A stretch of 64,000 nucleotides of DNA from Candidatus Eiseniibacteriota bacterium (GCA_050733935.1 JBOHUC010000016.1:6088-70087), one strand, 5' to 3'. Numbered from the stretch's first letter, positions 1 to 64,000 are shown. A program made the numbers and translations. Notes: generated by a model from the sequence alone, not told the origin.

Positions 1-1300
1 GCGCCACTTGGTCTCGGATCTCGAACGAGTCCCGAACGGCGGCCGCGATCCCCTCCCCGGTATCGTTCGACGTGTGCATCTCCGCAAGAAGGCCACCGGG
101 TTCGACCGCATCGCCGACTTTCACATGAAGAATGATTCCAACCGCAGGGTCGATGCGCTCCCCGGCCTTTCTCCGCCCGCCGCCCAGGGCCACCACGGCC
201 TCGCCGACCGCGTACGAATCGATCCCCGTGACGCGGCCCGAGCGCGGCGCGACGACCGGTTCGACCCGCCTCGCGCGCGGCAGGCCTGCCGGCTCGTCGA
301 GCACGGAGACGTCCCCTCCCTGCTCCCGCACGATGCGACGGAATTTCTCGAACGCCGCGCCGCTGTCGAGCACGCCCGTGGTGCGCGTCCGGGCCTTCTC
401 GAGATCGCGCTCGAGTCCGGCGAGCACGAGCATCTCGGACGCGAGGGCGAGCGTGAGCTCGCGCACGTCGCCTGGACCGCCGCCCTTCAGGATCTCGACC
501 GACTCGGCGACTTCGAGCGCATTGCCGACCGCGCGTCCCAGAGGCTGGTCCATGTTCGTCACGAGCGCGGTCGCCCGTCGCCCGAGGCGCTTCGACACGT
601 CGAGCAATCCGCGCGCGAGCGTTTGCGCCTGCTCGAGCTCACGCATGAACGCGCCCCGTCCGGTCTTGACGTCGAAGACGACCGCCTCGGTGCCGCTCGC
701 GTACTTCTTGGACAGGATGGACGCGATGATGAGCGGAATGGACTCGACGGTCGCCGTCACATCGCGGAGCGCGTAGAGCTTGCCGTCGGCCGGGGCGAGG
801 TCCTTCGTCTGGGCGCCGAACGCGAGCCCGAGCTCGCGCACCTGGCGCTGGAAGCGCTCCGGATCGAGGGCGGTCGTGAAGCCTGGAATGGATTCGAGCT
901 TGTCGAGCGTTCCGCCCGTGTGGCCGAGACCGCGCCCCGAGATCATCGGAACGTACGCCCCGCAGGCGGCGACGAGGGGTGCGAGCGGCAGCGAGATCTT
1001 GTCGCCCACTCCGCCCGTCGAATGCTTGTCCACGGTCGGGCCGGGGAGACCTTCGAAGCGGAGCACCCGTCCCGAGTGCAGCATTGCTTCGGTGAGCTCG
1101 AACGCTTCGGCGTCGTCGAGGCCCTGGAAGTACACCGCCATGAGCCAGGCCGACATCTGATAGTCGGGGACGTCGCCCCGCGTGTACGCGTCGATCCACG
1201 CGCGAACGGCGCCCGGTGCGTGCCGGGCGCCGTCTCGTTTCGCGCGCACCATGGCGCGCGCATCGACCGTCGCGCGCGGATCGCCGGGATCGCGCGCCAT
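1..1300 (-). CDS. deoA: Pyrimidine-nucleoside/thymidine phosphorylase. The C-terminal end runs off the window start.
   Basis: Manual minus-strand translation from the ATG at 1298-1300 gives MARDPGDP...KHSTGGVGDK...SGRGLGHTGGTLDKLE..., the hallmark PYNP motifs. The 8..1942 plus ORF is its antisense. The start overlaps the deoC stop (ATGA). Confidence 0.85.
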   Translation of the reverse strand, partial: MARDPGDPRATVDARAMVRAKRDGARHAPGAVRAWIDAYTRGDVPDYQMSAWLMAVYFQGLDDAEAFELTEAMLHSGRVLRFEGLPGPTVDKHSTGGVGDKISLPLAPLVAACGAYVPMISGRGLGHTGGTLDKLESIPGFTTALDPERFQRQVRELGLAFGAQTKDLAPADGKLYALRDVTATVESIPLIIASILSKKYASGTEAVVFDVKTGRGAFMRELEQAQTLARGLLDVSKRLGRRATALVTNMDQPLGRAVGNALEVAESVEILKGGGPGDVRELTLALASEMLVLAGLERDLEKARTRTTGVLDSGAAFEKFRRIVREQGGDVSVLDEPAGLPRARRVEPVVAPRSGRVTGIDSYAVGEAVVALGGGRRKAGERIDPAVGIILHVKVGDAVEPGGLLAEMHTSNDTGEGIAAAVRDSFEIRDQVA

Positions 1301-2232
1301 CAGTACGTGCCTTCCACCTTCTCTCCGCGCAGGATCTTGATCGACGCGCTCGTCCCGAGGCGCGTCGCGCCGGCTTCGATCATCTTCATCGCGTCCTCCT
1401 GCGTCCGGATTCCGCCGGCGGCCTTGATGCCCATGTCCGACCCCACGACCTGCCGCATGAGCTTCACGTCTTCGAGCGTCGCTCCCCCGGCCGCGAACCC
1501 GGTGGACGTCTTCACGAAATCCGCTCCGGCCGCCTTCGCGAGCGAGCAGCCGGCGATCTTCTCCTCGGTCGTGAGGAGCGCCATCTCGAGGATCACCTTG
1601 GAGACGACGTGCGGCCCGCACGCCTCGACGACCGCGCGGATGTCGCGCTCGACGCGCGCATGGTCGTGCGACTTGAGCGCGCCGATGTTGATCACCATGT
1701 CGATCTCGCGTGCGCCGTCCTCGATGCAGCGGCGGGTCTCGAACGCCTTGACCTCGGTCAGCGTGGCTCCGAGCGGGAATCCGACGACTGTGCACACCTT
1801 GACGGCCGAGTCGCGGAGGAGCCCGGCACAGAGCGACACCCATGTCGGATTGATGCACACGGACGCGAAGCAGTTCTCGGACGCCTCGCGGCACAGGCGC
1901 TCGATCTCCGCGCGGGAAGCCTCGGGCTTCAGGAGGGTGTGATCGATGCGGGCGCCGATGCCCGTCTGATCGGGCGGACAGTATCCGAGGCCCGTCGAGA
2001 CGCGCGTGGCGCCGACCGAGAGCGCCGATTCGACCTCGACCGCGCAGTGGTCCGCGCAGGGTCCCCACGCGTCGCAGCGATCGCAGCCCGGACGGCCGCC
2101 CGTCGAACGTGGATCGCGCGCGTACCCGTGCATCGCGGCCGCGGCGGCCCCGGGCGAAGCGGATCCGGAGAGCTCGGCGACGACGAGGCGCGTGATGCGG
2201 TCGATCAGCTCTTCGCGGGAAGGGGTCGGCAT
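1300..2232 (-). CDS. deoC: Deoxyribose-phosphate aldolase with a Cys-rich N-terminal extension
   Basis: [44 protein letters not shown] motifs. Start chosen at MPTPSREEL (ATG 2230-2232), not at the upstream in-frame Met of the listed ORF. Confidence 0.85.
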
Positions 2233-2242
2233 GCGTCCTGGC

Positions 2243-2656
2243 TCAGCGGTCTTTCGATGACGCGTCCGGCGAGTACGAGCGGAAAGGGCGCGGCATGAGT
2301 TCGGCCAGGCGCTGCCGCTCGACCGGGCCGGATCGTCCAACAAGCAGGATCTCGAGATCCGGGACGAACTCGAGCAGGACCTGGCGGCACGAGCCGCACG
2401 GCGGCGTGGGCTCCGTGGCTTCGGTCGCGACCGCGAGCGATTCGAAGTCGCGCTCTCCCGCCGTCACCGCGGCGTGCACGGCCGCCCGTTCCGCGCACAC
2501 GGAGAGCCCGAGGGAGGCGTTCTCGACGTTCGCTCCGCGGAACACGCGGCCCGAGCGCGTCCGGAGCGCCGCCCCGACCGGAAAGTTCGAGTACGGAGCG
2601 TGCGCGTTCTTGAGAGCTGCGCGCGCCTCCGCGATCAGCGCATCCGTGTCGCTCAA
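2243..2656 (-). CDS. cdd: Cytidine deaminase
   Basis: CAERAAV...PCGSCRQ zinc-binding motifs, 137 aa. Confidence 0.85.
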
Positions 2657-2865
2657 CCGCCCCCCCGGGATTTCCGCGCCGGACCGGCGGCCTTCACGAG
2701 TGAGAGTGGAGCGATGCGTGCGAGCAGGAGCCGCTGCACCGCTTCCGGGCCGAACGAAACGCGATACGCGAGCGCTTCCCCCGCCCCTGTGATCGCGAGG
2801 ACGAGACCCTCGCCGAAGGACGGATGCGCCACAGTGTCACCGACCTGAAATGCCGGAACGCTCAT
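2653..2865 (-). CDS. Small protein with a UvrD/PcrA-Tudor-like (DUF3553-like) G-D-x-V-x-H-x-x-FG-x-G motif
   Basis: 70 aa, FQVGDTVAHPSFGEGLV. 4-nt overlap with cdd. Non-R-rich composition. Confidence 0.4.
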   Translation of the reverse strand: MSVPAFQVGDTVAHPSFGEGLVLAITGAGEALAYRVSFGPEAVQRLLLARIAPLSLVKAAGPARKSRGGG

Positions 2866-4069
2866 CCAACACCTCCTCTATGTCCGTCGGCGGAGCCACG
2901 CGCGGGTCCATCTCCCCGACGAGCGTGATCACGCGCCACGGCTTGCCTCCGCGCAAATAGACGCGGGTCACCCGCTTTCCGATGGTGCAAAGGATTTCGT
3001 AGGGCAGCGTCTCGCTCCAGCCGGCGAGCTCTTCCGCCGGGATCGACGCCCCGTTCTGCCGGCCGAACAGCACGACGGGATCGCCCGGCCGGGGCAGGCG
3101 CTCCTGGGCGAGATCGGTCAGGTCCACCATCGTGAGGTCCATCGTGACGCGACCGACGATTGGAACGCGGCGCCCGGTCACCAACATAGCACCGCGATTC
3201 GAGCACAGCCACGAATAGCCGTGTCCGTAGCCCACCGGCACCACGCCAATCACGCTGTCGCGCGCGGTCACGAACGTACGGCCGTACGAGACGGGCCGCC
3301 CGGCCCGCATGCGGCGCACCTGGACGAGACGAGAGCGGAACGACATCGCAGGCTTGAGATCCGCGGCTCCCTGCGCGTGCGGCGGCTCGAGTCCGTACGC
3401 GGCGAGCCCGGGACGCACGAGCTGCATGCGGCCCTCGGGAAGCCGGAGCGTGGCGGCGGAATTCGCGGCGTGGACGAACGGCGGCGTGAGCCCGCGCTCG
3501 CCGAGCGCGCGCAGCACTTCCTCGAAGCGCAGAACCTGGTGGCGCGAGAACGTCAGGTCCTCGGCATCGGCGTCGGGAAAGTGCGTGTAGACGGAACCGA
3601 CGCGCACGCCGGGCAGCGCGTCCACGGCGGTCAGGAAGTCCACCGCTTCGGTCGCGTCGATGCCGGTGCGCCCCATCCCCGTGTCGACCTCGACGTGGAC
3701 GCGGCACGGCCGTCCGCGCTCGAGGGCGGCCTGCGACAGCTCGCGCGCGAAGTCGAGCGACGGCAGCGTGGGCTCGAGGCCGTGCACGAGCGCCTGCGGA
3801 ATCTCGCTCGCGAGCAAGGGCGAGAGCACCCACACGTCCTCGGTGACCCCCGCGGCCCGAAGCTGCATGCCCTCGTGCAGGGTCGCGACGCCGAACTGGC
3901 GCACGCCCCGTTGGGCCGCGGCACGCGCGACCTCGACGGCGCCGTGGCCGTACGCATCGGCTTTGACGACGAGAAGGATTTCGCGATCCACGTCGGTCGC
4001 CCGACGGATCGCATCGAGATTGGAATCGAGGATGTCGAGATCGACTTCGACCCACGACGAGAAGGGCAC
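2837..4069 (-). CDS. alr: Alanine racemase
   Basis: VVKADAYGHG PLP-lysine motif, overall Alr architecture, 410 aa with a C-terminal extension. Confidence 0.85.
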   Translation of the reverse strand: MPFSSWVEVDLDILDSNLDAIRRATDVDREILLVVKADAYGHGAVEVARAAAQRGVRQFGVATLHEGMQLRAAGVTEDVWVLSPLLASEIPQALVHGLEPTLPSLDFARELSQAALERGRPCRVHVEVDTGMGRTGIDATEAVDFLTAVDALPGVRVGSVYTHFPDADAEDLTFSRHQVLRFEEVLRALGERGLTPPFVHAANSAATLRLPEGRMQLVRPGLAAYGLEPPHAQGAADLKPAMSFRSRLVQVRRMRAGRPVSYGRTFVTARDSVIGVVPVGYGHGYSWLCSNRGAMLVTGRRVPIVGRVTMDLTMVDLTDLAQERLPRPGDPVVLFGRQNGASIPAEELAGWSETLPYEILCTIGKRVTRVYLRGGKPWRVITLVGEMDPRVAPPTDIEEVLDERSGISGR

Positions 4070-4184
4070 GGAACCTCCGGGACCGGGAGAGGGGCGCGCA
4101 GGCCCAGTGTACGGGCGTGCGGCGGCGAGGGCAAGGCGGGCGAAGCGATTGTCGCGAGCCGGACCGGTCCGCTATTCTCGCGCC

Positions 4185-5015
4185 GTGAATCCCTCCGATC
4201 TCAAGACCGGCTCCGACGCGCGCGGCCAGGGCTTTCTCGAGCTCTGGGACGTGCTCCGTCGTTTGCGCGGCCCCGGCGGCTGTCCCTGGGACCGAGAGCA
4301 GACGCTCGCCACGCTCACGCCGTACATCACCGAGGAGGCCTACGAGATTCTCGACGCCGTCGCGGACGACAAGCCCGACGACATCGCCGAGGAGCTCGGC
4401 GACACGCTGTTCCTGCTCGTCTTCTGCGCCGACGTCCTGACGGAGAAGAGCCCGCACACGCTCGACTCTCTCTGCCGGGCGACTGCGGAGAAGCTCAAGC
4501 GCCGCCATCCGCACGTGTTCGGGGATCGGACGATCACGACCTCAGGCGCTTCGCTCCGCCAGTGGCAGGAGATCAAGCAGGAGGAGCAGCAGTCGAAGTC
4601 GCTCCTTGGGAAATCCCCCGCCTCGCTCCCGTCGCTGACCGCGGCGTTCCGGACGCAGGAGAAGGCCGCCTCGGTGGGATTCGACTGGCCCCGGGTCGAG
4701 GACGTGGTCGCGAAGATCGAAGAGGAGCTGGCGGAAGTGAAGTCGGAGCTTGAGGCGCGCGAAGGCGACGGGCCCGGACACCGGAGGCTCGCAGCCGAGA
4801 TCGGGGACCTCTTGTTCGCGGTCGCGAACCTCGCGCGCTTCGTACGCGTGGACCCGGAGCGCGAGCTGCGCGCGACCGTGAGCCGTTTTCGCACGCGCTT
4901 CCAGCACATCGAGGATTCGCTGCGCGACCAAGGCTCGCATCCGACGAAAGCGACGCTCGAGGAGATGGACGCGCTGTGGGAGGAAGCAAAAGCCCGCGAA
5001 GAGGAGAAATCGTGA
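4185..5015 (+). CDS. mazG: MazG nucleoside triphosphate pyrophosphohydrolase
   Basis: Tandem MazG domains (LELWDVLRRLRGPGGCPWDREQT...EELGDTLF; EELAEV...EIGDLLFAVANLARF). GTG start at 4185, in frame with the longer listed ORF. Confidence 0.8.
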   Translation: MNPSDLKTGSDARGQGFLELWDVLRRLRGPGGCPWDREQTLATLTPYITEEAYEILDAVADDKPDDIAEELGDTLFLLVFCADVLTEKSPHTLDSLCRATAEKLKRRHPHVFGDRTITTSGASLRQWQEIKQEEQQSKSLLGKSPASLPSLTAAFRTQEKAASVGFDWPRVEDVVAKIEEELAEVKSELEAREGDGPGHRRLAAEIGDLLFAVANLARFVRVDPERELRATVSRFRTRFQHIEDSLRDQGSHPTKATLEEMDALWEEAKAREEEKS

Positions 5016-5404
5016 TGGAGACCATTCCCCAGGACCGGAACGCGGCGCTCATGATGAGCCTCGCGCTCGGTCTCGCGCAGGCCGCGTATCAGCAAATGGG
5101 CAAGGTGAAGAACGAGCTCACCGGGAACATCGAGCGCAACCTCGAGGCAGCGCGGATCACGATCGACACGCTTGCCGCCCTCGAGCAGCGCACGCGCGGA
5201 AGCCGGACGGAGGAGGAGACGCAGATCTTTCAGCGCTCCCTGACCGAGCTCCGCCTCAACTACGTGGACGAGGTCAAGAAGTCCGGCGCGCCCCCGGCCC
5301 CCTCCGGGGAACCGTCCGCCGCGGGACCGTCCGCCGCGGAATCGTCCACCGAGGAGGGCTCCACGCCCGGCCATCGCCTCGACGAGGAAGTCGGGGGCGC
5401 GTAA
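5015..5404 (+). CDS. DUF1844-like small protein
   Basis: METIPQDRNAALMMSLALGLAQAAYQQMG... The ATG overlaps the mazG stop (GTGATGG). P/S/E-rich tail. Confidence 0.45.
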   Translation: METIPQDRNAALMMSLALGLAQAAYQQMGKVKNELTGNIERNLEAARITIDTLAALEQRTRGSRTEEETQIFQRSLTELRLNYVDEVKKSGAPPAPSGEPSAAGPSAAESSTEEGSTPGHRLDEEVGGA

Positions 5405-5416
5405 GAGTTCCAACCC

Positions 5417-8400
5417 CTACTGCAGCACCATCACCTTCTGTGCGACGCGCTTCCCCTCGACGTCGAGCTGAATGAAGTAGATGCCGGCGCTCACGCGATG
5501 ACCCTGGTCGTCCGCTCCGTCCCACAGCACCTGGTGCCGATCGGGACCGGGAAGCGTTCCTTCCATGAGGCTTCGGACCCGGCGCCCCGCAAGGTCGAAC
5601 GCCGCCAACCGGACGGGCGCAGCCGTGGAAAGCTCGAATTCGATACGAACCGAGCCCGTCGTCGGATTCGGCCGCGGCGACAGGAGCGCGATCCGCGCCG
5701 GCCGGGCTTCGGGTTCCTCGACGTCCACGGCCGTCGGTCCGCAGACGGGCGTGCTTGGACACGACGCATCGAACGCCGTGCCGCGGAACAACTCGACCTG
5801 GAAGAGCCGGCCGCGCGGCTGGTCCATGGCGTCGAGCAGCACGATTCCGACCGGGTTCGATCCCACGAACGGTGCGGTCGGCGGATCGATGAGCGACTGG
5901 ATCGGCGTCGGCGGCTGGATGCGGAGCGGCTGGGCCATGCGAAGCTTCCCCACGAGAGGCGATGAGATCTCGAGGAAGACGTCGAAGAATCCGTTCGCAG
6001 GGAAGAACGGTCCCGCGCCGAGCTGCGTCAGCGCACCGAGCGTCGAGATCTCCGGCCGGAGCCGGACATCGACCGGCCCGACGGGCGACGCGTTCGAATG
6101 GAGCCACAACGCCAGCATCTCCGTGGGCACGGAGTCGAGACCGTTCGGCAGCTCGACGGCGGCGCTGCGCTCGACCCGGAACCGCCCGGGAAGCGGGGCG
6201 AGCGTGACGATCCCCGCCCCCAGGTCCGCGACCACGCGTCCCATCGCGCAATACGCATCCCGACCGGGTTCCGGCGCCGGATTCCACTCGAGCTCGCTCA
6301 TCGGAGTCTGGACCACCTGCAGAAGGGAGCCGACCGGCTGGCCGGTCTGCCGGTCGAGCAACGGCACCGGACCGAGGCTCTGCAGCACGTCGCCGAGCGG
6401 CGGGAATCCGTGGATCTGGCCTTCGATGCGCATGGGAAGCGGATTGAACAGGGTCCGTGAGATCGCGGGGAACTCGATCTCGAAGAACACGTCGAAGAAG
6501 CTGTCCGCCGGATAGACCCCGGGGTCCACGAGCGCCTCGTCGAACAGCGCTCCGCCTGCCGAGACCAGCGTCGGCGATTCACGAACGATGAACGGGCCGA
6601 GCGTGGGATGCGTTCCGCGAAAATCCATCGAGAGGATCTCGAGCGGTCCTTTCCACCGCCGCGACGCGGGATCCCAGAGCGTGGCATCGCGCGACCACTC
6701 GAACGTGCCCTGCGCGACCATCGACCCCATGGTGTCGATGAAGAGCTGCAGTCCGCTCGTCGCCGAGGCAATGGGAGCTTCGATCACGAGGCTCGCATCC
6801 CCGAGGCTTCCCACGACCACTCCCGCGGTGTTGTAGAGCGGAACCGGCGTGGGCGAACCCACATGAAGGTCGCCGAACGGCGGAATGGACTGGCCCGTCG
6901 CCGCGAGATGGAGCGGATCCCGGTTGTGGAGGGTCGCCCCGTCGACGTCGATCTCGACGAAGACGTCGAAAAAGCTGTCGATCTGAAGCGGGGCGTTTCC
7001 TGTCGGCTGGCTGACGAGCCCGATCGAGGGCCGCGTGGGACTCTGGCGAAAGACAATCGGGCCGCGGCATCCAACCCCCTTCGAGTCGAAGGCGAGGATC
7101 TCCGTGTCGATCTCGGCCCGATGATCCCACGTGAACACCGGCTCCGCCCCGCGGAGCTCGACGGACGCGCTGGCGTGGTAGGGCTGGGGCCCGGCGGGCT
7201 GGAAGATCGTGGTCTGAAAGAAAACCCGGTTGCGCGCGACCAGCGTGGGATACGCGACGTAGCCGTGCGACGAATTGCAGAGGGTGGCGACGCAGCCGTC
7301 CTCGTCGTCGGGATCGAGATCGGGCTGGCCGAAATGCGTGCCGCTCGCTCGCAGGACGGGTTTGCCGAGAACGGTGACGCAAGCCGCCTCGTTCAGGATC
7401 CCGTAGAGTGCGCTGCCCGTGCTGCCTCGAACCATGCTTCCTTCGCTCCCCGCGTCCACGCTTTCGTTTTCGTTCGCTTCGAACTTCGTGCTGTTCACTG
7501 CGCTCAGCGTCCCGGCGCTGCCGTCCTTCGTCTGCGTGTGGTTGAGAATGACGGGACGCTGGGGGAATCCTTCAATGATCACAGCCTCTCCACCGCTGGG
7601 CTGAATGAGATTGCGCTCGGTAAAGCCGCTCGCGTGCGAGTACCCGCTCACTTCGTTCGGGCTCAGGATGAAGACCGCGTAGTCCGAGTCGAGCGTCTCT
7701 TCATCCAGGCAGGGTTCGGGGCTGGTTCGGAGTCGATACTGGTTGCGCGGCGTCGGATGCTGAATGGCCCCCTCATGGGGACTCGCGAGCGAAGCCGGCA
7801 CGTTGTACTCGACGATCAGGTCGCTGGGCTTGGTCAGATCCACGACCCCGGGCTGACCCGTACATGGGATCTGGTCTCCGGACACGTTGTGGATACAGGT
7901 GAGGCAGCTCCCGTCGACCAGGATGCAGTCGCCCGGGAACAGCGCAACCGAGGAGCACGTGACGTACGTCGTGTCCGACGATACAGGGTTGATTTGCATC
8001 GCGATCACGCGCCCCGCTCTCGCGTCCACTCCGTCTTCCTGGTCGAATGCACACGCCCAGGAGATTCCTCCCGACGCGGGAGCGAGTCCGTAGTGGATGA
8101 AGTCGACCGAAATGCCTTCGCCGGAGCTCCCCGCTCGCGCCCACAACTGGATGGTGACGGAGCCCCCGTTCAGGAACAGGGAGAAGTATCCGAGCGCGGG
8201 AGTCACCTGGCGGCCCTCGATTCTGTAGTTGGTGCCGTCTCCCGCCTCGAATCGAACGTAATCGCGTAACCCGAGCTCGAACTGGTCGAAGTGCACGCGG
8301 ATCCAGGTCGAGTTCGAAGGAGCGTTGAGCTGCACTTCATGCATAAGGGCCGTCGTTTCACCGGCGTTTCCATACGGCCCGGACTGGTAGCCAACGGGCG

Positions 8401-8485
8401 CCTTCCCGAAGGGCAGTTGGACCGCGAGAGTCGGCGTCGCAAGCAAAGCGACGAGAGATAGAATGAGAACGGTTCGTTGAAGCAT
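5417..8485 (-). CDS. Large secreted multi-repeat protein with a T9SS-type/FlgD-Ig-like C-terminal sorting domain
   Basis: Signal peptide MLQRTVLILSLVALLATPTLA. AGGAGG SD 8 nt upstream. Three internal repeats share the SFFDVFVEIDV / SFFDVFFEIEFP / GFFDVFLEISSP motif. C-terminus GIYFIQLDVEGKRVAQKVMVLQ is typical of a Por-secretion CTD. Confidence 0.75.
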   Translation of the reverse strand: MLQRTVLILSLVALLATPTLAVQLPFGKAPVGYQSGPYGNAGETTALMHEVQLNAPSNSTWIRVHFDQFELGLRDYVRFEAGDGTNYRIEGRQVTPALGYFSLFLNGGSVTIQLWARAGSSGEGISVDFIHYGLAPASGGISWACAFDQEDGVDARAGRVIAMQINPVSSDTTYVTCSSVALFPGDCILVDGSCLTCIHNVSGDQIPCTGQPGVVDLTKPSDLIVEYNVPASLASPHEGAIQHPTPRNQYRLRTSPEPCLDEETLDSDYAVFILSPNEVSGYSHASGFTERNLIQPSGGEAVIIEGFPQRPVILNHTQTKDGSAGTLSAVNSTKFEANENESVDAGSEGSMVRGSTGSALYGILNEAACVTVLGKPVLRASGTHFGQPDLDPDDEDGCVATLCNSSHGYVAYPTLVARNRVFFQTTIFQPAGPQPYHASASVELRGAEPVFTWDHRAEIDTEILAFDSKGVGCRGPIVFRQSPTRPSIGLVSQPTGNAPLQIDSFFDVFVEIDVDGATLHNRDPLHLAATGQSIPPFGDLHVGSPTPVPLYNTAGVVVGSLGDASLVIEAPIASATSGLQLFIDTMGSMVAQGTFEWSRDATLWDPASRRWKGPLEILSMDFRGTHPTLGPFIVRESPTLVSAGGALFDEALVDPGVYPADSFFDVFFEIEFPAISRTLFNPLPMRIEGQIHGFPPLGDVLQSLGPVPLLDRQTGQPVGSLLQVVQTPMSELEWNPAPEPGRDAYCAMGRVVADLGAGIVTLAPLPGRFRVERSAAVELPNGLDSVPTEMLALWLHSNASPVGPVDVRLRPEISTLGALTQLGAGPFFPANGFFDVFLEISSPLVGKLRMAQPLRIQPPTPIQSLIDPPTAPFVGSNPVGIVLLDAMDQPRGRLFQVELFRGTAFDASCPSTPVCGPTAVDVEEPEARPARIALLSPRPNPTTGSVRIEFELSTAAPVRLAAFDLAGRRVRSLMEGTLPGPDRHQVLWDGADDQGHRVSAGIYFIQLDVEGKRVAQKVMVLQ

Positions 8486-8689
8486 CGCGCGCCTCCTTTT
8501 TCCCGGAGAGGGAAGCCGGGCGGGCCGGCAGGAGAACGAGTGGGAGCGCGGTCGGAGGGGGGTGAGTCCCTGACGATCGTGGGGAAGCTTCGGTGGCCCG
8601 AAGGAGGGTGTTTCGACGGGGCGTGCGGGCCGTCCGTGAGGCGGGGAGTTCTGAGGTCCCGACGCGACGACGAATCGCGATCGGGAAGT

Positions 8690-8722
8690 TGCGGGAAAAT
8701 GCTAGGCCCGGATCCCCGGGCG
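8690..8722 (-). terminator. Possible intrinsic terminator after the secreted hypothetical gene
   Basis: GCCCGG-GGAU-CCGGGC hairpin 2 nt after the stop, followed by a U-rich stretch on the minus-strand RNA. Confidence 0.3.
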
Positions 8723-8723
8723 G

Positions 8724-9611
8724 TCAACCGTGAAGATAGCGCGCCGCCGCACGCGCCATTCGCGTATCGGGATAGAGGGACGCGAGCCTTCGAAGGCTCG
8801 GCCGCGCGGCCTCGATTCCCATGTCCGCCACGTAGACGTCGACCGCCGCCACTCCGAAGCACGCATCGTGGAAGTGGGCGAACATCTCCTCGAGCCAGCG
8901 CGACGGGTCGTTCGCGTAACGCGTGTGCGCGCGCACCTTCCAGAGTCCCCAGTACGCCGCCGTACGATATCCGGTCCGCGGATAGCGCTGGAGGACGGCC
9001 TCGTACAGGCGCGCGGCCTCGTCCTCCCGGCCGATCGCCGGACTCCGCAAGCGCGCGGCACGCGCGAGCGCGGCCCGCACCTGAAGCTCGGAGCCCATGG
9101 GTGTCACGATCCGGAAGCGCGCGAGCACGCGCGTCGTGTCCCCCGCCGCACGACGAATCTCGTAGCGGCCTGCGGGGAGGGGTCCGCCGATTCCCACGTC
9201 CAGCGGGTGACGTTCGGGAAGGGCTGCGATAGCACAGCTCCGCACGAGCTCGCCCACGCGCACGGTCGCGTCGCGTTCGTCGCTCGGGCCCCCGGCGGTC
9301 GCGAGCTGCCAGCGGTCAGAGCGTCCGTCCGGCGAGACGCCGAACAGGCGGAGCACGCCGCGAAGGCGCGCATCCGGGTCGATCCCTCCCGGGGCGTTCT
9401 CGTCGCACATCCAGACCGGCTCGTCTTCGAGGAACTCCGATCCGTCGAGGCGGCGCGCCCAGCTCTCGAGCGGGGTGGCACCGGCCGGGGCCGGTCCTGC
9501 TCCCGGGGCAGCGGCCAGCGCGACGACAGAAGCCGAGACAAAAGCCGCGGCGAGTGCGAGACGTGCGAACCCGACCGTGCGGGAGCTCACACGGCTCGCA
9601 GCACGGCGCAT
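8724..9611 (-). CDS. Secreted hypothetical protein
   Basis: Start trimmed to MRRAASRVSSRTVGFARLALAAAFVSASVVALAAAPGAG (signal peptide). The upstream 155 codons of the listed ORF are R-rich and overlap rlmI. Confidence 0.5.
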   Translation of the reverse strand: MRRAASRVSSRTVGFARLALAAAFVSASVVALAAAPGAGPAPAGATPLESWARRLDGSEFLEDEPVWMCDENAPGGIDPDARLRGVLRLFGVSPDGRSDRWQLATAGGPSDERDATVRVGELVRSCAIAALPERHPLDVGIGGPLPAGRYEIRRAAGDTTRVLARFRIVTPMGSELQVRAALARAARLRSPAIGREDEAARLYEAVLQRYPRTGYRTAAYWGLWKVRAHTRYANDPSRWLEEMFAHFHDACFGVAAVDVYVADMGIEAARPSLRRLASLYPDTRMARAAARYLHG

Positions 9612-10768
9612 TTGAGGTAGGAGGTCTCGGGTGCGGCGAGGAGCACGGGGTGATCGGGCGATTGCGCACCCCACTGAATGAAACGGAACGGCCGATGCGC
9701 GTCGCGCGACGCCTCCGCGAGGACGCCGAGGAAGTCCTCCGGCGAAACGTGGAACGAGCACGAGCACGTGAAGAGCCACCCGCCCTCGGGCAGGAGAGAC
9801 ATCGCGCGCCGATTGAGCTCGCGGTAGCCCTTCAATCCCTCCCTGACCTTCGCGCGGCTCTTCACGAGCGCCGGCGGATCGAGCACGACGACATCGAAGC
9901 GCTCGCGGGCCTCGACGAGCTTCGGAAGCGCATCGAACACGTTCTCGACGTGGAACTCCGTACGATCGAGAAGCCCGTTCAACTCCGCGTTCGCGCGCGC
10001 CAGCGACACGGCCGCCTCCGAGCCGTCGAGGAAGAGCGCCGAGGACGCTCCCTGGCGCAGCGCCTCCATGCCCCATGCGCCGGAATACGAGAAGAGGTCG
10101 AGCACGCGCGCGTTCGACACGCGCCCTGCGACGAGCCTTCGGTTCATGCGCTGATCGAGGAAGAAGCCCGTCTTCTGGCCGCCGAGCGGATCGACGCGGT
10201 AGCGAAGACCATCCGCCTCGATCTCGATCGGCGGCTCGAACGCTCCGTGCCAGACCGAAGTCTCGAGCGGAAGCCCCTCGAGCCTCCGCAGGGGAACGTC
10301 GTTTCGGAGAACGATCGCCCGCGGGGAGAGGAGCCCCACGAGCGCGTCGCGCACGAGCTCGCGCCGCGCTTCCATGCCGAGGGTCGTGATCTGGACGGTG
10401 AGGACGTCGCCGTAGCGATCGACGGTGAGCCCGGGGAGAAAATCGCCCTCGCTCGCGACGAGTCGGAGCGCGGTCGCACCCGGGAGCACGTCCTCGCGGT
10501 AGGCGATCGCACGCGCGATGCGCTTCCTGAAGAACGCAGCGTCGATCTCGTCCCGGCCGCGCGTGAGGAGCCGGGCCGCGATCAGGGAGTGACGGTTGAC
10601 GTAGCCGCGCCCCAGGTAGGCGCCGCGGGAATCGATGACGTCGACGATCGACCCGTCCGGCGGCTCTCCTTCGACGGCGTCGATCTCGTTCGAGAAAATC
10701 CAGGGATGTCCCGCGCGAACCCGCCGGTCCTGGTTCTTCCTCAGGCGCAGGACCGGATGGTCGGTCAC
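9587..10768 (-). CDS. rlmI: 23S rRNA m5C methyltransferase, RlmI/YccW family (PUA plus class I SAM MTase)
   Basis: VLRLRKNQDRRVRAGHPWIFSNEI N-terminus and an SAM-MTase core. GTG start at 10766-10768 overlaps the agmatinase stop (GTGA). The upstream 199 codons of the ORF are R-rich and judged non-coding. Confidence 0.75.
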   Translation of the reverse strand: MTDHPVLRLRKNQDRRVRAGHPWIFSNEIDAVEGEPPDGSIVDVIDSRGAYLGRGYVNRHSLIAARLLTRGRDEIDAAFFRKRIARAIAYREDVLPGATALRLVASEGDFLPGLTVDRYGDVLTVQITTLGMEARRELVRDALVGLLSPRAIVLRNDVPLRRLEGLPLETSVWHGAFEPPIEIEADGLRYRVDPLGGQKTGFFLDQRMNRRLVAGRVSNARVLDLFSYSGAWGMEALRQGASSALFLDGSEAAVSLARANAELNGLLDRTEFHVENVFDALPKLVEARERFDVVVLDPPALVKSRAKVREGLKGYRELNRRAMSLLPEGGWLFTCSCSFHVSPEDFLGVLAEASRDAHRPFRFIQWGAQSPDHPVLLAAPETSYLKCAVLRAV

Positions 10769-11694
10769 AGCGGTCGATTCACGTCCGGCGGCGCGAGTCG
10801 CCCCTGGCTCACGAGCGTCCAGCCCCAGAGCCGGTACGTGAGGCGTGCGGCGAGAAAATCGGAGCGCACCTGGCCGCCGAGCGGCATGAGCTCCATGATG
10901 TCGAACCCGACGATCTTCCGCCGCCGGGCCACCTGCGCCACGATCTCGGTCAGCTCGTACCAGTCGAGTCCGCCCGGCTCGGGCGTGCCGACGCCCGGCA
11001 CCGTCGCCGGATCGAAGCAGTCGAGATCGACCGTGATGTAGACCTCGTCGGTCAGCGCGTCGGCAATGGCCGAGTAGTCGCCGCGCAGGCTGCGAGTCTT
11101 CCGCGCGCTGAACACAGGCCACTTCTTCTCCGCGATCACCTCGGCCTCTTCCTCGCTGATCGAGCGGATGCCGACCTGTACGGCAGGCACCATCTCGCGG
11201 ACGCGCCGCATGACGCACGCGTGGCTCCACGGCGTTCCGTGGAACTCGTTGCGCAAGTCGCCGTGCGCGTCGAACTGGAGCACGGAGAGATTCTTGTACT
11301 TCTTCGCGTACGCGCGCACGGGACCGCTCGTGATCGAGTGCTCTCCGCCGAGCGTGATCACGCACTTGTCGAGGTCGAGACCCCAGGCCACGGCCTCCGC
11401 GACGCGATCCACCATCGCCTTCGGATCCGCGACCACCTCGAGATCGGGCAGAGTGTGGATCCCGTGCTCGTAGAACGCACCGAGCTCCTCGTCGTAGAGC
11501 TCCATGGACTGCGAGGCGGTGATGATGGCGCGCGGGCCCAGGCGGGCGCCGCTCATGTACGACACGGTCCCGTCGTACGGCACGGGCAGGATCACCGCGT
11601 GCGCACGCTCGAGATTCGTGATCGATTCGTCCAGGCCGCCGAACGCGAAATCCACGGTGTGCGGCGGGCGCGTCGTCGTGAGGCTCCGGCTCAT
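10765..11694 (-). CDS. speB: Agmatinase / ureohydrolase family
   Basis: Arginase-fold motifs GGEHSIT, DAHGDLR, DLDCFDP, 309 aa. Confidence 0.8.
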   Translation of the reverse strand: MSRSLTTTRPPHTVDFAFGGLDESITNLERAHAVILPVPYDGTVSYMSGARLGPRAIITASQSMELYDEELGAFYEHGIHTLPDLEVVADPKAMVDRVAEAVAWGLDLDKCVITLGGEHSITSGPVRAYAKKYKNLSVLQFDAHGDLRNEFHGTPWSHACVMRRVREMVPAVQVGIRSISEEEAEVIAEKKWPVFSARKTRSLRGDYSAIADALTDEVYITVDLDCFDPATVPGVGTPEPGGLDWYELTEIVAQVARRRKIVGFDIMELMPLGGQVRSDFLAARLTYRLWGWTLVSQGRLAPPDVNRPL

Positions 11695-11795
11695 CTGTCT
11701 GTGCTCCTTGCGGGACCCAAATGCGAAGGCGCGGGGAGGTCGCTCCCCGCGCCGGCCAGGCCTACGCGATTGCGCGATCCCCTGCGGGGACGCGG

Positions 11796-12014
11796 CTACT
11801 CCTCGTCCTCGAGATCGTCCTCGTCGTCGTAATCGTCCTCGTCGAGATCGTCATCGTCGAATTCGTCGTCATCATCCTCGTCATCGTCATCCTCGAAGTC
11901 GATGTCCTCGTCATCCTCCTCGTCGAGGTCGTCGATGAATTCTTCGTCTTCGTCGGACTCACGCCCCGAGAAGATCAAGTCCTGGCCGTTTCCGGACACT
12001 GAGAGGAATTCCAT
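11796..12014 (-). CDS. Small, highly acidic (D/E-rich) protein
   Basis: MEFLSVSGNGQDLIFSGRESDEDEEFIDDLDEEDDEDIDFEDDDDEDDDDEFDDDDLDEDDYDDEDDLEDEE. Clean ORF on the same strand as the flanking genes. Homology unknown. Confidence 0.35.
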   Translation of the reverse strand: MEFLSVSGNGQDLIFSGRESDEDEEFIDDLDEEDDEDIDFEDDDDEDDDDEFDDDDLDEDDYDDEDDLEDEE

Positions 12015-12289
12015 GTCGCACCCTGCCTCTGGTGTGGCCCGGGACATGCCGGGCGCGTTCCCAACGCTACCACCGCGCCGAGAGGAGTCATGTCGAAAAG
12101 CTCCGCGGGTGTTCGGAGCGCGCGCGGCGCGCCGGAAATCGCGGCTTCCTGCGAAACCGGCGGCAGTATACCGACCCGACCCGGGGGGTCAACTTTTTTC
12201 ACCCCCCCGGCGCAACCCTCACGGAGCAAACGAAAACGCCGCTCGGGGCGCGGCTCCGGGCGGACGTTTGTCGGGGCTTCGGATGTGAG

Positions 12290-12367
12290 TGGCGGGGTTG
12301 ACGGGACTCGAACCCGCGACCTCCTGCGTGACAGGCAGGCGTTCTAACCAAACTGAACTACAACCCC
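12290..12367 (-). tRNA. tRNA-Asp (GTC)
   Basis: Minus-strand GGGGTTGTAGTTCAGTTTGGTTAGAAC GCCTGCCTGTCACGCAGG AGGTCGCGGGTTCGAGTCCCGTCAACCCCGCCA. Cloverleaf with a 7-bp acceptor stem, CTGTCAC anticodon loop, T-psi-C GGTTCGAGTCC, encoded CCA. Confidence 0.85.
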
Positions 12368-12509
12368 ACCATGGCAACGGGGGCTCACGCCGCCGCCGCG
12401 AAGCCGCATCGTAGTCGCGCCCTCTCCCGAGTGTCAAGGACCGCTTCGATCGCGCGCCCGGGCGGGCGCCCATCTGGTGCGTCCCGGGGGCCGCGTGTAG
12501 ACTCGCGTC

Positions 12510-13280
12510 ATGCCGCCCGAGATCGAAGCGTACGATCCGCAGGAATTTTGGCAGGAGCGTCTGTCGGAAAACTTCGACCTGCGGGGCACGGGGCATCCCG
12601 GTCTTTCGGCGGCGTACAACGAGCGATGCTATCGCCTGCGCCGTGCCGTCCTCGACTCGATTCTCGTGAAGCACCGCGTTCCGGTGGCCGGGCATCGCGT
12701 TCTCGACGCGGGCTCCGGGAGCGGATTCTTCGTCCGGCACTTCCTCGAGCGCGGCGCCCGCGTGACGGGCGTCGATCTCACCGAAGTTTCCGTTCGGGAG
12801 CTTTCAAAGCGGTTTCCGGAAGCGCAATTCGAGCGTGGAGACCTGTCCACGTGGCGCGCGCGCGAGCCGTTCGACCTCGTGTCGTGCTTCGACGTGCTGT
12901 TCCACATCGTGGACGAAGCGGCGTGGGACAAAGCTCTCACGAACCTCGCGGATGCGGTGCGGCCGGGGGGCTACTTCGTGTTCACGGAGTATTTTCCGCG
13001 ACGGCGTCCCCGATCGATCGAGGGGCACAATATCGGACGGGACTGGGAGACCTACCGGACGGCACTTCTCGCGCGCGGGCTTGCGATCCTCGAGAACCGT
13101 CCGACCCATCACCTCATGAACAGCGATCTCGGCGTGTTTCGATTCCTGAATCGCGCGCCCGAGCTCCTCTACCGCATCGATCTCGGGCTCCTCACCGCCG
13201 GCCTCCTCGAGGATCGGGGAAGCAATCGCATCGTGCTCACGAGGAAGGCGGACCCGGGCGCGCCGATCCCGTCCCGCTGA
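12510..13280 (+). CDS. Class I SAM-dependent methyltransferase
   Basis: VLDAGSGSGFF motif I and downstream MTase motifs. Confidence 0.7.
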   Translation: MPPEIEAYDPQEFWQERLSENFDLRGTGHPGLSAAYNERCYRLRRAVLDSILVKHRVPVAGHRVLDAGSGSGFFVRHFLERGARVTGVDLTEVSVRELSKRFPEAQFERGDLSTWRAREPFDLVSCFDVLFHIVDEAAWDKALTNLADAVRPGGYFVFTEYFPRRRPRSIEGHNIGRDWETYRTALLARGLAILENRPTHHLMNSDLGVFRFLNRAPELLYRIDLGLLTAGLLEDRGSNRIVLTRKADPGAPIPSR

Positions 13281-13773
13281 CCCGCCGGAGCGCGGCGAGA
13301 CGACGGGCGAGAGGTTCGGGCAACGGCTCGCGCAGCAGGCGGTGGAGCGCGCTCGCATCCGCTCCGCGCGACTCGAGGTGCAGAAACAGGGGCTCCGAGC
13401 GATGCGTGCGCTCCATGAGTGCGTACGCGACGGCCCACGCCTCGAGACTTCCGAGCGGGATCCCTTCCCACGTGCCGCGCACGAACGTCGGAATGCGGGC
13501 CACGCGGCCGTCGTTCACGAGCGCAAAGCGCACGATGAGCTCGACCGTTCCCCCGTCGAAGACGAGCTTCGAATCGGAGTGACGACCGGACGAGCCGACG
13601 TAGACCGGGCGCAGCTCGTCGACCACCGGCAGGAGGCGATCGAGGGTCGCATCGGTCGTCAAGTCCCAGTCCCGTACGCGATCGACGAGCCCGTGCGCGG
13701 CGAGAAGTCCGCTTCCGCCGAGCGAGTGCACGATGCCTGCGTCCGAGAGCCGGCCGTGCACCTCGAGGAGCAT
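13237..13773 (-). CDS. Hypothetical protein, possibly nucleotidyltransferase-fold. Last gene of the MurNAc-recycling operon.
   Basis: MLLEVHGRLSDAGIVHSLGGSGLLAAHG... Alternative GTG start at 13803 overlaps the SpoIID stop (GTGA). The upstream part of the listed ORF is R-rich. Confidence 0.4.
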   Translation of the reverse strand: MLLEVHGRLSDAGIVHSLGGSGLLAAHGLVDRVRDWDLTTDATLDRLLPVVDELRPVYVGSSGRHSDSKLVFDGGTVELIVRFALVNDGRVARIPTFVRGTWEGIPLGSLEAWAVAYALMERTHRSEPLFLHLESRGADASALHRLLREPLPEPLARRLAALRRVSGTGSARPGPPSS

Positions 13774-13799
13774 CGTCTTCGGGGGAAGGGCAATCGTCG

Positions 13800-15116
13800 T
13801 CACAGGTGCACGATCTCCACGTCCGCGTAATAGAAATGAAGAATGTCCCCGAAGGCCCGTCCCGCCCGCGCCTGCGCGAGGGCGCCGACCTGGCACATGC
13901 CCGCACCGTGGCCATTGCCGCCGCCGCTCGCCACGACCTGGGTCACGCGGCCGCGCCCGTCCTTTCGCACCGCGAGCTTGAACAGGCTGCTCCGGAGAAT
14001 CGAGCCTCCGGCGGATTGCGGCCTTCTGAGGACCCAGCGGGTCTTGTCCGCCCACACGACCACGTCGCCCTTTTCCGTGTCGAACACGAGCTCGCGCACA
14101 CGTCCCGACGGGCTTCGCGAATTGACACGCACGTCGCGGAGCTCCTTCCATCCGCCCGGAGGCGGCGCGATCCCGCTCTGCTCGGGCCCGTAGCGATTCA
14201 GGTTCGAGAGGACCTCGGCTCCGGTCCACGTTTCCGTCCAGCGAAAGTGACGCGAGTCCTTGCACCACGCGTCGTGCACGTCGCGATCCTCGACCTGCCG
14301 GAGCCACGGGAACGGCGGATCGGGCCAGATGTCCTCGACGTTTGCCGTCGCGCCGCCGCAAGTCGAATAGTAGTTCGCGCGGATGTACGAGCCGTCGTGG
14401 AGCACGACCACGCCGCGTGTTTCCGCGACCGCCCGATCGGTGAACGGCGTTTCGCTCGCGATGCCGGCGTAGACCTGGTCCTCGACGGAATCGTAGAGAT
14501 CGAATCCTTCCTCGAAGCGCCGGCCGACGTACGAGAGCGTGTACGTGCGCGCGGCCACGGCCTGCGCCTTGCCGGCTTCGAGGGTGGCGGCGTCGAGCTT
14601 TCCGATCTCGTGCGGGAGAACTCCCCTCAAGTACGGCTCGACGGCGACACGGTTGGCGGCCGTGATGCGACCGCGCGGACTCACGAAGAGCTTGGCCCCC
14701 CCGCGGTAGCGCTTCCCGTTCACCGTCACCTCATCGGTCTCCGGTCCGCCGACGAACACGGTGTCGTCGGCCACGACGGGCTCGTTCAGGCGCGCTCCCG
14801 AGGCGCCCTCGAGCGCGAGCAGGATCCGACCGCCGCCGATCCAGGCCACGAGCGAAGAGCGTGCGGGGACGTTGTCGACCTCGGGCGCTCCGCGGACAGC
14901 CTCGCCGCTCGTGGGGCCGACCGCGACCCGGACGCGCTCCGCGTCGATCACGATGCCGACATCGAGCCATTCGGTGCGGCCGAGACGCGTCGCCACCCCG
15001 TCCGCATGCACCACGGACGCGTCGAACGCCGCGGTTGCAATGCCGTAGGCACACGCGACGATGAGGGCTCTCGCGACGTGGCGGCATCGACCGAATCCGA
15101 ACCCTCTCCCCTTCAC
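13800..15116 (-). CDS. SpoIID/LytB-domain protein (lytic transglycosylase / amidase enhancer)
   Basis: YYSTCGGATANVEDIW SpoIID signature and a signal peptide. GTG start overlaps the anmK stop (GTGA). Confidence 0.8.
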   Translation of the reverse strand: MKGRGFGFGRCRHVARALIVACAYGIATAAFDASVVHADGVATRLGRTEWLDVGIVIDAERVRVAVGPTSGEAVRGAPEVDNVPARSSLVAWIGGGRILLALEGASGARLNEPVVADDTVFVGGPETDEVTVNGKRYRGGAKLFVSPRGRITAANRVAVEPYLRGVLPHEIGKLDAATLEAGKAQAVAARTYTLSYVGRRFEEGFDLYDSVEDQVYAGIASETPFTDRAVAETRGVVVLHDGSYIRANYYSTCGGATANVEDIWPDPPFPWLRQVEDRDVHDAWCKDSRHFRWTETWTGAEVLSNLNRYGPEQSGIAPPPGGWKELRDVRVNSRSPSGRVRELVFDTEKGDVVVWADKTRWVLRRPQSAGGSILRSSLFKLAVRKDGRGRVTQVVASGGGNGHGAGMCQVGALAQARAGRAFGDILHFYYADVEIVHL

Positions 15117-16435
15117 AGGCGTTCCTTTCGGTCGAGCGTGATCGAGCCCAGAACGAGCGGGCGCGCGGCACCCGTGACCCCGGGCAAGTTGCCCGGGCGT
15201 CCGTTGAGCGATTCGAACGCGAGTACGGCGAACGCGACCGCCTCCTTCGCGTCCACGGGCAGGCCGAGCTCGTCGGTCGTATGAAGCTCGATTGGATCGA
15301 GCGCCGCGGCGAGAGACGCCATGAGAACGGGATTGTGCGTTCCGCCGCCGCTTGCGTAGACGGCATCGAGCGGGAATCGCAGTGCCACGAATTCCTCGAT
15401 CGCGTTCGCGACCGCAGAAGCCGAAAGCATGGCGGCGGTCACGAGCAGGTCGGCCTCTGAAAGGCCGCGCGCCTTCCCCGCCGCGAACCAGCGTTCGAGA
15501 TACGCATCGCCGAACCGTTCCCTCCCCGTCGAGCGCGGCGGCGGTTGATCGAAGAACGGATCCGCGAGCGCCTCGGCGAGGAGCTCCTCGTCCGGGCGGC
15601 CTCCCACCGCGCGGCGGCCGTCCTCATCATAGGACACGCGGCCCCCCGTCGCGCGCCGCACGATCCCGTCGAGCAGCATGTTCCCCGGTCCCGTGTCGAA
15701 CGCGAGGACTTCGTCCACCTGCGCGCGGGCGGGCATGGCGGTCAGGTTCGCGATCCCGCCGAGATTGAGAAGCCCGCGCGCGACGTGCGCGCTCCGGAAC
15801 AGGAGCCAGTCCACGTACGGGACGAGCGGTGCACCTTCGCCGCCCGCCGCGATGTCGGCCGAGCGAAAATCGTGGAGCACGCGAATCCCCGTCCGCTCGG
15901 CCAGCACCGAGGCCGATCCGATCTGCCAGGTGAGCCCGCCCCCACCGGCCGCGGCGGCGTCCGCATCGCGCGGTCCGCGATGGAAGATCGTCTGACCGTG
16001 AAGCCCGATCGCCGCGACATCGCGCGGATCGGCTCCCGCATCGCCGAGGAGCTCGAGCACCGCGGCCGCATACGTCTCGCCGAGCGCGGCGTCGAGTGCC
16101 GTGAACTCGGATGCCGGGAACGCGTCTCCGCGCGCGCACGCGAGGATCCGCGCCGTGAGCAACGGATCGAGCGGGAGGCTTCGGTGCGCACGGAGCTTCC
16201 ACGTGAGTCCGGGTGGCTCACCCGAGAGCGCGACGAGGGCCGCTTCGATTCCATCGACCGACGTGCCGGTCATGAGGCCGACGACGAGAGTCGACTTGCG
16301 CGCTCGCTCCTGCACGCGCGGCTTCCCGCGCTCCTTCTCGTGCTGCTTCGCGCGCCCCTTCCCGCGGTCCTTTCCCCGCTCCGTCGAGCGCCCCTTCCCC
16401 CGCCCTGCGGCGGGCCTGGCCGGCCTTCGCGCCAT
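15113..16435 (-). CDS. anmK: Anhydro-N-acetylmuramic acid kinase with a K/R-rich N-terminal extension
   Basis: GLMTGTSVDGIEAA...DTGPGN...ASGGG motifs. The ATG at 16433-16435 overlaps the permease stop (ATGA), which supports the extended start MARRPARPAAGRGKGRSTERGKDRGKGRAKQHEKERGKPR. Confidence 0.85.
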   Translation of the reverse strand: MARRPARPAAGRGKGRSTERGKDRGKGRAKQHEKERGKPRVQERARKSTLVVGLMTGTSVDGIEAALVALSGEPPGLTWKLRAHRSLPLDPLLTARILACARGDAFPASEFTALDAALGETYAAAVLELLGDAGADPRDVAAIGLHGQTIFHRGPRDADAAAAGGGGLTWQIGSASVLAERTGIRVLHDFRSADIAAGGEGAPLVPYVDWLLFRSAHVARGLLNLGGIANLTAMPARAQVDEVLAFDTGPGNMLLDGIVRRATGGRVSYDEDGRRAVGGRPDEELLAEALADPFFDQPPPRSTGRERFGDAYLERWFAAGKARGLSEADLLVTAAMLSASAVANAIEEFVALRFPLDAVYASGGGTHNPVLMASLAAALDPIELHTTDELGLPVDAKEAVAFAVLAFESLNGRPGNLPGVTGAARPLVLGSITLDRKERL

Positions 16436-17268
16436 CAACCCTTCTCCGCTCCGGCTGTCATTCCCTCGATGATCTGGCGCTGGAAGAAGAGGAACGCGGC
16501 GATCATCGGGAGAGCCGAGATCGTGGAACCGGCCATGAGGAGCCCCCAGTCGACCGCATGCTCTCCCTGCGCGAACAGCGCAAGCCCGACCGGGAGCGTC
16601 CGCAGGCGATCGGAGTTCGTGAAGATGAGCGGGAAGAGAAACGAGTTCCAGTTGAGCAGGAACGAGTTGATCGCGACGACCGCGAGCGCCGGCTGAAGAA
16701 GCGGCAGAACGATCGTCGAGAAGATCCGAAGCTCGCTCGCCCCATCGACCCGCGCGGAGTCCTCGAGCCCGGTCGGAAGCCCGAGCACGTACTGGCGCAC
16801 GAGGAAGATCGAGAACGCGTCCACGAAGAACGGCAGGATGACCGCGCCGTACGTGTTGAGGAGCCCAAGGCGCGCGAGCACGAGGTAGAGCGGAATCATG
16901 AGCACCTGGCGCGGCACCATGAGGGTCGCGATCACGCCCCAGGTGAGCGCGCGGTTCCCCGGGAAGCGCTTGCGCGCGAGCGCGTACCCCACCATGGCTC
17001 CCGTCAGCACGTTCCCGCCGACGACGAAGAGAGCGACGAGCGACGAGTTCAAGAGATAGCGCGGGAACGATCCCGCCTCCCACAGCGCGCGGTAGTGCAT
17101 CAGGCTGAAGCGCGCGCGAGAGAGCGCGTCGACCGAGAGATCGCCGCCCGCCCCCGGCTGAACGGACAGGAAGAGCATCCACAGAAACGGCACGAGCATC
17201 GTGACGAGAAGCGGCAGGAGAAGCCATGCCCGGCGGCTCACGACTTGGGCCCCTCGAGCTTGAGCCAC
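16435..17268 (-). CDS. Carbohydrate ABC transporter permease (MalG/UgpE-like)
   Basis: Six TM segments and the EAA-type motif region VDGASELRIFSTIVLPL. Exact start uncertain: 31-nt overlap with the upstream permease. Confidence 0.8.
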   Translation of the reverse strand: MAQARGAQVVSRRAWLLLPLLVTMLVPFLWMLFLSVQPGAGGDLSVDALSRARFSLMHYRALWEAGSFPRYLLNSSLVALFVVGGNVLTGAMVGYALARKRFPGNRALTWGVIATLMVPRQVLMIPLYLVLARLGLLNTYGAVILPFFVDAFSIFLVRQYVLGLPTGLEDSARVDGASELRIFSTIVLPLLQPALAVVAINSFLLNWNSFLFPLIFTNSDRLRTLPVGLALFAQGEHAVDWGLLMAGSTISALPMIAAFLFFQRQIIEGMTAGAEKG

Positions 17269-18128
17269 TTCACCTGCGCAAACGCGAGCGCGAGCGTGAG
17301 GAAGAAGAGGAGATACGCGATCGACGACGCATACCCGAGACGGAAGCGGTAGAACGCCTGTTCGTACAGGTAGAAGACCGAGGTGAGCGTCGAGTTCAAC
17401 GGCCCGCCCCGGGTCATGACGAAGATCTCGGTGAAGATCTGAAGGCTCCTAACGCTGTTTACGATCAGGACGAACAGGAACGTCGCGCGAAGCATCGGCA
17501 TCGTGATGTGGACGAAGCGCTGCCAGCGGGTCGCGCCGTCGAGATGCGCCGATTCGTAGAGCTCCTCCGGGATCGACTTGAGTCCCGCGAGAAAGATCAC
17601 CATGTAGTAGCCGGAGGCGGCCCACACGTCCATCGCCATGATCGCCGGCAGGGCTGTCTCAGGATCGAGGAGCCACCGCGGCGGCGTGCCGCCAAGGGCC
17701 GTGACGAGCGCCGAGAGCGGACCTTCCGGCGCGTAGAGCCCCTTCCACACGAGGCTGATGACGACCACCGAGACGACCGTGGGCAGGAAGAATCCCGCGC
17801 GGAAGAAAGCCCGGCCCGGAAACGCGCGATTGAGCGCGAGCGCGAGCCCGAGGGCGATCGCGGTCGTGAACGGGATCGTGCCGAAGACGAAGAGGAGCGT
17901 GTTCCCGAGCGACTTCCAGAACAAGGGATCGCGCAGCGCTTCCGCGTAGTTGCCGAGCCCGAGGAAGCGTGCAGCCTGCGGCCGAAGGGGAGAGTAGTCG
18001 AAGAACGAAAGAACGAACGAAAACCCGAACGGATAGAGCCCGAAAACGGCGAGCGAGAGGATCCACGGGGAGAGGAGAATCCACGTGGTCGGCTCGAACC
18101 GCTTCCGCCGGCTCTTCGGTTTCGACAC
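17238..18128 (-). CDS. Carbohydrate ABC transporter permease (MalF/UgpA-like)
   Basis: TM topology and EAA loop AHLDGATRWQRFVHITMP. Confidence 0.8.
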   Translation of the reverse strand: MSKPKSRRKRFEPTTWILLSPWILSLAVFGLYPFGFSFVLSFFDYSPLRPQAARFLGLGNYAEALRDPLFWKSLGNTLLFVFGTIPFTTAIALGLALALNRAFPGRAFFRAGFFLPTVVSVVVISLVWKGLYAPEGPLSALVTALGGTPPRWLLDPETALPAIMAMDVWAASGYYMVIFLAGLKSIPEELYESAHLDGATRWQRFVHITMPMLRATFLFVLIVNSVRSLQIFTEIFVMTRGGPLNSTLTSVFYLYEQAFYRFRLGYASSIAYLLFFLTLALAFAQVKWLKLEGPKS

Positions 18129-18143
18129 GCGGCCCCGGACCCT

Positions 18144-19397
18144 CTACCGCGCCGCGCTCGCCGCCGTTCGGGCGAGGATTTCGTTCATGCGACCGTTCGC
18201 GGCGCGCACGGCCGCCGCGGGCGTCTTCTTGCCGTACAGCGCCTGCTCGATCTCGTCCTCGATCGCCGCCTCCATGTCGAGCCAGTCAGGATGGTTCGGC
18301 GTCGTGCGCGAGAGGAGGAGCTGCTCGACCATCATGGCCTCGTTCGGACGCTCTCGATAATACGGGTCGTCAACGGCACCGACGGCGGCGGGCTGGACCG
18401 CCTTGTTCGCCTTCGCGAGCGCGAGGGCCGCCTCCTTCGAAGCGAGAAAGCGGGCGAGGCGGAAGGCGCCGTTCGGGTTCTTCGAAGCGCTGAACGAGAC
18501 CAGGATCTCCCCGCCCGCGAACGACGCGTGGGTGCCGTGGTCGGCGGCGGGCTTGGGAATGAGCGCCACGCCGTACGCGAGGTCCGGGGCCTGCGTCGGA
18601 ATCTTCCGGAAGAGCCACGCGCCCGAGATCTGAGCGCCGAGCTTGCCCTGGAGGAACGCTTCGTCGAGCTGATCCTGCCGGTCGGTGCGCCCGTGCTTCG
18701 CAAGCGCCAGGTAGAGCTCGAGCGCTTCGACGTTGGCCGGCGAATCGAACGCGGCACTCTTCCCGTCGGCGGAGAGGAGCTCGCCGCCGTTCGACCACGC
18801 GTACGGCATGTACTTCTTGAACAGGATGTAGCGCTCGCCGGCATTGACCCCGTATCCGGCCACGCCGTTCCCGAGCGCCTGCACGCGACGCGTGGCTTCG
18901 AGGATCTCGGGCCACGTCGAGGGCGCGTGATTCGTGTCGAGGCCCGCGTGCGCGAACAGCGTCTTGTTCCAGAAGAGAGCTCGCGTTCCAACCATCCAGG
19001 GCATCCCGTACGTGCGACCGTTCGAACGCGCGAGCTCCCACAGCGTGAACTGCGATTCGATGGTCCCCGTCGAGTCGGTCCAGTCTGCGAGCGCACCCTG
19101 CGTGGCGAAGCGTGGAAACCAGGTCGAACCGAGCTCGCACAGATCGGGAACCGTGCCGCCCGCGACGGCGGCCGTGATCTTCTCGAGGCCGCTCTGCCAG
19201 GTGAGCTGTTCCATCTGGACCGTGACGTCCGGATTCTGTTTCTGGAATTCGTCGAGAAGAGGTTGAACCTGCTCGGCCGGGAAGAACTGCCAGAACACGA
19301 CGACCTGTTTGCCAGCCGCTCCGCCGCCGCCGCAGCCCCCGAGGCCCGCGACGGCGAGCGCGAGAACGCCGGCTGTCTTCCATGAGAGTCGCTTCAT
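18144..19397 (-). CDS. Sugar ABC transporter substrate-binding lipoprotein (family 1 SBP)
   Basis: Lipobox LAVAGLGGC, SBP_bac_1-like sequence, 417 aa. Confidence 0.8.
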   Translation of the reverse strand: MKRLSWKTAGVLALAVAGLGGCGGGGAAGKQVVVFWQFFPAEQVQPLLDEFQKQNPDVTVQMEQLTWQSGLEKITAAVAGGTVPDLCELGSTWFPRFATQGALADWTDSTGTIESQFTLWELARSNGRTYGMPWMVGTRALFWNKTLFAHAGLDTNHAPSTWPEILEATRRVQALGNGVAGYGVNAGERYILFKKYMPYAWSNGGELLSADGKSAAFDSPANVEALELYLALAKHGRTDRQDQLDEAFLQGKLGAQISGAWLFRKIPTQAPDLAYGVALIPKPAADHGTHASFAGGEILVSFSASKNPNGAFRLARFLASKEAALALAKANKAVQPAAVGAVDDPYYRERPNEAMMVEQLLLSRTTPNHPDWLDMEAAIEDEIEQALYGKKTPAAAVRAANGRMNEILARTAASAAR

Positions 19398-19422
19398 GTC
19401 CGGGATCCCTCCGCTGAGCGCG

Positions 19423-20361
19423 TTACTTCGTTTCGATCGCTTGCCGGACGAATCCGCCGGCGCGTTCGAGTCGCCTCGTCGCCTCCTCCTTCGAGACTTC
19501 CGCGAGCGTCATGACGATCGCGGTCTTGACACTTCCTCCGGCCTCGTTCAAGCGATCACACGCCTTGTCGTAGTCGAGCCCGGTCACCGTCATGAGCGTT
19601 CGCCGTCCGCGCTCGACGAGTTTCTCGCTCGTCGCCAGGAGATCCACCATCATGTTCTCGTAGAGTTTCCCCAGACGGACCATGGTCGCGGTCGAGAGCA
19701 TGTTGAGCACGAGCTTCTGCGCCGTGCCCGCTTTCATCCGGGTCGAGCCCATGATCGCCTCGGGTCCGACGACCGGACAGATCGCGACGTCGACCGGGAT
19801 CGTGACCTCGGACCGCGGCGTGCACGTGAGGAGTGCGGTCTTCGCGCCGAGCTTCTTCGCCTGCTCGAGCGCGGCCACGACGAAAGGTGTCCGACGCGAG
19901 GCCGCGATGCCGACCACGAAGTCGTGCCGGTCCACGCGCGCGCGGCGGATCGAGTCCGCTCCGTCGTCAGACCGGTCCTCGGCGCCTTCGACGGCCTGGA
20001 TGAGGGCGCCGTAGCCGCCCGCGATGATGCCCTGAATCCACTCCGGAGGAGTGCCGAACGTGGGCGGACATTCGGCGGCGTCGAGCACGCCCAGGCGTCC
20101 GCTCGTACCGGCCCCCACGTAGAGCACCCGGCCACCGGCCTTCAGGGCCTCGAACGCGAGGTCCACAGCGCGGGCGACGTGCGGAATCTCGCCGCGCACG
20201 ACGTCCGCGACCGTCCGATCCTCGTTGTTGAGAAGCTCGAGCACCTCGACCGTGGACCGGCGATCGAGATCCATCGTGCGCGGGTTGCGCTGCTCGGTCG
20301 CGAGGTCCTTGATCTCGTCGAAGACGGCGCGGTTCGGCGCGCGCGGGTCCGGGGCGCTCAT
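19423..20361 (-). CDS. murQ: N-acetylmuramic acid 6-phosphate etherase
   Basis: SIS domain GAGTSGRLG and C-terminal MurQ-type region, 312 aa. Confidence 0.85.
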   Translation of the reverse strand: MSAPDPRAPNRAVFDEIKDLATEQRNPRTMDLDRRSTVEVLELLNNEDRTVADVVRGEIPHVARAVDLAFEALKAGGRVLYVGAGTSGRLGVLDAAECPPTFGTPPEWIQGIIAGGYGALIQAVEGAEDRSDDGADSIRRARVDRHDFVVGIAASRRTPFVVAALEQAKKLGAKTALLTCTPRSEVTIPVDVAICPVVGPEAIMGSTRMKAGTAQKLVLNMLSTATMVRLGKLYENMMVDLLATSEKLVERGRRTLMTVTGLDYDKACDRLNEAGGSVKTAIVMTLAEVSKEEATRRLERAGGFVRQAIETK

Positions 20362-20451
20362 GCGCGCACCTTAGCGACGCGCGGCACCGCGGGCAAGGCC
20401 CGCGGCAACGCCAGGTGCGATTCCGTCCGGCGTTTCCGGTACTCTCCCGGC

Positions 20452-21387
20452 ATGCCGGAGCTCCCGGAAGTCGAAACCATCCGTCGCCACCTCGAGCGCC
20501 ACGTCGTGGGCCGAACCATCGCCTCGGTCTGGACGTCGGGCCTCGCGCTGCGCCGCCCGGTCCCGCGCACGTTCGCTGCCGCCCTGGCGGGGCGGTCGAT
20601 CGCGGGCGTCGGCCGACACGGGAAGTTCCTGATCCTCGCCCTCGACGACGGCGCGCGCCTCGTCGCTCACCTCGGGATGACGGGGAAGTTCCTCCTGCGA
20701 TCGCCCGAGATCGCCACCGATTCGAAGCCCGCTCACACGCACGCCGAGCTTCGTTTCGCGGACGGGGCGTCCCTCCTGTTCGTGGATCCGCGGCGATTCG
20801 GCCTCCTCGACTTCAGGCCGGTCGGGTCGCAGGACAACGGCCTCGGTGCGCCCGGGGGCGGCGTGGATCCGGTCGCCGAGCGCCTGGACGGGGAGCGACT
20901 CCGGGCCCTGTTCCGGCGCTGTCGCGGGCCGATCAAGCACGTGCTGCTCGATCAGCGTCGCATCGCGGGAATCGGGAACATCTACGCATGCGAGATCCTG
21001 TTCCGTGCCGCGATTGCTCCCAGGCGGCTCGTTCACACGCTCAAGCCCGACGAGCGCGAGCGGCTCGCCGGAGAGATCCACGACGTGTTGGGGCGAGCGA
21101 TCGAAAACCGGGGGACGACGTTCTCGGACTTTCGCGACCTCGACGACCGCCCCGGGGACTACGCGGTCGCTCTCCAGGTCTACGATCGCGAGGGTGAGGC
21201 GTGCCTCCGCTGCGGGACCACGATCCGGCGGATCGTGCAGACCGGGCGGTCGACGTTCTGGTGCCCGGGGTGCCAGAAGCGGGAAGTGCGGAAGGTTGCA
21301 GGGAACTCCGCCGGGCTCAACGGGCGGAACGGTTCGGCGCCGCCACGCGCGACGAGTCGGCGGCAACGGAATCGGCGAGCACCTTAA
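20452..21387 (+). CDS. mutM: Formamidopyrimidine-DNA glycosylase
   Basis: N-terminal MPELPEVE catalytic Pro2/Glu3, H2TH, C-terminal zinc finger CLRCG...CPGCQ. Basic 35-aa C-terminal tail. Confidence 0.85.
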   Translation: MPELPEVETIRRHLERHVVGRTIASVWTSGLALRRPVPRTFAAALAGRSIAGVGRHGKFLILALDDGARLVAHLGMTGKFLLRSPEIATDSKPAHTHAELRFADGASLLFVDPRRFGLLDFRPVGSQDNGLGAPGGGVDPVAERLDGERLRALFRRCRGPIKHVLLDQRRIAGIGNIYACEILFRAAIAPRRLVHTLKPDERERLAGEIHDVLGRAIENRGTTFSDFRDLDDRPGDYAVALQVYDREGEACLRCGTTIRRIVQTGRSTFWCPGCQKREVRKVAGNSAGLNGRNGSAPPRATSRRQRNRRAP

Positions 21388-21865
21388 GGCGCGCGACCTG
21401 GGCAGACCAGGATCGCTGCGCGATCGGCACGCCTTGCGGAACCGGCCCGGGCCATTCAGCGCGCGGGATGTACCACTTGCCTTGCATCGTAGTGAGAAAG
21501 AAGAACGCGGCGAGCGTGTCTACGCCTGCAAGCTGCCCCAACCGACCCCCGTCGGCCGGGTTCTTTCCAACTTCTACGTTGTATGCCACGATTACATCAC
21601 CGTCGAGGCCGCCCTTGATGTACTCGATCGGTTCGAGAACAGCTCGCCTCCGATACAATTGGTATGTAGTTGAGTCAATTGTCGGCGGCCACAACGAGGC
21701 AACAGAGTCGAGCTCAATGACTCGTGCGAGAACGACGACTCTACTTCCGTGAATCACCCTGACAATTGACTGATCTTCGCCGAAGGGCTTTGGACCTGAG
21801 TCTCCCCGCCCGGCGACGCAGAGCGCAAACAACCCGGCACTGAATACTGAGGCGAGATAGCTCAC
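21317..21865 (-). CDS. Small secreted hypothetical protein in a low-GC islet
   Basis: GTG start with AGGAGG SD 5 nt upstream, overlapping the hisA stop (GTGA). Signal peptide VSYLASVFSAGLFALCVAG. The locus is about 55% GC against about 70% for the flanks. 70-nt convergent overlap with mutM. Confidence 0.45.
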   Translation of the reverse strand: MSYLASVFSAGLFALCVAGRGDSGPKPFGEDQSIVRVIHGSRVVVLARVIELDSVASLWPPTIDSTTYQLYRRRAVLEPIEYIKGGLDGDVIVAYNVEVGKNPADGGRLGQLAGVDTLAAFFFLTTMQGKWYIPRAEWPGPVPQGVPIAQRSWSAQVARLKVLADSVAADSSRVAAPNRSAR

Positions 21866-22599
21866 GTCGCCTCCTGCGCTCCCGCCGCCGCGATCGCACT
21901 CGCGACGTCGATCCGCCCGTCGTAGATCGACTTCCCCACGACGAGACCGTCGAGACCGGCCTTCGCGGCCTCGGTCACGTGTTCGAGCGAGCCCACCCCG
22001 CCCGAAAGAATGACCGAAAGTCCGGTCGCCTTCGCGAGCGCGGCTGCACCCTTCACGTCCGGCCCGCCCAGGAGTCCGTCGCGCCCGACATCCGTGTAGA
22101 CGATGCGCTTGACCCCCATCCGCGTGAGCTCGCCGGCCAGCTCGGCGGCCGCACGCCCCGTGCTCTGCGTCCATCCCCGGACGACGACTTCCCGTTCCTT
22201 CACGTCGATCGCGACCGCTACGCGCCCGCCGAAGCGCTCGAGCAGCCCGACCATGAGCCCGGGGTTCACCGCGGCCACCGTGCCCAGGACAACGCGCGCC
22301 GCCCCGCACGTAAAGACGGCCTCGAGGTCCTCCGGTTCGCGAAGGCCGCCACCCACCTGAACGCGCATGCCCTTCCGCGATGCCTCCTCGACCACCTGCC
22401 GCACCGTCTCGACATTCGAAGAGCCGTCGCCGAACGCGCGATTGAGATCGACGACGTGAAGCCAGCGCGCCCCTGCTTCGGCGAAACGTCGAACGGCCTC
22501 GACCGGGGCCAGGTCGTAGACCGTCGCGGCTTCGCGCGCGCCGCGCTCGAGGCGGACGAGTTTGCCTTCGAGAAGATCGATGGCGGGATAGAGGTTCAC
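21862..22599 (-). CDS. hisA: HisA/PriA-type (beta/alpha)8 isomerase (phosphoribosylformimino-AICAR-P isomerase)
   Basis: VNLYPAIDLLEGKLVRL...SGGVGSLEHV...VGKSIYDG. GTG start overlaps the alaX stop. Confidence 0.75.
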   Translation of the reverse strand: MNLYPAIDLLEGKLVRLERGAREAATVYDLAPVEAVRRFAEAGARWLHVVDLNRAFGDGSSNVETVRQVVEEASRKGMRVQVGGGLREPEDLEAVFTCGAARVVLGTVAAVNPGLMVGLLERFGGRVAVAIDVKEREVVVRGWTQSTGRAAAELAGELTRMGVKRIVYTDVGRDGLLGGPDVKGAAALAKATGLSVILSGGVGSLEHVTEAAKAGLDGLVVGKSIYDGRIDVASAIAAAGAQEAT

Positions 22600-23876
22600 G
22601 ATCCGGATTCGGCAGGAATTCCGAGGAGGCGCAGCGCTTCGACGTAGGCGGCTTCGAGAGCCGCCGCGTCCTTCGCGACGATCGTCAGGAGATCGGGTCC
22701 TCCCCCGCCCTTTCCCTGCGCAACCGCGAGAAGCGGCTTCGTGACCTCCCGGAGGTCCGGCTCGGAGCGCTCGCGGGCACGCACGATCACGAGAGCAGGC
22801 TCGGGCAGCAGAGCGGCGGCCACGACAAACGGGGCACCTCGCTTCACCGCCGCCAAAGCAAATGCCTTGAGCCCGGCCGCATCGCGTTCGGCCAGCCGGC
22901 GCGCCCAGCCGTGCACGTTCGCGCCGTCGCCGCTGTCGCCGCCGTCGAGGGCGGCTCCCCGATCGACGGCCCACGCTGCCGCCTCGAGCTCGGCGAGCTG
23001 CTCGCCGAGCCGCTTCACGGTCTTCGAGAGGGCTGCGCGCTCAGCGGCGGCTCGCTCGAGCACGTCGATCACTTCGCGGTCGGATGTGTGCTGGCGTAGC
23101 CCCGCCTCGACCAGCATTCGCACGCGATCCTGGTAGTCCGCGAGCGCGCGCACCCCGCACACGAATTCGACCCGCGTGCCGCCCTTCCACTTCTCGAAGC
23201 GCCGCACCTTGATCGGGCCGATCTCGCCAGTCTTCGTGCAGTGCGTCCCGCCGCACGGGGAAACGTCCCAGTCCTCGACGATCACGAGCCGCACGGATCC
23301 TTCGACTTTAGGGGGCTTCCTCAGCGGGTACTGCCCGATCTCGGACGCTCCGACGATCACGGTGCGAACGGGCCGGTCTTCGAAGACGACGCGATTCGCC
23401 GCCTCCTCAGTCCGCTCGACGTCGTCCCAGGTGAGGCCGCCCCTGTCGAGATCGATCGTCCCCTCGAACTCGCCGAGGCGGGACGACACCGTGTAGGCGT
23501 CGAGCACGCGCTCGAACGCCTGCGATAGCACGTGCTGGCCCGTGTGCTGCTGGCGGAATCCGAGCCTCCGGCCCGCGTCGATCGTGGCCGGGAGGGACGC
23601 GCCGGGAAGCGGCATCGAGGCTTCCCCATCGGCGCGCTCGATCCGATGCCACACGGTTCCATCGTCAGCCTCTTCGACGTCCACGACGGCGGCGCGCCCG
23701 ATCGTGCCGCGATCGCTCTCCTGGCCACCGCCCGTGGGATAGAAGTACGAGCGTTCGAGCGCGATCCAAACGCCGCGCTCGTCCTCGCGGACGCCGCGGA
23801 CGGTCGCTTCGAATGCAGTGGTGTAAGGGTCTTCGAGATACGGACGGGGAATGTGGGCTTCGCCGGTGCCGCTCAT
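22596..23876 (-). CDS. alaX: Alanyl-tRNA synthetase-related editing protein (AlaX-type), with a DHHA1-like C-terminal domain
   Basis: HTGQH and CGGTHC zinc-binding editing-domain motifs. Confidence 0.75.
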   Translation of the reverse strand: MSGTGEAHIPRPYLEDPYTTAFEATVRGVREDERGVWIALERSYFYPTGGGQESDRGTIGRAAVVDVEEADDGTVWHRIERADGEASMPLPGASLPATIDAGRRLGFRQQHTGQHVLSQAFERVLDAYTVSSRLGEFEGTIDLDRGGLTWDDVERTEEAANRVVFEDRPVRTVIVGASEIGQYPLRKPPKVEGSVRLVIVEDWDVSPCGGTHCTKTGEIGPIKVRRFEKWKGGTRVEFVCGVRALADYQDRVRMLVEAGLRQHTSDREVIDVLERAAAERAALSKTVKRLGEQLAELEAAAWAVDRGAALDGGDSGDGANVHGWARRLAERDAAGLKAFALAAVKRGAPFVVAAALLPEPALVIVRARERSEPDLREVTKPLLAVAQGKGGGGPDLLTIVAKDAAALEAAYVEALRLLGIPAESGS

Positions 23877-23981
23877 CCTGCGGGATCTCCGGAGTCCCGG
23901 AGCACCGGGACGACCTGGGAAGGCCCTCGGGCGCCTCCCTCGAGCGGGAGGGAGACGTCCGGCGCGGCCCTCAGCGAAGCG

Positions 23982-24980
23982 TCAGGCCGGTGGGCGTGCG
24001 AGCTGGTACTTGTGCATCTTACGCCATAACGTCGTCCGCGAGATGCCGAGTTGTCGCGCGGTGTTCGTAACGTTGCCGCGCTGCCGCCTGAGGACCCGGA
24101 TGATGTGGTCCTTCTCGATCTCCTCCAAGGAGAGCGAGTCCCGCACATCTTCGGCACCCTTCCCCGATTCGAGGAGAGAAGGCGTGAAGAACGCGGGGGG
24201 CAGATCGGCCCGCGAGATTTCCTTGCCGTCGGCGACGGTCACGGCTCGCTGAATCGCATTCTCGAGCTCGCGCACGTTTCCGGGATAGTCGTAGCGAAGG
24301 AGGGCGGTCTTCGCATCGTTCGAGAACTCTTCGACCGCGCGCCCGGAGCGGCGCACGTACTTCTCGAGGAAGTAGCCCGCCAGGAGGGGGATGTCCTCCC
24401 GGCGTTCCCGAAGAGGGGGCAATTCGATCGTCACGACGTTCAGCCGGTAGAACAAATCCTCTCGAAACCGTCCCTCGTTCATGAGCCGCTTGAGGTCGAC
24501 GTTCGTTGCCGCAATCACGCGCACGTCCACGACACGAACTTCGTTGTCGCCCAGCCGCCGCACCTCGTTGTTCTCGAGGAAGCGCAGCAGCTTGACCTGC
24601 GTCGCGAGCGGCATGTCGCCGATCTCGTCGAGGAACAGCGTGCCACCGTCGGCCTCCTCGATGAGGCCGCGCTTCGTGCCCGCAGCACCCGTGAAGGCGC
24701 CGCGCGCATAGCCGAACAGCTCGCTTTCGATCAGGTTTTCCGGAAGCGCCGCGCAATTGACCGGCACGAAAGCACCGTGCTGGCGGCGGCTCTGCAGATG
24801 AATGGCGCGGGCGATGAGCTCCTTGCCCGTGCCACTTTCTCCGAGGATGAGTACGGTGCTTTCGGTGGGCGCCACCTTGGAGACAAGGCGGAAGATGCGT
24901 TGCATCTTAGGGGTTGCGCCCAGGATGTCGCCATAGGCCGGCGTGGAAGCCTGCCAGGGCGGCGTCTCGACTGTCGCCAA
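23982..24980 (-). CDS. Sigma-54-dependent transcriptional activator (AAA+ plus Fis-type HTH, no sensory/receiver domain)
   Basis: GESGTGKE Walker A, GAFTGA sigma-54 contact motif, ESELFGY, C-terminal [23 protein letters not shown]. Confidence 0.8.
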
Positions 24981-25059
24981 AGCTCAGCCCTGCCTTCCTC
25001 TCCCCTGCGTCTAAAGTGCCACAAGATCGTCATTTGGTCAAGCTGCGGGTCCGTGCACG

Positions 25060-25671
25060 TCAGTTCGTGGATGCCGCCGCGAGCCCGTACACGTCGTCGT
25101 GCAGCGCAGGTTCGCCCTCGTCGTCATAGCCGTTGAGCTCATAGACGATCTCGACCGGAGTGCCGATCGTGACGCGCTCGAAGAGGTCCTCGGCGTCGGA
25201 ACGCGACATCCGGATGCAGCCGTGCGACCGCGCGCGACCGATCGAGCCGGGCTCGTTGGTCGCGTGGATCCCGTATCCGTCCTCGGAGATTCGCATCCAC
25301 CGGTGACCGAGCGGATTCTGCGGACCCGGAGGGACCGGCTTTCTTCCTTTCGGGGCCCAGGTCGGGTCCTTGGTCTTCTGGAGAATCCGAAACTGGCCCG
25401 TCGGGGTCGGGCTGTCGGGCCGGCCGACCGCGACCGGATACGCGCGCACGAGCTCGTTCCCGCGCACGAGCCGGAGCCGCCGCGCGGGCACGTTGATGAC
25501 AACCCGGACCGTGTCCTCCCAGGGCAACACCGCGCCGATCCCCTGGGGAAGGTCGAGCTGGTCGGGGGCCGCTCCCGATGCGATCCTCGCGATCCCCGCC
25601 ATCCCGGCGATTGCGATGCAAAGGATCGAGGCCCCGGATGCGAAGTTGAACGAATGGTCGAATCGGCACAT
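25060..25671 (-). CDS. L,D-transpeptidase (YkuD domain)
   Basis: SHGCIRM catalytic motif and signal/TM N-terminus. Confidence 0.75.
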   Translation of the reverse strand: MCRFDHSFNFASGASILCIAIAGMAGIARIASGAAPDQLDLPQGIGAVLPWEDTVRVVINVPARRLRLVRGNELVRAYPVAVGRPDSPTPTGQFRILQKTKDPTWAPKGRKPVPPGPQNPLGHRWMRISEDGYGIHATNEPGSIGRARSHGCIRMSRSDAEDLFERVTIGTPVEIVYELNGYDDEGEPALHDDVYGLAAASTN

Positions 25672-26169
25672 GGATGAGTCCTCCCGCCAGGGGAGAACAT
25701 CAACCTCCGTGCCGAACTCCTAACCGTGCCTGGGGCTGACATTTAGAAGGCAACCCTGCGTTTCGGGGTCAGGCCTCGTGGGCCACGAGACACAAGGGAC
25801 GGTCACCACGGGGCCCGATCGGCCCCGCAAACACGCGGGCGCATTCGGAGTTCGACCCGCCCGGGACAGCAATTTCTGCGAAAGTTTTTGTGGCATGCGT
25901 ACGGCCAAAACCTCATAGTCTGACGCCACCAACCCAGCCGGTAATCTCGTCGCCTCATTGAGAAGGCTGACATCCCGATATCACTCCGGGCCTCGAGGTT
26001 CCGCGCTCTATTCCGTAGCGGTATGGAAACCTTCGGGGAGAATTCGTCGCGGCCCACCTTCACTTCGATTTTTCCACCGAAGGGTTCGAATCCGGAAAGC
26101 GATGACCCGTCGCCCCGCCGGACAACCGGAATCGGCGGCCCAGTTGGCCGATTCGATCGGAGGAGTGTC

Positions 26170-26892
26170 ATGAAGATTATGAAGACCACGCTGTGTTTCC
26201 TGTTTGCCGCGCTGGTCGTCGTCGCAGTGGCGCCGTCGGCGTTCGCGGAGACGAAGGTGCCGAACGACATCCCGGTCGGACCGGAGACGGGCCCGAACTG
26301 TGACGTCGAAGGTTACAAGGTCGAGCGCCAGGTGTTCCCGACGCCGGTTCCCATTCCGGACGCGGTTCCCGCGGGCGTCGTCGTGGGCCCGATCTTCCTG
26401 CCCGAGGACGGCGACATCATCGTGGACACGATCATCGACCTCCGCATGTCGCACACGTGGATCGGCGACATCATCGCGGCCGTCGGCTACGACCCGGATT
26501 GCGACGGCCCGGCGGGATTCATCGTGGCGGACCTGCTCTGCCGGCCTCGCGGCACCTCCGCGAGCTCGCCTCCGCCGTGCGGCACGGTCGCCGGATTCGG
26601 CTGCAGCGCGGACCTTCTCGCGGCGAACACGCTCCTCTACAGCGACGAGGCTCTCGCGAAGCCCGCAGACGGCGTCTGCGTGAACCCGATCGCGCCCGGC
26701 TGCTACAAGCCGAGCACCGCGCTCGAGGTCTTCCGCGGACTGCGCAAGGGCGGCTGCTGGTACCTGGCGGTCGCGGACAACGCGGGCGCGGACACCGGCG
26801 CGATCTACGAGTGGTCGGTGCACGTTCGCAACCAGCGTCCGGTGCCGGCCGTTCCGGCGACGATGGGCAAGATCAAGAGCATCTATCGCTAA
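26170..26892 (+). CDS. Secreted stand-alone proprotein-convertase P-domain protein with the conserved C-terminal tail (tag family member A)
   Basis: GGAGGAG SD. Signal peptide MKIMKTTLCFLFAALVVVAVAPSAFA. P-domain signatures SHTWIGDIIAAV and GGCWYLAVADNAGADTGAIYEWSVHV. C-terminus ...PAVPATMGKIKSIYR. Confidence 0.7.
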   Translation: MKIMKTTLCFLFAALVVVAVAPSAFAETKVPNDIPVGPETGPNCDVEGYKVERQVFPTPVPIPDAVPAGVVVGPIFLPEDGDIIVDTIIDLRMSHTWIGDIIAAVGYDPDCDGPAGFIVADLLCRPRGTSASSPPPCGTVAGFGCSADLLAANTLLYSDEALAKPADGVCVNPIAPGCYKPSTALEVFRGLRKGGCWYLAVADNAGADTGAIYEWSVHVRNQRPVPAVPATMGKIKSIYR

Positions 26893-26917
26893 TCGCATCC
26901 CACATCGGGAGCGAATT

Positions 26918-26950
26918 GGGGCGGGGCCTTCGGGTCCCGCCCTTTTGTTT
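26918..26950 (+). terminator. Rho-independent terminator
   Basis: GGCGGGGCC-TTCG-GGTCCCGCC hairpin with a tetraloop, followed by CTTTTGTTTG. Confidence 0.7.
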
Positions 26951-27022
26951 GTCCCATCCGCCGGGCCACGGGCCACGTAGACTCCGGTGACCGAAGTCGA
27001 CGCCTCCTCCCCCGGAGATCCC

Positions 27023-27934
27023 ATGCCGCCCCTTCGCCGCACTTCGACTTGCTCAGGCCCCTTCTCCACGTTGGTGCACGGGCTCGCGCTCGCCCTCCTG
27101 ACGGCAACTGGTGCCGGGCTTTCATTGCAATCCGCGTTCGCGCACGAGTACTGGCTCGCGCCTTCGACGTATGAGCCGACGATGAGCGACACGGTCGTCG
27201 TCCGCGCGTTCGTGGGCACGGGCTTTCGCGGCGAGCGAAGGCCCTTCGCGGCGCCCCGAACCGTGCGCTTCCGGCTCGGCGGAACGAAGGACGTCGACCT
27301 CGCGCAGCTCGCCCTGAACGGCGCGATCGAATGGGCGCGCGTGCGTCCGGCGGACACGCGTGGAGCCGTCGTGAGCTACGAGTCGAACTTCGTTTCGATC
27401 GAGCTTCCCGCGGCCGAGTTCGAGCACTACCTCGAGATCGAGGGGCTCGAGGGAGCGAAGGCCGAGCGGGCCCGCAAGAGGCAAAGTGATCGCCCCGGAC
27501 GCGAGCGCTACCGGCGGGCCTGCAAATCGTGGCTCGCCGGCACGGACATAGCGCGCGTGTCGCGGCCGTCCGGCCTCCCGCTCGAGATCGTTCCGCTCGC
27601 GGATCCGGCCGCGGACGGACTCCTTCGGGTGCGCATTCTCTTCGACGGGAAGCCGCTCGCCGGCGCGCTCGTGCGCGGATGGCGCCAGACGCTCGAAACG
27701 GGAGCTTCACCGCGCTCCGCCGCGACCCGGGACTCGGTCGGGCCATCCGTCGAAGCACGCACGGACGCTGCGGGAGAGGCGACGTTTTCCGCCTCCGCGC
27801 TGGGTGCGGGCGAGTGGCTCCTGAGCACGGTGCACATGATCCCGTCGCGTGTTCCCGGGGAAGCGGACTGGGAGAGCACCTGGGCGTCGCTCACGTTCGC
27901 GCGCCTTGCGCCACCGGGTCGAAAGCCGCGGTGA
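27023..27934 (+). CDS. DUF4198-family periplasmic protein (Ni/Co uptake accessory, NikM/CbiK-like)
   Basis: GGAGA SD before MPPLRR. Signal peptide then the HEYWL motif characteristic of DUF4198. Confidence 0.65.
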   Translation: MPPLRRTSTCSGPFSTLVHGLALALLTATGAGLSLQSAFAHEYWLAPSTYEPTMSDTVVVRAFVGTGFRGERRPFAAPRTVRFRLGGTKDVDLAQLALNGAIEWARVRPADTRGAVVSYESNFVSIELPAAEFEHYLEIEGLEGAKAERARKRQSDRPGRERYRRACKSWLAGTDIARVSRPSGLPLEIVPLADPAADGLLRVRILFDGKPLAGALVRGWRQTLETGASPRSAATRDSVGPSVEARTDAAGEATFSASALGAGEWLLSTVHMIPSRVPGEADWESTWASLTFARLAPPGRKPR

Positions 27935-29025
27935 AGCGAGCGTTGCTGGCGTTGGCCGTGAGTCTCGCGGCCTTCGGGTTCGTGCCCCGCGCTCTGGCGC
28001 ACGATGCGCCCTACAGCTACCTGCGCCTCAATCTTGCGAACGGGCGGCTCTCGGGCTCCCTCACGGCCCACCGCTTCGATCTCGCAAACGAGCTCGGCCT
28101 CGCGGCTCCCGAGTCGCTCGCGAGCGAGGAACGAGTCGATTCGCTCGGACCGATCGTCTTTCCGATTCTCGCCGGGCGCCTCCGGATCGTGGCCGATGGG
28201 GATACGCTCGCGCTTCGGCTCGTGGGGACGGCGGCCGACGACGAGCGGAGCGGGGCGACGTTCGATTTCGAGTCTCCGACACGGGGCCTTCCTTCCCGAA
28301 TCGAAGTCGGAGGGCGACTCTTTCCGTACGATCCCGAGCACGAGACCTACGTCAACCTTTACGTGGGCGATTCGCTCCGGCACCAGGACTTGATCGATCG
28401 CGCACATCCGGTGCTCCGGATCGACACGAGCGGGCGTCCGCGCATCGGAGAGGTCGTCCGGCGGTTCACGGCGGCGGGCATCCACCACATCTTCATCGGG
28501 CCGGATCACATCCTGTTCGTCATCGGCCTCCTTCTCCTCGGCGGATCGATCGGAAAGCTCCTCAAGATCGTGACGGCGTTCACGGTCGCGCACAGCATCA
28601 CGCTCGCGATCGCGAGCCTCGGCGTGTGGAATCCACCGGCCCGGATCGTCGAGCCGCTCATCGCGCTCAGCATCGTCTTCGTGGGCTGCGCGAACCTGGT
28701 CGCGCTGCGCCGGACGGGATCCAGGACCGGGGCGGCGGATGCCCGCGTCGCGCTCGCGTTCGGGTTCGGCTTCGTGCACGGGTTTGGCTTCGCGAACGTG
28801 CTCGCCGAATTCGGACTGCCCCGCGAAGCCCTCGGGTGGGCGCTCTTCTCGTTCAACTTCGGCGTCGAGCTCGGACAGGCGGCGATCGTTCTCGCCGCCG
28901 CACCCGCGCTGGCCTTGCTCCGAAGCTCCGCTCCCCGGCTTGCGGGGCGGGTCGTGCAGGCAGGCTCGGTGGCGGTGATCGCCGCCGGCGCGTGGTGGTT
29001 CTTCGAACGGGTTCGCGGCTCTTAG
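27931..29025 (+). CDS. HupE/UreJ-family membrane protein with an N-terminal periplasmic domain
   Basis: The GTG overlaps the upstream stop (GTGA). HGFGFANV...ELGQ motifs and a polytopic C-terminal half. Confidence 0.7.
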   Translation: MKRALLALAVSLAAFGFVPRALAHDAPYSYLRLNLANGRLSGSLTAHRFDLANELGLAAPESLASEERVDSLGPIVFPILAGRLRIVADGDTLALRLVGTAADDERSGATFDFESPTRGLPSRIEVGGRLFPYDPEHETYVNLYVGDSLRHQDLIDRAHPVLRIDTSGRPRIGEVVRRFTAAGIHHIFIGPDHILFVIGLLLLGGSIGKLLKIVTAFTVAHSITLAIASLGVWNPPARIVEPLIALSIVFVGCANLVALRRTGSRTGAADARVALAFGFGFVHGFGFANVLAEFGLPREALGWALFSFNFGVELGQAAIVLAAAPALALLRSSAPRLAGRVVQAGSVAVIAAGAWWFFERVRGS

Positions 29026-29099
29026 CGGCTTGCGGGCGCGAAGGAAGCGGGCGGCGGAGCAAGGAGCCCCGCCGCCCGTCATGTTCTGCTTCTCGTCCC

Positions 29100-29250
29100 T
29101 GCTTCTCGTTCTACCGTGCGGCAACCTGCTGCGCAGCAACCGGGGGCAACTTGCCCTGGGGCAACCTGCTGCGCAGCAACCTGCTTTCGGTCAACTTGCC
29201 CCGGGGCAACCTGCCGTGCGGCAGCCCGCCTCAGGGAACCTGCTGCTTTC
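29100..29250. repeat. Intergenic tandem/palindromic repeat cluster (REP-like)
   Basis: Two copies each of GGCAACCTGCTGCGCAGCAACC and GGCAACTTGCCCYGGGGCAACCTGC. Palindromic core TGCTGCGCAGCA. Flanked by CTTCTCGTCC direct repeats. The 21-mer ACCTGCTGCGCAGCAACCTGC recurs at 58177-58197. Confidence 0.55.
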
Positions 29251-31241
29251 TACTTCTCGTCCGAGACCGCCGTGGCGCCCGCGGGCGCTGGCTCGGCCCG
29301 GCCGCCCAGGTGCTTCGACAGGAACACCTCCGAAGCCCCGTAGAACTTGAGCCGATTCTCGGGCCGCGCAAAGCCGTGTCCCTCGTCCGCGAACACGATG
29401 TACTCGACGTCGACGCCGCGCTTCTTGAGAGCCTCGACGATCTGGTCGCTCTCCTTCTGCACCACGCGCGGATCGTTCGCCCCCTGCCCGATCAGGATCG
29501 GGGCCTTGAGCTGATCGACCTTGAAGAGCGGCGAGCGTGCCTCGATGTCCTTCCGCTGGACGGGATCCGCGGGATCACCGACGAACGGATACCAGGTGTT
29601 CGCGAGGAACGGCTTCCAGTACGGAGGGAAGCTCTCGATCATGGTCGCGAGGTTGGATGGCCCGACAATGTCGACGCCGCACGCGAACACATCCGGCGTG
29701 AACGTGAGACCGACGAGCGTGGCGTATCCGCCGTAGCTTCCGCCCATGATGCCGACCTTCTTGGGATCGGCGATCCCCTGCTTGACCACCGCGTCCACGG
29801 CATCGAGCAGATCGGTGTGCATCTTGCCCGCGAACTCCTTCTTGGCCGCATTCTTGAAGTTCTTCCCGAATCCGGTCGAGCCGCGATAGTTGACCTGGAG
29901 CACCGCGTAGCCGCGGTTCGCGAGCCACTGGGCCGTGCCGCTGTAGCCCCAGTTGTCACGCGACCAGGGACCGCCGTGCACGTACACGACCATCGGCAGG
30001 TTCTTCGCCGGGATGCCCTGCGGCACCGTCAGGTACACGGGGAGCGAGAGCCCGTCACGCGCCTTCACTTCCATGCCCTTCATGGGAGCGAGCGTGTACG
30101 TCTCGAGGCGCGGCTGAGCGCTGAAGAGAAGCTGTCCCTTCTGCGCGGTCCGATCCCACGCGTACCACTTGACCGGACCGTCGTCCTTCGTGAACGCGGC
30201 GATCCACGTCTTGTCCGCGAGGTCGCGGCTCATGACGGCGAAGTCGCCGTTGTCGAGCTTCGCGATCCCGTCCATGTCCTTCTGGACCGACGGATCGAGC
30301 ACCTGCCAGCGCGTCCTGAGCCGATTGAAGGCCACGGCCAGCGGAGCCTTCGTCTTGAGGTCGACCAGCGGCGTCATGCCCATGTTCGCGTCGGCCGTCG
30401 GATCGTGGGCCATCTGCTTCGTCGCGCCCGATTTCACGTCCACCGCGACGAGAGCGGCCGTGTCGGTCGCGAGATCGGAGACGGCGTAGAGCGTCTTTCC
30501 ATCGGCCGCAACTTCGACCGGCATGAACTGGTCGTCGGGCGCCCAGCTCACGAGCTGGCGCCACTCGGCCTTCGGCGTATCGCGCCACTCGAGAATGCTT
30601 CCGCCCTCGGGCTTCAAGCGCAGCCGACCCACGATCTCGAGCTGCTTGTTGGGAATGTAGCCCCCGATCCCGCCGGGATTCTCCTCGACCAGAGTGATGT
30701 CCCCGGTCTTGAGGTTGAGCTCGTAGACGTCGAAGAGCTGCTTGTTGCGATGGTTGTGCTGAATGAGGCCCCGATCCGGCGACTCCGGCTCATAGGCGAG
30801 CGGAATGACCCGTGTCCCCGCGAGCGGCGTCAGGTTGCGGGTTTCACCGGTGGCGAGGTTCGACACGTACACGTGGAAGTTCTCGTCCCCGCCGGTGTCC
30901 TGCATGTAGATGATGTTCTGGTTGTCGTAGGCCCAGAAGTACTGGCGGATGCCGCGCTTCGGATCGTTCGTCACCTGCTTGTCGTCGTTCTGGCCGATCG
31001 TCTTGACCCAGACCTGCAGCACATCCTTCGTGTCGGCCTTGAGATACGCGAGCTTCGTGCCGTCCGGGGAGATCTCCGGTGTCGCGCGGTCCGGATTGCC
31101 GAACACGACGTCCCGCGGAATGAGCGGCGGGAGATCGGCGCGCACGGGCGCGGCCACGAGGGCCGGCAGGGCGACCGCGAGAACGGCGAGGAGGGAAAGC
31201 CTGGGACGCTGCTTCACGAGCAACCTCCTTTTTCGGGGCAT
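29250..31241 (-). CDS. Secreted S9-family serine peptidase (prolyl oligopeptidase/dipeptidyl-peptidase-like, beta-propeller plus alpha/beta hydrolase)
   Basis: Signal peptide. GGSYGG nucleophile elbow, with Asp/His downstream (FADEGHGF). Confidence 0.8.
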
Positions 31242-31333
31242 GAGGGGGGGTTTGCAACCGGGGCGAACATACTCCTTACGGAGTCCGGGCGTCGAGGTTG
31301 CGGCCCGTGAGATTGCGGCGCGTGAGGCCGGGC

Positions 31334-32767
31334 CTAATACGGCAGGCGGTGCTTTCGCAGCTTCTTGTAGAGGTGGCTCCGCTCGAGGCCGAGGAGCTCG
31401 GCGGCCCGCGCCACGCTTCCCGCCCGCTCGAGGGCGGCTTCGATGGCCGCCTTCTCAGCGGCGTCGAGCTGGGCCCGAAGCGTACCGGGAGCGGCCGGCT
31501 CGGACGCGCCGTCCTCCTCCGGATCGGAAGGATGTGTCTCGTTCGCGGGCGCGGCTTCGACGGTGCGCGCAGAGGCGGTTCCCGGCGCGGAAGAACCGGA
31601 GACTGGAATATGCCGGAGCACATCCGCTTCGGAAATCGTCTCGCCCGGCGTGAGGATGACGAGCCGCTCGAGGAGATTCCGAAGCTCGCGCACGTTCCCC
31701 GGCCAGCTGTGACGCGCGAGCGCCGAGAGCGCCGCGCGGTCGAGACGCCGTGCCTTCCGGCCCATCTGTCGGGCGATGAGCGCGAGGAAGTGCTCGGCGA
31801 GCACGCCCAGATCCTCCGGGCGTTCGCGCAGCGGCGGAACGAGGAGCGGGACCACGTTCAGACGATAGAAGAGATCTTCGCGGAACGATCCGTTGGCGAT
31901 CGCGGCTTCGAGCGGCTGGTTGGTGGCCGCAATCACGCGCACGTCCACGCGCGTCGACTGGTTCGCTCCGACGCGCGTGACGAGCCCGTCCTGGAGGACG
32001 CGCAGGAGCTTTGCCTGCGTGCGCGGGCTCATGTCCCCGATCTCGTCGAGGAACAACGTGCCGCGGTGGGCTTCCTCGAACTTTCCGCGTCGCGACTGGA
32101 CGGCACCGGTGAACGCCCCCTTCTCGTGCCCGAAGAGCTCGCTCTCGACGAGCTCCTCCGGCAGGGCGGCGCAGTTGAGCGCGATAAACGGCTGGTCGCG
32201 GCGGGGCGACAAGTCGTGGAGCGCGCGACCCACGAGCTCCTTCCCCGTTCCGCTCTCTCCCTGGACGAGCACGGTCGCGGTCGTCGGGGCTGCGAGCTCG
32301 ATCCGCTCGATCAGCATGCGGATCGCCTCCGACCGGCCGACGATCGTGCGCCCGAGACCCGCGGACTCGCGGAGGGCCGCGTTCTCGCGCTTGAGTCGCG
32401 CGGACGCGCCCGCGTTGCGCAGCGTGACCAGCACCTGATCGGAGGACAGCGGCTTCTCGAGGAAGTCGAAGGCTCCGAGGCGCGTAGCCTGAACGGCCAT
32501 CTCGATCGTCCCGTGTCCCGACATGAGAACGACCGCGAGACCCGGACGCTCGCGCGACCAGCGTTCGAGGAGCGCGAGCCCGTTCTCGCCGCCGGGAAGC
32601 GCGACGTCCAGCAGCACGAGATCGAGATCGGGCTCCCGCTCGAGCTGGGTCTCCGCAGCAGCCCCATCGCGTGCGGTGAGGACCGTGTAGCTTTCCTTCT
32701 CGAGGAGACGCGTGAGCGACTCGAGAATGCGCGGCTCGTCGTCGACGACCAGAACGAGGTCAGCCAT
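31334..32767 (-). CDS. Sigma-54-dependent two-component response regulator (NtrC family)
   Basis: Receiver LVVDDE...LDVALPG, AAA+ [15 protein letters not shown]-terminal HTH. Confidence 0.85.
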   Translation of the reverse strand: MADLVLVVDDEPRILESLTRLLEKESYTVLTARDGAAAETQLEREPDLDLVLLDVALPGGENGLALLERWSRERPGLAVVLMSGHGTIEMAVQATRLGAFDFLEKPLSSDQVLVTLRNAGASARLKRENAALRESAGLGRTIVGRSEAIRMLIERIELAAPTTATVLVQGESGTGKELVGRALHDLSPRRDQPFIALNCAALPEELVESELFGHEKGAFTGAVQSRRGKFEEAHRGTLFLDEIGDMSPRTQAKLLRVLQDGLVTRVGANQSTRVDVRVIAATNQPLEAAIANGSFREDLFYRLNVVPLLVPPLRERPEDLGVLAEHFLALIARQMGRKARRLDRAALSALARHSWPGNVRELRNLLERLVILTPGETISEADVLRHIPVSGSSAPGTASARTVEAAPANETHPSDPEEDGASEPAAPGTLRAQLDAAEKAAIEAALERAGSVARAAELLGLERSHLYKKLRKHRLPY

Positions 32768-34496
32768 GCGCGTTCTCCATGCCGTGCGGCATGCCCCCCA
32801 CCCGGGACGGAAGCCGCACGATGAAGCGCGCGCCCGGCCCGCCCGGTGCCAGGTCGAGCGTGCCGCCGTGATCCTCCACCACGCGGCGGACGACCGTGAG
32901 CCCGAGCCCGGTTCCCTCCGTCTTGGTCGTGAAGTAAGGCGTGAAGATGCGATCCCGATCCTCCTCCGCGATTCCGGGGCCCGTGTCCGCGACCGCCACC
33001 GTGACTCCGTCGGAGTCGCCGCGCGTTTCGAGCAGGATTTCCCCGCGGCCGTCCATCGCCTCGCACGCGTTCTTGACGAGATTGCCGAACGCCCGGGCGA
33101 GGAGATCGGGATCCGCGGTCACGCGCGCCGGGGCGAACGCATAGTCGCGCCGGACTTCGACCGTGGACGGCACGTAAAGATCGATGGCGCGGTCGAGGAG
33201 CTCGTTCACGTCGACGGGCTCCGGCCGCGGGGCGGGGCTCCGGGCGAAATCGTTGAACTCCCGCACGAGCTCGCGCAGGGTGCGAACTTCGGCCTTGATC
33301 GTCTGGGCCGCGCGCGTAATCGACTGATCGAGATCGGCGTCGCCACGCTGGCGCGAGCGCTCCACGTCCTCGATCGCAAGCTGGATCGGCGTGAGCGGAT
33401 TCTTGATCTCGTGCGCGAGCCGGCGCGCGATCTGCGCCCACGCGGCCTGACGTTCGCCGCGGAGCAGGCGATCGCGCGCGCCCTGGAGGTCCACCGTCAT
33501 CGTGTTGAAGGACGCCATGAGCTCGCCCACTTCGTCCGCCGGACCGGCCGGGAGCCGCACCGCGAGATCGCCGTGCGAGACGCGCTGGGCGGCGAGCGCG
33601 AGGGCCCGCACCGGGCGGCTGATCCGATAGGCAAACACGAGGCCAATGCACACGGCGACGAAGAGCGCGATGAGCCCCGCGGCTCCGAGCAGGCGAAGCA
33701 GCGAGACGAGCGTGCGATTGAGATCGGCCTCGGACACGCCGACCGCGAGGCGGGCGGCCGGCGCACCGCCAATGTCCTCGAGCTCGAGGCCTCCCATCCG
33801 GTACGGCACGCCCGAGAGTGTGAGGGTGGCCGTCGACTCCGGACCGGCTGCGGCAGCCGCGCGCGCGAGTGCGTGCGTGTCGCGCCCGTCGGCGGGGAAG
33901 CTCGAGACGAAGAGACGCTCCGACGGCCCCACGACCGCAAGGTGGGCGCCGCTCAGATTGCGGAGCCTGAGCACGAATCCGGAATCAAGGAGCGGCCCCA
34001 CGCGGACCGTACCGAGCACGCGTCCCTCGAACGTCACGGGAGCGGCCGCGAGGAGCGCGAGACCGGAATCGGGCGGCACGAGCGGGACGAACGCCGAAAG
34101 CGGCTGCCCCGTGAGCGCCCCCGCGATGAGCGGATCGCTCGAGAGATTGAGGCCGAAGCTTCCGCGATCGTGACCGCGCGCGAGCACGACTCCGTCCGGG
34201 CCCGTGATCTCGAGCCAGTCGACCCCGAGCGCATCGAGCCGCTCGACCGCGAAATCGATGAGCGCGATCTGCGGCACACCCCCCGGACCTGCGAGCGCGA
34301 GCAGGCGCACGAGCGCGGGGTCCGACGCAAGGCTCGAGGCCTGCACTCGCGCGCCTTCCCGTTCGCGATCGAGATCGCGCGCAACCGCTTCGAGAACCCC
34401 CGACACGCGCTCCTGGGAGAGCGACTGGAAGTGTCGCCGCACGATGCGCGGCCCGAACGCCGCGAGGAGCCCGAGCGGGACGAGCGCGACGAACAA
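32760..34496 (-). CDS. Sensor histidine kinase (periplasmic sensor, HAMP, HisKA, HATPase)
   Basis: HEIKNPLTPI H-box, N/G1/G2 boxes. 8-nt overlap with the RR gene. The only canonical start is a TTG (the tool lists it as M); the true start may be non-canonical further upstream. Confidence 0.75.
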   Translation of the reverse strand: MFVALVPLGLLAAFGPRIVRRHFQSLSQERVSGVLEAVARDLDREREGARVQASSLASDPALVRLLALAGPGGVPQIALIDFAVERLDALGVDWLEITGPDGVVLARGHDRGSFGLNLSSDPLIAGALTGQPLSAFVPLVPPDSGLALLAAAPVTFEGRVLGTVRVGPLLDSGFVLRLRNLSGAHLAVVGPSERLFVSSFPADGRDTHALARAAAAAGPESTATLTLSGVPYRMGGLELEDIGGAPAARLAVGVSEADLNRTLVSLLRLLGAAGLIALFVAVCIGLVFAYRISRPVRALALAAQRVSHGDLAVRLPAGPADEVGELMASFNTMTVDLQGARDRLLRGERQAAWAQIARRLAHEIKNPLTPIQLAIEDVERSRQRGDADLDQSITRAAQTIKAEVRTLRELVREFNDFARSPAPRPEPVDVNELLDRAIDLYVPSTVEVRRDYAFAPARVTADPDLLARAFGNLVKNACEAMDGRGEILLETRGDSDGVTVAVADTGPGIAEEDRDRIFTPYFTTKTEGTGLGLTVVRRVVEDHGGTLDLAPGGPGARFIVRLPSRVGGMPHGMENAHG

Positions 34497-34530
34497 GAAC
34501 GCAAGCAGGAGCCGGCGGGTCAGCCGTCCG

Positions 34531-36340
34531 CTAATCGCCAGGGCGCACCTCCACTTCGTCGTATCGCGGGGCGCCGAGGGGATCGAGCACGACGCCCGAG
34601 ATCCCCGGCCGGACGAGCGTGACGTTCACGCTATGGAAGAGCGGCACGAGGGGCGCATCGTAGAGTGCCTTCCGTTCGGCTTCCCGAAGCGCCGCCGCGA
34701 CTTCGGCGTTCGACGTCGCCGAGCGGGCGCGTTCGAGGGCGTGGTCCACGTCGGGATTCGTGTAGAACGTGCGATTCCCGCCCTCGCCCCGGCGGCCGCT
34801 CTCGATCAGCGAGGAAACGAATCCGACCGGATTGGGACCGTCCGCGAACCACGAGAGGTAGAACAGATCGGCCCGTCCGTCCAGCACCCCGCGCTGGAAC
34901 GCCTCCCACGGGCGAACGACGATCGACACCCGATATCCGAGGCGCCGAAGCGAAGCTCCTGCGAATTCGGCGAATCGCTGGCCGGCAGCCGACCCCTCGG
35001 GCACCCAGAACGAAAGAGCGGGCGCCTTCCCGGCGAGGGCACGCGCACGCGCTTCGGCTTCGAACGCGGACGGGCGCCACGCGGACTCGGGGAGCGACCC
35101 TCCTCCGAGCGCGGGGGGCAGAAGCCCGTGCGCCACGCGGGAGCGATCCGGCACGAGCACGCGCACGGCGAGTGCGCGATCGATCGATCCTGCGAGCGCG
35201 CGGCGCGTGGCCGCATTGCGCAGGAACGGTGTCCGCGTGTTGAAGCCGAGGTAGTAGAGCGAGGCCTCCTCGACGCTCAGCGTTTGGGCGGAGAGGCTGG
35301 TCGCTCGAATCCTTCGCTCTTCGGTCTCCGGGGGCGCGATGAGATCGAGCCGCCCCAGCTCGAAGTCGAGCACCGCCTGCGCGGGGTCCTTGACGCGCCG
35401 GAAACGAAGGGTGTCGACGCCGCTCGTCCGCTCGCGCGCGGCGACGAGAAGGACTCCCGTCGAATCGGACGTCACGAAACGAAAGGGTCCCGTGCCGATC
35501 GGAACACTCCCGGTGGCACCGGGCGAGACGACGGACGCCGCGGGGGCTGCGAGCTCGGCGAGGAGTGGCGCGTCCTCGCGCACGACCGTGATCGCAACCG
35601 TGAGCGAGTCCGTCGCGCGCACGCCCGAGAGCGCGCTCGAGCGCCCGGCGCGGTATTCCTCCCCACCCTCGATAGCCTGGGCGAGACCATCGGCGCGCGG
35701 CGCACGCGTTGCGGACGCGAGCGCACGCTCGAGCGAGCGCGCCACGTCCGCCGCCTGCACGCGACGCCCGTCGTGGAAGCGAGCATTCGGTCGGAGGTCG
35801 AACGTCCACACGCGGCCGTCGCGGGCGAACCGTTCCGCAAGGCCGGGCGCGGGGGCAAGCCGCGCATCGAGCCGGACGAGACCCTCGTAGACTTGTTGGA
35901 CGATCTGCTTTTCGGCAAGCGAGGTGACGAGCGCGGGATCGAACGTCGAAGGATCGCTCGTGAGCGGCACGCGGAACGTTCCCCGCGGTCCGCGCGGGCG
36001 GGATGAGAGCGGCTCGATCCAAAGTCCGCCAAGAAGCGGCGCACCCGGAGCGAGCAGCGAGTCGATCTCTCTCGCGCGCACACGAAGCGGTCGGCCGCCG
36101 ACCGGAACGAGAGCGGTGATCGCATCCCGGCTCCAGCTCACCTCGACCGTATCGAGCGGCTCCCCGGAGGGACCGCGGAGAAGCGCGCGACGTCCGGGTG
36201 CGGCTCCCGCCGTGTCCGACCACGCCGCAAAGAGCCGGTCGCCCGACGCGTGGAGGACCGCATGCCGCTCCGCGCCCGCGAACGAGTTCCACGCGCAGGC
36301 GATCACCGAAACGAACAGCGCGAGCTTGAGGATCCTCAAT
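34531..36340 (-). CDS. Family-5 substrate-binding protein (DppA/OppA/NikA-like) with an N-terminal extension
   Basis: SBP_bac_5 signature VRLDARLAPAPGLAERFARDGRVWTFDLRPNARFHDGRRV. TTG start MRILKLALFVSVIACAWNSFAGA. The remaining 5-prime two-thirds of the 1241-aa listed ORF is antisense to moaC/moeA. Confidence 0.7.
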
Positions 36341-37235
36341 TCGCGGGCACCGTCCCATCCGGAACCCGCGGCGGCGTTGTCGCTTCGAGGGCCACGGGAG
36401 ACGCCGACTCGCTCCGTTGCTGATGGCGATGCCGACGGGCCTCGAGCTCGCGATAGAAGAGCGTCCAGCAGGTCGTGAACACGAGGAGCGCGAGCTGAAG
36501 CGGCAGACCGAGCGCGAGATCGAGCAGGAATCCGGGAGAGGGCCCGAGAACGCCGACCGCCGACTGGCGCACGATTCCCACGAGGATCCCGAGCCCGAGG
36601 AAGAGAACGCCCCAGTAGGCGACCATGCCGAGCCAGGCGGTCACGTTGTGCTCGAGCAAATCGCGGCTCTGCCGGAGCGAGCCGAAGAGCCGGCCAGGCC
36701 CGAGGACCGCGGCCTGATTCGCGAACGAGCACGCGATCGCAACGACGAGCCCCGGCAGGACGAGCAGGAAGAAACCGATCTGAAAGAGCGCGTAGACCGC
36801 GACCATCACGGCGATCAAGGACCACGATCGCGCGAGCGCGCGGCTGAACGTCTCGGCGAGATCCAGCCGCCGCCCGTGCGCGAGCGCATCCGCGCGCACG
36901 AGGATCCACGACTCGCCGAGCACGCGCGAGAACACGACGAGCGGAAGAACGCCCATGACGGCGGCGAGCAACCCGCGCTGCCCGGCCACCGGGGAGGCAT
37001 TCGAGGACGACATTCCGATCCCGAGGTGCACCATGATCTCTCCGAGGAGAGTCACGAACGACCAGACCGGAAAGAAGACGATCGCGGGGATGAGAAGGAG
37101 ACCGAACGGATCGCTCCGAAGGCACATGCGCCAGGAGAGACTGGCGACGGCCTGAACGGAACCGAGAGGAAACGGGGCGTCGGCGGACGCGGGCGGCAGC
37201 GCCGCCGGGGTTGCGTCCGGGACGGACGAATTCAC
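36336..37235 (-). CDS. Polytopic membrane protein, hypothetical
   Basis: Multiple TM helices. Stop overlaps the SBP start by 4 nt. Confidence 0.5.
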   Translation of the reverse strand: MNSSVPDATPAALPPASADAPFPLGSVQAVASLSWRMCLRSDPFGLLLIPAIVFFPVWSFVTLLGEIMVHLGIGMSSSNASPVAGQRGLLAAVMGVLPLVVFSRVLGESWILVRADALAHGRRLDLAETFSRALARSWSLIAVMVAVYALFQIGFFLLVLPGLVVAIACSFANQAAVLGPGRLFGSLRQSRDLLEHNVTAWLGMVAYWGVLFLGLGILVGIVRQSAVGVLGPSPGFLLDLALGLPLQLALLVFTTCWTLFYRELEARRHRHQQRSESASPVALEATTPPRVPDGTVPAN

Positions 37236-37374
37236 GCGTGAGGGCTCCTGTCCGTGAGAGCCGGGCGGCTCCCGGCATCGCGGCGGGAACGGGCAAAGCG
37301 CCGCAGTGCGTTGACACTACGAACGAGCGCTGCCTATTGTCAAGCCGATGGCCCGCCCGCCAAGAGCAAAGCGC

Positions 37375-37863
37375 ATGTCGAAGAGTCCGCGACCCTCCCA
37401 TCTCGACGCGGAAGGGCGCGCAAAGATGGTGAACGTGAGCCCGAAGGACGTCACGGCCCGCGAAGCGGTCGCCCGCGGCCGCGTGTTCATGCACCGGAAG
37501 ACGCTCGCGTTGATCCGCGGCAACCGCGCGAAAAAAGGCGACGTGCTCACGGTCGCCAAGCTCGCCGCGATCGGTGCGGCCAAGCACACCGCCGACCTCA
37601 TTCCGCTCGCACACACCCTCTCCCTCGACGGAGTCGAAGTCGCGTTCTCGTTCGACGACGCCGGATCGAGCGTCGGAATCGAAGCGCGCGTCGCGGCCAC
37701 CGGCCGCACGGGCGTCGAGATGGAAGCACTGTGCGCCGTCTCGCTGGCCGCTCTCACGATCTACGACATGCTCAAGGCCGTGGATCGCGGCATGGTCGTG
37801 GGCGAAATCGCCCTGTGGGAGAAGCGCGGCGGCAAGAGCGGCTCCTGGCACCGGGACGCCTGA
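37375..37863 (+). CDS. moaC: Cyclic pyranopterin monophosphate synthase
   Basis: HLDAEGRAKMVNVSPK...AKGDVLTVAKLAAIGAAK...EMEALCAVSLAALTIYDM. Confidence 0.8.
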   Translation: MSKSPRPSHLDAEGRAKMVNVSPKDVTAREAVARGRVFMHRKTLALIRGNRAKKGDVLTVAKLAAIGAAKHTADLIPLAHTLSLDGVEVAFSFDDAGSSVGIEARVAATGRTGVEMEALCAVSLAALTIYDMLKAVDRGMVVGEIALWEKRGGKSGSWHRDA

Positions 37864-37870
37864 CACCGCC

Positions 37871-39184
37871 ATGCCCGAGCCGGAGCGCCGCTTCGTCCCG
37901 TTCGAGAATGCGCTGCGCTCCGTGCTCCGGCGAGCCGAGGAACTGCGCCTCGGAACCGAGACCATTCCGCTCGACGAGGCGCTCGGGCGAACGCTGCGCG
38001 AGGACATCGTCGCGGACGAGCCGTTCCCTTCGTTCGCGAACTCGGCCATGGACGGGTTCGCCGTCCGCGCGGCGGACGTGGCGGGAGCGACGTCCGAGTC
38101 ACCGCGACGTCTTCGTGTGATCGAACGGGTCGCCGCGGGCGCCGTTCCGGCACGCGCGCTCGACGCGGGCGAGGCAACGCGCATCATGACCGGAGCCCCG
38201 CTTCCGCTCGCGGCGGACGCAGTCGTCCCCATCGAATCCACGTCGGCGTTCGGCAACCGGTCGGACGACTTCGCGGACGTGGACGTTCACGGTCCGGTCG
38301 CTGCAGGAGAGAACGTCCGGCCGGCGGGCGAGGACTTTTCGGCGGGCGAGCGGCTTGCGATCGCCGGGCGTCCGATCGACGCGGGTGTCATCGGCGTGAT
38401 GGCCGCACTCGGACACAACTCGGCAGAAGTGTCGCGCATTCCCCGCGTGGCGATCATCTCGACGGGCGACGAGCTCGTTCCGCCGGGGCAGCCTCTCCCG
38501 CCCGGCAAGATCCGCGATTCCAACTCCCACACGCTGCGCGCGCTCGTGCGCGCGGCTGGAGCTTCGCCCGGCCCGACGTGGCACGTGGCGGACGATCCGG
38601 TCGCGCTCGAAGCGGCGGTGCGCAAGGTGCTCGAGCGCTGCGACGTGGTCGTGACGATCGGCGGCGTCTCGGCCGGTGATTTCGATCCGGTGCGGCAGGC
38701 CCTCGGAACGTTCGCCGACGTCGAGCTGTGGCGCGTCGGGATGCGCCCCGGCCAGCCGCAGGCGTTCGGCGTGGTCGAAGGCAGGCTCTTCTTCGGCCTT
38801 CCGGGGAACCCGGTCTCGACGGCCGTCGTGTTCGAGATGCTCGTTCGGCCCGCACTGTGGACGATGATGGGGCGGACGGATCTCGATCGCCCGCGCGTGC
38901 GCGCGACGATGAGCGAAGCAGTGACCTCGAAATCCGGACGGCGCGATTTCCTGCGCGTCACGCTCGCGACCGATGCGACCGCACCCGGGGGTTACCGGGC
39001 GAGCCTCACCGGAACGCAGTCCTCGGGTGCGATTTCGTCGATTCTGCGAGCGGACGGGCTCGCCGTCGTGCCGGACGGAATCGAACGGGTCGCTCCGGGC
39101 GATGCGTTGGAGGTCCTTCTCTGGAGATCGAATCCCGTCGGCGCGGGACCGACGGCCGCCTCTCAGGCGGACGGTTTGCGCTAG
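37871..39184 (+). CDS. moeA: Molybdopterin molybdotransferase
   Basis: MoeA N, MoCF_biosynth (IISTGDELV...GGVSAGDFD) and C domains. Confidence 0.8.
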   Translation: MPEPERRFVPFENALRSVLRRAEELRLGTETIPLDEALGRTLREDIVADEPFPSFANSAMDGFAVRAADVAGATSESPRRLRVIERVAAGAVPARALDAGEATRIMTGAPLPLAADAVVPIESTSAFGNRSDDFADVDVHGPVAAGENVRPAGEDFSAGERLAIAGRPIDAGVIGVMAALGHNSAEVSRIPRVAIISTGDELVPPGQPLPPGKIRDSNSHTLRALVRAAGASPGPTWHVADDPVALEAAVRKVLERCDVVVTIGGVSAGDFDPVRQALGTFADVELWRVGMRPGQPQAFGVVEGRLFFGLPGNPVSTAVVFEMLVRPALWTMMGRTDLDRPRVRATMSEAVTSKSGRRDFLRVTLATDATAPGGYRASLTGTQSSGAISSILRADGLAVVPDGIERVAPGDALEVLLWRSNPVGAGPTAASQADGLR

Positions 39185-39366
39185 CGAACCCCGCGTCTCG
39201 ACCGCATCCGGCTTGACAGTCGGGCCTCGAAAGCGGACCCTTGCCCGGCCCGCGATCGAGTTGCGGGTGCTCCCCCCATCGTAGCTGCCTCATTGATTGC
39301 AGTCGGGATCGATCGAAATCGTCCAAGGTCCAAGCCCCCGCCTGCTCTTCCCCCAGGAGAGCACTC
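39185..39366 (+). promoter_or_regulatory. Leader/promoter of paralog B, containing a TTGACA -35-like box. Duplicated upstream of paralog C (41160-41359).
   Basis: CGGCTTGACAG ... CCCCCATCGTAG ... CTCATYGWTKGCAGTCG ... CCCCGCCTGCTC blocks are conserved between the two leaders. GGAGA SD. Confidence 0.3.
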
Positions 39367-41112
39367 ATGAAACTCCGTACTATGGCTGTCACGCTTCTGG
39401 TTCTGTGCAGTGCCTCCGCATCATGGTCCGCCGTTCCACCCGAATTCCGTAGCCGCATGGGCCCGAAGGCTCCACCGGAGTCGAAAGGATTGAAGGGCCC
39501 GAACGCCCCGATGTCCGGAGGCGACACCTTCGGAACCGCAACCGTGATCCCGTCCCTTCCCTACTCGGATACCGGCGGGACGTGCGGCGCGACCGACGAC
39601 TATCCGCCGCCCTGCTGGGGACCGGGCGGTGGGCCGGACGTCGTGTACGTCTACACGCCGCCCGGGAACGAGGCCGTCACGATCAACCTGTGCGGATCGA
39701 GCTATGACACTGGCCTTTACGTGGTCCGGAGCACGGACCTCGCCGTGATCGCGTGCGTGGACGACGCGTGCGGCCTCCAATCGAGGCTCAATGACGTTCC
39801 GATGGTGGCCGGCACTCCGTATTACATTGTCGTGGACGGATACAGCACCGCCTGCGGCGCGTACACGATGACGGTCTCCGGACCGTGCGCGATCGAGTGC
39901 CCGCCCGGGGCGATCGCCGAGGGCGAGCCGGATTGCTTCGACGGATACATCGACAACTACAACGGCGGGTGTAATTCGTTGCCGGCCGTGTTCCAGACGA
40001 TCGCCTGCTCGGACGAACTCGAGGAGATCGTGGTCTGCGGAAAGTACGGCACGTACATCGATCCGGAGTTCGGAGAGTTCCGCGACACGGACTGGTACGA
40101 GATCGTGCTGAGTGAGGGAACGAACATCCAGGTCACGGTCGTCGGCGAGGCCGCCACGCAGATGGCGATCGTCAACGCCACCGGTGGATGCGAGGGGTTC
40201 ACGATCGCGTGCGGCTCGGTCTTCAGCGACCCGTGCATCCCCGGCACGTGCAGCGTGTTCCTCCCCGCCGGAACGTATTGGATTTTCGTCGCGCCGAGCG
40301 TGTTCGCCGGCGTGCCTTGCGGGCGTGACTACGTTCTCAGCGTGCGCGGTTACGAGTGCACGATTCCGCCGCCGCCGCCGCCCATGCAGGGCATGTACGG
40401 GTCGACGCGCGCGGGACAGCTCCTGACGGTCAACACGACGACCGGAGTGGCGAGCTTCCTCGCGAACCTCCCGACGTTCGGCGGCATCGGCGCGTCGGAA
40501 ATCGAGTACGACGTCAACACGAAGGAAGCCTACGTGCAGGGCGTTGATGGCTCGTTCACGATCCAGAAGTTCGACATCGACAGCGGCGCGCCGATCGGCG
40601 GCCCGGTCGGCGTCGGCGCTTCGTTCGCGGGACTCGAGGTCGTCGGATCGCAGCTGTACGGAACCGGACACACGGGTCCGTGCGCGCCGTCGTTCCTTGC
40701 GATCATCGATCCGAACAGCGGTCTTGTGACCCCGCTCGGAACGACCGGGTTCGGCCCCATCACAGGACTCGCGTACGACGACACCGGCGGCGACCTCTAC
40801 GGCCTCACGGGATGCGCCACTGGAAACTCGCTGCTCGTTCGCATCGACCGGGTGACGGGAGCCGGAACGCCCGTCGGCGGCGGAACCGGGTTCGAGGGAG
40901 GCAGCCTCGAGTTCGGCGAGGACGGCGTCCTGTACGGCGGCGGATCGAACGAGAACGGCGGGCGGTTCTACCGGATCGACACCACGACCGGCGCCGGAAC
41001 GCTCATCGGACCGTCGGGCTTCCCGAATCTCACCGGGCTCACGCTCGTGCCGAAGACAACGCCCGTGACCGAGAAGTCGTGGGGCGCGATCAAGGCGAAG
41101 TACCACCGGTAG
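39367..41112 (+). CDS. Secreted protein with two PPC (pre-peptidase C-terminal) domains, a beta-propeller-like region and the conserved C-terminal tail (tag family member B)
   Basis: Signal peptide. PPC motifs DVVYVYTPPGNEAVTINL...YYIVVDGYSTACGAYTMTVSG and DTDWYEIVLSEG. C-terminus LVPKTTPVTEKSWGAIKAKYHR. Confidence 0.75.
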   Translation: MKLRTMAVTLLVLCSASASWSAVPPEFRSRMGPKAPPESKGLKGPNAPMSGGDTFGTATVIPSLPYSDTGGTCGATDDYPPPCWGPGGGPDVVYVYTPPGNEAVTINLCGSSYDTGLYVVRSTDLAVIACVDDACGLQSRLNDVPMVAGTPYYIVVDGYSTACGAYTMTVSGPCAIECPPGAIAEGEPDCFDGYIDNYNGGCNSLPAVFQTIACSDELEEIVVCGKYGTYIDPEFGEFRDTDWYEIVLSEGTNIQVTVVGEAATQMAIVNATGGCEGFTIACGSVFSDPCIPGTCSVFLPAGTYWIFVAPSVFAGVPCGRDYVLSVRGYECTIPPPPPPMQGMYGSTRAGQLLTVNTTTGVASFLANLPTFGGIGASEIEYDVNTKEAYVQGVDGSFTIQKFDIDSGAPIGGPVGVGASFAGLEVVGSQLYGTGHTGPCAPSFLAIIDPNSGLVTPLGTTGFGPITGLAYDDTGGDLYGLTGCATGNSLLVRIDRVTGAGTPVGGGTGFEGGSLEFGEDGVLYGGGSNENGGRFYRIDTTTGAGTLIGPSGFPNLTGLTLVPKTTPVTEKSWGAIKAKYHR

Positions 41113-41359
41113 AGGAGGCGCGGGCGGAGTCAGAGTCCGCGAAGCTGCCTGAAATCGTCGGGACCGGGCATGCGCCCGGTCCCTTCGTTTACGTGTCCCG
41201 ATCCGGCTTGACAGGAACCCCGGCAAAGGCGGACGCTCGTTCGACCCGCGCGGGATGCGGGGAATCCCCCATCGTAGACGCTCATCGTTGGCAGTCGAGA
41301 TCGCCTCGAACCATGCAGCGTCCGTTTCCCCGCCTGCTCCTCTGTCCGAGGGGGGTTCC

Positions 41360-43102
41360 ATGAAGCTCCGCACCGCGGGTCCTGCACTCTTTACACTCGT
41401 GGCACTGTGCACTGCGTCCGCTGCATGGTCCGACGTTCCTCCCGAGTTCCGCAGCCGCGAAGGAACGAAGCCCTCGACGGAATCCAAGGGTCAGAAGGGA
41501 TCGATGGCTCCACTGTCGGGCGGAGACACGATCCCGAACGCGACGGTGATCCCGGCACTCCCTTACGTGGATTCAGGCGGAACGTGCGGCGCCAACGACG
41601 ACTACCCACCCGTCTGCTGGGTCACGCCCGGCGCTCCCGACGTCGTCTACAAGTACACGCCCCCCACCAACGGAATTGTGACCATCAGCCTGTGCAATTC
41701 GAACTACGACACTGCACTGCTCCTCGTTCGGGGGACGGACTTCGTCGTGCTCAGGTGCGCGGACGACGTGTGCGGCCTGCAGTCGAGGATCGAGAACGTC
41801 CCGCTCATCGGCAACATTCCGTACTACATCATCGTGGACGGCTGGGGGGAGAGCTGCGGGGAGTATCAGCTCACGGTCGCGGGCCCGTGCGAGCTCGAAT
41901 GCCCGCCCGGTGCCATCGCCGAGGGCGAGCCGGATTGCGCCAGGGACTACGTGGACAACTACGACGGCGGATGCGTCTCGGTGCCGGCGGTATTCAAGTC
42001 GATCGCCTGCTCCGACGAGGAGATCGTGGTCTGTGGACGATTCGGCACCTACCGGGATGCGATCGGACCGCTCCGTGACACGGACTGGTACGAGATCGTC
42101 CTCGACAGCGACGCCAACCTCGAGGTGTCGGTTGTCGCCGAGGCTCCGACACAACTCGCCATTCTGAATGCCGCCGGCGGCTGCGTTGGCTTCACGGTCG
42201 CATGCGGCTCGGTCTTTGCAGAGGCGTGCATTACGGGAACCTGCAGCGCGTTCCTGTCGAAGGGAACGTACTGGATCTTCGTCTCTCCGAATGCCTTCGG
42301 CGGTGTGCCCTGTGGCACCGAGTACGATCTCCGGATCCGAGGATACGAGTGCTCGCTCCCACCGCCTCCCCCACCCGGACAGGGAATGTACGGATCGACG
42401 CGATCCGGACAGCTCCTGTCCGTGAACACTTCGACCGGGGCCGCAAGCCTCCTCGCGAACCTTCCGACCTTCGGCTCCATCGGCGCGGCTGAGATCGAGT
42501 ACGACGGGAACACGAAGATCGCCTATCTCCAGGGAGTCGACGGATCGTTCGCGATGCAGAAGTTCGACATCGACAGCGGCGTTCCGTTCGGAAGTCCGGT
42601 GGACGTGGGTGCGGCGTTCGACGGGCTCGAGGTCGTTGGTTCCCAGCTCTATGGAACCGGGCACACCGGGCCGTGCGCGCCGTCGTTCCTCGCGACGATC
42701 GATCCGAGCTCGGGCGCGGTCAACCCGATCGGCTCGACCGGGCTCGGGCCCATCACGGGGCTCGCGTTCGACGACGGGAAGGGCGTGCTGTACGGGATCA
42801 CGGGCTGCGCCAGCGGGAATTCGCTGCTCGTCAACCTCGATCGCACGACGGGAGCCGCAACGGTCGTCGGTCCCACCGGATTCGAAGCCGCAAGTCTCGA
42901 GTTCGGGGAGGACGGTGTCCTGTACGGCGGTGGATCAACCGAGGATGGCGGGCGCCTCTATCGGATCGACCTCGGAACCGGAGCCGGGACGCTCATCGGC
43001 CCGTCGGGCTTCCCGAGCCTCACGGGGCTCACGCTCGTGCCGAAGACGACGCCGGTGACGCAGCGGTCGTGGGGCGCCATCAAGGCGAAGTACCACCGGT
43101 AG
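41360..43102 (+). CDS. Tandem paralog of the preceding gene (tag family member C)
   Basis: Same architecture, collinear similarity over the full length. C-terminus LVPKTTPVTQRSWGAIKAKYHR. Confidence 0.75.
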   Translation: MKLRTAGPALFTLVALCTASAAWSDVPPEFRSREGTKPSTESKGQKGSMAPLSGGDTIPNATVIPALPYVDSGGTCGANDDYPPVCWVTPGAPDVVYKYTPPTNGIVTISLCNSNYDTALLLVRGTDFVVLRCADDVCGLQSRIENVPLIGNIPYYIIVDGWGESCGEYQLTVAGPCELECPPGAIAEGEPDCARDYVDNYDGGCVSVPAVFKSIACSDEEIVVCGRFGTYRDAIGPLRDTDWYEIVLDSDANLEVSVVAEAPTQLAILNAAGGCVGFTVACGSVFAEACITGTCSAFLSKGTYWIFVSPNAFGGVPCGTEYDLRIRGYECSLPPPPPPGQGMYGSTRSGQLLSVNTSTGAASLLANLPTFGSIGAAEIEYDGNTKIAYLQGVDGSFAMQKFDIDSGVPFGSPVDVGAAFDGLEVVGSQLYGTGHTGPCAPSFLATIDPSSGAVNPIGSTGLGPITGLAFDDGKGVLYGITGCASGNSLLVNLDRTTGAATVVGPTGFEAASLEFGEDGVLYGGGSTEDGGRLYRIDLGTGAGTLIGPSGFPSLTGLTLVPKTTPVTQRSWGAIKAKYHR

Positions 43103-43110
43103 GTTTGCGG

Positions 43111-44079
43111 CTACCGCCTGGGCTTGCTGCAGGCAGCATCGAGGAACTGGGCGACGCGCTCGGCGTATTCCGACGGGTGCTGATCGAACACTTCGGTGTG
43201 ACCGGTATTCGGCTCGACCCATGACCAGGTCGCGTTGGCGGGACCGATCGCCCGAAGGAGTGCCCGCGTATCGGAAAGCGGCACGCGATCGTCCTTCGCG
43301 CCCGCGATGACCATGATGGGGCGGTTCGCGGCGAGCGGCGCGGCCCGCAGGGCCGAGACCTCCTCGACCACGAGGCCGCGCCCCACGATGCGCTCCACCC
43401 CGAGCGCCACGACGGGCACGAGCGCCGGTGCGAACGATCCACGCGCCGCTGCGCGCCCGAGCTCCGCTTCGAGCGAGACCGGCGATGAATCACTCACGAG
43501 TGCGACGATGGACGGATCCTGCGCGACGGCGAGAAACGAAGCGAGCGAACCCGTCCCCTCTCCGAGCACGCAGACCGGGGCACCGACCGCCCGTTCGTGA
43601 GCCAGGCGCACGGCGGCCGCGATGTCCTGCTGCTCGAGGAACCCACCCGTCCGTTCGTCGCCCTTGCTTCCGCCATACGAACGGAAATCAATAAGCAGAA
43701 GAATGAACCCCGCGCGATGGAGATACCCCGCGTGGCGCAGCATCGAAGCCTTGCCGAGCTCGTCTTCGCCGTGCGCGAGGACGACCACCGCGAGATCGCG
43801 CCTTCGCGCGCCGTCACGCGGCGGAATCCACCAGCCTTCGAGATCGGTGCCGTCGCGGGCGCGCAGTGGAATGACGCTGTATGCGAGACCGGAATCAGCA
43901 GGTGTGAGCGCGGGCCGCGCGGAGCGATGGGCGACGAACGAGCGGGCGGCGACGAGGCCGGAAACGAGGATCGCGCTACCGGCGATCAGGGCGAGAACGA
44001 GAACGCCGGCGACGGCCCAGGGCCACCACCGGCGAGTCGGTGCCGTCGGCAAAGTCGGCGCCTCGGGCATCGTCGACAT
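43111..44079 (-). CDS. Membrane-anchored alpha/beta hydrolase
   Basis: Start trimmed to MSTMPEAP. N-terminal TM WWPWAVAGVLVLALIAGSAILV. Nucleophile elbow GEGTG. The rest of the 859-aa listed ORF is antisense to nuoN. Confidence 0.6.
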   Translation of the reverse strand: MSTMPEAPTLPTAPTRRWWPWAVAGVLVLALIAGSAILVSGLVAARSFVAHRSARPALTPADSGLAYSVIPLRARDGTDLEGWWIPPRDGARRRDLAVVVLAHGEDELGKASMLRHAGYLHRAGFILLLIDFRSYGGSKGDERTGGFLEQQDIAAAVRLAHERAVGAPVCVLGEGTGSLASFLAVAQDPSIVALVSDSSPVSLEAELGRAAARGSFAPALVPVVALGVERIVGRGLVVEEVSALRAAPLAANRPIMVIAGAKDDRVPLSDTRALLRAIGPANATWSWVEPNTGHTEVFDQHPSEYAERVAQFLDAACSKPRR

Positions 44080-44099
44080 GATTGCGCGGGCCGCGCCCG

Positions 44100-45563
44100 C
44101 TACGGAATCACCGCGAGGACCGACTCCATCGCCGCGGCCGTGACCGCGCCGGGCGCCACGCCGAACCAGAACGTCAGGACGACGAGCGCAATGAGCGCGA
44201 GCGACGCGGGCAGCGCATACGAAACCTCGAGCGCCTCCCCTTCCGGTTGCGTCATGTACATGACGACGACCGGGCGCAGATAATAGTACGCGGCGATCAC
44301 GCTGTTGATCGCGGCCACCACGACGAGTGCGGTGTGGCCGGACTCGAGCGCGGCCTTGAACAGGTAGAACTTCCCGAGGAATCCGGCAAGCGGCGGGATG
44401 CCGGCGAGGCCGAGCATGAACACGCTCATTGCGATTCCGAGCCACGGATGGCGGAAACCGGCACCGGCAAGCTCCGTCACGCGCACGCGCTCGTCCGCGC
44501 CGCGTCCCATGAGGCTCACGACGCCGAACGCGCCGAGCGTCTGGAGCCCGTAGACGACCAGATAGAAGAGCACGGCCTGCGCCCCCGCCGCACCGCCTGC
44601 GATCACGCCGAGCAGCACGTAGCCCGCGTGCGCGATGCTCGAATAGGCGAGCATGCGCTTCAGGTTGTTCTGGAGGATCGCCGTCACGTTTCCGACCGTC
44701 ATCGTGATGATGCAGAGCCAGATCAAGAGCTGGGTCCAGTCCGGCGTGATCGAGGGGAGTGCGGCGATCACGACCCGAAGGAGGCCCGCGAAGCCTGCGG
44801 CCTTGGCCCCGGCCGCCATGAATCCCGTGGCCGTGGTGGGCGCGCCTTCGTAGGCGTCCGGGGTCCACATGTGAAACGGCACGAGCGAGACCTTGAACGC
44901 GAAGCCCACGAACGTGAGCAGTCCACCCGCGAGGAGAAGCGGCGTCTTGAGCGCGGGCGAGCCGATCAGGTAGCCGCCGATGCGGCTCAGGTTCGTCGTC
45001 CCGGTCGCCCCGTAGACGAGCGCGATCCCGTACAGGAGGAAGCCCGTGGCGAACGCGCCGAGCAGAAAATACTTGAGCGCGGCCTCGTTCGACTCGAAGC
45101 GGTTCTTCCGGAAGCCGGCCAGGACGTAGAGCGCGAGCGACATGAGCTCGATCCCGAGGAAGATCATGACGAGGTCGTTCGCGGCCGCGAGGAAGATCAT
45201 CCCGAGCGTCGCGAACAGGATGAGCGCGTAGAACTCGCCCTGCGGCAGGTTCGTGCGCTTCAGGTAGTCCCACGACAGGAGCACGGCGGCGGCCGCGAAG
45301 CCGATCGAGAGGATCGTGAAGAACGTCGCGAACCCGTCCACGCGGTACATGTCGTTGAACATGATGCGCGTCGTTCCCGCGATCTGGAACTGTGCCGTCC
45401 CGGCGGCGGCGAGTGCCACGAGCGCGGTGAGCGCCGAGATGTCGGAGCCACGCTTCCTTGTCTTCATGTTGAGCAGCATGAGGAGCATGCCGAACACGGA
45501 AAGGATCCAGATCGGAAGCGTCGCCTGGAAGTCGGCGTACGAGAACGCCATGCCCGGGGTCAT
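44100..45563 (-). CDS. nuoN: NADH-quinone oxidoreductase subunit N
   Basis: NuoN/ND2 family, 14 TM, 487 aa. Confidence 0.85.
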   Translation of the reverse strand: MTPGMAFSYADFQATLPIWILSVFGMLLMLLNMKTRKRGSDISALTALVALAAAGTAQFQIAGTTRIMFNDMYRVDGFATFFTILSIGFAAAAVLLSWDYLKRTNLPQGEFYALILFATLGMIFLAAANDLVMIFLGIELMSLALYVLAGFRKNRFESNEAALKYFLLGAFATGFLLYGIALVYGATGTTNLSRIGGYLIGSPALKTPLLLAGGLLTFVGFAFKVSLVPFHMWTPDAYEGAPTTATGFMAAGAKAAGFAGLLRVVIAALPSITPDWTQLLIWLCIITMTVGNVTAILQNNLKRMLAYSSIAHAGYVLLGVIAGGAAGAQAVLFYLVVYGLQTLGAFGVVSLMGRGADERVRVTELAGAGFRHPWLGIAMSVFMLGLAGIPPLAGFLGKFYLFKAALESGHTALVVVAAINSVIAAYYYLRPVVVMYMTQPEGEALEVSYALPASLALIALVVLTFWFGVAPGAVTAAAMESVLAVIP

Positions 45564-47224
45564 CGGGGCGCTCCCGCGCCGGGCGGAATGTCCCCGACGT
45601 CCACGGTGGCATTCGACCGGCTCGAGCCGGTGGTCGCGGCCGCTCCCGAAGGGGTCTCAGAGCCCGGGCAGCAGGGCTCGACGCCGGCACGTTGCAGCGC
45701 CTCGCGCGCCTCGAACTCGCGGTTCAGCATCGCCTTCTCCTGGAACATCGTGATCGCGCTCGCGACCGAAGGCTGCATGCGCTGGAGGATCGGCGTCGGG
45801 AAGATGCCTATCCAAAAGATGAGGACGACCAGGGGCGCGAGCACGAGCGTCTCGCGTGGCGTCAAGTCACGCAGGTTCTCGTTCGCGCTGTTCGAGACCG
45901 GTCCCCACACGACGCGCTGGAACATCCAGAGCATGTAGCAGGCCGAGAGAACAACCCCGGTCGTCGCAAGCACGGTCCAGAACGGCTGGGGCCCGAAGGC
46001 TCCGACAAGGACCAGGAACTCGCCGACGAAACCGTTCGTGCCCGGAAGCCCGATCGAGGACAGCATGACGACGAGGAACACGGCGGTGAACACGGGGATC
46101 ACCTTCCACAGGCCGCCGAACTCGCTGATGAGCCGCGTGTGGCGCCTCTCGTAGATGACCCCGACCAGGAGGAACAGCGCACCGGTCGAGATGCCGTGGT
46201 TGATCATCTGGAGGATCGATCCGGACCAGCCTTCGACCGTGAACGCGAACATCCCGAGCATGCAAAAGCCGAGGTGGCTCACGGACGAATACGCGACGAG
46301 CTTCTTCAAATCGGGCTGCACCATCGCGACGAGTGCCCCGTAAATGATGCCGACGATCGCAAGGAGCAGGACGATCGGCGTGAGCGCGAGCGTTGCGTTC
46401 GGGAAGAGCGGCATCGCGAAGCGCATGAAGCCGTACGTCCCCATCTTGAGGAGCACGGCGGCCAGGATCACGGAGCCCGCCGTCGGCGCCTCGACGTGCG
46501 CGAGCGGGAGCCAGGTGTGGAACGGCCACATCGGCACCTTGATTGCGAACGCGAGGCCGAACGCGAGGAAGAGCCAGACCTGCGCGCCGAGCGGAACGTT
46601 CGTCTTGTAGAGCTCGAGGAGATCGAGCGTGTAGACCCCGGTCTGCGCGTGGTGGATGAAGTAGAGCGCGATGATCGCGACCAGCATCAAGATCGAGCCC
46701 AGGAACGTGTACAGGAAGAACCGGATCGCGGCCTTGATGCGCTCGGACCCGCCCCAGACGCCCACGAGCAGGTACATCGGGATCAGCATGAATTCCCAGA
46801 AGAAGTAGAAGACGAGGAGATCGAGGGCCACGAACGTTCCCACCATCGCCGTCAGGAGGCCCAGGAACAGCATGTAGTACGCCTTGACGCGATGCTGGAT
46901 CGCGTCGAACGACCCGAGGATCGAAAGCGCGGTGAGCACCGTCGTGAGAAGGACGAGGAAGAGCGAAAGCCCGTCGACGCCGAGGTGCCATGACGCGCCG
47001 AGCCCGGTGAGCCAGGGCACGTTCTCCTCGAACTGCATCCCCGCGAACCCCGGCCGGAACCAGGAGAAAAGAGCGAACGAAGCACCGCACTCGACGAGCG
47101 CGGTCGCGAGCGCCAGGATCCGGATCAGCCGAGCGTTCGTGCGCGGGACGAACGCGAGAGCCAGAACTCCGACGAGCGGGAAGAAGACGAGGAACGAGAG
47201 GACCGGGAGGCCGAGCAGGTTCAC
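45560..47224 (-). CDS. nuoM: NADH-quinone oxidoreductase subunit M
   Basis: GTG start overlaps the nuoL stop (GTGA). ND4 family. About 50-aa hydrophilic C-terminal tail. Confidence 0.85.
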   Translation of the reverse strand: MNLLGLPVLSFLVFFPLVGVLALAFVPRTNARLIRILALATALVECGASFALFSWFRPGFAGMQFEENVPWLTGLGASWHLGVDGLSLFLVLLTTVLTALSILGSFDAIQHRVKAYYMLFLGLLTAMVGTFVALDLLVFYFFWEFMLIPMYLLVGVWGGSERIKAAIRFFLYTFLGSILMLVAIIALYFIHHAQTGVYTLDLLELYKTNVPLGAQVWLFLAFGLAFAIKVPMWPFHTWLPLAHVEAPTAGSVILAAVLLKMGTYGFMRFAMPLFPNATLALTPIVLLLAIVGIIYGALVAMVQPDLKKLVAYSSVSHLGFCMLGMFAFTVEGWSGSILQMINHGISTGALFLLVGVIYERRHTRLISEFGGLWKVIPVFTAVFLVVMLSSIGLPGTNGFVGEFLVLVGAFGPQPFWTVLATTGVVLSACYMLWMFQRVVWGPVSNSANENLRDLTPRETLVLAPLVVLIFWIGIFPTPILQRMQPSVASAITMFQEKAMLNREFEAREALQRAGVEPCCPGSETPSGAAATTGSSRSNATVDVGDIPPGAGAPR

Positions 47225-49221
47225 GGGGTCCCCTTGAGCACAACGCCCGAGAGAAGGACGATCACGCCGAGCACGAGGAAGAAGGCATAGGTGCCCACGT
47301 AGCCGCTCTGGAACAGGCGGAGCACGGCTCCCGTGCCGGCCACGAGCGCTCCCAGGCCGCCGACGATGCCGTCGATCACGAGCGTGTCCCAGATCCGCCA
47401 CAGGAATTGCGAGAACGCCATCGTCGGCCGGACGAACAGGAAGTCGTAGATCTCGTCGATGTACCACTTGTGATAGAGCACGTTGTACAGGCCGCGTGTG
47501 CGCTCCGCGAGGCGTGCCGGAAGGCCCGGGCTCCGCAAATAGAAGACGTACGCGAGTCCGATCCCGGCGAGCGCGACAAGCACCGAGACGATCATGAGCG
47601 TGGCCTCGAGCGCGGGATCGTGGTGCGCAGCCTGCGCGGCCTGCGTCACGTGCCCCTGCACTGCCTCCGCCGCATGCCCGGCTCCCGCAGCATGCCCGGC
47701 TCCCGCCGCGTGCCCGGCGCTCTCTCCGCCCCCGACGACCGGCTCGAGCCAGTCCTTGATCCGGTTCATGCCCGGGATCATCGGGATTCCGACCCAGCCC
47801 CCGATCACTGAGAGCACGGCGAGGATCATGAGCGGAACGGTCATGACCCGTGGCGACTCGTGAACGTGCGCGCGCGCCTCGGGCGTCAGTCGCTCACGTC
47901 CGTAGAACGTGAGGAAGAGGAGCCGGAACATGTAGAACGCGGTCATGAACGCGGTCACGGTCGCGACCACCCAGAGCACGAGATTCCCGGAGGTGAACGT
48001 CTCGAACAGGATTTCGTCCTTCGAGAAGAACCCGGCGAACGGAGGAATGCCCGCGATTGCGATGCAGGCGATCAGCATCGTCACGTGCGTCACCGGGAGG
48101 TGCTTCCTGAGACCTCCCATGTGCCGCATGTCCTGCTCGTCGTGGAGCGCGTGGATGACCGATCCGGCCCCGAGGAAGAGGAGTGCTTTGAAGAACGCGT
48201 GCGTCATCAAATGGAAGATGCCCGCGGCCGATGCCCCCACCCCGCACGCGAGGAACATGTAGCCGAGCTGGCTCACCGTCGAATACGCGAGCACGCGCTT
48301 GATGTCGTTCTGCACGAGGCCGATCGATGCGGCGAAGATCGCGGTCGCCGCTCCGATCACAGCGACGACCGTGAGCGCGATCGGGGCGAGCTCGTAGAGC
48401 ACATGGCAACGGGCGACCATGTACACGCCAGCAGTGACCATGGTCGCGGCATGGATGAGCGCCGACACGGGAGTGGGGCCTTCCATCGCATCGGGGAGCC
48501 ACACGTAGAGCGGGATCTGCGCAGACTTGCCGGTCGCCCCGACGAAGAGGAGAAGCCCGATCGCCGTCGCGACGGCCCCGCCCATGGGCAGGAGGTGCGG
48601 GGCGGCGGCGAACACCTTCGTGTAGTCGAGCGTGCCGCACGACCACCAGATCAGGAACATCCCGAGCAGGAATCCGAAGTCGCCGATCCGGTTGACGATG
48701 AACGCTTTCTTCCCGGCTTCGACCGCCGACGGCTTGAACGCCCAGAAGCCGATCAACAAGTACGAGCAGAGCCCCACGCCCTCCCAGCCCACGAACATGA
48801 CGAGGAAGTTGGCCCCCAGGACGAGCGTGAGCATCGAGAACGTGAACAGGTTCAAGTACAGGAAGAAACGCTTGAACCCGTCGTCGTGCCCCATGTAGCC
48901 GAGCGAATAGACGTGGATCAGGAAGCCCACGCCCGTGACGACGAGCGTCATGAGCGAGGACAGAGGATCGAGCAGGAACGCGACGTCCGCGCGGAACGAG
49001 CCCACGGCGATCCAGGTCCAGACCGTCTGGACGATCGTCCGCTCCTCGGCCGGTCGCCCGAGGAGGGCGAAGAAGCACGAGAGCGCCACCAGGAAGGCCA
49101 CGCCGACGACGCCGCACGAGACGATCCCCACGGTCTGCCGGGGCAGGCGGCGTCCGAGCGCCAGGTTCAAGAGGAACCCGGCGAGCGGCAGCGCGGGAAT
49201 GAGCCAGAGCTGCTCGAGCAT
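47221..49221 (-). CDS. nuoL: NADH-quinone oxidoreductase subunit L
   Basis: ND5 family, 666 aa, with a long C-terminal helix region. Confidence 0.85.
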   Translation of the reverse strand: MLEQLWLIPALPLAGFLLNLALGRRLPRQTVGIVSCGVVGVAFLVALSCFFALLGRPAEERTIVQTVWTWIAVGSFRADVAFLLDPLSSLMTLVVTGVGFLIHVYSLGYMGHDDGFKRFFLYLNLFTFSMLTLVLGANFLVMFVGWEGVGLCSYLLIGFWAFKPSAVEAGKKAFIVNRIGDFGFLLGMFLIWWSCGTLDYTKVFAAAPHLLPMGGAVATAIGLLLFVGATGKSAQIPLYVWLPDAMEGPTPVSALIHAATMVTAGVYMVARCHVLYELAPIALTVVAVIGAATAIFAASIGLVQNDIKRVLAYSTVSQLGYMFLACGVGASAAGIFHLMTHAFFKALLFLGAGSVIHALHDEQDMRHMGGLRKHLPVTHVTMLIACIAIAGIPPFAGFFSKDEILFETFTSGNLVLWVVATVTAFMTAFYMFRLLFLTFYGRERLTPEARAHVHESPRVMTVPLMILAVLSVIGGWVGIPMIPGMNRIKDWLEPVVGGGESAGHAAGAGHAAGAGHAAEAVQGHVTQAAQAAHHDPALEATLMIVSVLVALAGIGLAYVFYLRSPGLPARLAERTRGLYNVLYHKWYIDEIYDFLFVRPTMAFSQFLWRIWDTLVIDGIVGGLGALVAGTGAVLRLFQSGYVGTYAFFLVLGVIVLLSGVVLKGTP

Positions 49222-49229
49222 GGCCTCGC

Positions 49230-49547
49230 CTATCCCTTGAGCAGGTTCACTTCGTCCACGTACACGGTCTCGCGCGCGCGGAACACGTTGATGATGATCG
49301 CAAGCCCGACCGCGACCTCAGCGGCCGCCACGACCATCACGAAGAACACGAACACCTGGCCGTCCAGGTTGTCGAGCGCCCGCGCGAACGCCACGAGCGT
49401 GAGATTCGCGGCGTTGAGCATCAACTCGATGCACATGAAGATGACGAGCGCGTTTCGCCGAACGAGCACTCCGGTCACGCCGATCACGAACAGTGCCGCA
49501 GCGAACACGAGGTACCAGCTCGTCGGGACGACTTCGGGCAGGCTCAC
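49230..49547 (-). CDS. nuoK: NADH-quinone oxidoreductase subunit K
   Basis: GTG start with [35 protein letters not shown]. 105 aa. Confidence 0.8.
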
Positions 49548-50191
49548 GATTGCCCCTCCTGCGCTTCGGGCGAGATGGGGCCCGTGTGGACCGCTTCCCC
49601 GGAGACGGGCGCCGGGCGCGCTCCGGACGTCGGAGCCGCGGTCGTGCGGGGTGACGCGGGCGCGGGACGCGAGGCCACGAGATCGCTCTTCCGCTTCGCG
49701 AGCACGACCGCTCCGATGATGCCGACGAGCAGGATGAGAGAGGTCACTTCGAACGGGAACAGATAGTCCGTGTAGAGGCGAAGCCCGATCGCTTCCGTGT
49801 TCCCGACGCGGGCGACCACGTCGGCCGTGTCCCGTCCCGAGGGGCCGAGCGCCCACGGTTTCCGGATCATCGCGACGAACAGCGCGGCGAGCGCGATGCC
49901 GAATCCCCATCCCAGAACCCGTCGGGCCGCGTGATGGAGCCCGTCGTCGATGTCGTGGCGCAGATTGAGCAGCATGATCACGAAGATGAACAGCACCATG
50001 ATGGCGCCGGCATAGACGACGACCTGCACCGCGGCAATGAACGGCGCATTGAGGAGCACGTACATGCCACCCAGACTCACGAACGTGAGCACGAGATAGA
50101 GCGCCGACACGACCGGGTTCCGCTGGATGACGACCATGAGGGCCGCGACGAGCCCGATCACGGCGAAGGCGACGAAGAAATACGGCGTCAC
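49544..50191 (-). CDS. nuoJ: NADH-quinone oxidoreductase subunit J
   Basis: GTG overlaps the nuoH stop. ND6-like TM core plus a P/A/S-rich tail. Confidence 0.8.
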
Positions 50192-51198
50192 CGGTTCATC
50201 CACAGGTAGCGCACGAGGCCCGTCGCCATGACGTTCGCGAGCGCGATCGGGAGCAGCACCTTCCAGCCGAACGCCATGAGCTGGTCGTAACGCAGGCGCG
50301 GCCAGGTCCAGCGCACCCACACGAAGAAGAAGCACAGGAACGTCCACTTGAGCGTGAACCAAAGCACGCCCCAGAGCGCCGCCGGGAGGAACGGCGGGAC
50401 GGGGCCGTGCCAGCCGCCCAGGAACAGCGTCGTGCAGATGCCCGCGATCGCCATCATGTTCATGTACTCGGCCATGTAGAAGATCGCGAACTTCATCGAC
50501 GAGTACTCGAGGTGATATCCGGCCACGATCTCGGACTCCGCCTCCGCGAGATCGAACGGCGAGCGGTTGCACTCCGCGAGCATCGTGACCAGGAAGATGA
50601 GAAACGCGATCGGCTGGGAGAGCGCGAACCAGACCTTCGACTGCGCCTCGACGATCGCCACCGTCGAGAGCGATCCGGTCGCGAGGACGACCGACACCAC
50701 CGCGAGCCCCATCCCGAGCTCGTAACTGATCATCTGGGCGGCCGCGCGCAGACCGCCAAGCAGGCTGTACTTGTTGTTCGACGACCACCCCGCGAGCACG
50801 ACCGTGTAAACGCTGAGCGAGGACATGGCGAGGAAGAGGAGGATCCCGATGTTCACGTCGCTGATGATCGCGTTCGGCGCGACGGGGACGATCGCGACCG
50901 AGACGAACGCGGGCACGAACGCGATGAACGGCGCGAGGAGGTACACCGCGTGGTGCGCCTCCTGCGCCATCACGTCTTCCTTGAAGAAGAGCTTGATCAC
51001 ATCGGCGAGCGGCTGGAGGAGCCCGTACGGCCCCACGCGGTTCGGACCGGGACGGAATTGAATGTGGGCCGCCACCTTGCGCTCGACCCACGTGTAGAAC
51101 GGCAGGATCCCGAGGAACACGCCCGGAACGAGCAGGATACCGACCGCCGTCCACAGCCAGCGCTGGGTCTCCGGGCTCATTCCTTGAAGGAAGGACAT
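50188..51198 (-). CDS. nuoH: NADH-quinone oxidoreductase subunit H
   Basis: ND1 family, 336 aa. Confidence 0.85.
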
Positions 51199-51221
51199 CC
51201 GTGTCGGGGCTCGAGCGGCGG

Positions 51222-52553
51222 TCAGACCGCGGCCGTGGCCCGCTCCTCAAACGCCCGCAGCTCGTCCCGCCTGCGGTTCGCGATGCAGCGCTTCTCGCGC
51301 ACGTGGAACTCGAACTCGGGACGGAAGCGGTCGATCACGGACATGACCGGCATGGCCGCGGCGTCCCCGAGCGCGCAGAAGGACTTCCCGAGGATCATGT
51401 CGCACATGCGGTAGAGATGATCGATCTGCTCCATCCGCGCCTCGCCGGCCTCGAACTGGAGCAGGATGCTCTCCATCCAGTGCGTTCCCTCACGGCACGG
51501 CGTGCACTTGCCGCACGACTCGTGGCGGTAGAAGCGCGTGATGTTGAGCGCGAGATCGACCATGCACGTCTGCTCGTCGATGAACACACAACCGCCCGAG
51601 CCGAGGAGCGTCCCCGCGGCCGCGCACGACTCGAAGTCGAGGCCGACGTCCAAGTGCTCGGTCGTGAGCATCGGGACGGACGAGCCGCCGGGGATGATCG
51701 CCTTGAGCTTCATTCCGGACTTCATGCCGCCCGCGTACTCTTCGAGCAGCGTGCGGATCGGAAGGCCCATCGGAATCTCGTAATTCGCGGGACGGTTGAC
51801 CGGTCCCGACACCGACATGACCTTCGTGCCGGGACTCTTCTCGGTCCCCCACGCGCGGAACCACTCGGCGCCGCGAAGCAGGATGTCGGGCACGTTCATG
51901 ATCGTCTCGACGTTGTTGACGACCGTCGGACACGCGTACAGGCCTTCGACCGCGGGGAACGGCGGCTTGAGACGTGGATTCCCGCGCTTCCCCTCGAGCG
52001 AGTTCAGGAGGGCCGTCTCCTCGCCGCAAATGTAGGCGCCCGCCCCCATGTGCACGTGCGCGTCGAGATCGAATCCCGAGCCCAGGATGTTCTTCCCCAG
52101 GTAGCCGGCTGCGCGCGCCTCCTCGAGCGCCTTCTGGAGGATCGGCTCGAGGAACATGAACTCACCGCGCACGTAGAGGTAGCAGGCGTGCGCGTTGATC
52201 GCGTAGCTCGTGAGGAGGATGCCCTCGAGGAGCTGATGCGGATTCTTGAGCATCAGCTCGTGATCCTTGAACGTCCCCGGCTCCGACTCGTCGGCGTTGA
52301 TGACGAGATACTTGGGCTTCGGCGAGTCCTTGGGGACGAACGACCACTTCTGTCCGGTCGGGAAGCCGGCGCCGCCACGACCCCGCAAACCCGAGGCCTT
52401 GACCGCGTCGATGACTGCGGCCGGCGCCATCTTCTCGCCCACGACTTTCTTCGCGGCCTGATAGCCGTCGTAGTGCGTGCGGTAGCCCTCGAGGCCGGTG
52501 AGCCCCGGGGCGTCGATCGCACGGAACAGGTTCTTGTCCCTCTTCAGCGGCAT
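51222..52553 (-). CDS. nuoF: NADH-quinone oxidoreductase subunit F (NADH-binding, FMN, 4Fe-4S)
   Basis: GRGGAGFPTG FMN/NADH motif, SCGKCTPCREG cluster motif. Confidence 0.85.
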   Translation of the reverse strand: MPLKRDKNLFRAIDAPGLTGLEGYRTHYDGYQAAKKVVGEKMAPAAVIDAVKASGLRGRGGAGFPTGQKWSFVPKDSPKPKYLVINADESEPGTFKDHELMLKNPHQLLEGILLTSYAINAHACYLYVRGEFMFLEPILQKALEEARAAGYLGKNILGSGFDLDAHVHMGAGAYICGEETALLNSLEGKRGNPRLKPPFPAVEGLYACPTVVNNVETIMNVPDILLRGAEWFRAWGTEKSPGTKVMSVSGPVNRPANYEIPMGLPIRTLLEEYAGGMKSGMKLKAIIPGGSSVPMLTTEHLDVGLDFESCAAAGTLLGSGGCVFIDEQTCMVDLALNITRFYRHESCGKCTPCREGTHWMESILLQFEAGEARMEQIDHLYRMCDMILGKSFCALGDAAAMPVMSVIDRFRPEFEFHVREKRCIANRRRDELRAFEERATAAV

Positions 52554-52575
52554 GCGCGTCGTCCCTGGAATGGCG

Positions 52576-53064
52576 TCACGAGAGGGAATCGAGGATCCGG
52601 TCCACTTCGGACTCGGTGAGGTTGTAGTGGTAGCGCTCCTCGTTGATCTGGAGCATCGGGGCCATGCCGCACGCGGCCAGGCACTCGACTTTCTTCAGGG
52701 TGAACTTCCCGTCCTTCGTCGTCTCGCCGGCTCCGATCCCGAGCTTCTTCTCGAGGTGCTTGACGATTCGCTCCGCGCCCATGAGCGAGCAGGAGAGCGT
52801 GCAGCACACCTGGACGATGTGCCGGCCCGTCGGCGCCAGGTTGTACATCGTGTAGAAACTCGCGACCGCGGCGACGTCCGCCTCGGAGACCTCGAGCGAC
52901 TTCGCGACCAGCTCGATCGCCTCCTCGGAAATGAATCCGAAGCGCTTCTGCGCGAGCCAGAGGGCAGGCATGATCGCGGAATCGCGCTGATCAGACGGGT
53001 AGCGCGCGAGATACTCCTTGATCCGCGCCTGGTCGGCCGCGTCGAACGCAAGCGGCTTCCCCAC
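52576..53064 (-). CDS. nuoE: NADH-quinone oxidoreductase subunit E (2Fe-2S)
   Basis: CCTLSC...C(x3)C cluster motifs. Start ambiguous: GTG at 53064, or GTG at about 53100 close to the nuoA stop. Confidence 0.75.
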   Translation of the reverse strand: MGKPLAFDAADQARIKEYLARYPSDQRDSAIMPALWLAQKRFGFISEEAIELVAKSLEVSEADVAAVASFYTMYNLAPTGRHIVQVCCTLSCSLMGAERIVKHLEKKLGIGAGETTKDGKFTLKKVECLAACGMAPMLQINEERYHYNLTESEVDRILDSLS

Positions 53065-53096
53065 CCGAACGAGGTCGAGCCCGACCTTCGCGGTTT

Positions 53097-53456
53097 TCAA
53101 TCCCACTCGAGCGCCCCCTTCTTCCACACGTAGACGTAGCCGACGAAGAGAATCGCGACGAACAGGAACATCTCGACCAGCGCGAGCAGGCCGAGCTTGT
53201 CGAACGCGACCGCCCACGGATAGAGAAAGACGATCTCGATGTCGAACAGGATGAAGAGGACGCCGATCAGGTAGAACTTGACCGAGAACCGCTCGCGCGC
53301 GCTCCCGAGCGGCAGCACGCCGCACTCGTAGGGGGAGAGGTCCACCGCCGTCTTCCGCGGCCGGCCGAGGAACCTCGAGAGCACGATGAGCGCCGCCGAA
53401 AGTCCCAGAGCGAGCAGGGTCAGGATCGCAATCGGCAGGTAGGACGACAGATCCAA
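53097..53456 (-). CDS. nuoA: NADH-quinone oxidoreductase subunit A
   Basis: ND3 family, 119 aa, [12 protein letters not shown]...[12 protein letters not shown]. Confidence 0.8.
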
Positions 53457-53671
53457 GCGATTCTCCGGTCCGATGGTCGGCGCGCCCGAGGACCGGGCCG
53501 CACCTCGCGAGAAAGGTGGGATTCCGAGCGCGAAATCTAGCGGGCAAGCGGGGTTAGGTCAAGCTTCTGCCCGCTTGTGCGGACCGAGCCTCCGGTCGTA
53601 AACTCAGCGCCCATTCATTGGCAGGCCCTTCGGGGTCCATGGCACTTTCCTTTTTTTCCGGAGATCCCCCC

Positions 53672-54388
53672 ATGAGATCGCTGCGTTTCACGCTGGCCGC
53701 CGCACTCGTGTTCCTGGCTCTTCCTACGATCGCTTCCGCACAGACCTCACCTTGTTGCGTCGTCCCGGACAACGGGTCGGGCACGGCCAATCATCCACCG
53801 AATTGCGTGACCGGCTACCAGGGGCCGATGGAGATCGTCGACGGGCTCATGCCGGTCGGCACGGTCCAGATTGCCGCGAAGCTCCACTCGTTCACGGGGC
53901 TCGTTCAGGTTCCGGGCGGATCGCTCGGCGGCATGAAGGAGAACTGGAACGCGACACTCGACATGGCGATGGCCGGAACGGGTGGCTTTGCCGCCTACAA
54001 CCGGTTCCTTCAGATTCCGGTGGTCGGCGAGTCGCACTCCGCGCCGCGCGTTCCGTTCGCGATCACGCAGCCGTTCGCAACGACGCTCTGGACGCTCCAG
54101 GGCCAGATCACGCTCGACCCCGACTTCGACCTGCTGCGCGTCACGGCGGGCGACGGGTTCGGCATGCCGAGCCCCGGGAACACGACGTTCATCTCGAGCG
54201 GCGGAGGATGGGCGGTCGACAGCTTCTTCGACATCACGTACCGGATCGACTTCGTCGGAAACCCGGCCGGTCCCTTCGCCGGACGGTCGGGCAGCACGAC
54301 CCGCACGGCCCGGTTCGACATGTGCCACGAGTTCCCGACGCCGGCGGCTCCCGCGAGCTGGGGTGCCGTGAAGGCGTTCTATCGCTAG
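53672..54388 (+). CDS. Secreted protein with an SFFDITYRIDF-type domain and the conserved C-terminal tail (tag family member D)
   Basis: GGAGA SD. Signal peptide MRSLRFTLAAALVFLALPTIASA. The domain is homologous to the three repeats in the 5417-8485 protein. C-terminus PTPAAPASWGAVKAFYR. Confidence 0.65.
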   Translation: MRSLRFTLAAALVFLALPTIASAQTSPCCVVPDNGSGTANHPPNCVTGYQGPMEIVDGLMPVGTVQIAAKLHSFTGLVQVPGGSLGGMKENWNATLDMAMAGTGGFAAYNRFLQIPVVGESHSAPRVPFAITQPFATTLWTLQGQITLDPDFDLLRVTAGDGFGMPSPGNTTFISSGGGWAVDSFFDITYRIDFVGNPAGPFAGRSGSTTRTARFDMCHEFPTPAAPASWGAVKAFYR

Positions 54389-54444
54389 GTTCTATCGCTG
54401 ATGCGCGTTCCGGCGGCCTCCGTGCGCAGTCGCCGGAAACAGAA

Positions 54445-54476
54445 GGAGCCGGGTCCTTAGGGCCCGGCTCCCTTTC
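54445..54476. terminator. Bidirectional intrinsic terminator between convergent genes
   Basis: GGAGCCGGG-loop-CCCGGCTCC perfect 9-bp stem followed by CTTTC. Lies between the tagged protein (+) and etfA (-). Confidence 0.5.
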
Positions 54477-54504
54477 ATTGCACTCCGGCGTGGTGCCGCG
54501 TGTC

Positions 54505-55485
54505 TCAATGGAGCTTCTTGATGGCCTCCGTGAGCGCGGGCACGATCTCGAACGCGTCCCCGACGATGCCGTAGTTCGCGATCTTGAAGATGGGCGCATC
54601 CGCGTCCTTGTTGATCGCGACGATGCAGCGTGCGGACGACATGCCGGCCAGGTGCTGGATCGCGCCCGAGATCCCGATCGCGACGTAGAGCTTGGGGGAA
54701 ACGGTCTTTCCCGTCTGTCCGACCTGCTCCGAGTGAGGCCGCCATCCGGCGTCCACGACCGCGCGCGAAGCGCCGACCGTGGCTCCGAGCGCCTTCGCGA
54801 GATCCTCGATCAAATGGAAGTTCTCGGGACCTTTGAGACCGCGTCCGCCCGAGACGATGATGTCGGCCTCCGTGAGATCCGCGGGACCCGAGGTCTGAGC
54901 GGACGTGCCTCCCACGTTCGACTTCGCCTGCGAAACGTCGAATGCGAACTCGAGCGGCGTGACCGGGGCGGTCGCACCCGAACGATGCTCGACGAGCGGG
55001 AACACCTTGGGCCTCAAACTCGCGAGCGCGGGCTTCCCCGGGAACGCGACGCGCTGAACGGCCTTTCCCGCATAGACGGGACGGGTCGCGACCAGGCGGC
55101 CGCCTTCGAGATCGAGGTGCGTGCAATCGGTCGCAAGCCCGACACCGAGGAGTGCTGCGACGCGCGGGGCCAGATCCTTCCCCATGGCACTCGCCGAAAA
55201 GAGAACCGCGCCGGCATCGCTCTTCTTCGCCGCCGCGGCGACGGCCACGGCGTAGCCCTCGGGCTGATACTTCGCGAACGACGCATCCGACGCAAACCAC
55301 ACCTGGTCGGCTCCGAACGCCCCAGCCTCGGCGGCCGGGCCTTCGCTGCCGGGCGCGCCGACAAGGAGTGCGATCACATCCCCGCCCATTCCGGCGTCCG
55401 CGAGGCGACGCGCTTCGGAGACCGCCTCGTACGAAGTCCTTCGGATCTCGCCTTCACGCTGCTCAATGAACACGAGGATCGCCAT
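54505..55485 (-). CDS. etfA: Electron transfer flavoprotein alpha subunit
   Basis: Start [13 protein letters not shown] (ATGA overlap with the etfB stop). C-terminal FAD-binding signature. Confidence 0.8.
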
Positions 55486-56243
55486 CAGATCACCTTCGCT
55501 TCTTCGCGCAGGAGTCGCACGAGCTCGGGCACCGCAGCCGCGCCTTCGCCGACGATCTTTCCGGCGCTGCGCTCCGCGGGGAGTGCGAGCGAAACGACCT
55601 CGAGCCCGGCGTCGCCCAGTGCCGCCGGGCGCTCCTCGATCGTCTTCTTCTTCGCGGCCATGATCCCCTTGAGCGACGGATAGCGCGGCTCGTTCAACCC
55701 CTTCTGACAGGCGACCACTGCGGGGAGCGCGAACGTCACGTCTTCGAGGCCCCCCTCGATCTCGCGCTGCGCTTTCGCGGCCGCGCCCGCGCCCGTGCCG
55801 CTCAGCTCGAGCTTCGTCACGACCGTGACACACGGAAGACCGAGCAGCACGCCGAGCATCGGTGCCACCTGCGCCTCGTCGTCATCCACCGCCTGCTTGC
55901 CGCACAGGACAAGGTCGTATCCCTTGTCCTTAAGCTCGGCCGCGAGCGCGCGCGCGACCTGGAGCGAGTCCGGCTCGCCCTGCGTTCCGAGAAGCACGGC
56001 GCTGTCGGCTCCCATCGCGAGCCCGTTCTTGATCGTGGCCTGGAACGAAGCGGGGCCGACCGTGACGAGCACGACGTCGCCCCCGTGCGCCTCCTTGAGC
56101 TTCAAGGCCTCTTCGATCGCGAACTCGTCGTAAGGGTTGATGACCATCGAGACCCCGGCGGGGTCCAGGTGTTTCCCGTCGGCCGCGATCTTCACGCGCG
56201 TGTCGGTCGCGGGCACGGGCTTCATGCAGACGGCGATCTTCAC
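55485..56243 (-). CDS. etfB: Electron transfer flavoprotein beta subunit
   Basis: MKIAVCMKPVPATDTRVKI typical EtfB N-terminus. Confidence 0.8.
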   Translation of the reverse strand: MKIAVCMKPVPATDTRVKIAADGKHLDPAGVSMVINPYDEFAIEEALKLKEAHGGDVVLVTVGPASFQATIKNGLAMGADSAVLLGTQGEPDSLQVARALAAELKDKGYDLVLCGKQAVDDDEAQVAPMLGVLLGLPCVTVVTKLELSGTGAGAAAKAQREIEGGLEDVTFALPAVVACQKGLNEPRYPSLKGIMAAKKKTIEERPAALGDAGLEVVSLALPAERSAGKIVGEGAAAVPELVRLLREEAKVI

Positions 56244-56503
56244 AGAGTGGTCCTTCCGGAGACGGTGGGTCGTTCCGCGGGGCCCTACGAAAGCTTTCTG
56301 TTGGGCTCACAAGGAATTCGGCGGCCCGGATGGGCCGCCGGTCGGGCCGTATCTTGGGCATGGCCGGGGGACCGGTCAAGCGGCAGGCAGGAGTCCTCCC
56401 AGAAAAGCTTGTGGCGGGCGGAGTTCTGGCTCCCTGCCCTGGCCGATCGAGCGACGGGCCGCCCTATCGCAGCGCGGGGTATCCGGGCTAGGATGCGCGC
56501 CCG

Positions 56504-58210
56504 ATGCCCCGAACCGGAAAGAGCAAGCGATCGACGAAGCAGGGCGAGCCCGCAGGGCGAGCGCCCCGGCCACCCCGGCAACCCGGACCTCTCCGGTGGT
56601 TCGTGTTCATGGGGGTCGCCGCACTCCTCTGCGGGATCTACCGCGCGTTCACGCCGGCCGTCTCCGATTTCGGCGACAGCAGCGAGTTGACGCTCGTCCT
56701 TGCGCGAAACGGCATCGCGCATCCGACCGGGTATCCGCTCTACGTCCTGTTCGGGCACGTGTTCGTGCGGCTCGTGCACGCACTCGGCGCGAGCTGGCCG
56801 GAAGCCGCGTCCCTGTGGAGCACTCTCGGCGCGGGAGTCGCGCTCGTGTTCCTCGCGCTCTCGGCCTGGACTCTCACGCGCGTCACCCTCCCCGACGCCG
56901 GCCGAGAGGTGCGCGCGATCGCCGCGGCCGTGCCCGCGGTCGCGTTCGGGCTCCATCCCGTCTGGGTCCTCGAGGCGACGCACGCCGAGGTCTACACGTG
57001 GCACGTCGCGTGGGCGCTCCTCGCGACCTGGTTCTTCCTTCGTGTCGTGACGCGTGAGCGTCCGGAAAACCGTGATCTCTGGGAGCCATTCGTGGCGGGG
57101 CTCGTTGCGGGAGCCGGACTGGCGCATCATCGGACGTCCTTGCTTCTTCTCGGACCGCTCGCGGTCGTTGGATTCGTCCTCGCGCTCCGCAGGTTCGGCC
57201 TGAGGCGGACGGGCGTCCTTGTCGCCGTGGCTCTCCTCGGGGCGATCGTGCCGCTTGCGGGCTACGGCTCCATCGCCTATCGCGCGTTCCATCCGGCCGA
57301 AGTGCAGTGGCCGGTGCTGGGCCCAAACTGGTCCGACATCTTCGCGCACGTGAACGGCCGCGAGTTCCTCCATTACCTCGGGCGGTTCGCCCCCGATCCC
57401 GACACAAAGGATCTGCTCGAGCGCTGGGTCTTTCCGGCCGTCGCGGTCGGGCTCCTTGCGCTCATCGGCTCCGCCCTGCTCGCGAAACGCGCCGGCCAGT
57501 GCGCGAGCGCACCCCTTGCGATCGGAGCGATCGCGTTTGCGACCGCACTTTCGGCCGGGCTCTCGTTCGCCTACGGGGTTCCGGATCCGGGGACGTATTT
57601 CTTGATGCCGATGGCCCTCGGCGCAGCCGGCATGGCCCCCCTCGTCCTCATCGGGCTCACGGGGGAGCGCGGCCGGCGGGCGGTCACCGCGAGTGTTGCG
57701 AGCATGACGTTCGGCGTGCTCCTTGCGGCCGTGATCGCGGCGCTCTGTCTCACGTCCCTGCAAATGGCCGGGGAACGGCTCAGGGTGGTGACCGCGAACG
57801 ACCGGATCGTGCGCGAGATGTGGGAGGCGATCCCCGGGGACTCGGCGATCGTCCTGTGGCCGTGGGACGCGTACACGAAGCTCAGGGAGTATCAAGTGTT
57901 CGCCGGAGAGAAGCCGGCGCTCTACGTCGCGAACCCCGCGCTCCTCGGATACCCGAACGCGCGGCGCGCGTTTCGTGAGCGCTTCGGGGCCGACCCGATC
58001 GCGGGCCTCGAGAACCCGCGCATTCGCGCGGGAAGCGCCGAAGAGGAATCGCGGCTCGATGCGCTCTACATGGACATCGCACGCAACGTGAGCGCGCAGA
58101 CGCCGCTGCCTGTCATCTACATGGATCCGGGCGCCGGCATCCTGCGCCGGCTCGCAAAACCTGCAGCACCGCCACCTGCTGCGCAGCAACCTGCCGTACC
58201 GCCCCGCTAG
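56504..58210 (+). CDS. DUF2723-family polytopic membrane protein (glycosyltransferase-like, TMEM260-type)
   Basis: FGDSSELTLVLARNGIAHPTGYPLYVLFG signature and multiple TM helices. The C-terminal codons overlap the dispersed 21-mer repeat. Confidence 0.65.
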   Translation: MPRTGKSKRSTKQGEPAGRAPRPPRQPGPLRWFVFMGVAALLCGIYRAFTPAVSDFGDSSELTLVLARNGIAHPTGYPLYVLFGHVFVRLVHALGASWPEAASLWSTLGAGVALVFLALSAWTLTRVTLPDAGREVRAIAAAVPAVAFGLHPVWVLEATHAEVYTWHVAWALLATWFFLRVVTRERPENRDLWEPFVAGLVAGAGLAHHRTSLLLLGPLAVVGFVLALRRFGLRRTGVLVAVALLGAIVPLAGYGSIAYRAFHPAEVQWPVLGPNWSDIFAHVNGREFLHYLGRFAPDPDTKDLLERWVFPAVAVGLLALIGSALLAKRAGQCASAPLAIGAIAFATALSAGLSFAYGVPDPGTYFLMPMALGAAGMAPLVLIGLTGERGRRAVTASVASMTFGVLLAAVIAALCLTSLQMAGERLRVVTANDRIVREMWEAIPGDSAIVLWPWDAYTKLREYQVFAGEKPALYVANPALLGYPNARRAFRERFGADPIAGLENPRIRAGSAEEESRLDALYMDIARNVSAQTPLPVIYMDPGAGILRRLAKPAAPPPAAQQPAVPPR

Positions 58211-59560
58211 TTCGCGACGCGAGGCGCCGGCCAGACGTCGCTGCCGACCTTCCAGTCGAGGCGTTCGATTCGCTTGTCCGGACCGGGCACCGGCCGCACC
58301 TCCCCGTAATCGCGAAGCGAGAAGAACGTCGAGTCCGACATCGGAACGAGAATCCACTCGTTCGCGGCGAGCACGCCGTCGCGTGCGCGCACGTCGAGTC
58401 GCGTGCCGTTTCCGAGCTGGTACACGCCCTCGTAGCCCTTGAGCGTGGCCTCCGGAACGCGCGCGCGACCCGCGCGGGGATCGAGTGCAATTGCCGGCAG
58501 GTTCGTCGGCGGTGGCGCTTCCCCCTTCACGATCGCGGGAATGGCCTGCCGCATGAGGTCGTTCGCGCCGGAGTGCACGTTGCCGCAGAACGCGACCGCG
58601 ACTCCGGTCGCGCTGTCGTAGTCCGCGAACGCGCGGTAGCCGTTCGTGCTCCCGTTCCAGTTGAGCTTCCCCGAGCGAACGAACGATTGTCTCGGCCCCT
58701 CGCCCATCTTTCCCTCGACGACGGCCCGCGTGAGCGTGTGGAGATCGCGCGCATTCGAGAACACGGAGCCGGCGCCGACCAGGAACGTGAGGTCCTTGGG
58801 CGGAGCGTTCTCGATCCCGCGAAGGCCGGGAACGTAGCTCGGAGCGCGTCCCGGAAGGATCTCGCCGGCGGTGGGATTCGACGTGTGGGCGAGGTCGAGC
58901 TTCGCGAACACGCGCTCGCGCACGAGGGTCGAGTAATCCTGGCCGCTCGCAAGCTCGAGCACGCGCGCGAGGACTGCGTACCCGCCCGAGCTGTACGTTC
59001 CGCTCGTTCCGGGCTCGAACAGGAACGTGGCCTTCTTCGCGAGCTCGACCATGTCGGCCGCCGTGCGAGGGGTCGACTCGTTGGTGTCATCGGTCATGCG
59101 GTGGGGAATGCCGGCCCGGTGGCGAAGGAGCATCTCGACCGTGATGCGGTCCCCGTAGGGGAATCCGGATCCACTTCCCGATCGTGTCCGCCATCGCGAG
59201 CTTCCCCTCCTGGATGAGCTCGGTCGCGACGATGATCGTGATCGGTTTCGTAATCGAGGCGATGCAGAAGCGCGTGTCCGGCGTCACGGGCACGGCGAGC
59301 TCGCGATCCGCGAGCCCGTAGCAACGGTCGATCAGGATCTTTCCGTTCTGGGAGACCACGACCTGGCCCGCGAGGTGACCCGCGTCCACGAACGGCTTCA
59401 CGTACGCATCGAGGGCGGCGGACGCCTTCGATGCGCCGGGACCGGTTGCCGCCGCGGGATCGGTCGAAACAGCGCACAATGCGAACGACAGCGGTTCGAC
59501 CGCGAGCAGGATGGATGCAGCCCACGCCGCGATCGCGGCGCGGGGAGTCGACAAAGGCAT
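58207..59560 (-). pseudogene. Beta-lactamase-family serine hydrolase interrupted by a +1 frameshift near 59130-59150
   Basis: N-terminal part (59087-59560) has a signal peptide and the SITK (S-x-x-K) motif. The C-terminal part (58207-59133) runs in another frame. Removing one nucleotide in ATCCGGATTCCCC restores ...DTIGKWIRFPYGDRITVEMLLRHRAGIP. Confidence 0.55.
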
Positions 59561-59650
59561 GACGAGGGCCCTCCTCGCGCGTTGAGATGGAGATTCCCCC
59601 GGCAGGGTTGGAGCGCGCTCCGCTGGACAACCCGGGCTCCGTCTCTCACG

Positions 59651-60109
59651 ATGAAGACCGTCCCGGAGTGCCTGCCCGTGCCCGATCCTGCCGTTCGACT
59701 TCTGTTCGTGTGCACCGAGAACTCGAACCGGTCGCAAATGGCCGAGGGATTCGCACGCGCCCTCGGGGGTGCGGCGGTTCACGCCGAAAGCGCCGGATCC
59801 CGTCCATCGGGCAGCGTGAACCCGCGTGCGATCCAGTTCATGGCGGAACGTGACATCGATCTGACAGGTCATCGCTCGAAGGGCCTGGACGACGTGGCCA
59901 CCGGAGCCTCCTGGGACGCCGTCGTGACCATGGGTTGTGGGGATGCGTGCCCGCACGTTCCCGCGCGACTCAGGGAGGATTGGGATCTCCCGGATCCGAA
60001 GTCGCTCGACGACGACGGTTTCCGCGGCGTTCGCGACGACATCGCGCGCCGCGTGCGCACGCTGCTGGGCCGGCTCGGCGTTCCTCCGCTCACACGGGCG
60101 GGCGAATGA
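59651..60109 (+). CDS. arsC: Arsenate reductase, LMW-PTP type (thioredoxin-coupled)
   Basis: LFVCTENSNRSQMAEG CX5R P-loop and the downstream Cys pair region. Confidence 0.75.
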   Translation: MKTVPECLPVPDPAVRLLFVCTENSNRSQMAEGFARALGGAAVHAESAGSRPSGSVNPRAIQFMAERDIDLTGHRSKGLDDVATGASWDAVVTMGCGDACPHVPARLREDWDLPDPKSLDDDGFRGVRDDIARRVRTLLGRLGVPPLTRAGE

Positions 60110-60671
60110 TCCGTGCGATCACGAGTCCGCCCAGGAACCAGCCCACCGTCTGATCGATCAGGGCCGCGCACGTGTAGGTATCCGGGAAGCCGTACCAGTT
60201 CCAGTGCGAGAGATCGATCACGATGAACGCGAACACGCCGAGCATCGTCACGAACAGAACCCGCACGGAGTACTTCGGGATCGCGGCGGCGGCAAGGAAG
60301 AGAAGCATGGCCGCGATCGCAGCGGCGAGGATGTTGGTCACGAGCTCGACCACGAACTGAGAGGGCGACATCGGCTGGCGGTTGGCCGGTGCGATCACGA
60401 GGATCCCGGTCGGTCCGAGACGGTAGCGATCGGACCAGTCCTTCATGGCCGCTTCTTCCTGCTCCTTCGTGCGTTCAACCTTCTGGTCGTAGCCCGGAAA
60501 GAAATAGAGCCCGGGGCCGGGCACGTGCGTGCGGAGCGCGTTCATCATCGCGGGCTCATCCGGAATCGTTCGGATGCCGGCCTCCCCGAGCGGAAGGACC
60601 ATGTGCGAAATCGCACTCCACCCGAACACGACCAGTCCTCCGAGGAGGCCGGCGAGAAGGATTCGTTTCAT
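60090..60671 (-). CDS. Membrane protein, hypothetical
   Basis: Signal peptide/TM MKRILLAGLLGGLVVFGW and two C-terminal TM segments. Confidence 0.45.
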   Translation of the reverse strand: MKRILLAGLLGGLVVFGWSAISHMVLPLGEAGIRTIPDEPAMMNALRTHVPGPGLYFFPGYDQKVERTKEQEEAAMKDWSDRYRLGPTGILVIAPANRQPMSPSQFVVELVTNILAAAIAAMLLFLAAAAIPKYSVRVLFVTMLGVFAFIVIDLSHWNWYGFPDTYTCAALIDQTVGWFLGGLVIARIIRPPV

Positions 60672-60695
60672 CCCCCGCTCCTTTCCGCGCGTACC

Positions 60696-62309
60696 TCAGC
60701 GCGCGATCACGATCCGCGTGACACTCGACTGCCCCCGCCACCGAAGCTGTGCGAAGTAGAGCCCCGGCGGAACCTGGTTCCCGCGATCCGCCCGACCGTC
60801 CCACGCGACGTCGTGGCGGCCCGCCGGGCGCTCACCCTGCACGAGCGTCGTCACGAGCCTCCCGTCGACGGCGAGGACGCGGAGCTCCGCCCGCCCCGCT
60901 TGCGGGAGCGTGAACGCGATCCGGGCCGCTCCGGCGACCGGATTCGGCGAAACGCTCGGCGGCGCGAGCGCGAGCCGCGAATCGCCAAGCTTCGGCGACG
61001 GTTCGTCGGCCGACACGACTTCGGGAGCGAGCTCGGCGAGGAGCCGCGAGGCCGTGGCCGGTGAGATGAACACGTGCTCCTCGTTCGTGTCCGCCCAGTA
61101 GACCGCGTCGAACGGCGAGCCTCCCGCCGGATCCGGGAGGGCCGAGACGTCGAGAAAGAGATCCGAGTCGTCGAGATCGAGCGCGCTCACGGTCGGGATG
61201 AAGCAGTGCGCATCGTGCAGCGCCACGATGTCGCCAAACGGGGCCACCGTCGCGTCGAGCTGCGCGAGAGAAGCACGCCATCCTCCCGGCGCGTTGTCGT
61301 AGGGCTTCGTACCCGACACGGTCACGACCCGCGTCTGGTCCGTGACGAGAAAGATGCGGAGGCGGCCGTTGAAGACCGTCCCGGAGCCCCCGTCGGGGAG
61401 GGCCCAGATGTCGCCGCGGATCGTGGTCAGGAGATTCGAGAAGTTGTAATCCACGAGCTGGGCGCCCGCCGCGTAGCCCTGACCGAGCGCGTTCCCAGCC
61501 CCGTTCGCGAACGCGACGCGACGCGGCTGCGCCGGATAGCCGCCGAGGAGCGCGAGCTCGCTCTGGAACGTTGCGCGCAAGGGATCCGCGGCGGCGGTCG
61601 AGCCGCTCGTGCTGCCGAACTGGTAGACGAGCATCTGGCGGGCGGCCGGACGGTTCAGGATGTCGCGGAAGAGTGCCGCGTCCGCGGATTGACTGGCGAA
61701 GAACTCGACCCAGTGCTGGAGACCGAGCGGAATGTTCGCGCCGCGTTGCGGCGCGTCGAACGAAACGAACGTGCGCACGCGGTGCGGGATCGCATTCGAC
61801 TCGAGCCACGTGAGACCGTAACGGGCCACGAGGCCGCCCATGCTCGCACCGACCACGAGCACGGTCTGCTCCGGGGCGATCGCCTCCTCGACCTGACGCA
61901 GGAGCGCGGTGAACACGAACGCGTTTCGCTGCAGGTAATCGGTTGCGTCCGTGAAGTCGAGCACGACCGCGTCGAAACCGCGCGTGCCGAGGCTCTCGAC
62001 GAGCCCCTCCTGGTTGAGCTGCGTGTAGAGCTCGTCCCAGTCCATGGTGTTCTCGAGATCGAAGCCTTCGATCACGAGGACCGGGTTCTCGAGCGCCGCA
62101 TGCCCCGGCGCGAGCAGGACGAAGCCACGGCCCGTGCCGGTCGCGCCCAGGTAAGGCACGGTCGCCGTCACTTCGATCGTGTCCTGCGGAGTGGGAACGG
62201 AACCGCCCGCGACGCGATGCGAGGACCACGGACCGGCCACGGCCGCCGACGTGGTCGTCATGAGCACGATGGAGAGCAGAAGGATTCGGGCGGGTGTCAC
62301 GGAGCGCAT
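60696..62309 (-). CDS. Secreted lipase/esterase (alpha/beta hydrolase) with a T9SS-type/FlgD-Ig-like C-terminal domain
   Basis: Start trimmed to MRSVTPARILLLSIVLMTTTSAAVAGP. GASMGG nucleophile elbow. C-terminus PGLYFAQLRWRGQSSVTRIVIAR. Confidence 0.7.
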   Translation of the reverse strand: MRSVTPARILLLSIVLMTTTSAAVAGPWSSHRVAGGSVPTPQDTIEVTATVPYLGATGTGRGFVLLAPGHAALENPVLVIEGFDLENTMDWDELYTQLNQEGLVESLGTRGFDAVVLDFTDATDYLQRNAFVFTALLRQVEEAIAPEQTVLVVGASMGGLVARYGLTWLESNAIPHRVRTFVSFDAPQRGANIPLGLQHWVEFFASQSADAALFRDILNRPAARQMLVYQFGSTSGSTAAADPLRATFQSELALLGGYPAQPRRVAFANGAGNALGQGYAAGAQLVDYNFSNLLTTIRGDIWALPDGGSGTVFNGRLRIFLVTDQTRVVTVSGTKPYDNAPGGWRASLAQLDATVAPFGDIVALHDAHCFIPTVSALDLDDSDLFLDVSALPDPAGGSPFDAVYWADTNEEHVFISPATASRLLAELAPEVVSADEPSPKLGDSRLALAPPSVSPNPVAGAARIAFTLPQAGRAELRVLAVDGRLVTTLVQGERPAGRHDVAWDGRADRGNQVPPGLYFAQLRWRGQSSVTRIVIAR

Positions 62310-62407
62310 GGCGAAGCAGGATACCACGCCCGACTTGAAGGGGTACGGGCGTGGCCGGTACACTCCTTGTGCCCTGCCGATCGTTGCCGTCATCCGCGGA
62401 GGATCCG

Positions 62408-64000
62408 ATGAGCGGAACCACGACCCAGGCTGCCGGCCGCATCGCGCCGGTGAGCCTCGATGCGCTGCCCCCGTACGCACCCACGGCCTACGTCGACTTC
62501 TCGCAGCCCGAGCACCGCGCGGCCTTCGAGAAGGCGCTCGCCGATGTCAAAGCACAGCTCGGCCGCGAATACGAACTCGTGATCGGAGGCAAGCGTGAGA
62601 AGGGCCAGGGCACGTTCGAGAGCCTGAACCCCGCCCGTCCGAGCGAAGTCGTGGGCCGCTTCCAGTCGGGAACGAAGGAGCAGGCCGAGCGCGCGATCGA
62701 GACCGCACACGCGGCGTTCGCCACGTGGTCGCGCGTTCCAGCCGCCGAGCGTGCGGCGTATCTCGTCGAAGCCGCGCGCCGCATGCGCGAGCGGCGCCAT
62801 ACGTTCAGCGCGTGGATGGTCTACGAGGTCGGAAAGTCCTGGGCGGAGGCCGATGCGGACACCGCCGAGGCCATCGACTTCCTCGAGTTCTACGCGCGCG
62901 AGATGCTGCGCTACGACCAGCCCGTGCCGCTCACGCAGCTTCCCGGGGAAAGGGACGCGCAAGTCTATTTGCCGCTCGGCGTGGGGGCGATCGTTCCGCC
63001 GTGGAACTTCCCGCTCGCGATTGCGGCCGGGATGTCGAGTGCCGCGATCGTCACCGGAAACACCGTCGCGATGAAACCGTCGAGTGATTCCCCGGCGATC
63101 GCCTGGCAATTCTTCGCACTCCTGGAGGAAGTCGGGCTTCCGCCGGGAGTGTTCAACTTCGTCACCGGCGGCGGCGGCACGGTCGGCGACGCGCTCGTGC
63201 GTCATCCGAAGACGCGCTTCGTCTCGTTCACCGGATCGAAGGCCGTCGGCATCGGGATCAACAGGCTCGCGGCCGAGGTCCAGCCCGGACAAATCTGGCT
63301 CAAGCGCGTGGTCGCCGAGATGGGCGGAAAGGACGCGATCATCGTGGACGAGGAGGCGGATCTCGAGGCCGCCGTCGAGGGCGTCGCGGTTTCCGCGTTC
63401 GGATTCCAGGGACAGAAGTGCTCGGCGTGCTCGCGCGCGATCGTTTCGCAAAAGCTGTATCCCCAGTTTCTCGAGAAGCTCAAGGCACGGGTCGAAAAGA
63501 TCACGGTCGGGGAGCCCGATCACTACGGCACGTACCTGGGACCGGTCGTGAACCAGAAGGCGCGCGACACGATCCTCTCCTACATCGAGTCGGGCAAGAA
63601 GGAAGGAAGGCTCCTCACGGGAGGCGGCGCCGTCGCGGGCCAGGACGGCTACTTCATCCAGCCGACGGTGATCGCGGACTTGAAGCCGAACGCGAAGATC
63701 GCCCAGGAGGAGATCTTTGGCCCCGTGCTCGCCGTCATTCCCGTGTCCGACTTCGACGAGGCGCTCAAGGTCGCGAACGGAACCGAGTACGGGCTCACCG
63801 GAGCGGTCTACACGAAGAACAAGGACAAGATCGAGCGCGCGAAGCGCGAGTTCTTCGTCGGCAACCTCTACATCAACCGGAAGTGCACGGGTGCCATCGT
63901 CGGCGCCCATCCATTCGGCGGCTTCAACATGAGCGGCACGGACTCGAAGGCCGGCGGGCGCGACTACCTGCTGCTGTTCCTGCAGGCCAAGAGCATCGCG
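62408..64000 (+). CDS. pruA: 1-pyrroline-5-carboxylate (L-glutamate gamma-semialdehyde) dehydrogenase. The C-terminus runs off the window.
   Basis: GGAGGA SD. Aldehyde dehydrogenase motifs MKPSSDSP, FTGS, EMGGKDA, FGFQGQKCSACSR. The frame is open to the window end. Confidence 0.85.
   Translation, partial: MSGTTTQAAGRIAPVSLDALPPYAPTAYVDFSQPEHRAAFEKALADVKAQLGREYELVIGGKREKGQGTFESLNPARPSEVVGRFQSGTKEQAERAIETAHAAFATWSRVPAAERAAYLVEAARRMRERRHTFSAWMVYEVGKSWAEADADTAEAIDFLEFYAREMLRYDQPVPLTQLPGERDAQVYLPLGVGAIVPPWNFPLAIAAGMSSAAIVTGNTVAMKPSSDSPAIAWQFFALLEEVGLPPGVFNFVTGGGGTVGDALVRHPKTRFVSFTGSKAVGIGINRLAAEVQPGQIWLKRVVAEMGGKDAIIVDEEADLEAAVEGVAVSAFGFQGQKCSACSRAIVSQKLYPQFLEKLKARVEKITVGEPDHYGTYLGPVVNQKARDTILSYIESGKKEGRLLTGGGAVAGQDGYFIQPTVIADLKPNAKIAQEEIFGPVLAVIPVSDFDEALKVANGTEYGLTGAVYTKNKDKIERAKREFFVGNLYINRKCTGAIVGAHPFGGFNMSGTDSKAGGRDYLLLFLQAKSIA

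What the first reader, a model, noticed from the sequence alone, without database searches (positions are those of the whole stretch)
13237..20361. Anhydro-MurNAc recycling operon built around an ABC importer and a SpoIID-like lytic enzyme
Seven co-directional, mostly translationally coupled genes: murQ, a sugar SBP lipoprotein, two MalFG-type permeases, anmK, a SpoIID/LytB-domain protein and a small NTase-like protein. AnmK and MurQ are the committed steps of anhydro-MurNAc catabolism. SpoIID-family proteins are lytic transglycosylases that generate 1,6-anhydro-MurNAc ends. In the canonical E. coli pathway, uptake is by the AmpG permease (anhydromuropeptides) and by the PTS MurP (MurNAc), not by an ABC system. 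Here an SBP-dependent ABC transporter is embedded between murQ and anmK. This predicts an ABC-type uptake route for anhMurNAc or anhydromuropeptides, physically coupled to the enzyme that produces them.
Basis: partly seen in the sequence, partly recalled or inferred. Interest (0 to 1): 0.6.

Follow-up and report, generated by a model that had tools for sequence, protein, structure and literature searches.

The report
Sugar ABC importer for cell-wall recycling
An uncultured soil bacterium (Eisenbacteria) keeps a sugar-type ABC importer in one operon with a wall-cutting enzyme and the two enzymes that digest the wall sugar anhydro-MurNAc. This points to a way of taking wall fragments back into the cell that is absent from the published transporter lists I could search.

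Summary
Seven co-directional genes on the minus strand (13237-20361) are murQ, a lipoprotein-type sugar-binding protein (SBP), two MalFG-type permeases, anmK, an exported SpoIID/LytB-domain protein and a small nucleotidyltransferase-fold protein. Gaps between them are 25, 15, -4, -1, -4 and -4 nt.

The order murQ-SBP-permease-permease-anmK-spoIID recurs in Eisenbacteria, Latescibacterota and Krumholzibacteriia genomes, down to about 44% SBP identity. murQ is adjacent in 63 of 64 informative loci, anmK in 46 of 52, and spoIID in 40 of 42. A cytoplasmic GH3 NagZ-like gene follows spoIID in at least 11 relatives.

More distant members of the same SBP family sit either in chitobiose-type operons or in differently arranged wall-recycling clusters.

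My reading is that the likeliest cargo is the peptide-free disaccharide GlcNAc-1,6-anhydroMurNAc. It would be cut from denuded glycan by the SpoIID-like enzyme, imported, split by NagZ, and then processed by AnmK and MurQ. Stem-peptide-bearing muropeptides are unlikely.

The small nucleotidyltransferase is a lineage-specific passenger. No ATPase gene is linked. Ligand binding, enzyme activity and the absence of ampG/murP are untested.

I found no description of a CUT1-type importer for wall sugars in the literature I could search. Verdict: a new variant of a known kind, of moderate to high interest.

The parts
19423..20361 (-). murQ, MurNAc-6-phosphate etherase (312 aa). First gene of the operon.
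   Evidence: TIGR00274 scores 381.7 bits (cut-off 302) and NF003915 scores 409 bits. Adjacent to the SBP in 63 of 64 informative loci.
18144..19397 (-). Substrate-binding protein of a CUT1-type sugar ABC importer (417 aa). Predicted lipoprotein.
   Evidence: SBP_bac_1 and SBP_bac_8. No equivalog passes its cut-off. AF2 model pLDDT 91.7. Nearest solved structures are oligosaccharide binders at no more than 27% identity. Cys22 is nearly invariant.
17238..18128 (-). Permease 1 (MalF/UgpA-like, 296 aa).
   Evidence: BPD_transp_1. Best NCBIfam matches are GlcT, MalF and UgpA, all below cut-off.
16435..17241 (-). Permease 2 (MalG/UgpE-like, 268 aa). Its start overlaps the perm1 stop by 4 nt.
   Evidence: BPD_transp_1. 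Best matches are UgpE, GlcU and MalG. Gene call and junction.
15113..16435 (-). anmK, anhydro-MurNAc kinase (440 aa). Includes a lineage-specific 45-aa Lys/Arg-rich N-terminal extension.
   Evidence: NF007148 scores 428.5 bits (cut-off 387) and PF03702 has E 1e-100. The ATG sits in a TGATG overlap with the perm2 stop, with GGAGAAGG upstream.
13800..15116 (-). Exported SpoIID/LytB-domain protein (438 aa). Putative glycan-strand cleaving enzyme.
   Evidence: TIGR02669 scores 173.8 bits (cut-off 83.3). The sporulation equivalog TIGR02870 is not met (102 bits against 234.75). E170 aligns with the catalytic E101 of C. difficile SpoIID and is invariant in 46 of 46 operon-linked orthologs. An N-terminal hydrophobic or lipoprotein-type signal is present in 44 of 46.
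13237..13803 (-). Small nucleotidyltransferase-fold protein (188 aa). Translationally coupled here, but not part of the conserved unit.
   Evidence: Profile match to TM1012, E 5e-6. AF2 pLDDT 94.5; Foldseek top hits are TM1012, ANT(2'')-Ia and LnuA. S21 and D35-W36-D37 are invariant. Homologs lie in unrelated neighbourhoods. Found after spoIID only in L003-L005.
20362..20452 (.). Divergent intergenic region of about 90 bp between murQ and fpg. Presumed promoter region.
   Evidence: Gene calls. A weakly conserved CTTGCCCG ... TAAGGT/CAAAGT pattern occurs in the closest relatives only. No consensus sigma-70 site was found. Function was not shown.

Best explanation
This is a self-contained 'cut, import, digest' operon for the sugar backbone of peptidoglycan. 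The proposed steps are:

1. The exported SpoIID-like enzyme cleaves glycan strands that amidases have already stripped of peptides. It releases GlcNAc-1,6-anhydroMurNAc. The fold and catalytic residue are shown; the activity is inferred.
2. The lipoprotein SBP captures this disaccharide and hands it to the MalFG-type permease pair. The pair would be energised by a shared MalK/MsiK-type ATPase encoded elsewhere. This step is inferred.
3. In the cytoplasm a NagZ-type GH3 enzyme removes GlcNAc. The gene is in the operon in relatives but has not been located in this genome.
4. AnmK converts anhMurNAc to MurNAc-6-phosphate. The family assignment is shown.
5. MurQ removes the lactyl ether, giving GlcNAc-6-phosphate and D-lactate. 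The family assignment is shown.

The system would do the job that AmpG does for the disaccharide in E. coli, but with an ATP-driven, binding-protein-dependent sugar importer. The terminal nucleotidyltransferase gene is a passenger.

Sub-probabilities: about 0.75 that the cargo is some MurNAc-containing wall sugar, and about 0.5 that it is specifically GlcNAc-anhMurNAc.
For: **Gene identities.** The family assignments and tight coupling are shown.

**Conserved order.** Of 78 murQ-clade loci, murQ is adjacent in 63 of 64 informative cases, anmK follows perm2 in 46 of 52, and spoIID follows anmK in 40 of 42. SBP identity falls to about 44% across these loci, which include Latescibacterota and Krumholzibacteriia records. 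An independent metagenome contig shows the order murQ-SBP-PP-anmK-spoIID-GH3.

**NagZ.** A GH3 gene follows spoIID in at least 11 loci: 12 genome loci carry a GH3 match, the downstream position was tabulated for 11 of them, and the contig adds one more. The three tested score 187-206 bits on the beta-N-acetylhexosaminidase model NF003740, just under its cut-off of 207. They lack an N-terminal signal. A cytoplasmic NagZ implies that a GlcNAc-capped sugar is imported.

**SpoIID.** E170 is equivalent to the catalytic E101 of C. difficile SpoIID and E88 of the B. subtilis enzyme, and it is invariant. An export signal is present in 44 of 46 orthologs. Published work shows that SpoIID acts on denuded glycan and releases GlcNAc-anhMurNAc disaccharides (PMC6221140).

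**SBP family.** The murQ-linked SBPs group together. The nearest outgroup, from records labelled Omnitrophota, lies in nagA-nagB-SBP-PP-GH94-ROK operons. A Thermotogota branch lies in ROK-SBP-PP-GH84 next to nagK and nagA. Both are chitobiose-type, and chitobiose is the de-lactyl analogue of GlcNAc-MurNAc. Two further branches sit with PG genes in different orders: GH3-SBP-PP-Peptidase_S13 with murQ and anmK nearby, and SBP-PP-GNAT-NamZ.

**Structure.** The structural neighbours are di- and oligosaccharide CUT1 binders.
Against: - No binding, transport or enzyme assay exists. Everything about the ligand is inferred from context.
- No NagZ, amidase or ABC ATPase gene lies in the 64-kb window. 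No ATPase lies within 10 kb in any of 92 loci.
- The canonical Eisenbacteria operon lacks nagZ, so import of monosaccharide anhMurNAc after periplasmic trimming remains possible.
- The Waddlia SpoIID homolog yields mostly non-anhydro products from denuded glycan (PMC6635528). AnmK would not be needed for such products.
- One KK-type relative has no PG genes nearby (L087).
- Six Eisenbacteria loci carry murQ and the SBP without anmK or spoIID.
- The loci come from MAGs and several carry discordant taxon labels. Phyletic breadth is therefore approximate.
- Much of the conservation lies within related lineages and could partly reflect inherited synteny.
Confidence: 0.6

Rival explanations
1. The importer takes up monosaccharide 1,6-anhydroMurNAc (or MurNAc). 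Periplasmic enzymes would first trim the disaccharide, and the SBP would be a monosaccharide binder.
For: The operon in this window and in most Eisenbacteria has no nagZ. AnmK and MurQ alone suffice for anhMurNAc. In the L090/L091 branch the GH3 enzyme has a hydrophobic N-terminus and may be exported.
Against: The structural and sequence neighbours of the SBP bind di- and oligosaccharides. Other branches of the family sit with cytoplasmic disaccharide-cleaving enzymes, GH94 and GH84. The operon-linked GH3 proteins in relatives lack signal peptides.
Confidence: 0.2
2. The system imports peptide-bearing anhydromuropeptides. It would be a true AmpG or YejBEF-YepA analogue.
For: AmpG-less bacteria are known to use an ABC system for muropeptides (PMC9790009).
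Against: YepA/MppA-type systems use peptide-type binding proteins and permeases. This one is SBP_bac_1 with MalFG-type permeases. No ampD, ldcA or mpl gene is linked in any locus examined. Characterised SpoIID enzymes need peptide-free glycan.
Confidence: 0.07
3. The transporter carries chitobiose or another GlcNAc oligosaccharide. On this view murQ, anmK and spoIID are merely co-regulated amino-sugar genes and are not steps on the same substrate.
For: Related SBP branches (33-43% identity) are in chitobiose-type operons. Ligand-cleft positions shared with maltose-binding protein are conserved in both groups.
Against: The murQ-linked operons contain no nagA, nagB, nagK, GH94, GH84 or GH20 gene. 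The transporter genes are translationally coupled to anmK, embedded between murQ and anmK, and this holds in 46 of 52 loci. Two lysines, K194 and K195, are invariant in the murQ clade (77 of 77) and absent from the chitobiose-type branches.
Confidence: 0.1
4. The SpoIID-like protein is a housekeeping division or morphogenesis enzyme, or a LytB-like amidase enhancer. It would share the transcript without feeding the importer.
For: SpoIID homologs act at the septum in non-sporulating bacteria (PMC6635528). The family model is 'SpoIID/LytB domain', which also covers a non-catalytic role. Two anmK-bearing loci and the six-genome variant operon lack it.
Against: It follows anmK in 40 of 42 informative loci. 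In this window the spoIID start overlaps the anmK stop by 4 nt. The catalytic Glu is invariant and the protein is exported. Its expected product is exactly the substrate of the AnmK branch of the pathway.
Confidence: 0.2

Closest known systems
AmpG-NagZ-AnmK-MurQ recycling pathway of E. coli
   Same: The cytoplasmic chemistry is the same: AnmK then MurQ, with NagZ in relatives. The inferred disaccharide, GlcNAc-anhMurNAc, is also the core unit that AmpG recognises.
   Different: Uptake here is by a binding-protein-dependent CUT1 ABC system rather than an MFS permease. The transporter, a glycan-cleaving enzyme and the catabolic enzymes share one operon. No peptide-recycling genes are attached.
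YejBEF-YepA of Agrobacterium tumefaciens (PMC9790009) and Opp-MppA of E. coli
   Same: Both are ABC importers that bring peptidoglycan turnover products into cells, and YejBEF-YepA does so in place of AmpG.
   Different: Those are peptide/oligopeptide-type ABC systems with peptide-type binding proteins, and they carry stem peptides or whole muropeptides. The system here is sugar-type (SBP_bac_1 with MalFG-like permeases), with no sequence relationship implied.
murQ-murP operons (E. coli, B. subtilis, S. aureus; PMC5061867)
   Same: murQ is clustered with a dedicated MurNAc transporter. In B. subtilis it is also clustered with exported wall-degrading enzymes (amiE, nagZ, namZ).
   Different: The transporter there is a PTS that phosphorylates MurNAc during uptake. 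Here an ABC importer is paired with AnmK, which implies the anhydro form. No MurR regulator is linked.
Chitobiose/GlcNAc CUT1 ABC importers (NgcEFG/DasABC type, and the Omnitrophota and Thermotogota relatives found here)
   Same: They share the transporter class and the unlinked ATPase. A shared MsiK-type ATPase is well known for such systems (from my own knowledge). A beta-1,4-linked GlcNAc disaccharide is the likely common scaffold, and the relatives found here share 33-43% SBP identity.
   Different: The NgcE equivalog is not met (37 bits against a cut-off of 399.65). The gene partners are murQ, anmK and spoIID instead of nagA, nagB, GH94, GH84 and ROK. K194 and K195 are invariant in the murQ clade and absent from the chitobiose-type relatives.
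SpoIID of B. subtilis and C. difficile (engulfment lytic transglycosylase), and the SpoIID homolog of Waddlia
   Same: The SpoIID domain and the catalytic glutamate are shared. The protein is exported. The expected substrate is peptide-free glycan.
   Different: It is not the sporulation equivalog (TIGR02870 below cut-off). It has an extra N-terminal region of about 150 aa. Most orthologs are predicted lipoproteins. It is encoded inside a sugar-recycling operon, with no SpoIIP partner nearby.
AmpG1-Slt coupling in Acinetobacter baumannii (PMC13507758)
   Same: The idea is the same: a glycan-cleaving enzyme is functionally coupled to the importer of its product.
   Different: There the coupling is a protein-protein contact between an MFS permease domain and Slt. 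Here it is genetic (operon) coupling between an ABC system and a SpoIID-type enzyme. Physical contact is untested.

Membership tests
MurQ (MurNAc-6-P etherase) | Full-length match to the equivalog model above its curated cut-off; SIS fold | tested here: met
   TIGR00274 scores 381.7 bits against a cut-off of 302. SIS and GKRP_SIS_N domains are present.
MurQ (MurNAc-6-P etherase) | Etherase activity on MurNAc-6-phosphate | not testable with these tools
AnmK (anhydro-MurNAc kinase) | Full-length match to an AnmK equivalog above its cut-off | tested here: met
   NF007148 scores 428.5 bits against a cut-off of 387. PF03702 has E 1e-100 over 365 of 367 profile positions.
CUT1-type carbohydrate ABC importer | Cluster-D/MalE-like SBP plus two MalF/MalG-like permeases | tested here: met
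   SBP_bac_1 and two BPD_transp_1 proteins, with best matches to MalF/UgpA/GlcT and MalG/UgpE/GlcU. The SBP fold matches oligosaccharide SBPs with TM 0.75-0.83.
CUT1-type carbohydrate ABC importer | A MalK/MsiK-type ATPase subunit | tested here: inconclusive
   No Walker A plus LSGGQ ORF was found in the window or in any of 92 loci of up to 21 kb. It must be encoded elsewhere, as is common for this class. The rest of the genome could not be searched.
Characterised sugar SBP equivalogs (MalE, UgpB, NgcE, GanS) | Score above the curated equivalog cut-off | tested here: not met
   Scores against cut-offs are MalE 45 vs 291, UgpB 54 vs 411, NgcE 37 vs 399.65 and GanS 58 vs 700. The best PDB identity is no more than 27%.
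SpoIID/LytB domain family | Domain model above its cut-off | tested here: met
   TIGR02669 scores 173.8 bits against a cut-off of 83.3. PF08486 has E 6.5e-19.
SpoIID lytic transglycosylase | Catalytic glutamate (B. subtilis E88, C. difficile E101) | tested here: met
   E170 aligns with E101 of PDB 5TXU and is invariant in 46 of 46 operon-linked orthologs. Residue roles are taken from PMC6221140 and PMC6635528.
SpoIID lytic transglycosylase | Releases 1,6-anhydroMurNAc products from peptide-free glycan | not testable with these tools
   Published homologs differ on this. The B. subtilis and C. difficile enzymes give anhydro products. The Waddlia enzyme gives mainly non-anhydro products on denuded glycan.
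Sporulation protein SpoIID (equivalog) | TIGR02870 above its cut-off; sporulation context with SpoIIP/SpoIIM | tested here: not met
   TIGR02870 scores 102.2 bits against a cut-off of 234.75. There are no sporulation genes nearby.
Peptide-type PG importers (YejBEF-YepA, Opp-MppA) | Oligopeptide-family binding protein and permeases | tested here: not met
   The only matches are to sugar-type families.
Minimal nucleotidyltransferase fold (TM1012, ANT(2'')-Ia, LnuA-like) for the 188-aa ORF | NTase fold with the G-S ... D-x-D motif | tested here: met
   Profile against TM1012 gives E 5e-6. Foldseek against 2EWR gives E 5e-7 and TM 0.59-0.66. S21, D35 and D37 are invariant in 28 homologs. The substrate is unknown.

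The most novel reading that the evidence does not exclude
This SBP clade defines a previously unrecognised class of peptidoglycan-recycling importer. It would be a CUT1 sugar ABC system specialised for the peptide-free disaccharide GlcNAc-anhMurNAc, having diverged from chitobiose importers. It would replace AmpG in Eisenbacteria, Latescibacterota and Krumholzibacteriia. Its dedicated exported SpoIID-type enzyme would make the unit a portable 'harvest and import' module for denuded glycan, from the cell's own septum or from dead neighbours. Related branches (with GH3 and PBP4, or with NamZ) would extend the same principle to other lineages that lack AmpG and MurP.
Probability: 0.45. Interest if true: 0.7.

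Novelty: new variant of a known kind. Interest (0 to 1): 0.58.

Why it matters
How peptidoglycan sugars get back into cells is settled only for a few model bacteria: AmpG, MurP/NagE, Opp-MppA and, since 2022, YejBEF-YepA. For organisms that have MurQ but no MurP, recent papers still call the MurNAc transporter missing or unknown. Examples are Streptomyces (PMC5061867) and mycobacteria (PMC13041923).

A sugar-type ABC importer embedded between murQ and anmK gives a concrete, testable candidate class. It comes with a natural experimental handle: one soluble binding protein and a short list of candidate ligands.

The operon also links a SpoIID-type enzyme of a non-sporulating bacterium to a metabolic role. 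It suggests how abundant, uncultured soil and sediment phyla reuse or scavenge cell-wall carbon and nitrogen.

The relation to chitobiose importers offers a simple case of specificity evolving from GlcNAc-GlcNAc to GlcNAc-MurNAc.

Tried and rejected
1. **K194/K195 as a marker for the MurNAc lactyl carboxylate.** The two lysines are invariant in the murQ clade (77 of 77). They are replaced by Q plus L, E, Q or K in the chitobiose-type branches. They lie in a 4-residue insertion just after the residues aligned to MBP E153 and Y155. The marker is not clean: the PG-linked L090/L091 branch lacks KK, and a KK-bearing relative (L087) has no PG genes nearby. I keep it only as a mutagenesis lead.
2. 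**The small nucleotidyltransferase as part of the pathway.** Rejected. Its homologs sit beside 3HCDH, P5CR, GNAT and YjbQ genes in other Eisenbacteria. PADLOC gave no match.
3. **A linked ABC ATPase.** None found.
4. **nagZ, nagA-like amidohydrolase or AKR homologs in the window.** None found.
5. **Regulatory signals.**
   - No sigma-70-like site lies upstream of murQ, and terminator-like hairpins occur at chance level.
   - There is no Rfam element other than one tRNA.
   - The upstream alignment shows only a weak motif, and only in the closest relatives.
6. **The amidohydrolase in the variant operon as NagA.** Rejected. It scores 26 bits on nagA but 422 bits on a Xaa-Pro dipeptidase model, which is still below that model's cut-off.
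7. **Literature searches for a described CUT1 importer of MurNAc or anhMurNAc.** These found none. The library lacks most subscription-journal papers, so this is not proof of absence.
8. **Testing for ampG or murP in the genome.** Not possible.

Full report
**What is in the window.** The window has high G+C (64-71%). It comes from a Candidatus Eisenbacteria (Eiseniibacteriota) genome. The closest relatives of its proteins, and an identical public contig, are from MAGs with that label.

On the minus strand between 20361 and 13237 lie seven genes:
- **murQ**: TIGR00274, 381.7 bits, cut-off 302.
- **SBP**: a family-1 solute-binding protein with a lipoprotein-like N-terminus.
- **Two permeases**: MalF/MalG-like.
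- **anmK**: NF007148, 428.5 bits, cut-off 387.
- **SpoIID/LytB-domain protein**: TIGR02669, 173.8 bits, cut-off 83.3.
- **A 188-aa ORF**: no family match.

An independent gene call on the identical contig gives the same set. The junctions are +25, +15, -4, -1, -4 and -4 nt. anmK starts at an ATG that overlaps the perm2 stop (TGATG), behind a GGAGAAGG motif.

The flanking genes are a divergent fpg and a convergent methyltransferase. The small protein's profile matches TM1012 (E 5e-6). Its confident model (pLDDT 94.5) is closest to TM1012, ANT(2'')-Ia and LnuA.

**Is the linkage conserved?** I scanned one genome per species with a profile of the SBP. This returned 80 loci, which I mapped with the window's proteins.

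Two loci, from records labelled Omnitrophota, form an outgroup. In the other 78:
- murQ lies just upstream of the SBP in 63 of 64 loci with enough sequence.
- anmK follows perm2 in 46 of 52.
- The SpoIID-like gene follows anmK in 40 of 42.

This holds down to about 44% SBP identity. It includes records labelled Latescibacterota and Krumholzibacteriia, plus a few with discordant labels that are probably binning errors. A metagenome contig from a further branch (44-46% SBP identity) has murQ-SBP-perm-perm-anmK-spoIID-GH3.

The 188-aa gene follows spoIID only in the three closest genomes. Elsewhere in Eisenbacteria its homologs sit among unrelated genes. It is a real gene but a passenger.

**What the extra genes in relatives say.** Clustering all flanking ORFs showed a GH3 gene right after spoIID in at least 11 loci. 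Twelve genome loci carry a GH3 match, the position after spoIID was tabulated for 11 of them, and the contig adds one more. Pfam assigns these to Glyco_hydro_3. The three I tested score 187-206 bits on the beta-N-acetylhexosaminidase (NagZ) equivalog, just under its cut-off of 207. They have no N-terminal signal.

A cytoplasmic NagZ makes sense only if a GlcNAc-capped saccharide is imported. The window itself has no GH3, no NagA-like amidohydrolase and no ABC ATPase. None of the 92 loci I held has an ATPase within reach. Unlinked, shared ATPases are common for this transporter class (my own knowledge of MsiK-type systems), but here that is an assumption.

**The SpoIID-like protein.**
- It is not the sporulation equivalog (TIGR02870: 102 bits against 234.75).
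- It aligns with the solved SpoIID structures. Counting along that alignment, E170 corresponds to the catalytic E101 of C. difficile SpoIID.
- That glutamate is invariant in all 46 operon-linked orthologs.
- 44 of 46 have an N-terminal hydrophobic segment, mostly followed by a Cys as in lipoproteins. The enzyme is therefore exported.

Published work shows that SpoIID needs glycan already stripped of peptides and then releases GlcNAc-anhydroMurNAc disaccharides (PMC6221140). A SpoIID homolog of the non-sporulating Waddlia acts at the septum. It behaves as a lytic transglycosylase on sacculi but mostly as a muramidase on denuded glycan (PMC6635528). The product type of the present enzyme therefore cannot be taken for granted.

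**The binding protein.**
- No curated equivalog is met: MalE, UgpB, NgcE and GanS are all far below their cut-offs.
- The AlphaFold model is confident (pLDDT 91.7).
- Its nearest solved structures all bind di- or oligosaccharides, including cello-, sophoro-, malto- and cyclic oligosaccharides. Identity is at most 27%.
- Against 1.84 billion cluster representatives, only 216 reach E 1e-30, and identity falls quickly from 55% to about 40% and then 30%. The subfamily is therefore small and distinct.

In a neighbour-joining tree the murQ-linked proteins group together. The outgroup is encoded in nagA-nagB-SBP-perm-perm-GH94-ROK operons, which is a chitobiose-type layout.

**The wider SBP family.** Searching from that outgroup and reading neighbourhoods gave the following:
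- A Thermotogota branch has ROK-SBP-perm-perm-GH84 next to nagK-like, deaminase-like and nagA genes.
- One branch has GH3-SBP-perm-perm-Peptidase_S13. Nearby are GntR with a murQ homolog (46.5% identical to the window's MurQ) and a beta-lactamase-family gene followed by anmK.
- One relative sits with a GNAT and the exo-muramidase family NamZ.
- One relative has no informative neighbours.

The six subgroups are 35-47% identical to each other. The family as a whole therefore seems to handle beta-1,4-linked GlcNAc disaccharides. Several branches are recruited to peptidoglycan sugars in independent gene orders, which is stronger evidence than inherited synteny alone.

**Most likely mechanism.**
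1. The exported SpoIID-like enzyme cuts denuded glycan. The amidase that strips the peptides is not in the operon.
2. The lipoprotein SBP binds the released GlcNAc-anhMurNAc.
3. The MalFG-type permeases import it, using an unlinked ATPase.
4. NagZ removes GlcNAc.
5. AnmK makes MurNAc-6-P.
6. MurQ yields GlcNAc-6-P and D-lactate.

The family assignments, coupling, conservation, catalytic residue and export signals are shown. The ligand, the enzyme's product, the ATPase and the NagZ step in this genome are inferred.

I put about 0.75 on 'a MurNAc-containing wall sugar is the cargo' and about 0.5 on the specific disaccharide.

The rivals are:
- Monosaccharide anhMurNAc as cargo, about 0.2.
- Chitobiose-type cargo with only regulatory linkage, about 0.1.
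- Peptide-bearing muropeptides, about 0.07.
- Separately, that the SpoIID-like enzyme does not feed the importer, about 0.2.

**Comparison with what is known.** The cytoplasmic steps are those of the E. coli pathway. Reviews and primary papers from 2016 to 2026 list AmpG, Opp-MppA, YejBEF-YepA, MurP, NagE and Dpp as uptake routes. They state that the transporter is missing or unknown in Streptomyces and mycobacteria.

My searches found no sugar-type (CUT1) ABC importer described for MurNAc or anhMurNAc. The searchable library is incomplete, so this is absence of evidence only.

The coupling of a glycan-cleaving enzyme to an importer has a recent parallel in A. baumannii, where Slt binds AmpG1. 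There the coupling is physical; here it is genetic. I file the finding as a new variant of a known kind: a known pathway and a known transporter class in a new combination with a new inferred specificity.

**Leads that went nowhere.**
- K194 and K195 are invariant in the murQ clade and absent from the chitobiose-type branches. They sit in an insertion next to residues aligned with MBP ligand contacts. However, one PG-linked branch lacks them and one KK-bearing relative has no PG context. This is a mutagenesis lead, not evidence.
- Promoter, terminator, Rfam and upstream-motif scans gave nothing usable.
- The amidohydrolase in a six-genome variant operon is not NagA.
- Absence of ampG and murP could not be tested.

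**Verdict.** The finding is real and biologically coherent, and a specialist in cell-wall recycling would find it interesting. All ligand-level claims still rest on genomic context. Interest 0.58.

Noticed in passing
window 16301-16435 (minus strand): AnmK carries a 45-aa Lys/Arg-rich N-terminal extension (MARRPARPAAGRGKGRSTERGKDRGKGRAKQHEKERGKPRVQERARK). In the close orthologs L003-L005 only about 40 nt separates perm2 from the start of the AnmK match, so they appear to lack the extension. Its role is unknown.
   Followed up: partly
L037, L041, L045, L048, L051, L059 (e.g. L051 2128-8482): Six Eisenbacteria genomes carry a variant operon: murQ, an amidohydrolase, the SBP, an aldo/keto reductase, then two permeases, with no anmK or spoIID. 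The amidohydrolase is Xaa-Pro dipeptidase-like (422 bits, below the cut-off of 500). Their SBPs group as one subclade in the tree. The substrate may differ.
   Followed up: partly
L039, L042-L046 and others, directly upstream of murQ (e.g. L043 4720-8889): A large gingipain-like Peptidase_C25 protein with a FlgD_ig-type C-terminal domain lies on the same strand just upstream of murQ. An ORF cluster spanning 25 loci is represented here; three representatives were confirmed by Pfam. The loci are mainly Latescibacterota- and Krumholzibacteriia-type.
   Followed up: partly
L079 2845-5103; proteins P0241, P0242, P0249: In Omnitrophota relatives the SBP and first permease appear fused into one protein of about 700-750 aa. 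Several representatives of 715-750 aa also appear in the exhaustive search.
   Followed up: no
L090 7406-19209; L091 8421-14106: In another lineage the same SBP family sits in GH3-SBP-perm-perm-Peptidase_S13 (PBP4-like). In L090, GntR with murQ, and a beta-lactamase-family gene followed by anmK, lie within 9 kb. L091 shows the same core, but its contig ends before that flank. This is an independently arranged wall-recycling cluster.
   Followed up: partly
L092 882-6154: An SBP relative is followed by two permeases, a double-GNAT protein and a NamZ-family exo-muramidase. This hints at import of a MurNAc-capped sugar in that lineage.
   Followed up: no
window 13237-13803 (minus strand); L083, L085: The small TM1012/ANT(2'')-like nucleotidyltransferase belongs to a family of more than 200 proteins with no Pfam model. 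In the two other Eisenbacteria neighbourhoods examined it sits beside 3-hydroxyacyl-CoA dehydrogenase, a GNAT and YjbQ (P5C reductase in one of them). Its substrate is unknown.
   Followed up: partly
window 13237-13280: The convergent SAM-methyltransferase gene (12510-13280, plus strand) overlaps the 3' end of the small ORF by 44 nt.
   Followed up: no
window 12290-12367 (minus strand) and 11796-12047 (minus strand): A tRNA-Asp (GTC) is the only RNA gene found in the window. Next to it is a short ORF encoding an almost purely Asp/Glu tail, which was called as a 72-aa gene on the public contig.
   Followed up: no
window 25060-25671 (minus strand); 58207-59133 (minus strand): Other genes related to the cell wall are a YkuD-type L,D-transpeptidase and a beta-lactamase/PBP-family fragment. 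Neither is linked to the operon.
   Followed up: no
window 5417-8485 (minus strand); 60696-62480 (minus strand): Two large proteins end in a FlgD_ig-type domain, the same C-terminal domain seen on the C25 peptidases in related loci. It may be a secretion or sorting tag in this group.
   Followed up: no
window 20362-20452: Upstream of murQ, the closest relatives share CTTGCCCG followed about 17 nt later by TAAGGT, CAAAGT or CACATT, only 6-7 nt before the start codon. This may be a promoter giving a near-leaderless transcript. It is not conserved in more distant loci.
   Followed up: partly

Follow-up and report, generated by a model that had tools for sequence, protein, structure and literature searches.

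A short C-terminal tail on unrelated exported proteins of Eisenbacteria and allied phyla appears to be a hitherto undescribed cell-envelope address label

The window analysed here is a 64 kb stretch of DNA from a Candidatus Eiseniibacteriota metagenome-assembled genome (MAG), in which four genes, A to D, encode proteins that end in one short peptide tail. All four open reading frames (ORFs) are present where an earlier note on this DNA had placed them, and their tags were located by motif search. Protein A (240 aa; 26170..26892, + strand) consists of a signal peptide, a P-domain-like beta sandwich, a coil linker and the tail, as judged from its ORF and an AF2 model, and closes with PVPAVPATMGKIKSIYR (26839..26889, +), a W-to-M variant followed by the stop codon at 26890-26892. 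Protein B (581 aa; 39367..41112, +) joins a signal peptide to a PPC-like double module, a DUF4394/DUF6923-like propeller (profile search) and the tail, and its tag, TTPVTEKSWGAIKAKYHR (41056..41109, +), has one added His ahead of the terminal Arg. Protein C (580 aa; 41360..43102, +), with the tag TTPVTQRSWGAIKAKYHR (43046..43099, +), is a tandem paralogue of B at 71% identity. In protein D (238 aa; 53672..54388, +) a signal peptide precedes an eight-stranded up-and-down beta barrel without a Pfam family, which a coil linker joins to the tail in its canonical form, PTPAAPASWGAVKAFYR (54335..54385, +). Judged by eye and with a crude score, A to D start with what look like Sec signal peptides, which agrees with the earlier note. 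That note had also described four unrelated secreted proteins with one tail; the shared tail stands, but B and C are paralogues, and the carriers in the window represent three independent cargo families (A, B/C and D).

Three further genes on the minus strand bear on the interpretation, and all had been correctly recognized before. A large exported protein (5417..8485) has a C-terminal domain (CTD) of the type A / FlgD_ig-like kind linked with type IX secretion systems (T9SS), scoring 23.5 bits with TIGR04183 (cut-off 23) and 25.9 bits with FlgD_ig, and a lipase-like protein (60696..62309) has a FlgD_ig/T9SS-type CTD (FlgD_ig 40 bits; TIGR04183 21.1 bits). A YkuD L,D-transpeptidase gene (25060..25671; 113 bits) lies divergently upstream of A.

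The tail common to A to D is approximately 17 residues long, P-V/T-P-V/T-E/R-x-x-S/T-W-G-x-I/V-K-x-L-Y-R-stop, and has two parts, an extended Pro/Val/Thr-rich spacer (P-[VT]-P-[VT]-[ER]-x-x) and a core of nine to ten residues ([ST]-W-G-x-[IVL]-K-[AS]-[LM]-Y-R) at the protein's last position. Only seven residues follow W-G, and the basic residues are one terminal Arg and a Lys at position -5. A six-frame regular-expression search of the window for [WM]-G-x-[IVL]-K-x-x-Y-(x)-R returned four matches, each abutting a stop codon; the mean count in shuffled windows was 0.0 (300 mononucleotide and 300 triplet-block shuffles), and dinucleotide-preserving shuffles gave an expectation of 0.00 for the DNA pattern matching the tail of D. 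As the earlier note had claimed, A to D have no hydrophobic transmembrane segment past the motif, the stop codon coming immediately next. Over its last 10 residues the hydrophobic moment (0.44) does not exceed that of shuffled controls (0.36 ± 0.17).

Carriers were gathered with a DNA pattern for the tail over species-representative genomes, and the resulting counts are lower bounds. The tail occurs at ORF ends in at least 119 genome stretches, and among the matches listed its hosts, from several poorly known phyla, are mostly Eisenbacteria (37 loci by label), with Krumholzibacteriota (4 labelled Krumholzibacteri-), Latescibacterota (4 labelled Latescibacter-), Zixibacteria (1 labelled Zixiibacteriota) and MAGs labelled Fibrobacter(aceae) (6) or Gemmatimonad- (3). 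Among these matches, the genome labels suggest that the tail is confined to Eisenbacteria and allied FCB-group phyla. The position of the tail is close to fixed: of 153 core motifs among the matches listed in the genome loci, 140 run straight into a stop, 10 have one further residue before it and just 3 are internal. A DNA pattern with a sense codon in place of the stop recovered only unrelated matches.

The search pattern itself demands W, G, K and R, which makes the 100% conservation of these residues in the genome loci a circular result; only the A, B/C and D families give unbiased figures. Protein D is identical to the deposited protein P0001, and the same motif closes 106 of its 120 best homologues. 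Protein A is 100% identical to P0121 and has a weak P_proprotein match (17.5 bits, under cut-off); its W-to-M variant is common only to its two closest relatives, P0122 and P0123, and [ST]WGxVKxIYR is the ending of most other A homologues. B, C and their representative P0153 alone have the extra His (YHR). In the D and A families W, G, K and Y show no or almost no variation, with domain identities that go down to about 50% and lower (37% in A). Most D and A family members found by domain homology terminate in Arg, and a minority in Q, E or N; Lys at this position is rare (for example, P0220). At the DNA level the tail uses all four codons for Gly and Arg, both Ser families and all three stops. 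Codon choice is free while the peptide residues are constant, which argues for selection on the peptide and not on the DNA.

The cargo is diverse. With the tail trimmed off before BLAST, at least 152 carriers fall into at least 87 unrelated clusters, so the tail is not the property of a single paralogue family. Carrier domains are typically extracellular or surface-associated (beta-helix/pectate lyase, NHL, PD40, LTD, CBMs, thioester domain, phosphoesterase, choice-of-anchor W and DNRLRE), and most cargos are soluble folds. Of 140 full-length carriers among the matches listed, approximately 121 begin with sequence that a crude score rates as signal-peptide-like, and a lipobox-like motif is present in only 18 of the 121. 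Some tail genes form tandem arrays, with 7 in locus L118, 4 in L103 and 3 in L028. Among the carriers is one choice-of-anchor W protein.

Known models do not describe the tail. Searches with the full A to D proteins gave no Pfam or NCBIfam match to the tail at E≤1, bare tail peptides gave none at E≤10, and 15 tail peptides had no match at E≤10 among the curated sorting-signal HMMs of NCBIfam release 20.0. Positive controls were detected in the same NCBIfam run: TIGR04174 scored 30.6 and 27.2 bits on the IPTL-CTERM controls, PEP-type models matched the PEP-CTERM-like control, and the T9SS CTD control was found slightly under its cut-off. No Pfam or NCBIfam family is common to the 85 cluster representatives, and we found no paper mentioning such a motif. 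The tail looks like a so far undescribed address label for the cell envelope, although it speaks against such a role that every established sorting signal is, to our knowledge, longer.

What the label may stand for is suggested by the domains that take its place. FlgD_ig CTDs replace the tail in the D homologues P0091, P0096, P0097, P0103 and P0106, so that the coexistence of the tail with T9SS-type CTDs, proposed from the window, extends to alternation within one family. The B/C module has 8150 homologues at E≤0.001; of its best 150 representatives, approximately 20 have the tail, approximately 21 a T9SS-like CTD and approximately 18 a dockerin-like end, and there are also 4 with an IPTL-CTERM-like end and 1 with a PEP-CTERM-like end. 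A distant A homologue, P0152, has an IPTL-CTERM domain. All three cargo families hence have homologues with recognized sorting domains at the C-terminus, and by this sequence comparison the tail occupies the same architectural slot as the T9SS CTD and the exosortase-type signals.

Structure prediction is consistent with a tail that stands apart from its cargo. In the AF2 model of A the domain blocks mostly have a pLDDT of approximately 90, with a dip to 60-78 around residues 111-150, followed by a coil at 222-231 and a helix at 232-239. For two unrelated cargos the models run from a confident domain through a coil to a short undocked helix with a pLDDT of about 55-60, a low-confidence prediction as far as the helix is concerned. 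In these models the tail is predicted to lie outside the cargo fold. The beta-signal of outer-membrane proteins was considered and rejected, given that the last residue is Arg and not aromatic, a Pro-rich coil separates the tail from the domain, a helix is predicted and the cargos are mostly soluble.

Among described systems, the tripartite signals (IPTL-CTERM TIGR04174, PEP-CTERM, GlyGly-CTERM, MYXO-CTERM and LPXTG) resemble the tail in being short C-terminal motifs on many unrelated exported proteins, often preceded by a Pro/Thr-rich region. The tail likewise recurs on several unrelated proteins of one genome, with three families within 64 kb, and its start, P-[VT]-x-x-x-[ST]-W-G-x-[IV], is similar to the IPTLxxWG signature, for example AIPTVSQWGLVV in P0205. 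However, the Pro-to-Trp spacing is one residue longer in the tail, and TIGR04174 does not match it. Small-signal sorting systems depend on a transmembrane segment. In tripartite signals the motif has to be followed by a transmembrane helix and then an Arg-rich cluster of residues (bioRxiv 10.1101/2023.06.07.544157), whereas the tail has no transmembrane segment and a single terminal Arg with no basic cluster.

The surroundings of the tail genes offer little guidance to a partner. The earlier note had suggested a dedicated processing or attachment machinery, but no candidate for such an enzyme recurs in the neighbourhoods of the 119 loci, where the only recurrent neighbours are CTD-bearing cargo (39 of 119 loci), Ser/Thr kinases and ABC transporters. 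A proposed link to YkuD and the Braun lipoprotein fares no better: YkuD is absent from the recurrent neighbour clusters of the 119 loci and adjoins A only, and L,D-transpeptidases are ubiquitous.

Mere coincidence, or the functionless heritage of one paralogue family, has the paralogy of B and C in its favour and can practically be dismissed: chance matches number 0.0, the cargo clusters at least 87, conservation acts at the peptide level with free codons, and the position is near-exclusively C-terminal. The tail could also be a covalent peptidoglycan-attachment motif, joined to meso-DAP by a YkuD-type L,D-transpeptidase, possibly through the Lys five from the end, a residue that does not vary within the A and D families as gathered by domain homology. 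The Braun lipoprotein (Lpp) ends in K-Y-R-K, and its terminal Lys is cross-linked to peptidoglycan meso-DAP by YkuD-family enzymes. Both it and the tail are short basic/aromatic endings on exported proteins, K-x-x-Y-R is loosely like the Lpp end, and a YkuD gene does adjoin A. Nevertheless, Lpp attaches via a terminal Lys that the tail mostly replaces with Arg, the signal peptides of A to D are type I-like, and the scarcity of lipobox-like motifs shows the carriers to be mostly not lipoproteins. The cargo (pectate lyases, CBMs and adhesin-type modules) moreover suggests a location beyond the outer membrane and not its periplasmic face. Together with the ubiquity and non-recurrence of YkuD, this makes peptidoglycan attachment very improbable.

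Another system for comparison is the T9SS CTD, a folded beta sandwich of roughly 40-100 residues that is cleaved by PorU. These domains (TIGR04183 / PF18962; FlgD_ig-like PF13860) and the tail both sit at the extreme C-terminus of otherwise unrelated Sec-exported FCB-group proteins, are found together in genomes and can stand in for each other on given cargo families. The tail might therefore be a T9SS signal in minimal form, handled by the very machinery that reads the FlgD_ig/type A CTDs (for example, by PorV or the SprA/Sov translocon) and not by one of its own. In line with this, the tail lineages also encode T9SS-type CTD cargo, both in the window and adjoining the tail loci; CTDs too end in a hydrophobic stretch and then a basic residue; and CTD length varies, with short functional forms known in Prevotella (PMC11969387). 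However, motifs B, D and E and a number of beta strands are preserved even in 'short' CTDs (PMC11969387), whereas the tail of 10-17 residues has none of these motifs and is predicted to be a short helix, not a beta sandwich. TIGR04183, PF18962 and PF13860 do not match it, although a CTD control was detected, slightly under its cut-off, and one machine gives no clear reason for two so different signals on paralogous cargo; we regard a minimal T9SS signal as unlikely. Equally, the tail may not direct transport at all, but act as a non-covalent docking peptide ('mini-dockerin') or a quality-control or proteolysis tag. Its binder would then be some common protein of the periplasm or surface, for example a scaffold, a chaperone or a protease that processes C-termini. 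A strict free C-terminus is typical of peptide-in-groove recognition, the tail is predicted to be exposed on a flexible linker, and the same cargo modules elsewhere bear dockerin-like repeats, just as dockerin-type and choice-of-anchor modules are alternative C-terminal anchors used by lineage on one cargo module. Yet dockerins are Ca-binding, about 60-70 residues long and have a cohesin partner, whereas the tail has no known partner, and no conserved receptor or protease candidate lies near the tail genes of the 119 loci. C-terminal recognition domains such as PDZ favour hydrophobic final residues, not Arg, and the tail interchanges mainly with true sorting domains, which leaves docking or proteolysis a rather improbable role.

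We favour, as reasonably probable, a modular, lineage-restricted C-terminal sorting or anchoring tag on Sec-exported proteins of many folds. In such a scheme the cargo would cross the inner membrane via Sec, and the flexible tail, away from the folded cargo, would be recognized by its free C-terminal end. The recognizing partner would be a putative envelope component, either a receptor or translocon or a processing enzyme, that would steer the cargo to the outer membrane or cell surface or retain it there. The tail lacks both a folded domain and any segment that spans a membrane, and its reader therefore cannot act like an intramembrane sortase. More tentatively, the tail may be the label of a new envelope pathway, parallel to the T9SS, that reads a free C-terminal peptide of approximately 17 residues. 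If so, Eisenbacteria and their allies would have a receptor, translocon or sortase-like enzyme that exports Sec-delivered proteins across the outer membrane or fixes them there, and it would be unlike every known C-terminal sorting system in needing no folded CTD and no membrane-spanning segment.

Four exported proteins encoded in the window, a high-GC stretch (66–70% G+C) of a Candidatus Eiseniibacteriota metagenome-assembled genome, share a C-terminal tail of ~17 residues with the core [ST]-W-G-x-[IVL]-K-[AS]-[LM]-Y-R-stop behind a Pro/Val/Thr-rich spacer. All four ORFs named in the earlier note are present, and their translations end in …PVPAVPATMGKIKSIYR (A, 26170–26892), …TTPVTEKSWGAIKAKYHR (B, 39367–41112), …TTPVTQRSWGAIKAKYHR (C, 41360–43102) and …PTPAAPASWGAVKAFYR (D, 53672–54388), each followed by a stop. 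A six-frame regular-expression search of the 64 kb found the motif four times, with a stop codon immediately after each, against a mean count of 0.0 in 600 shuffles of the window, and the expected number of occurrences of the D-tail DNA pattern is 0.00. A and D are identical (100%) to the deposited proteins ACREOU_01785 and ACREOU_01895, respectively, and D is also encoded in a second assembly, GCA_975254425.1. Type I signal peptides were read by eye from the sequence (MKIMKTTLCFLFAALVVVAVAPSAFA/E, MKLRTMAVTLLVLCSASASWSA/V and MRSLRFTLAAALVFLALPTIASA/Q). The description of these as four unrelated secreted proteins holds for the unrelatedness of the cargo, the exported part ahead of the tail, but not for the number: B and C are tandem paralogues (71% identity) and A, B/C and D have no mutual similarity outside the tail detectable by BLAST clustering, hence the window contains three independent cargo families. 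In A (tail at 26839–26889) and its two closest relatives, P0122 and P0123, the near-invariant Trp is replaced by Met with the remaining tag intact, in A by two base changes (TGG to ATG), which may provide a natural test of whether the Trp is essential.

Beyond the window, the tail census rests on DNA scans with the degenerate pattern W-G-x-h-K-x-x-Y-R-stop, which is present in at least 119 stretches of species-representative genomes. The shared tail is confirmed and considerably extended, with related genomes carrying it as well. According to record titles, these loci comprise at least 37 from Candidatus Eisenbacteria, at least 6 from Fibrobacter/Fibrobacteraceae, at least 4 each from Krumholzibacteriota/-iia and Latescibacteria/-ota, at least 3 from Gemmatimonadota/-ales, at least 1 each from Zixiibacteriota and Effluviviaceae, at least 56 labelled only ‘bacterium’ and at least 7 with other names; L077, L106 and L132, among the last, were rejected as chance matches with no real ORF. 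Across all loci, a six-frame scan gave at least 165 tail-ending ORFs among the matches listed. Searching 42-residue C-termini against a database of 5.8 billion proteins returned 16 word-index candidates and 2 matches. The pattern also matched 22 stretches in a viral-contig collection, ~14 of which are long ORFs ending in …[ST]WGxhKxxYR-stop behind a Pro/Val/Thr-rich spacer. Canonical-tail ORFs lie on the IMG/VR stretches L006, L010, L012, L014, L015, L017–L019 and L022–L024, and such contigs are either misclassified or prophage-bearing FCB-group contigs, or phages borrowing the host tag.

The tail is terminal and is conserved as a peptide. Among the matches listed, the core motif is followed by R and a stop in 140 cases and by R, one further residue and a stop in 10, and is internal in only 3; with the stop directly after the core in those 140 cases, the proposed lack of a transmembrane segment after the motif is borne out. 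In a control in which the stop was replaced by the 16 G-starting sense codons, the 43 viral matches belonged to unrelated phage proteins, and the spacer was missing from every one. Position weights from 145 tails among the matches listed give the consensus (C/G)-P-[VT]-P-[VT]-[ER]-x-[ST]-[TS]-W-G-x-[VIL]-K-[AS]-[LM]-Y-R-COOH, in which conservation of W, G, K and R is circular for the locus set because the search pattern fixed these four. Unbiased conservation figures come from families gathered via their cargo domains: the motif ends 106 of the 120 best D homologues, at domain identities down to ~50%, with K invariant and W, G and Y each at least 90% conserved in these 120, and nearly all of 31 close A homologues end in [ST]WGxVKxIYR. 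All four codons are used for Gly and for Arg in the tail, as are both Tyr codons, both Ser families (AGY and TCN) and, after it, all three stop codons; judged by this codon usage, selection acts on the tail peptide. A Cys lies at most 20 residues ahead of the core in 54% of carriers (proteins ending in the tail), often abutting the P-x-P spacer (…C-P-T-P-T-R…), whereas in MYXO-CTERM-type signals the Cys is invariant.

With the last 20 residues trimmed, at least 152 carriers form at least 87 BLAST clusters, so the tail is not confined to one paralogue family, in line with the earlier note. No Pfam or NCBIfam family is common to more than two of 85 cluster representatives, whose domains include NHL, PD40, right-handed beta-helix/pectate lyase, lamin-tail, phosphoesterase, laminin-G-like, thioester, DPPIV-N, CBM, choice-of-anchor W and DNRLRE, among others, and from its sequence the cargo looks extracellular. 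Among the matches listed, a crude hydrophobicity score assigns a signal-peptide-like N-terminus to ~121 of 140 full-length carriers, and 18 of these ~121 have a lipobox-like motif. Tail genes often occur in tandem arrays, with seven, four and three copies in stretches L118, L103 and L028, respectively. The seven L118 paralogues (L118:1649–7850, from the MAG ‘bacterium F1F2.bin.167’) are ~225 aa each and often end in …K-G-[IL]-F-R; an eighth copy has the degenerate end …HDEIKDLYR, lacking W-G, and is possibly a snapshot of tag decay.

AlphaFold2 models built with family alignments place the tail outside the folded domain. D is modelled as an eight-stranded up-and-down beta barrel (pLDDT >90 at residues 30–220) followed by coil (220–228) and a helix (229–237, pLDDT ~55), and A as a P-domain-like beta sandwich (pLDDT ~90 in most blocks, lower at ~111–150) followed by coil (222–231) and a helix (232–239, pLDDT ~56–61). 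Both models, of unrelated folds, thus show the tail as a short, low-confidence helix undocked from the domain, and a flexible tag fits these models better than a structural element. An amphipathic helix was considered and rejected, given that the last 10 residues have a hydrophobic moment that does not significantly exceed that of shuffles; hence we do not claim membrane binding.

As proposed, the tail falls outside existing sorting-signal models. NCBIfam gave no match to the full A–D proteins at E ≤ 1, and their Pfam matches, all weak and sub-threshold, were to cargo domains and never over the tail; ten bare tail peptides gave 0 matches at E ≤ 10 in NCBIfam and Pfam, and neither did five further tails match in a run whose positive controls were detected (TIGR04174 on IPTL-type ends at 30.6, 27.2 and 18.6 bits, cut-off 20.5; PEP-type models on a PEP-like end; Por_Secre_tail/FlgD models on a CTD, the T9SS-type C-terminal domain). 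A literature search, including full text, on the tail motif, Eisenbacteria secretion and sorting signals in these phyla did not find the tail. Three elements define the small sorting signals (bioRxiv 10.1101/2023.06.07.544157), namely a signature motif, a transmembrane segment and a cluster of Arg residues, and the tail shares the signature motif only. Its start, P-[VT]-x-x-x-[ST]-W-G-x-[IV], resembles the IPTLxxWG signature (e.g. AIPTVSQWGLVV…), although its P and W lie one residue further apart and K-x-L-Y-R-stop stands where IPTL-CTERM has its transmembrane helix. The resemblance suggests, as a lead only, shared origin or convergent recognition. A P-T-x-S-x-W-G-h-h signature opens the IPTL-CTERM of the A and B/C homologues P0205, P0271, P0192, P0204 and P0152.

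The same cargo also occurs with known C-terminal sorting domains. In the D homologues P0091, P0096, P0097, P0103 and P0106, a FlgD_ig/T9SS-type CTD takes the terminal place of the tail. For the N-terminal PPC-like module of B/C, which has 8150 relatives, C-termini of the best 150 representatives were classed by a regular-expression heuristic with HMM spot checks: ~20 have the tail, ~21 a T9SS-like CTD, ~18 dockerin-like repeats, 4 IPTL-CTERM-like ends and 1 a PEP-CTERM-like end. A distant A homologue, P0152, has an IPTL-CTERM by both annotation and score. The suggested coexistence of the tail with T9SS-type CTDs is upheld, with two CTD proteins encoded in the window and CTD-bearing proteins as the commonest neighbours of tail genes (39 of at least 119 loci). 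Three D homologues with a duplicated domain (P0082, P0095 and P0105) end in …F-E-D-G-F-E-S-G-D-T-S-x-W-S-x-x-V-P, which looks like a third alternative C-terminus on D cargo, seemingly another conserved terminal motif.

All-against-all BLAST of ORFs from the at least 119 loci gave recurrent neighbour clusters of T9SS-CTD cargo, Ser/Thr kinase-TPR proteins, ABC ATPases, PD40 proteins and response regulators, and no protease, transpeptidase or outer-membrane barrel recurred beside tail genes; ORF listings of the flanks of the L118, L103 and L028 arrays showed no obvious partner. Immediately 3′ of A (26987–29022) lie genes for a DUF4198 protein and a HupE/UreJ-type membrane protein, a nickel/cobalt-uptake-like pair, and beyond them an S9 peptidase, an NtrC-type two-component pair and a family-5 solute-binding protein, none of which recurs beside tail genes elsewhere. 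In L134, a 1353-aa Peptidase_C25 (gingipain/PorU-family) protein with a T9SS type A CTD (L134:2533–6591) is encoded ~1 kb downstream of a tail gene (L134:670–1539); it was rejected as PorU (71 bits, NCBIfam cut-off 420).

The C-terminal position of the tail, its modularity, the export signals, the interchange with sorting domains, the peptide-level selection and the lineage restriction are established here, and the best-supported reading, which we consider probable, is an undescribed C-terminal sorting or anchoring tag. An envelope component would read the tail via its free C-terminal end, and this reading would decide the final location of the cargo, which its domains suggest to be the outer membrane, cell surface or medium. 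A T9SS mini-signal would accord with the many CTD-bearing neighbours, but T9SS CTDs, short Prevotella forms included, retain motifs B, D and E (PMC11969387) and the tail has none of them; we consider this reading unlikely. A collapsed CTD remnant was rejected, given no HMM similarity and a spacing that differs from FlgD_ig CTDs, and for the same reasons the MAFFT pairing of the tail W…G…YR with W-D-G…G-x-Y-F-Y-R of FlgD_ig CTDs was treated as an alignment artefact. A tag serving only for docking or quality control, which the undocked tail of the models would also suit, seems improbable. Action of an L,D-transpeptidase, suggested in the earlier note by the YkuD gene at 25060–25671(−) and a likeness to Braun lipoprotein, is very improbable and that link is not sustained, because the last residue is mostly Arg, YkuD is not a recurrent neighbour at the at least 119 loci and the cargo looks extracellular.

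New envelope machinery has time and again been discovered through C-terminal sorting signals, with sortases, exosortases, rhombosortases, myxosortases and the T9SS among the examples. The tail has the hallmarks from which those discoveries started, given that it is C-terminal, occurs on many unrelated cargos per genome, is lineage-restricted and swaps with known anchors. It is a new type in this known class: in contrast to all described C-terminal sorting signals it lacks both a transmembrane segment and a folded domain, and therefore no known system can process it. Should its function be confirmed, its length of only ~17 residues would make it easy to use as a portable tag. If the tail is a sorting tag, it would serve as a simple new feature for annotation pipelines, mark the secreted or surface proteome in several uncultured phyla of soil and sediment, and imply an undiscovered reader protein.
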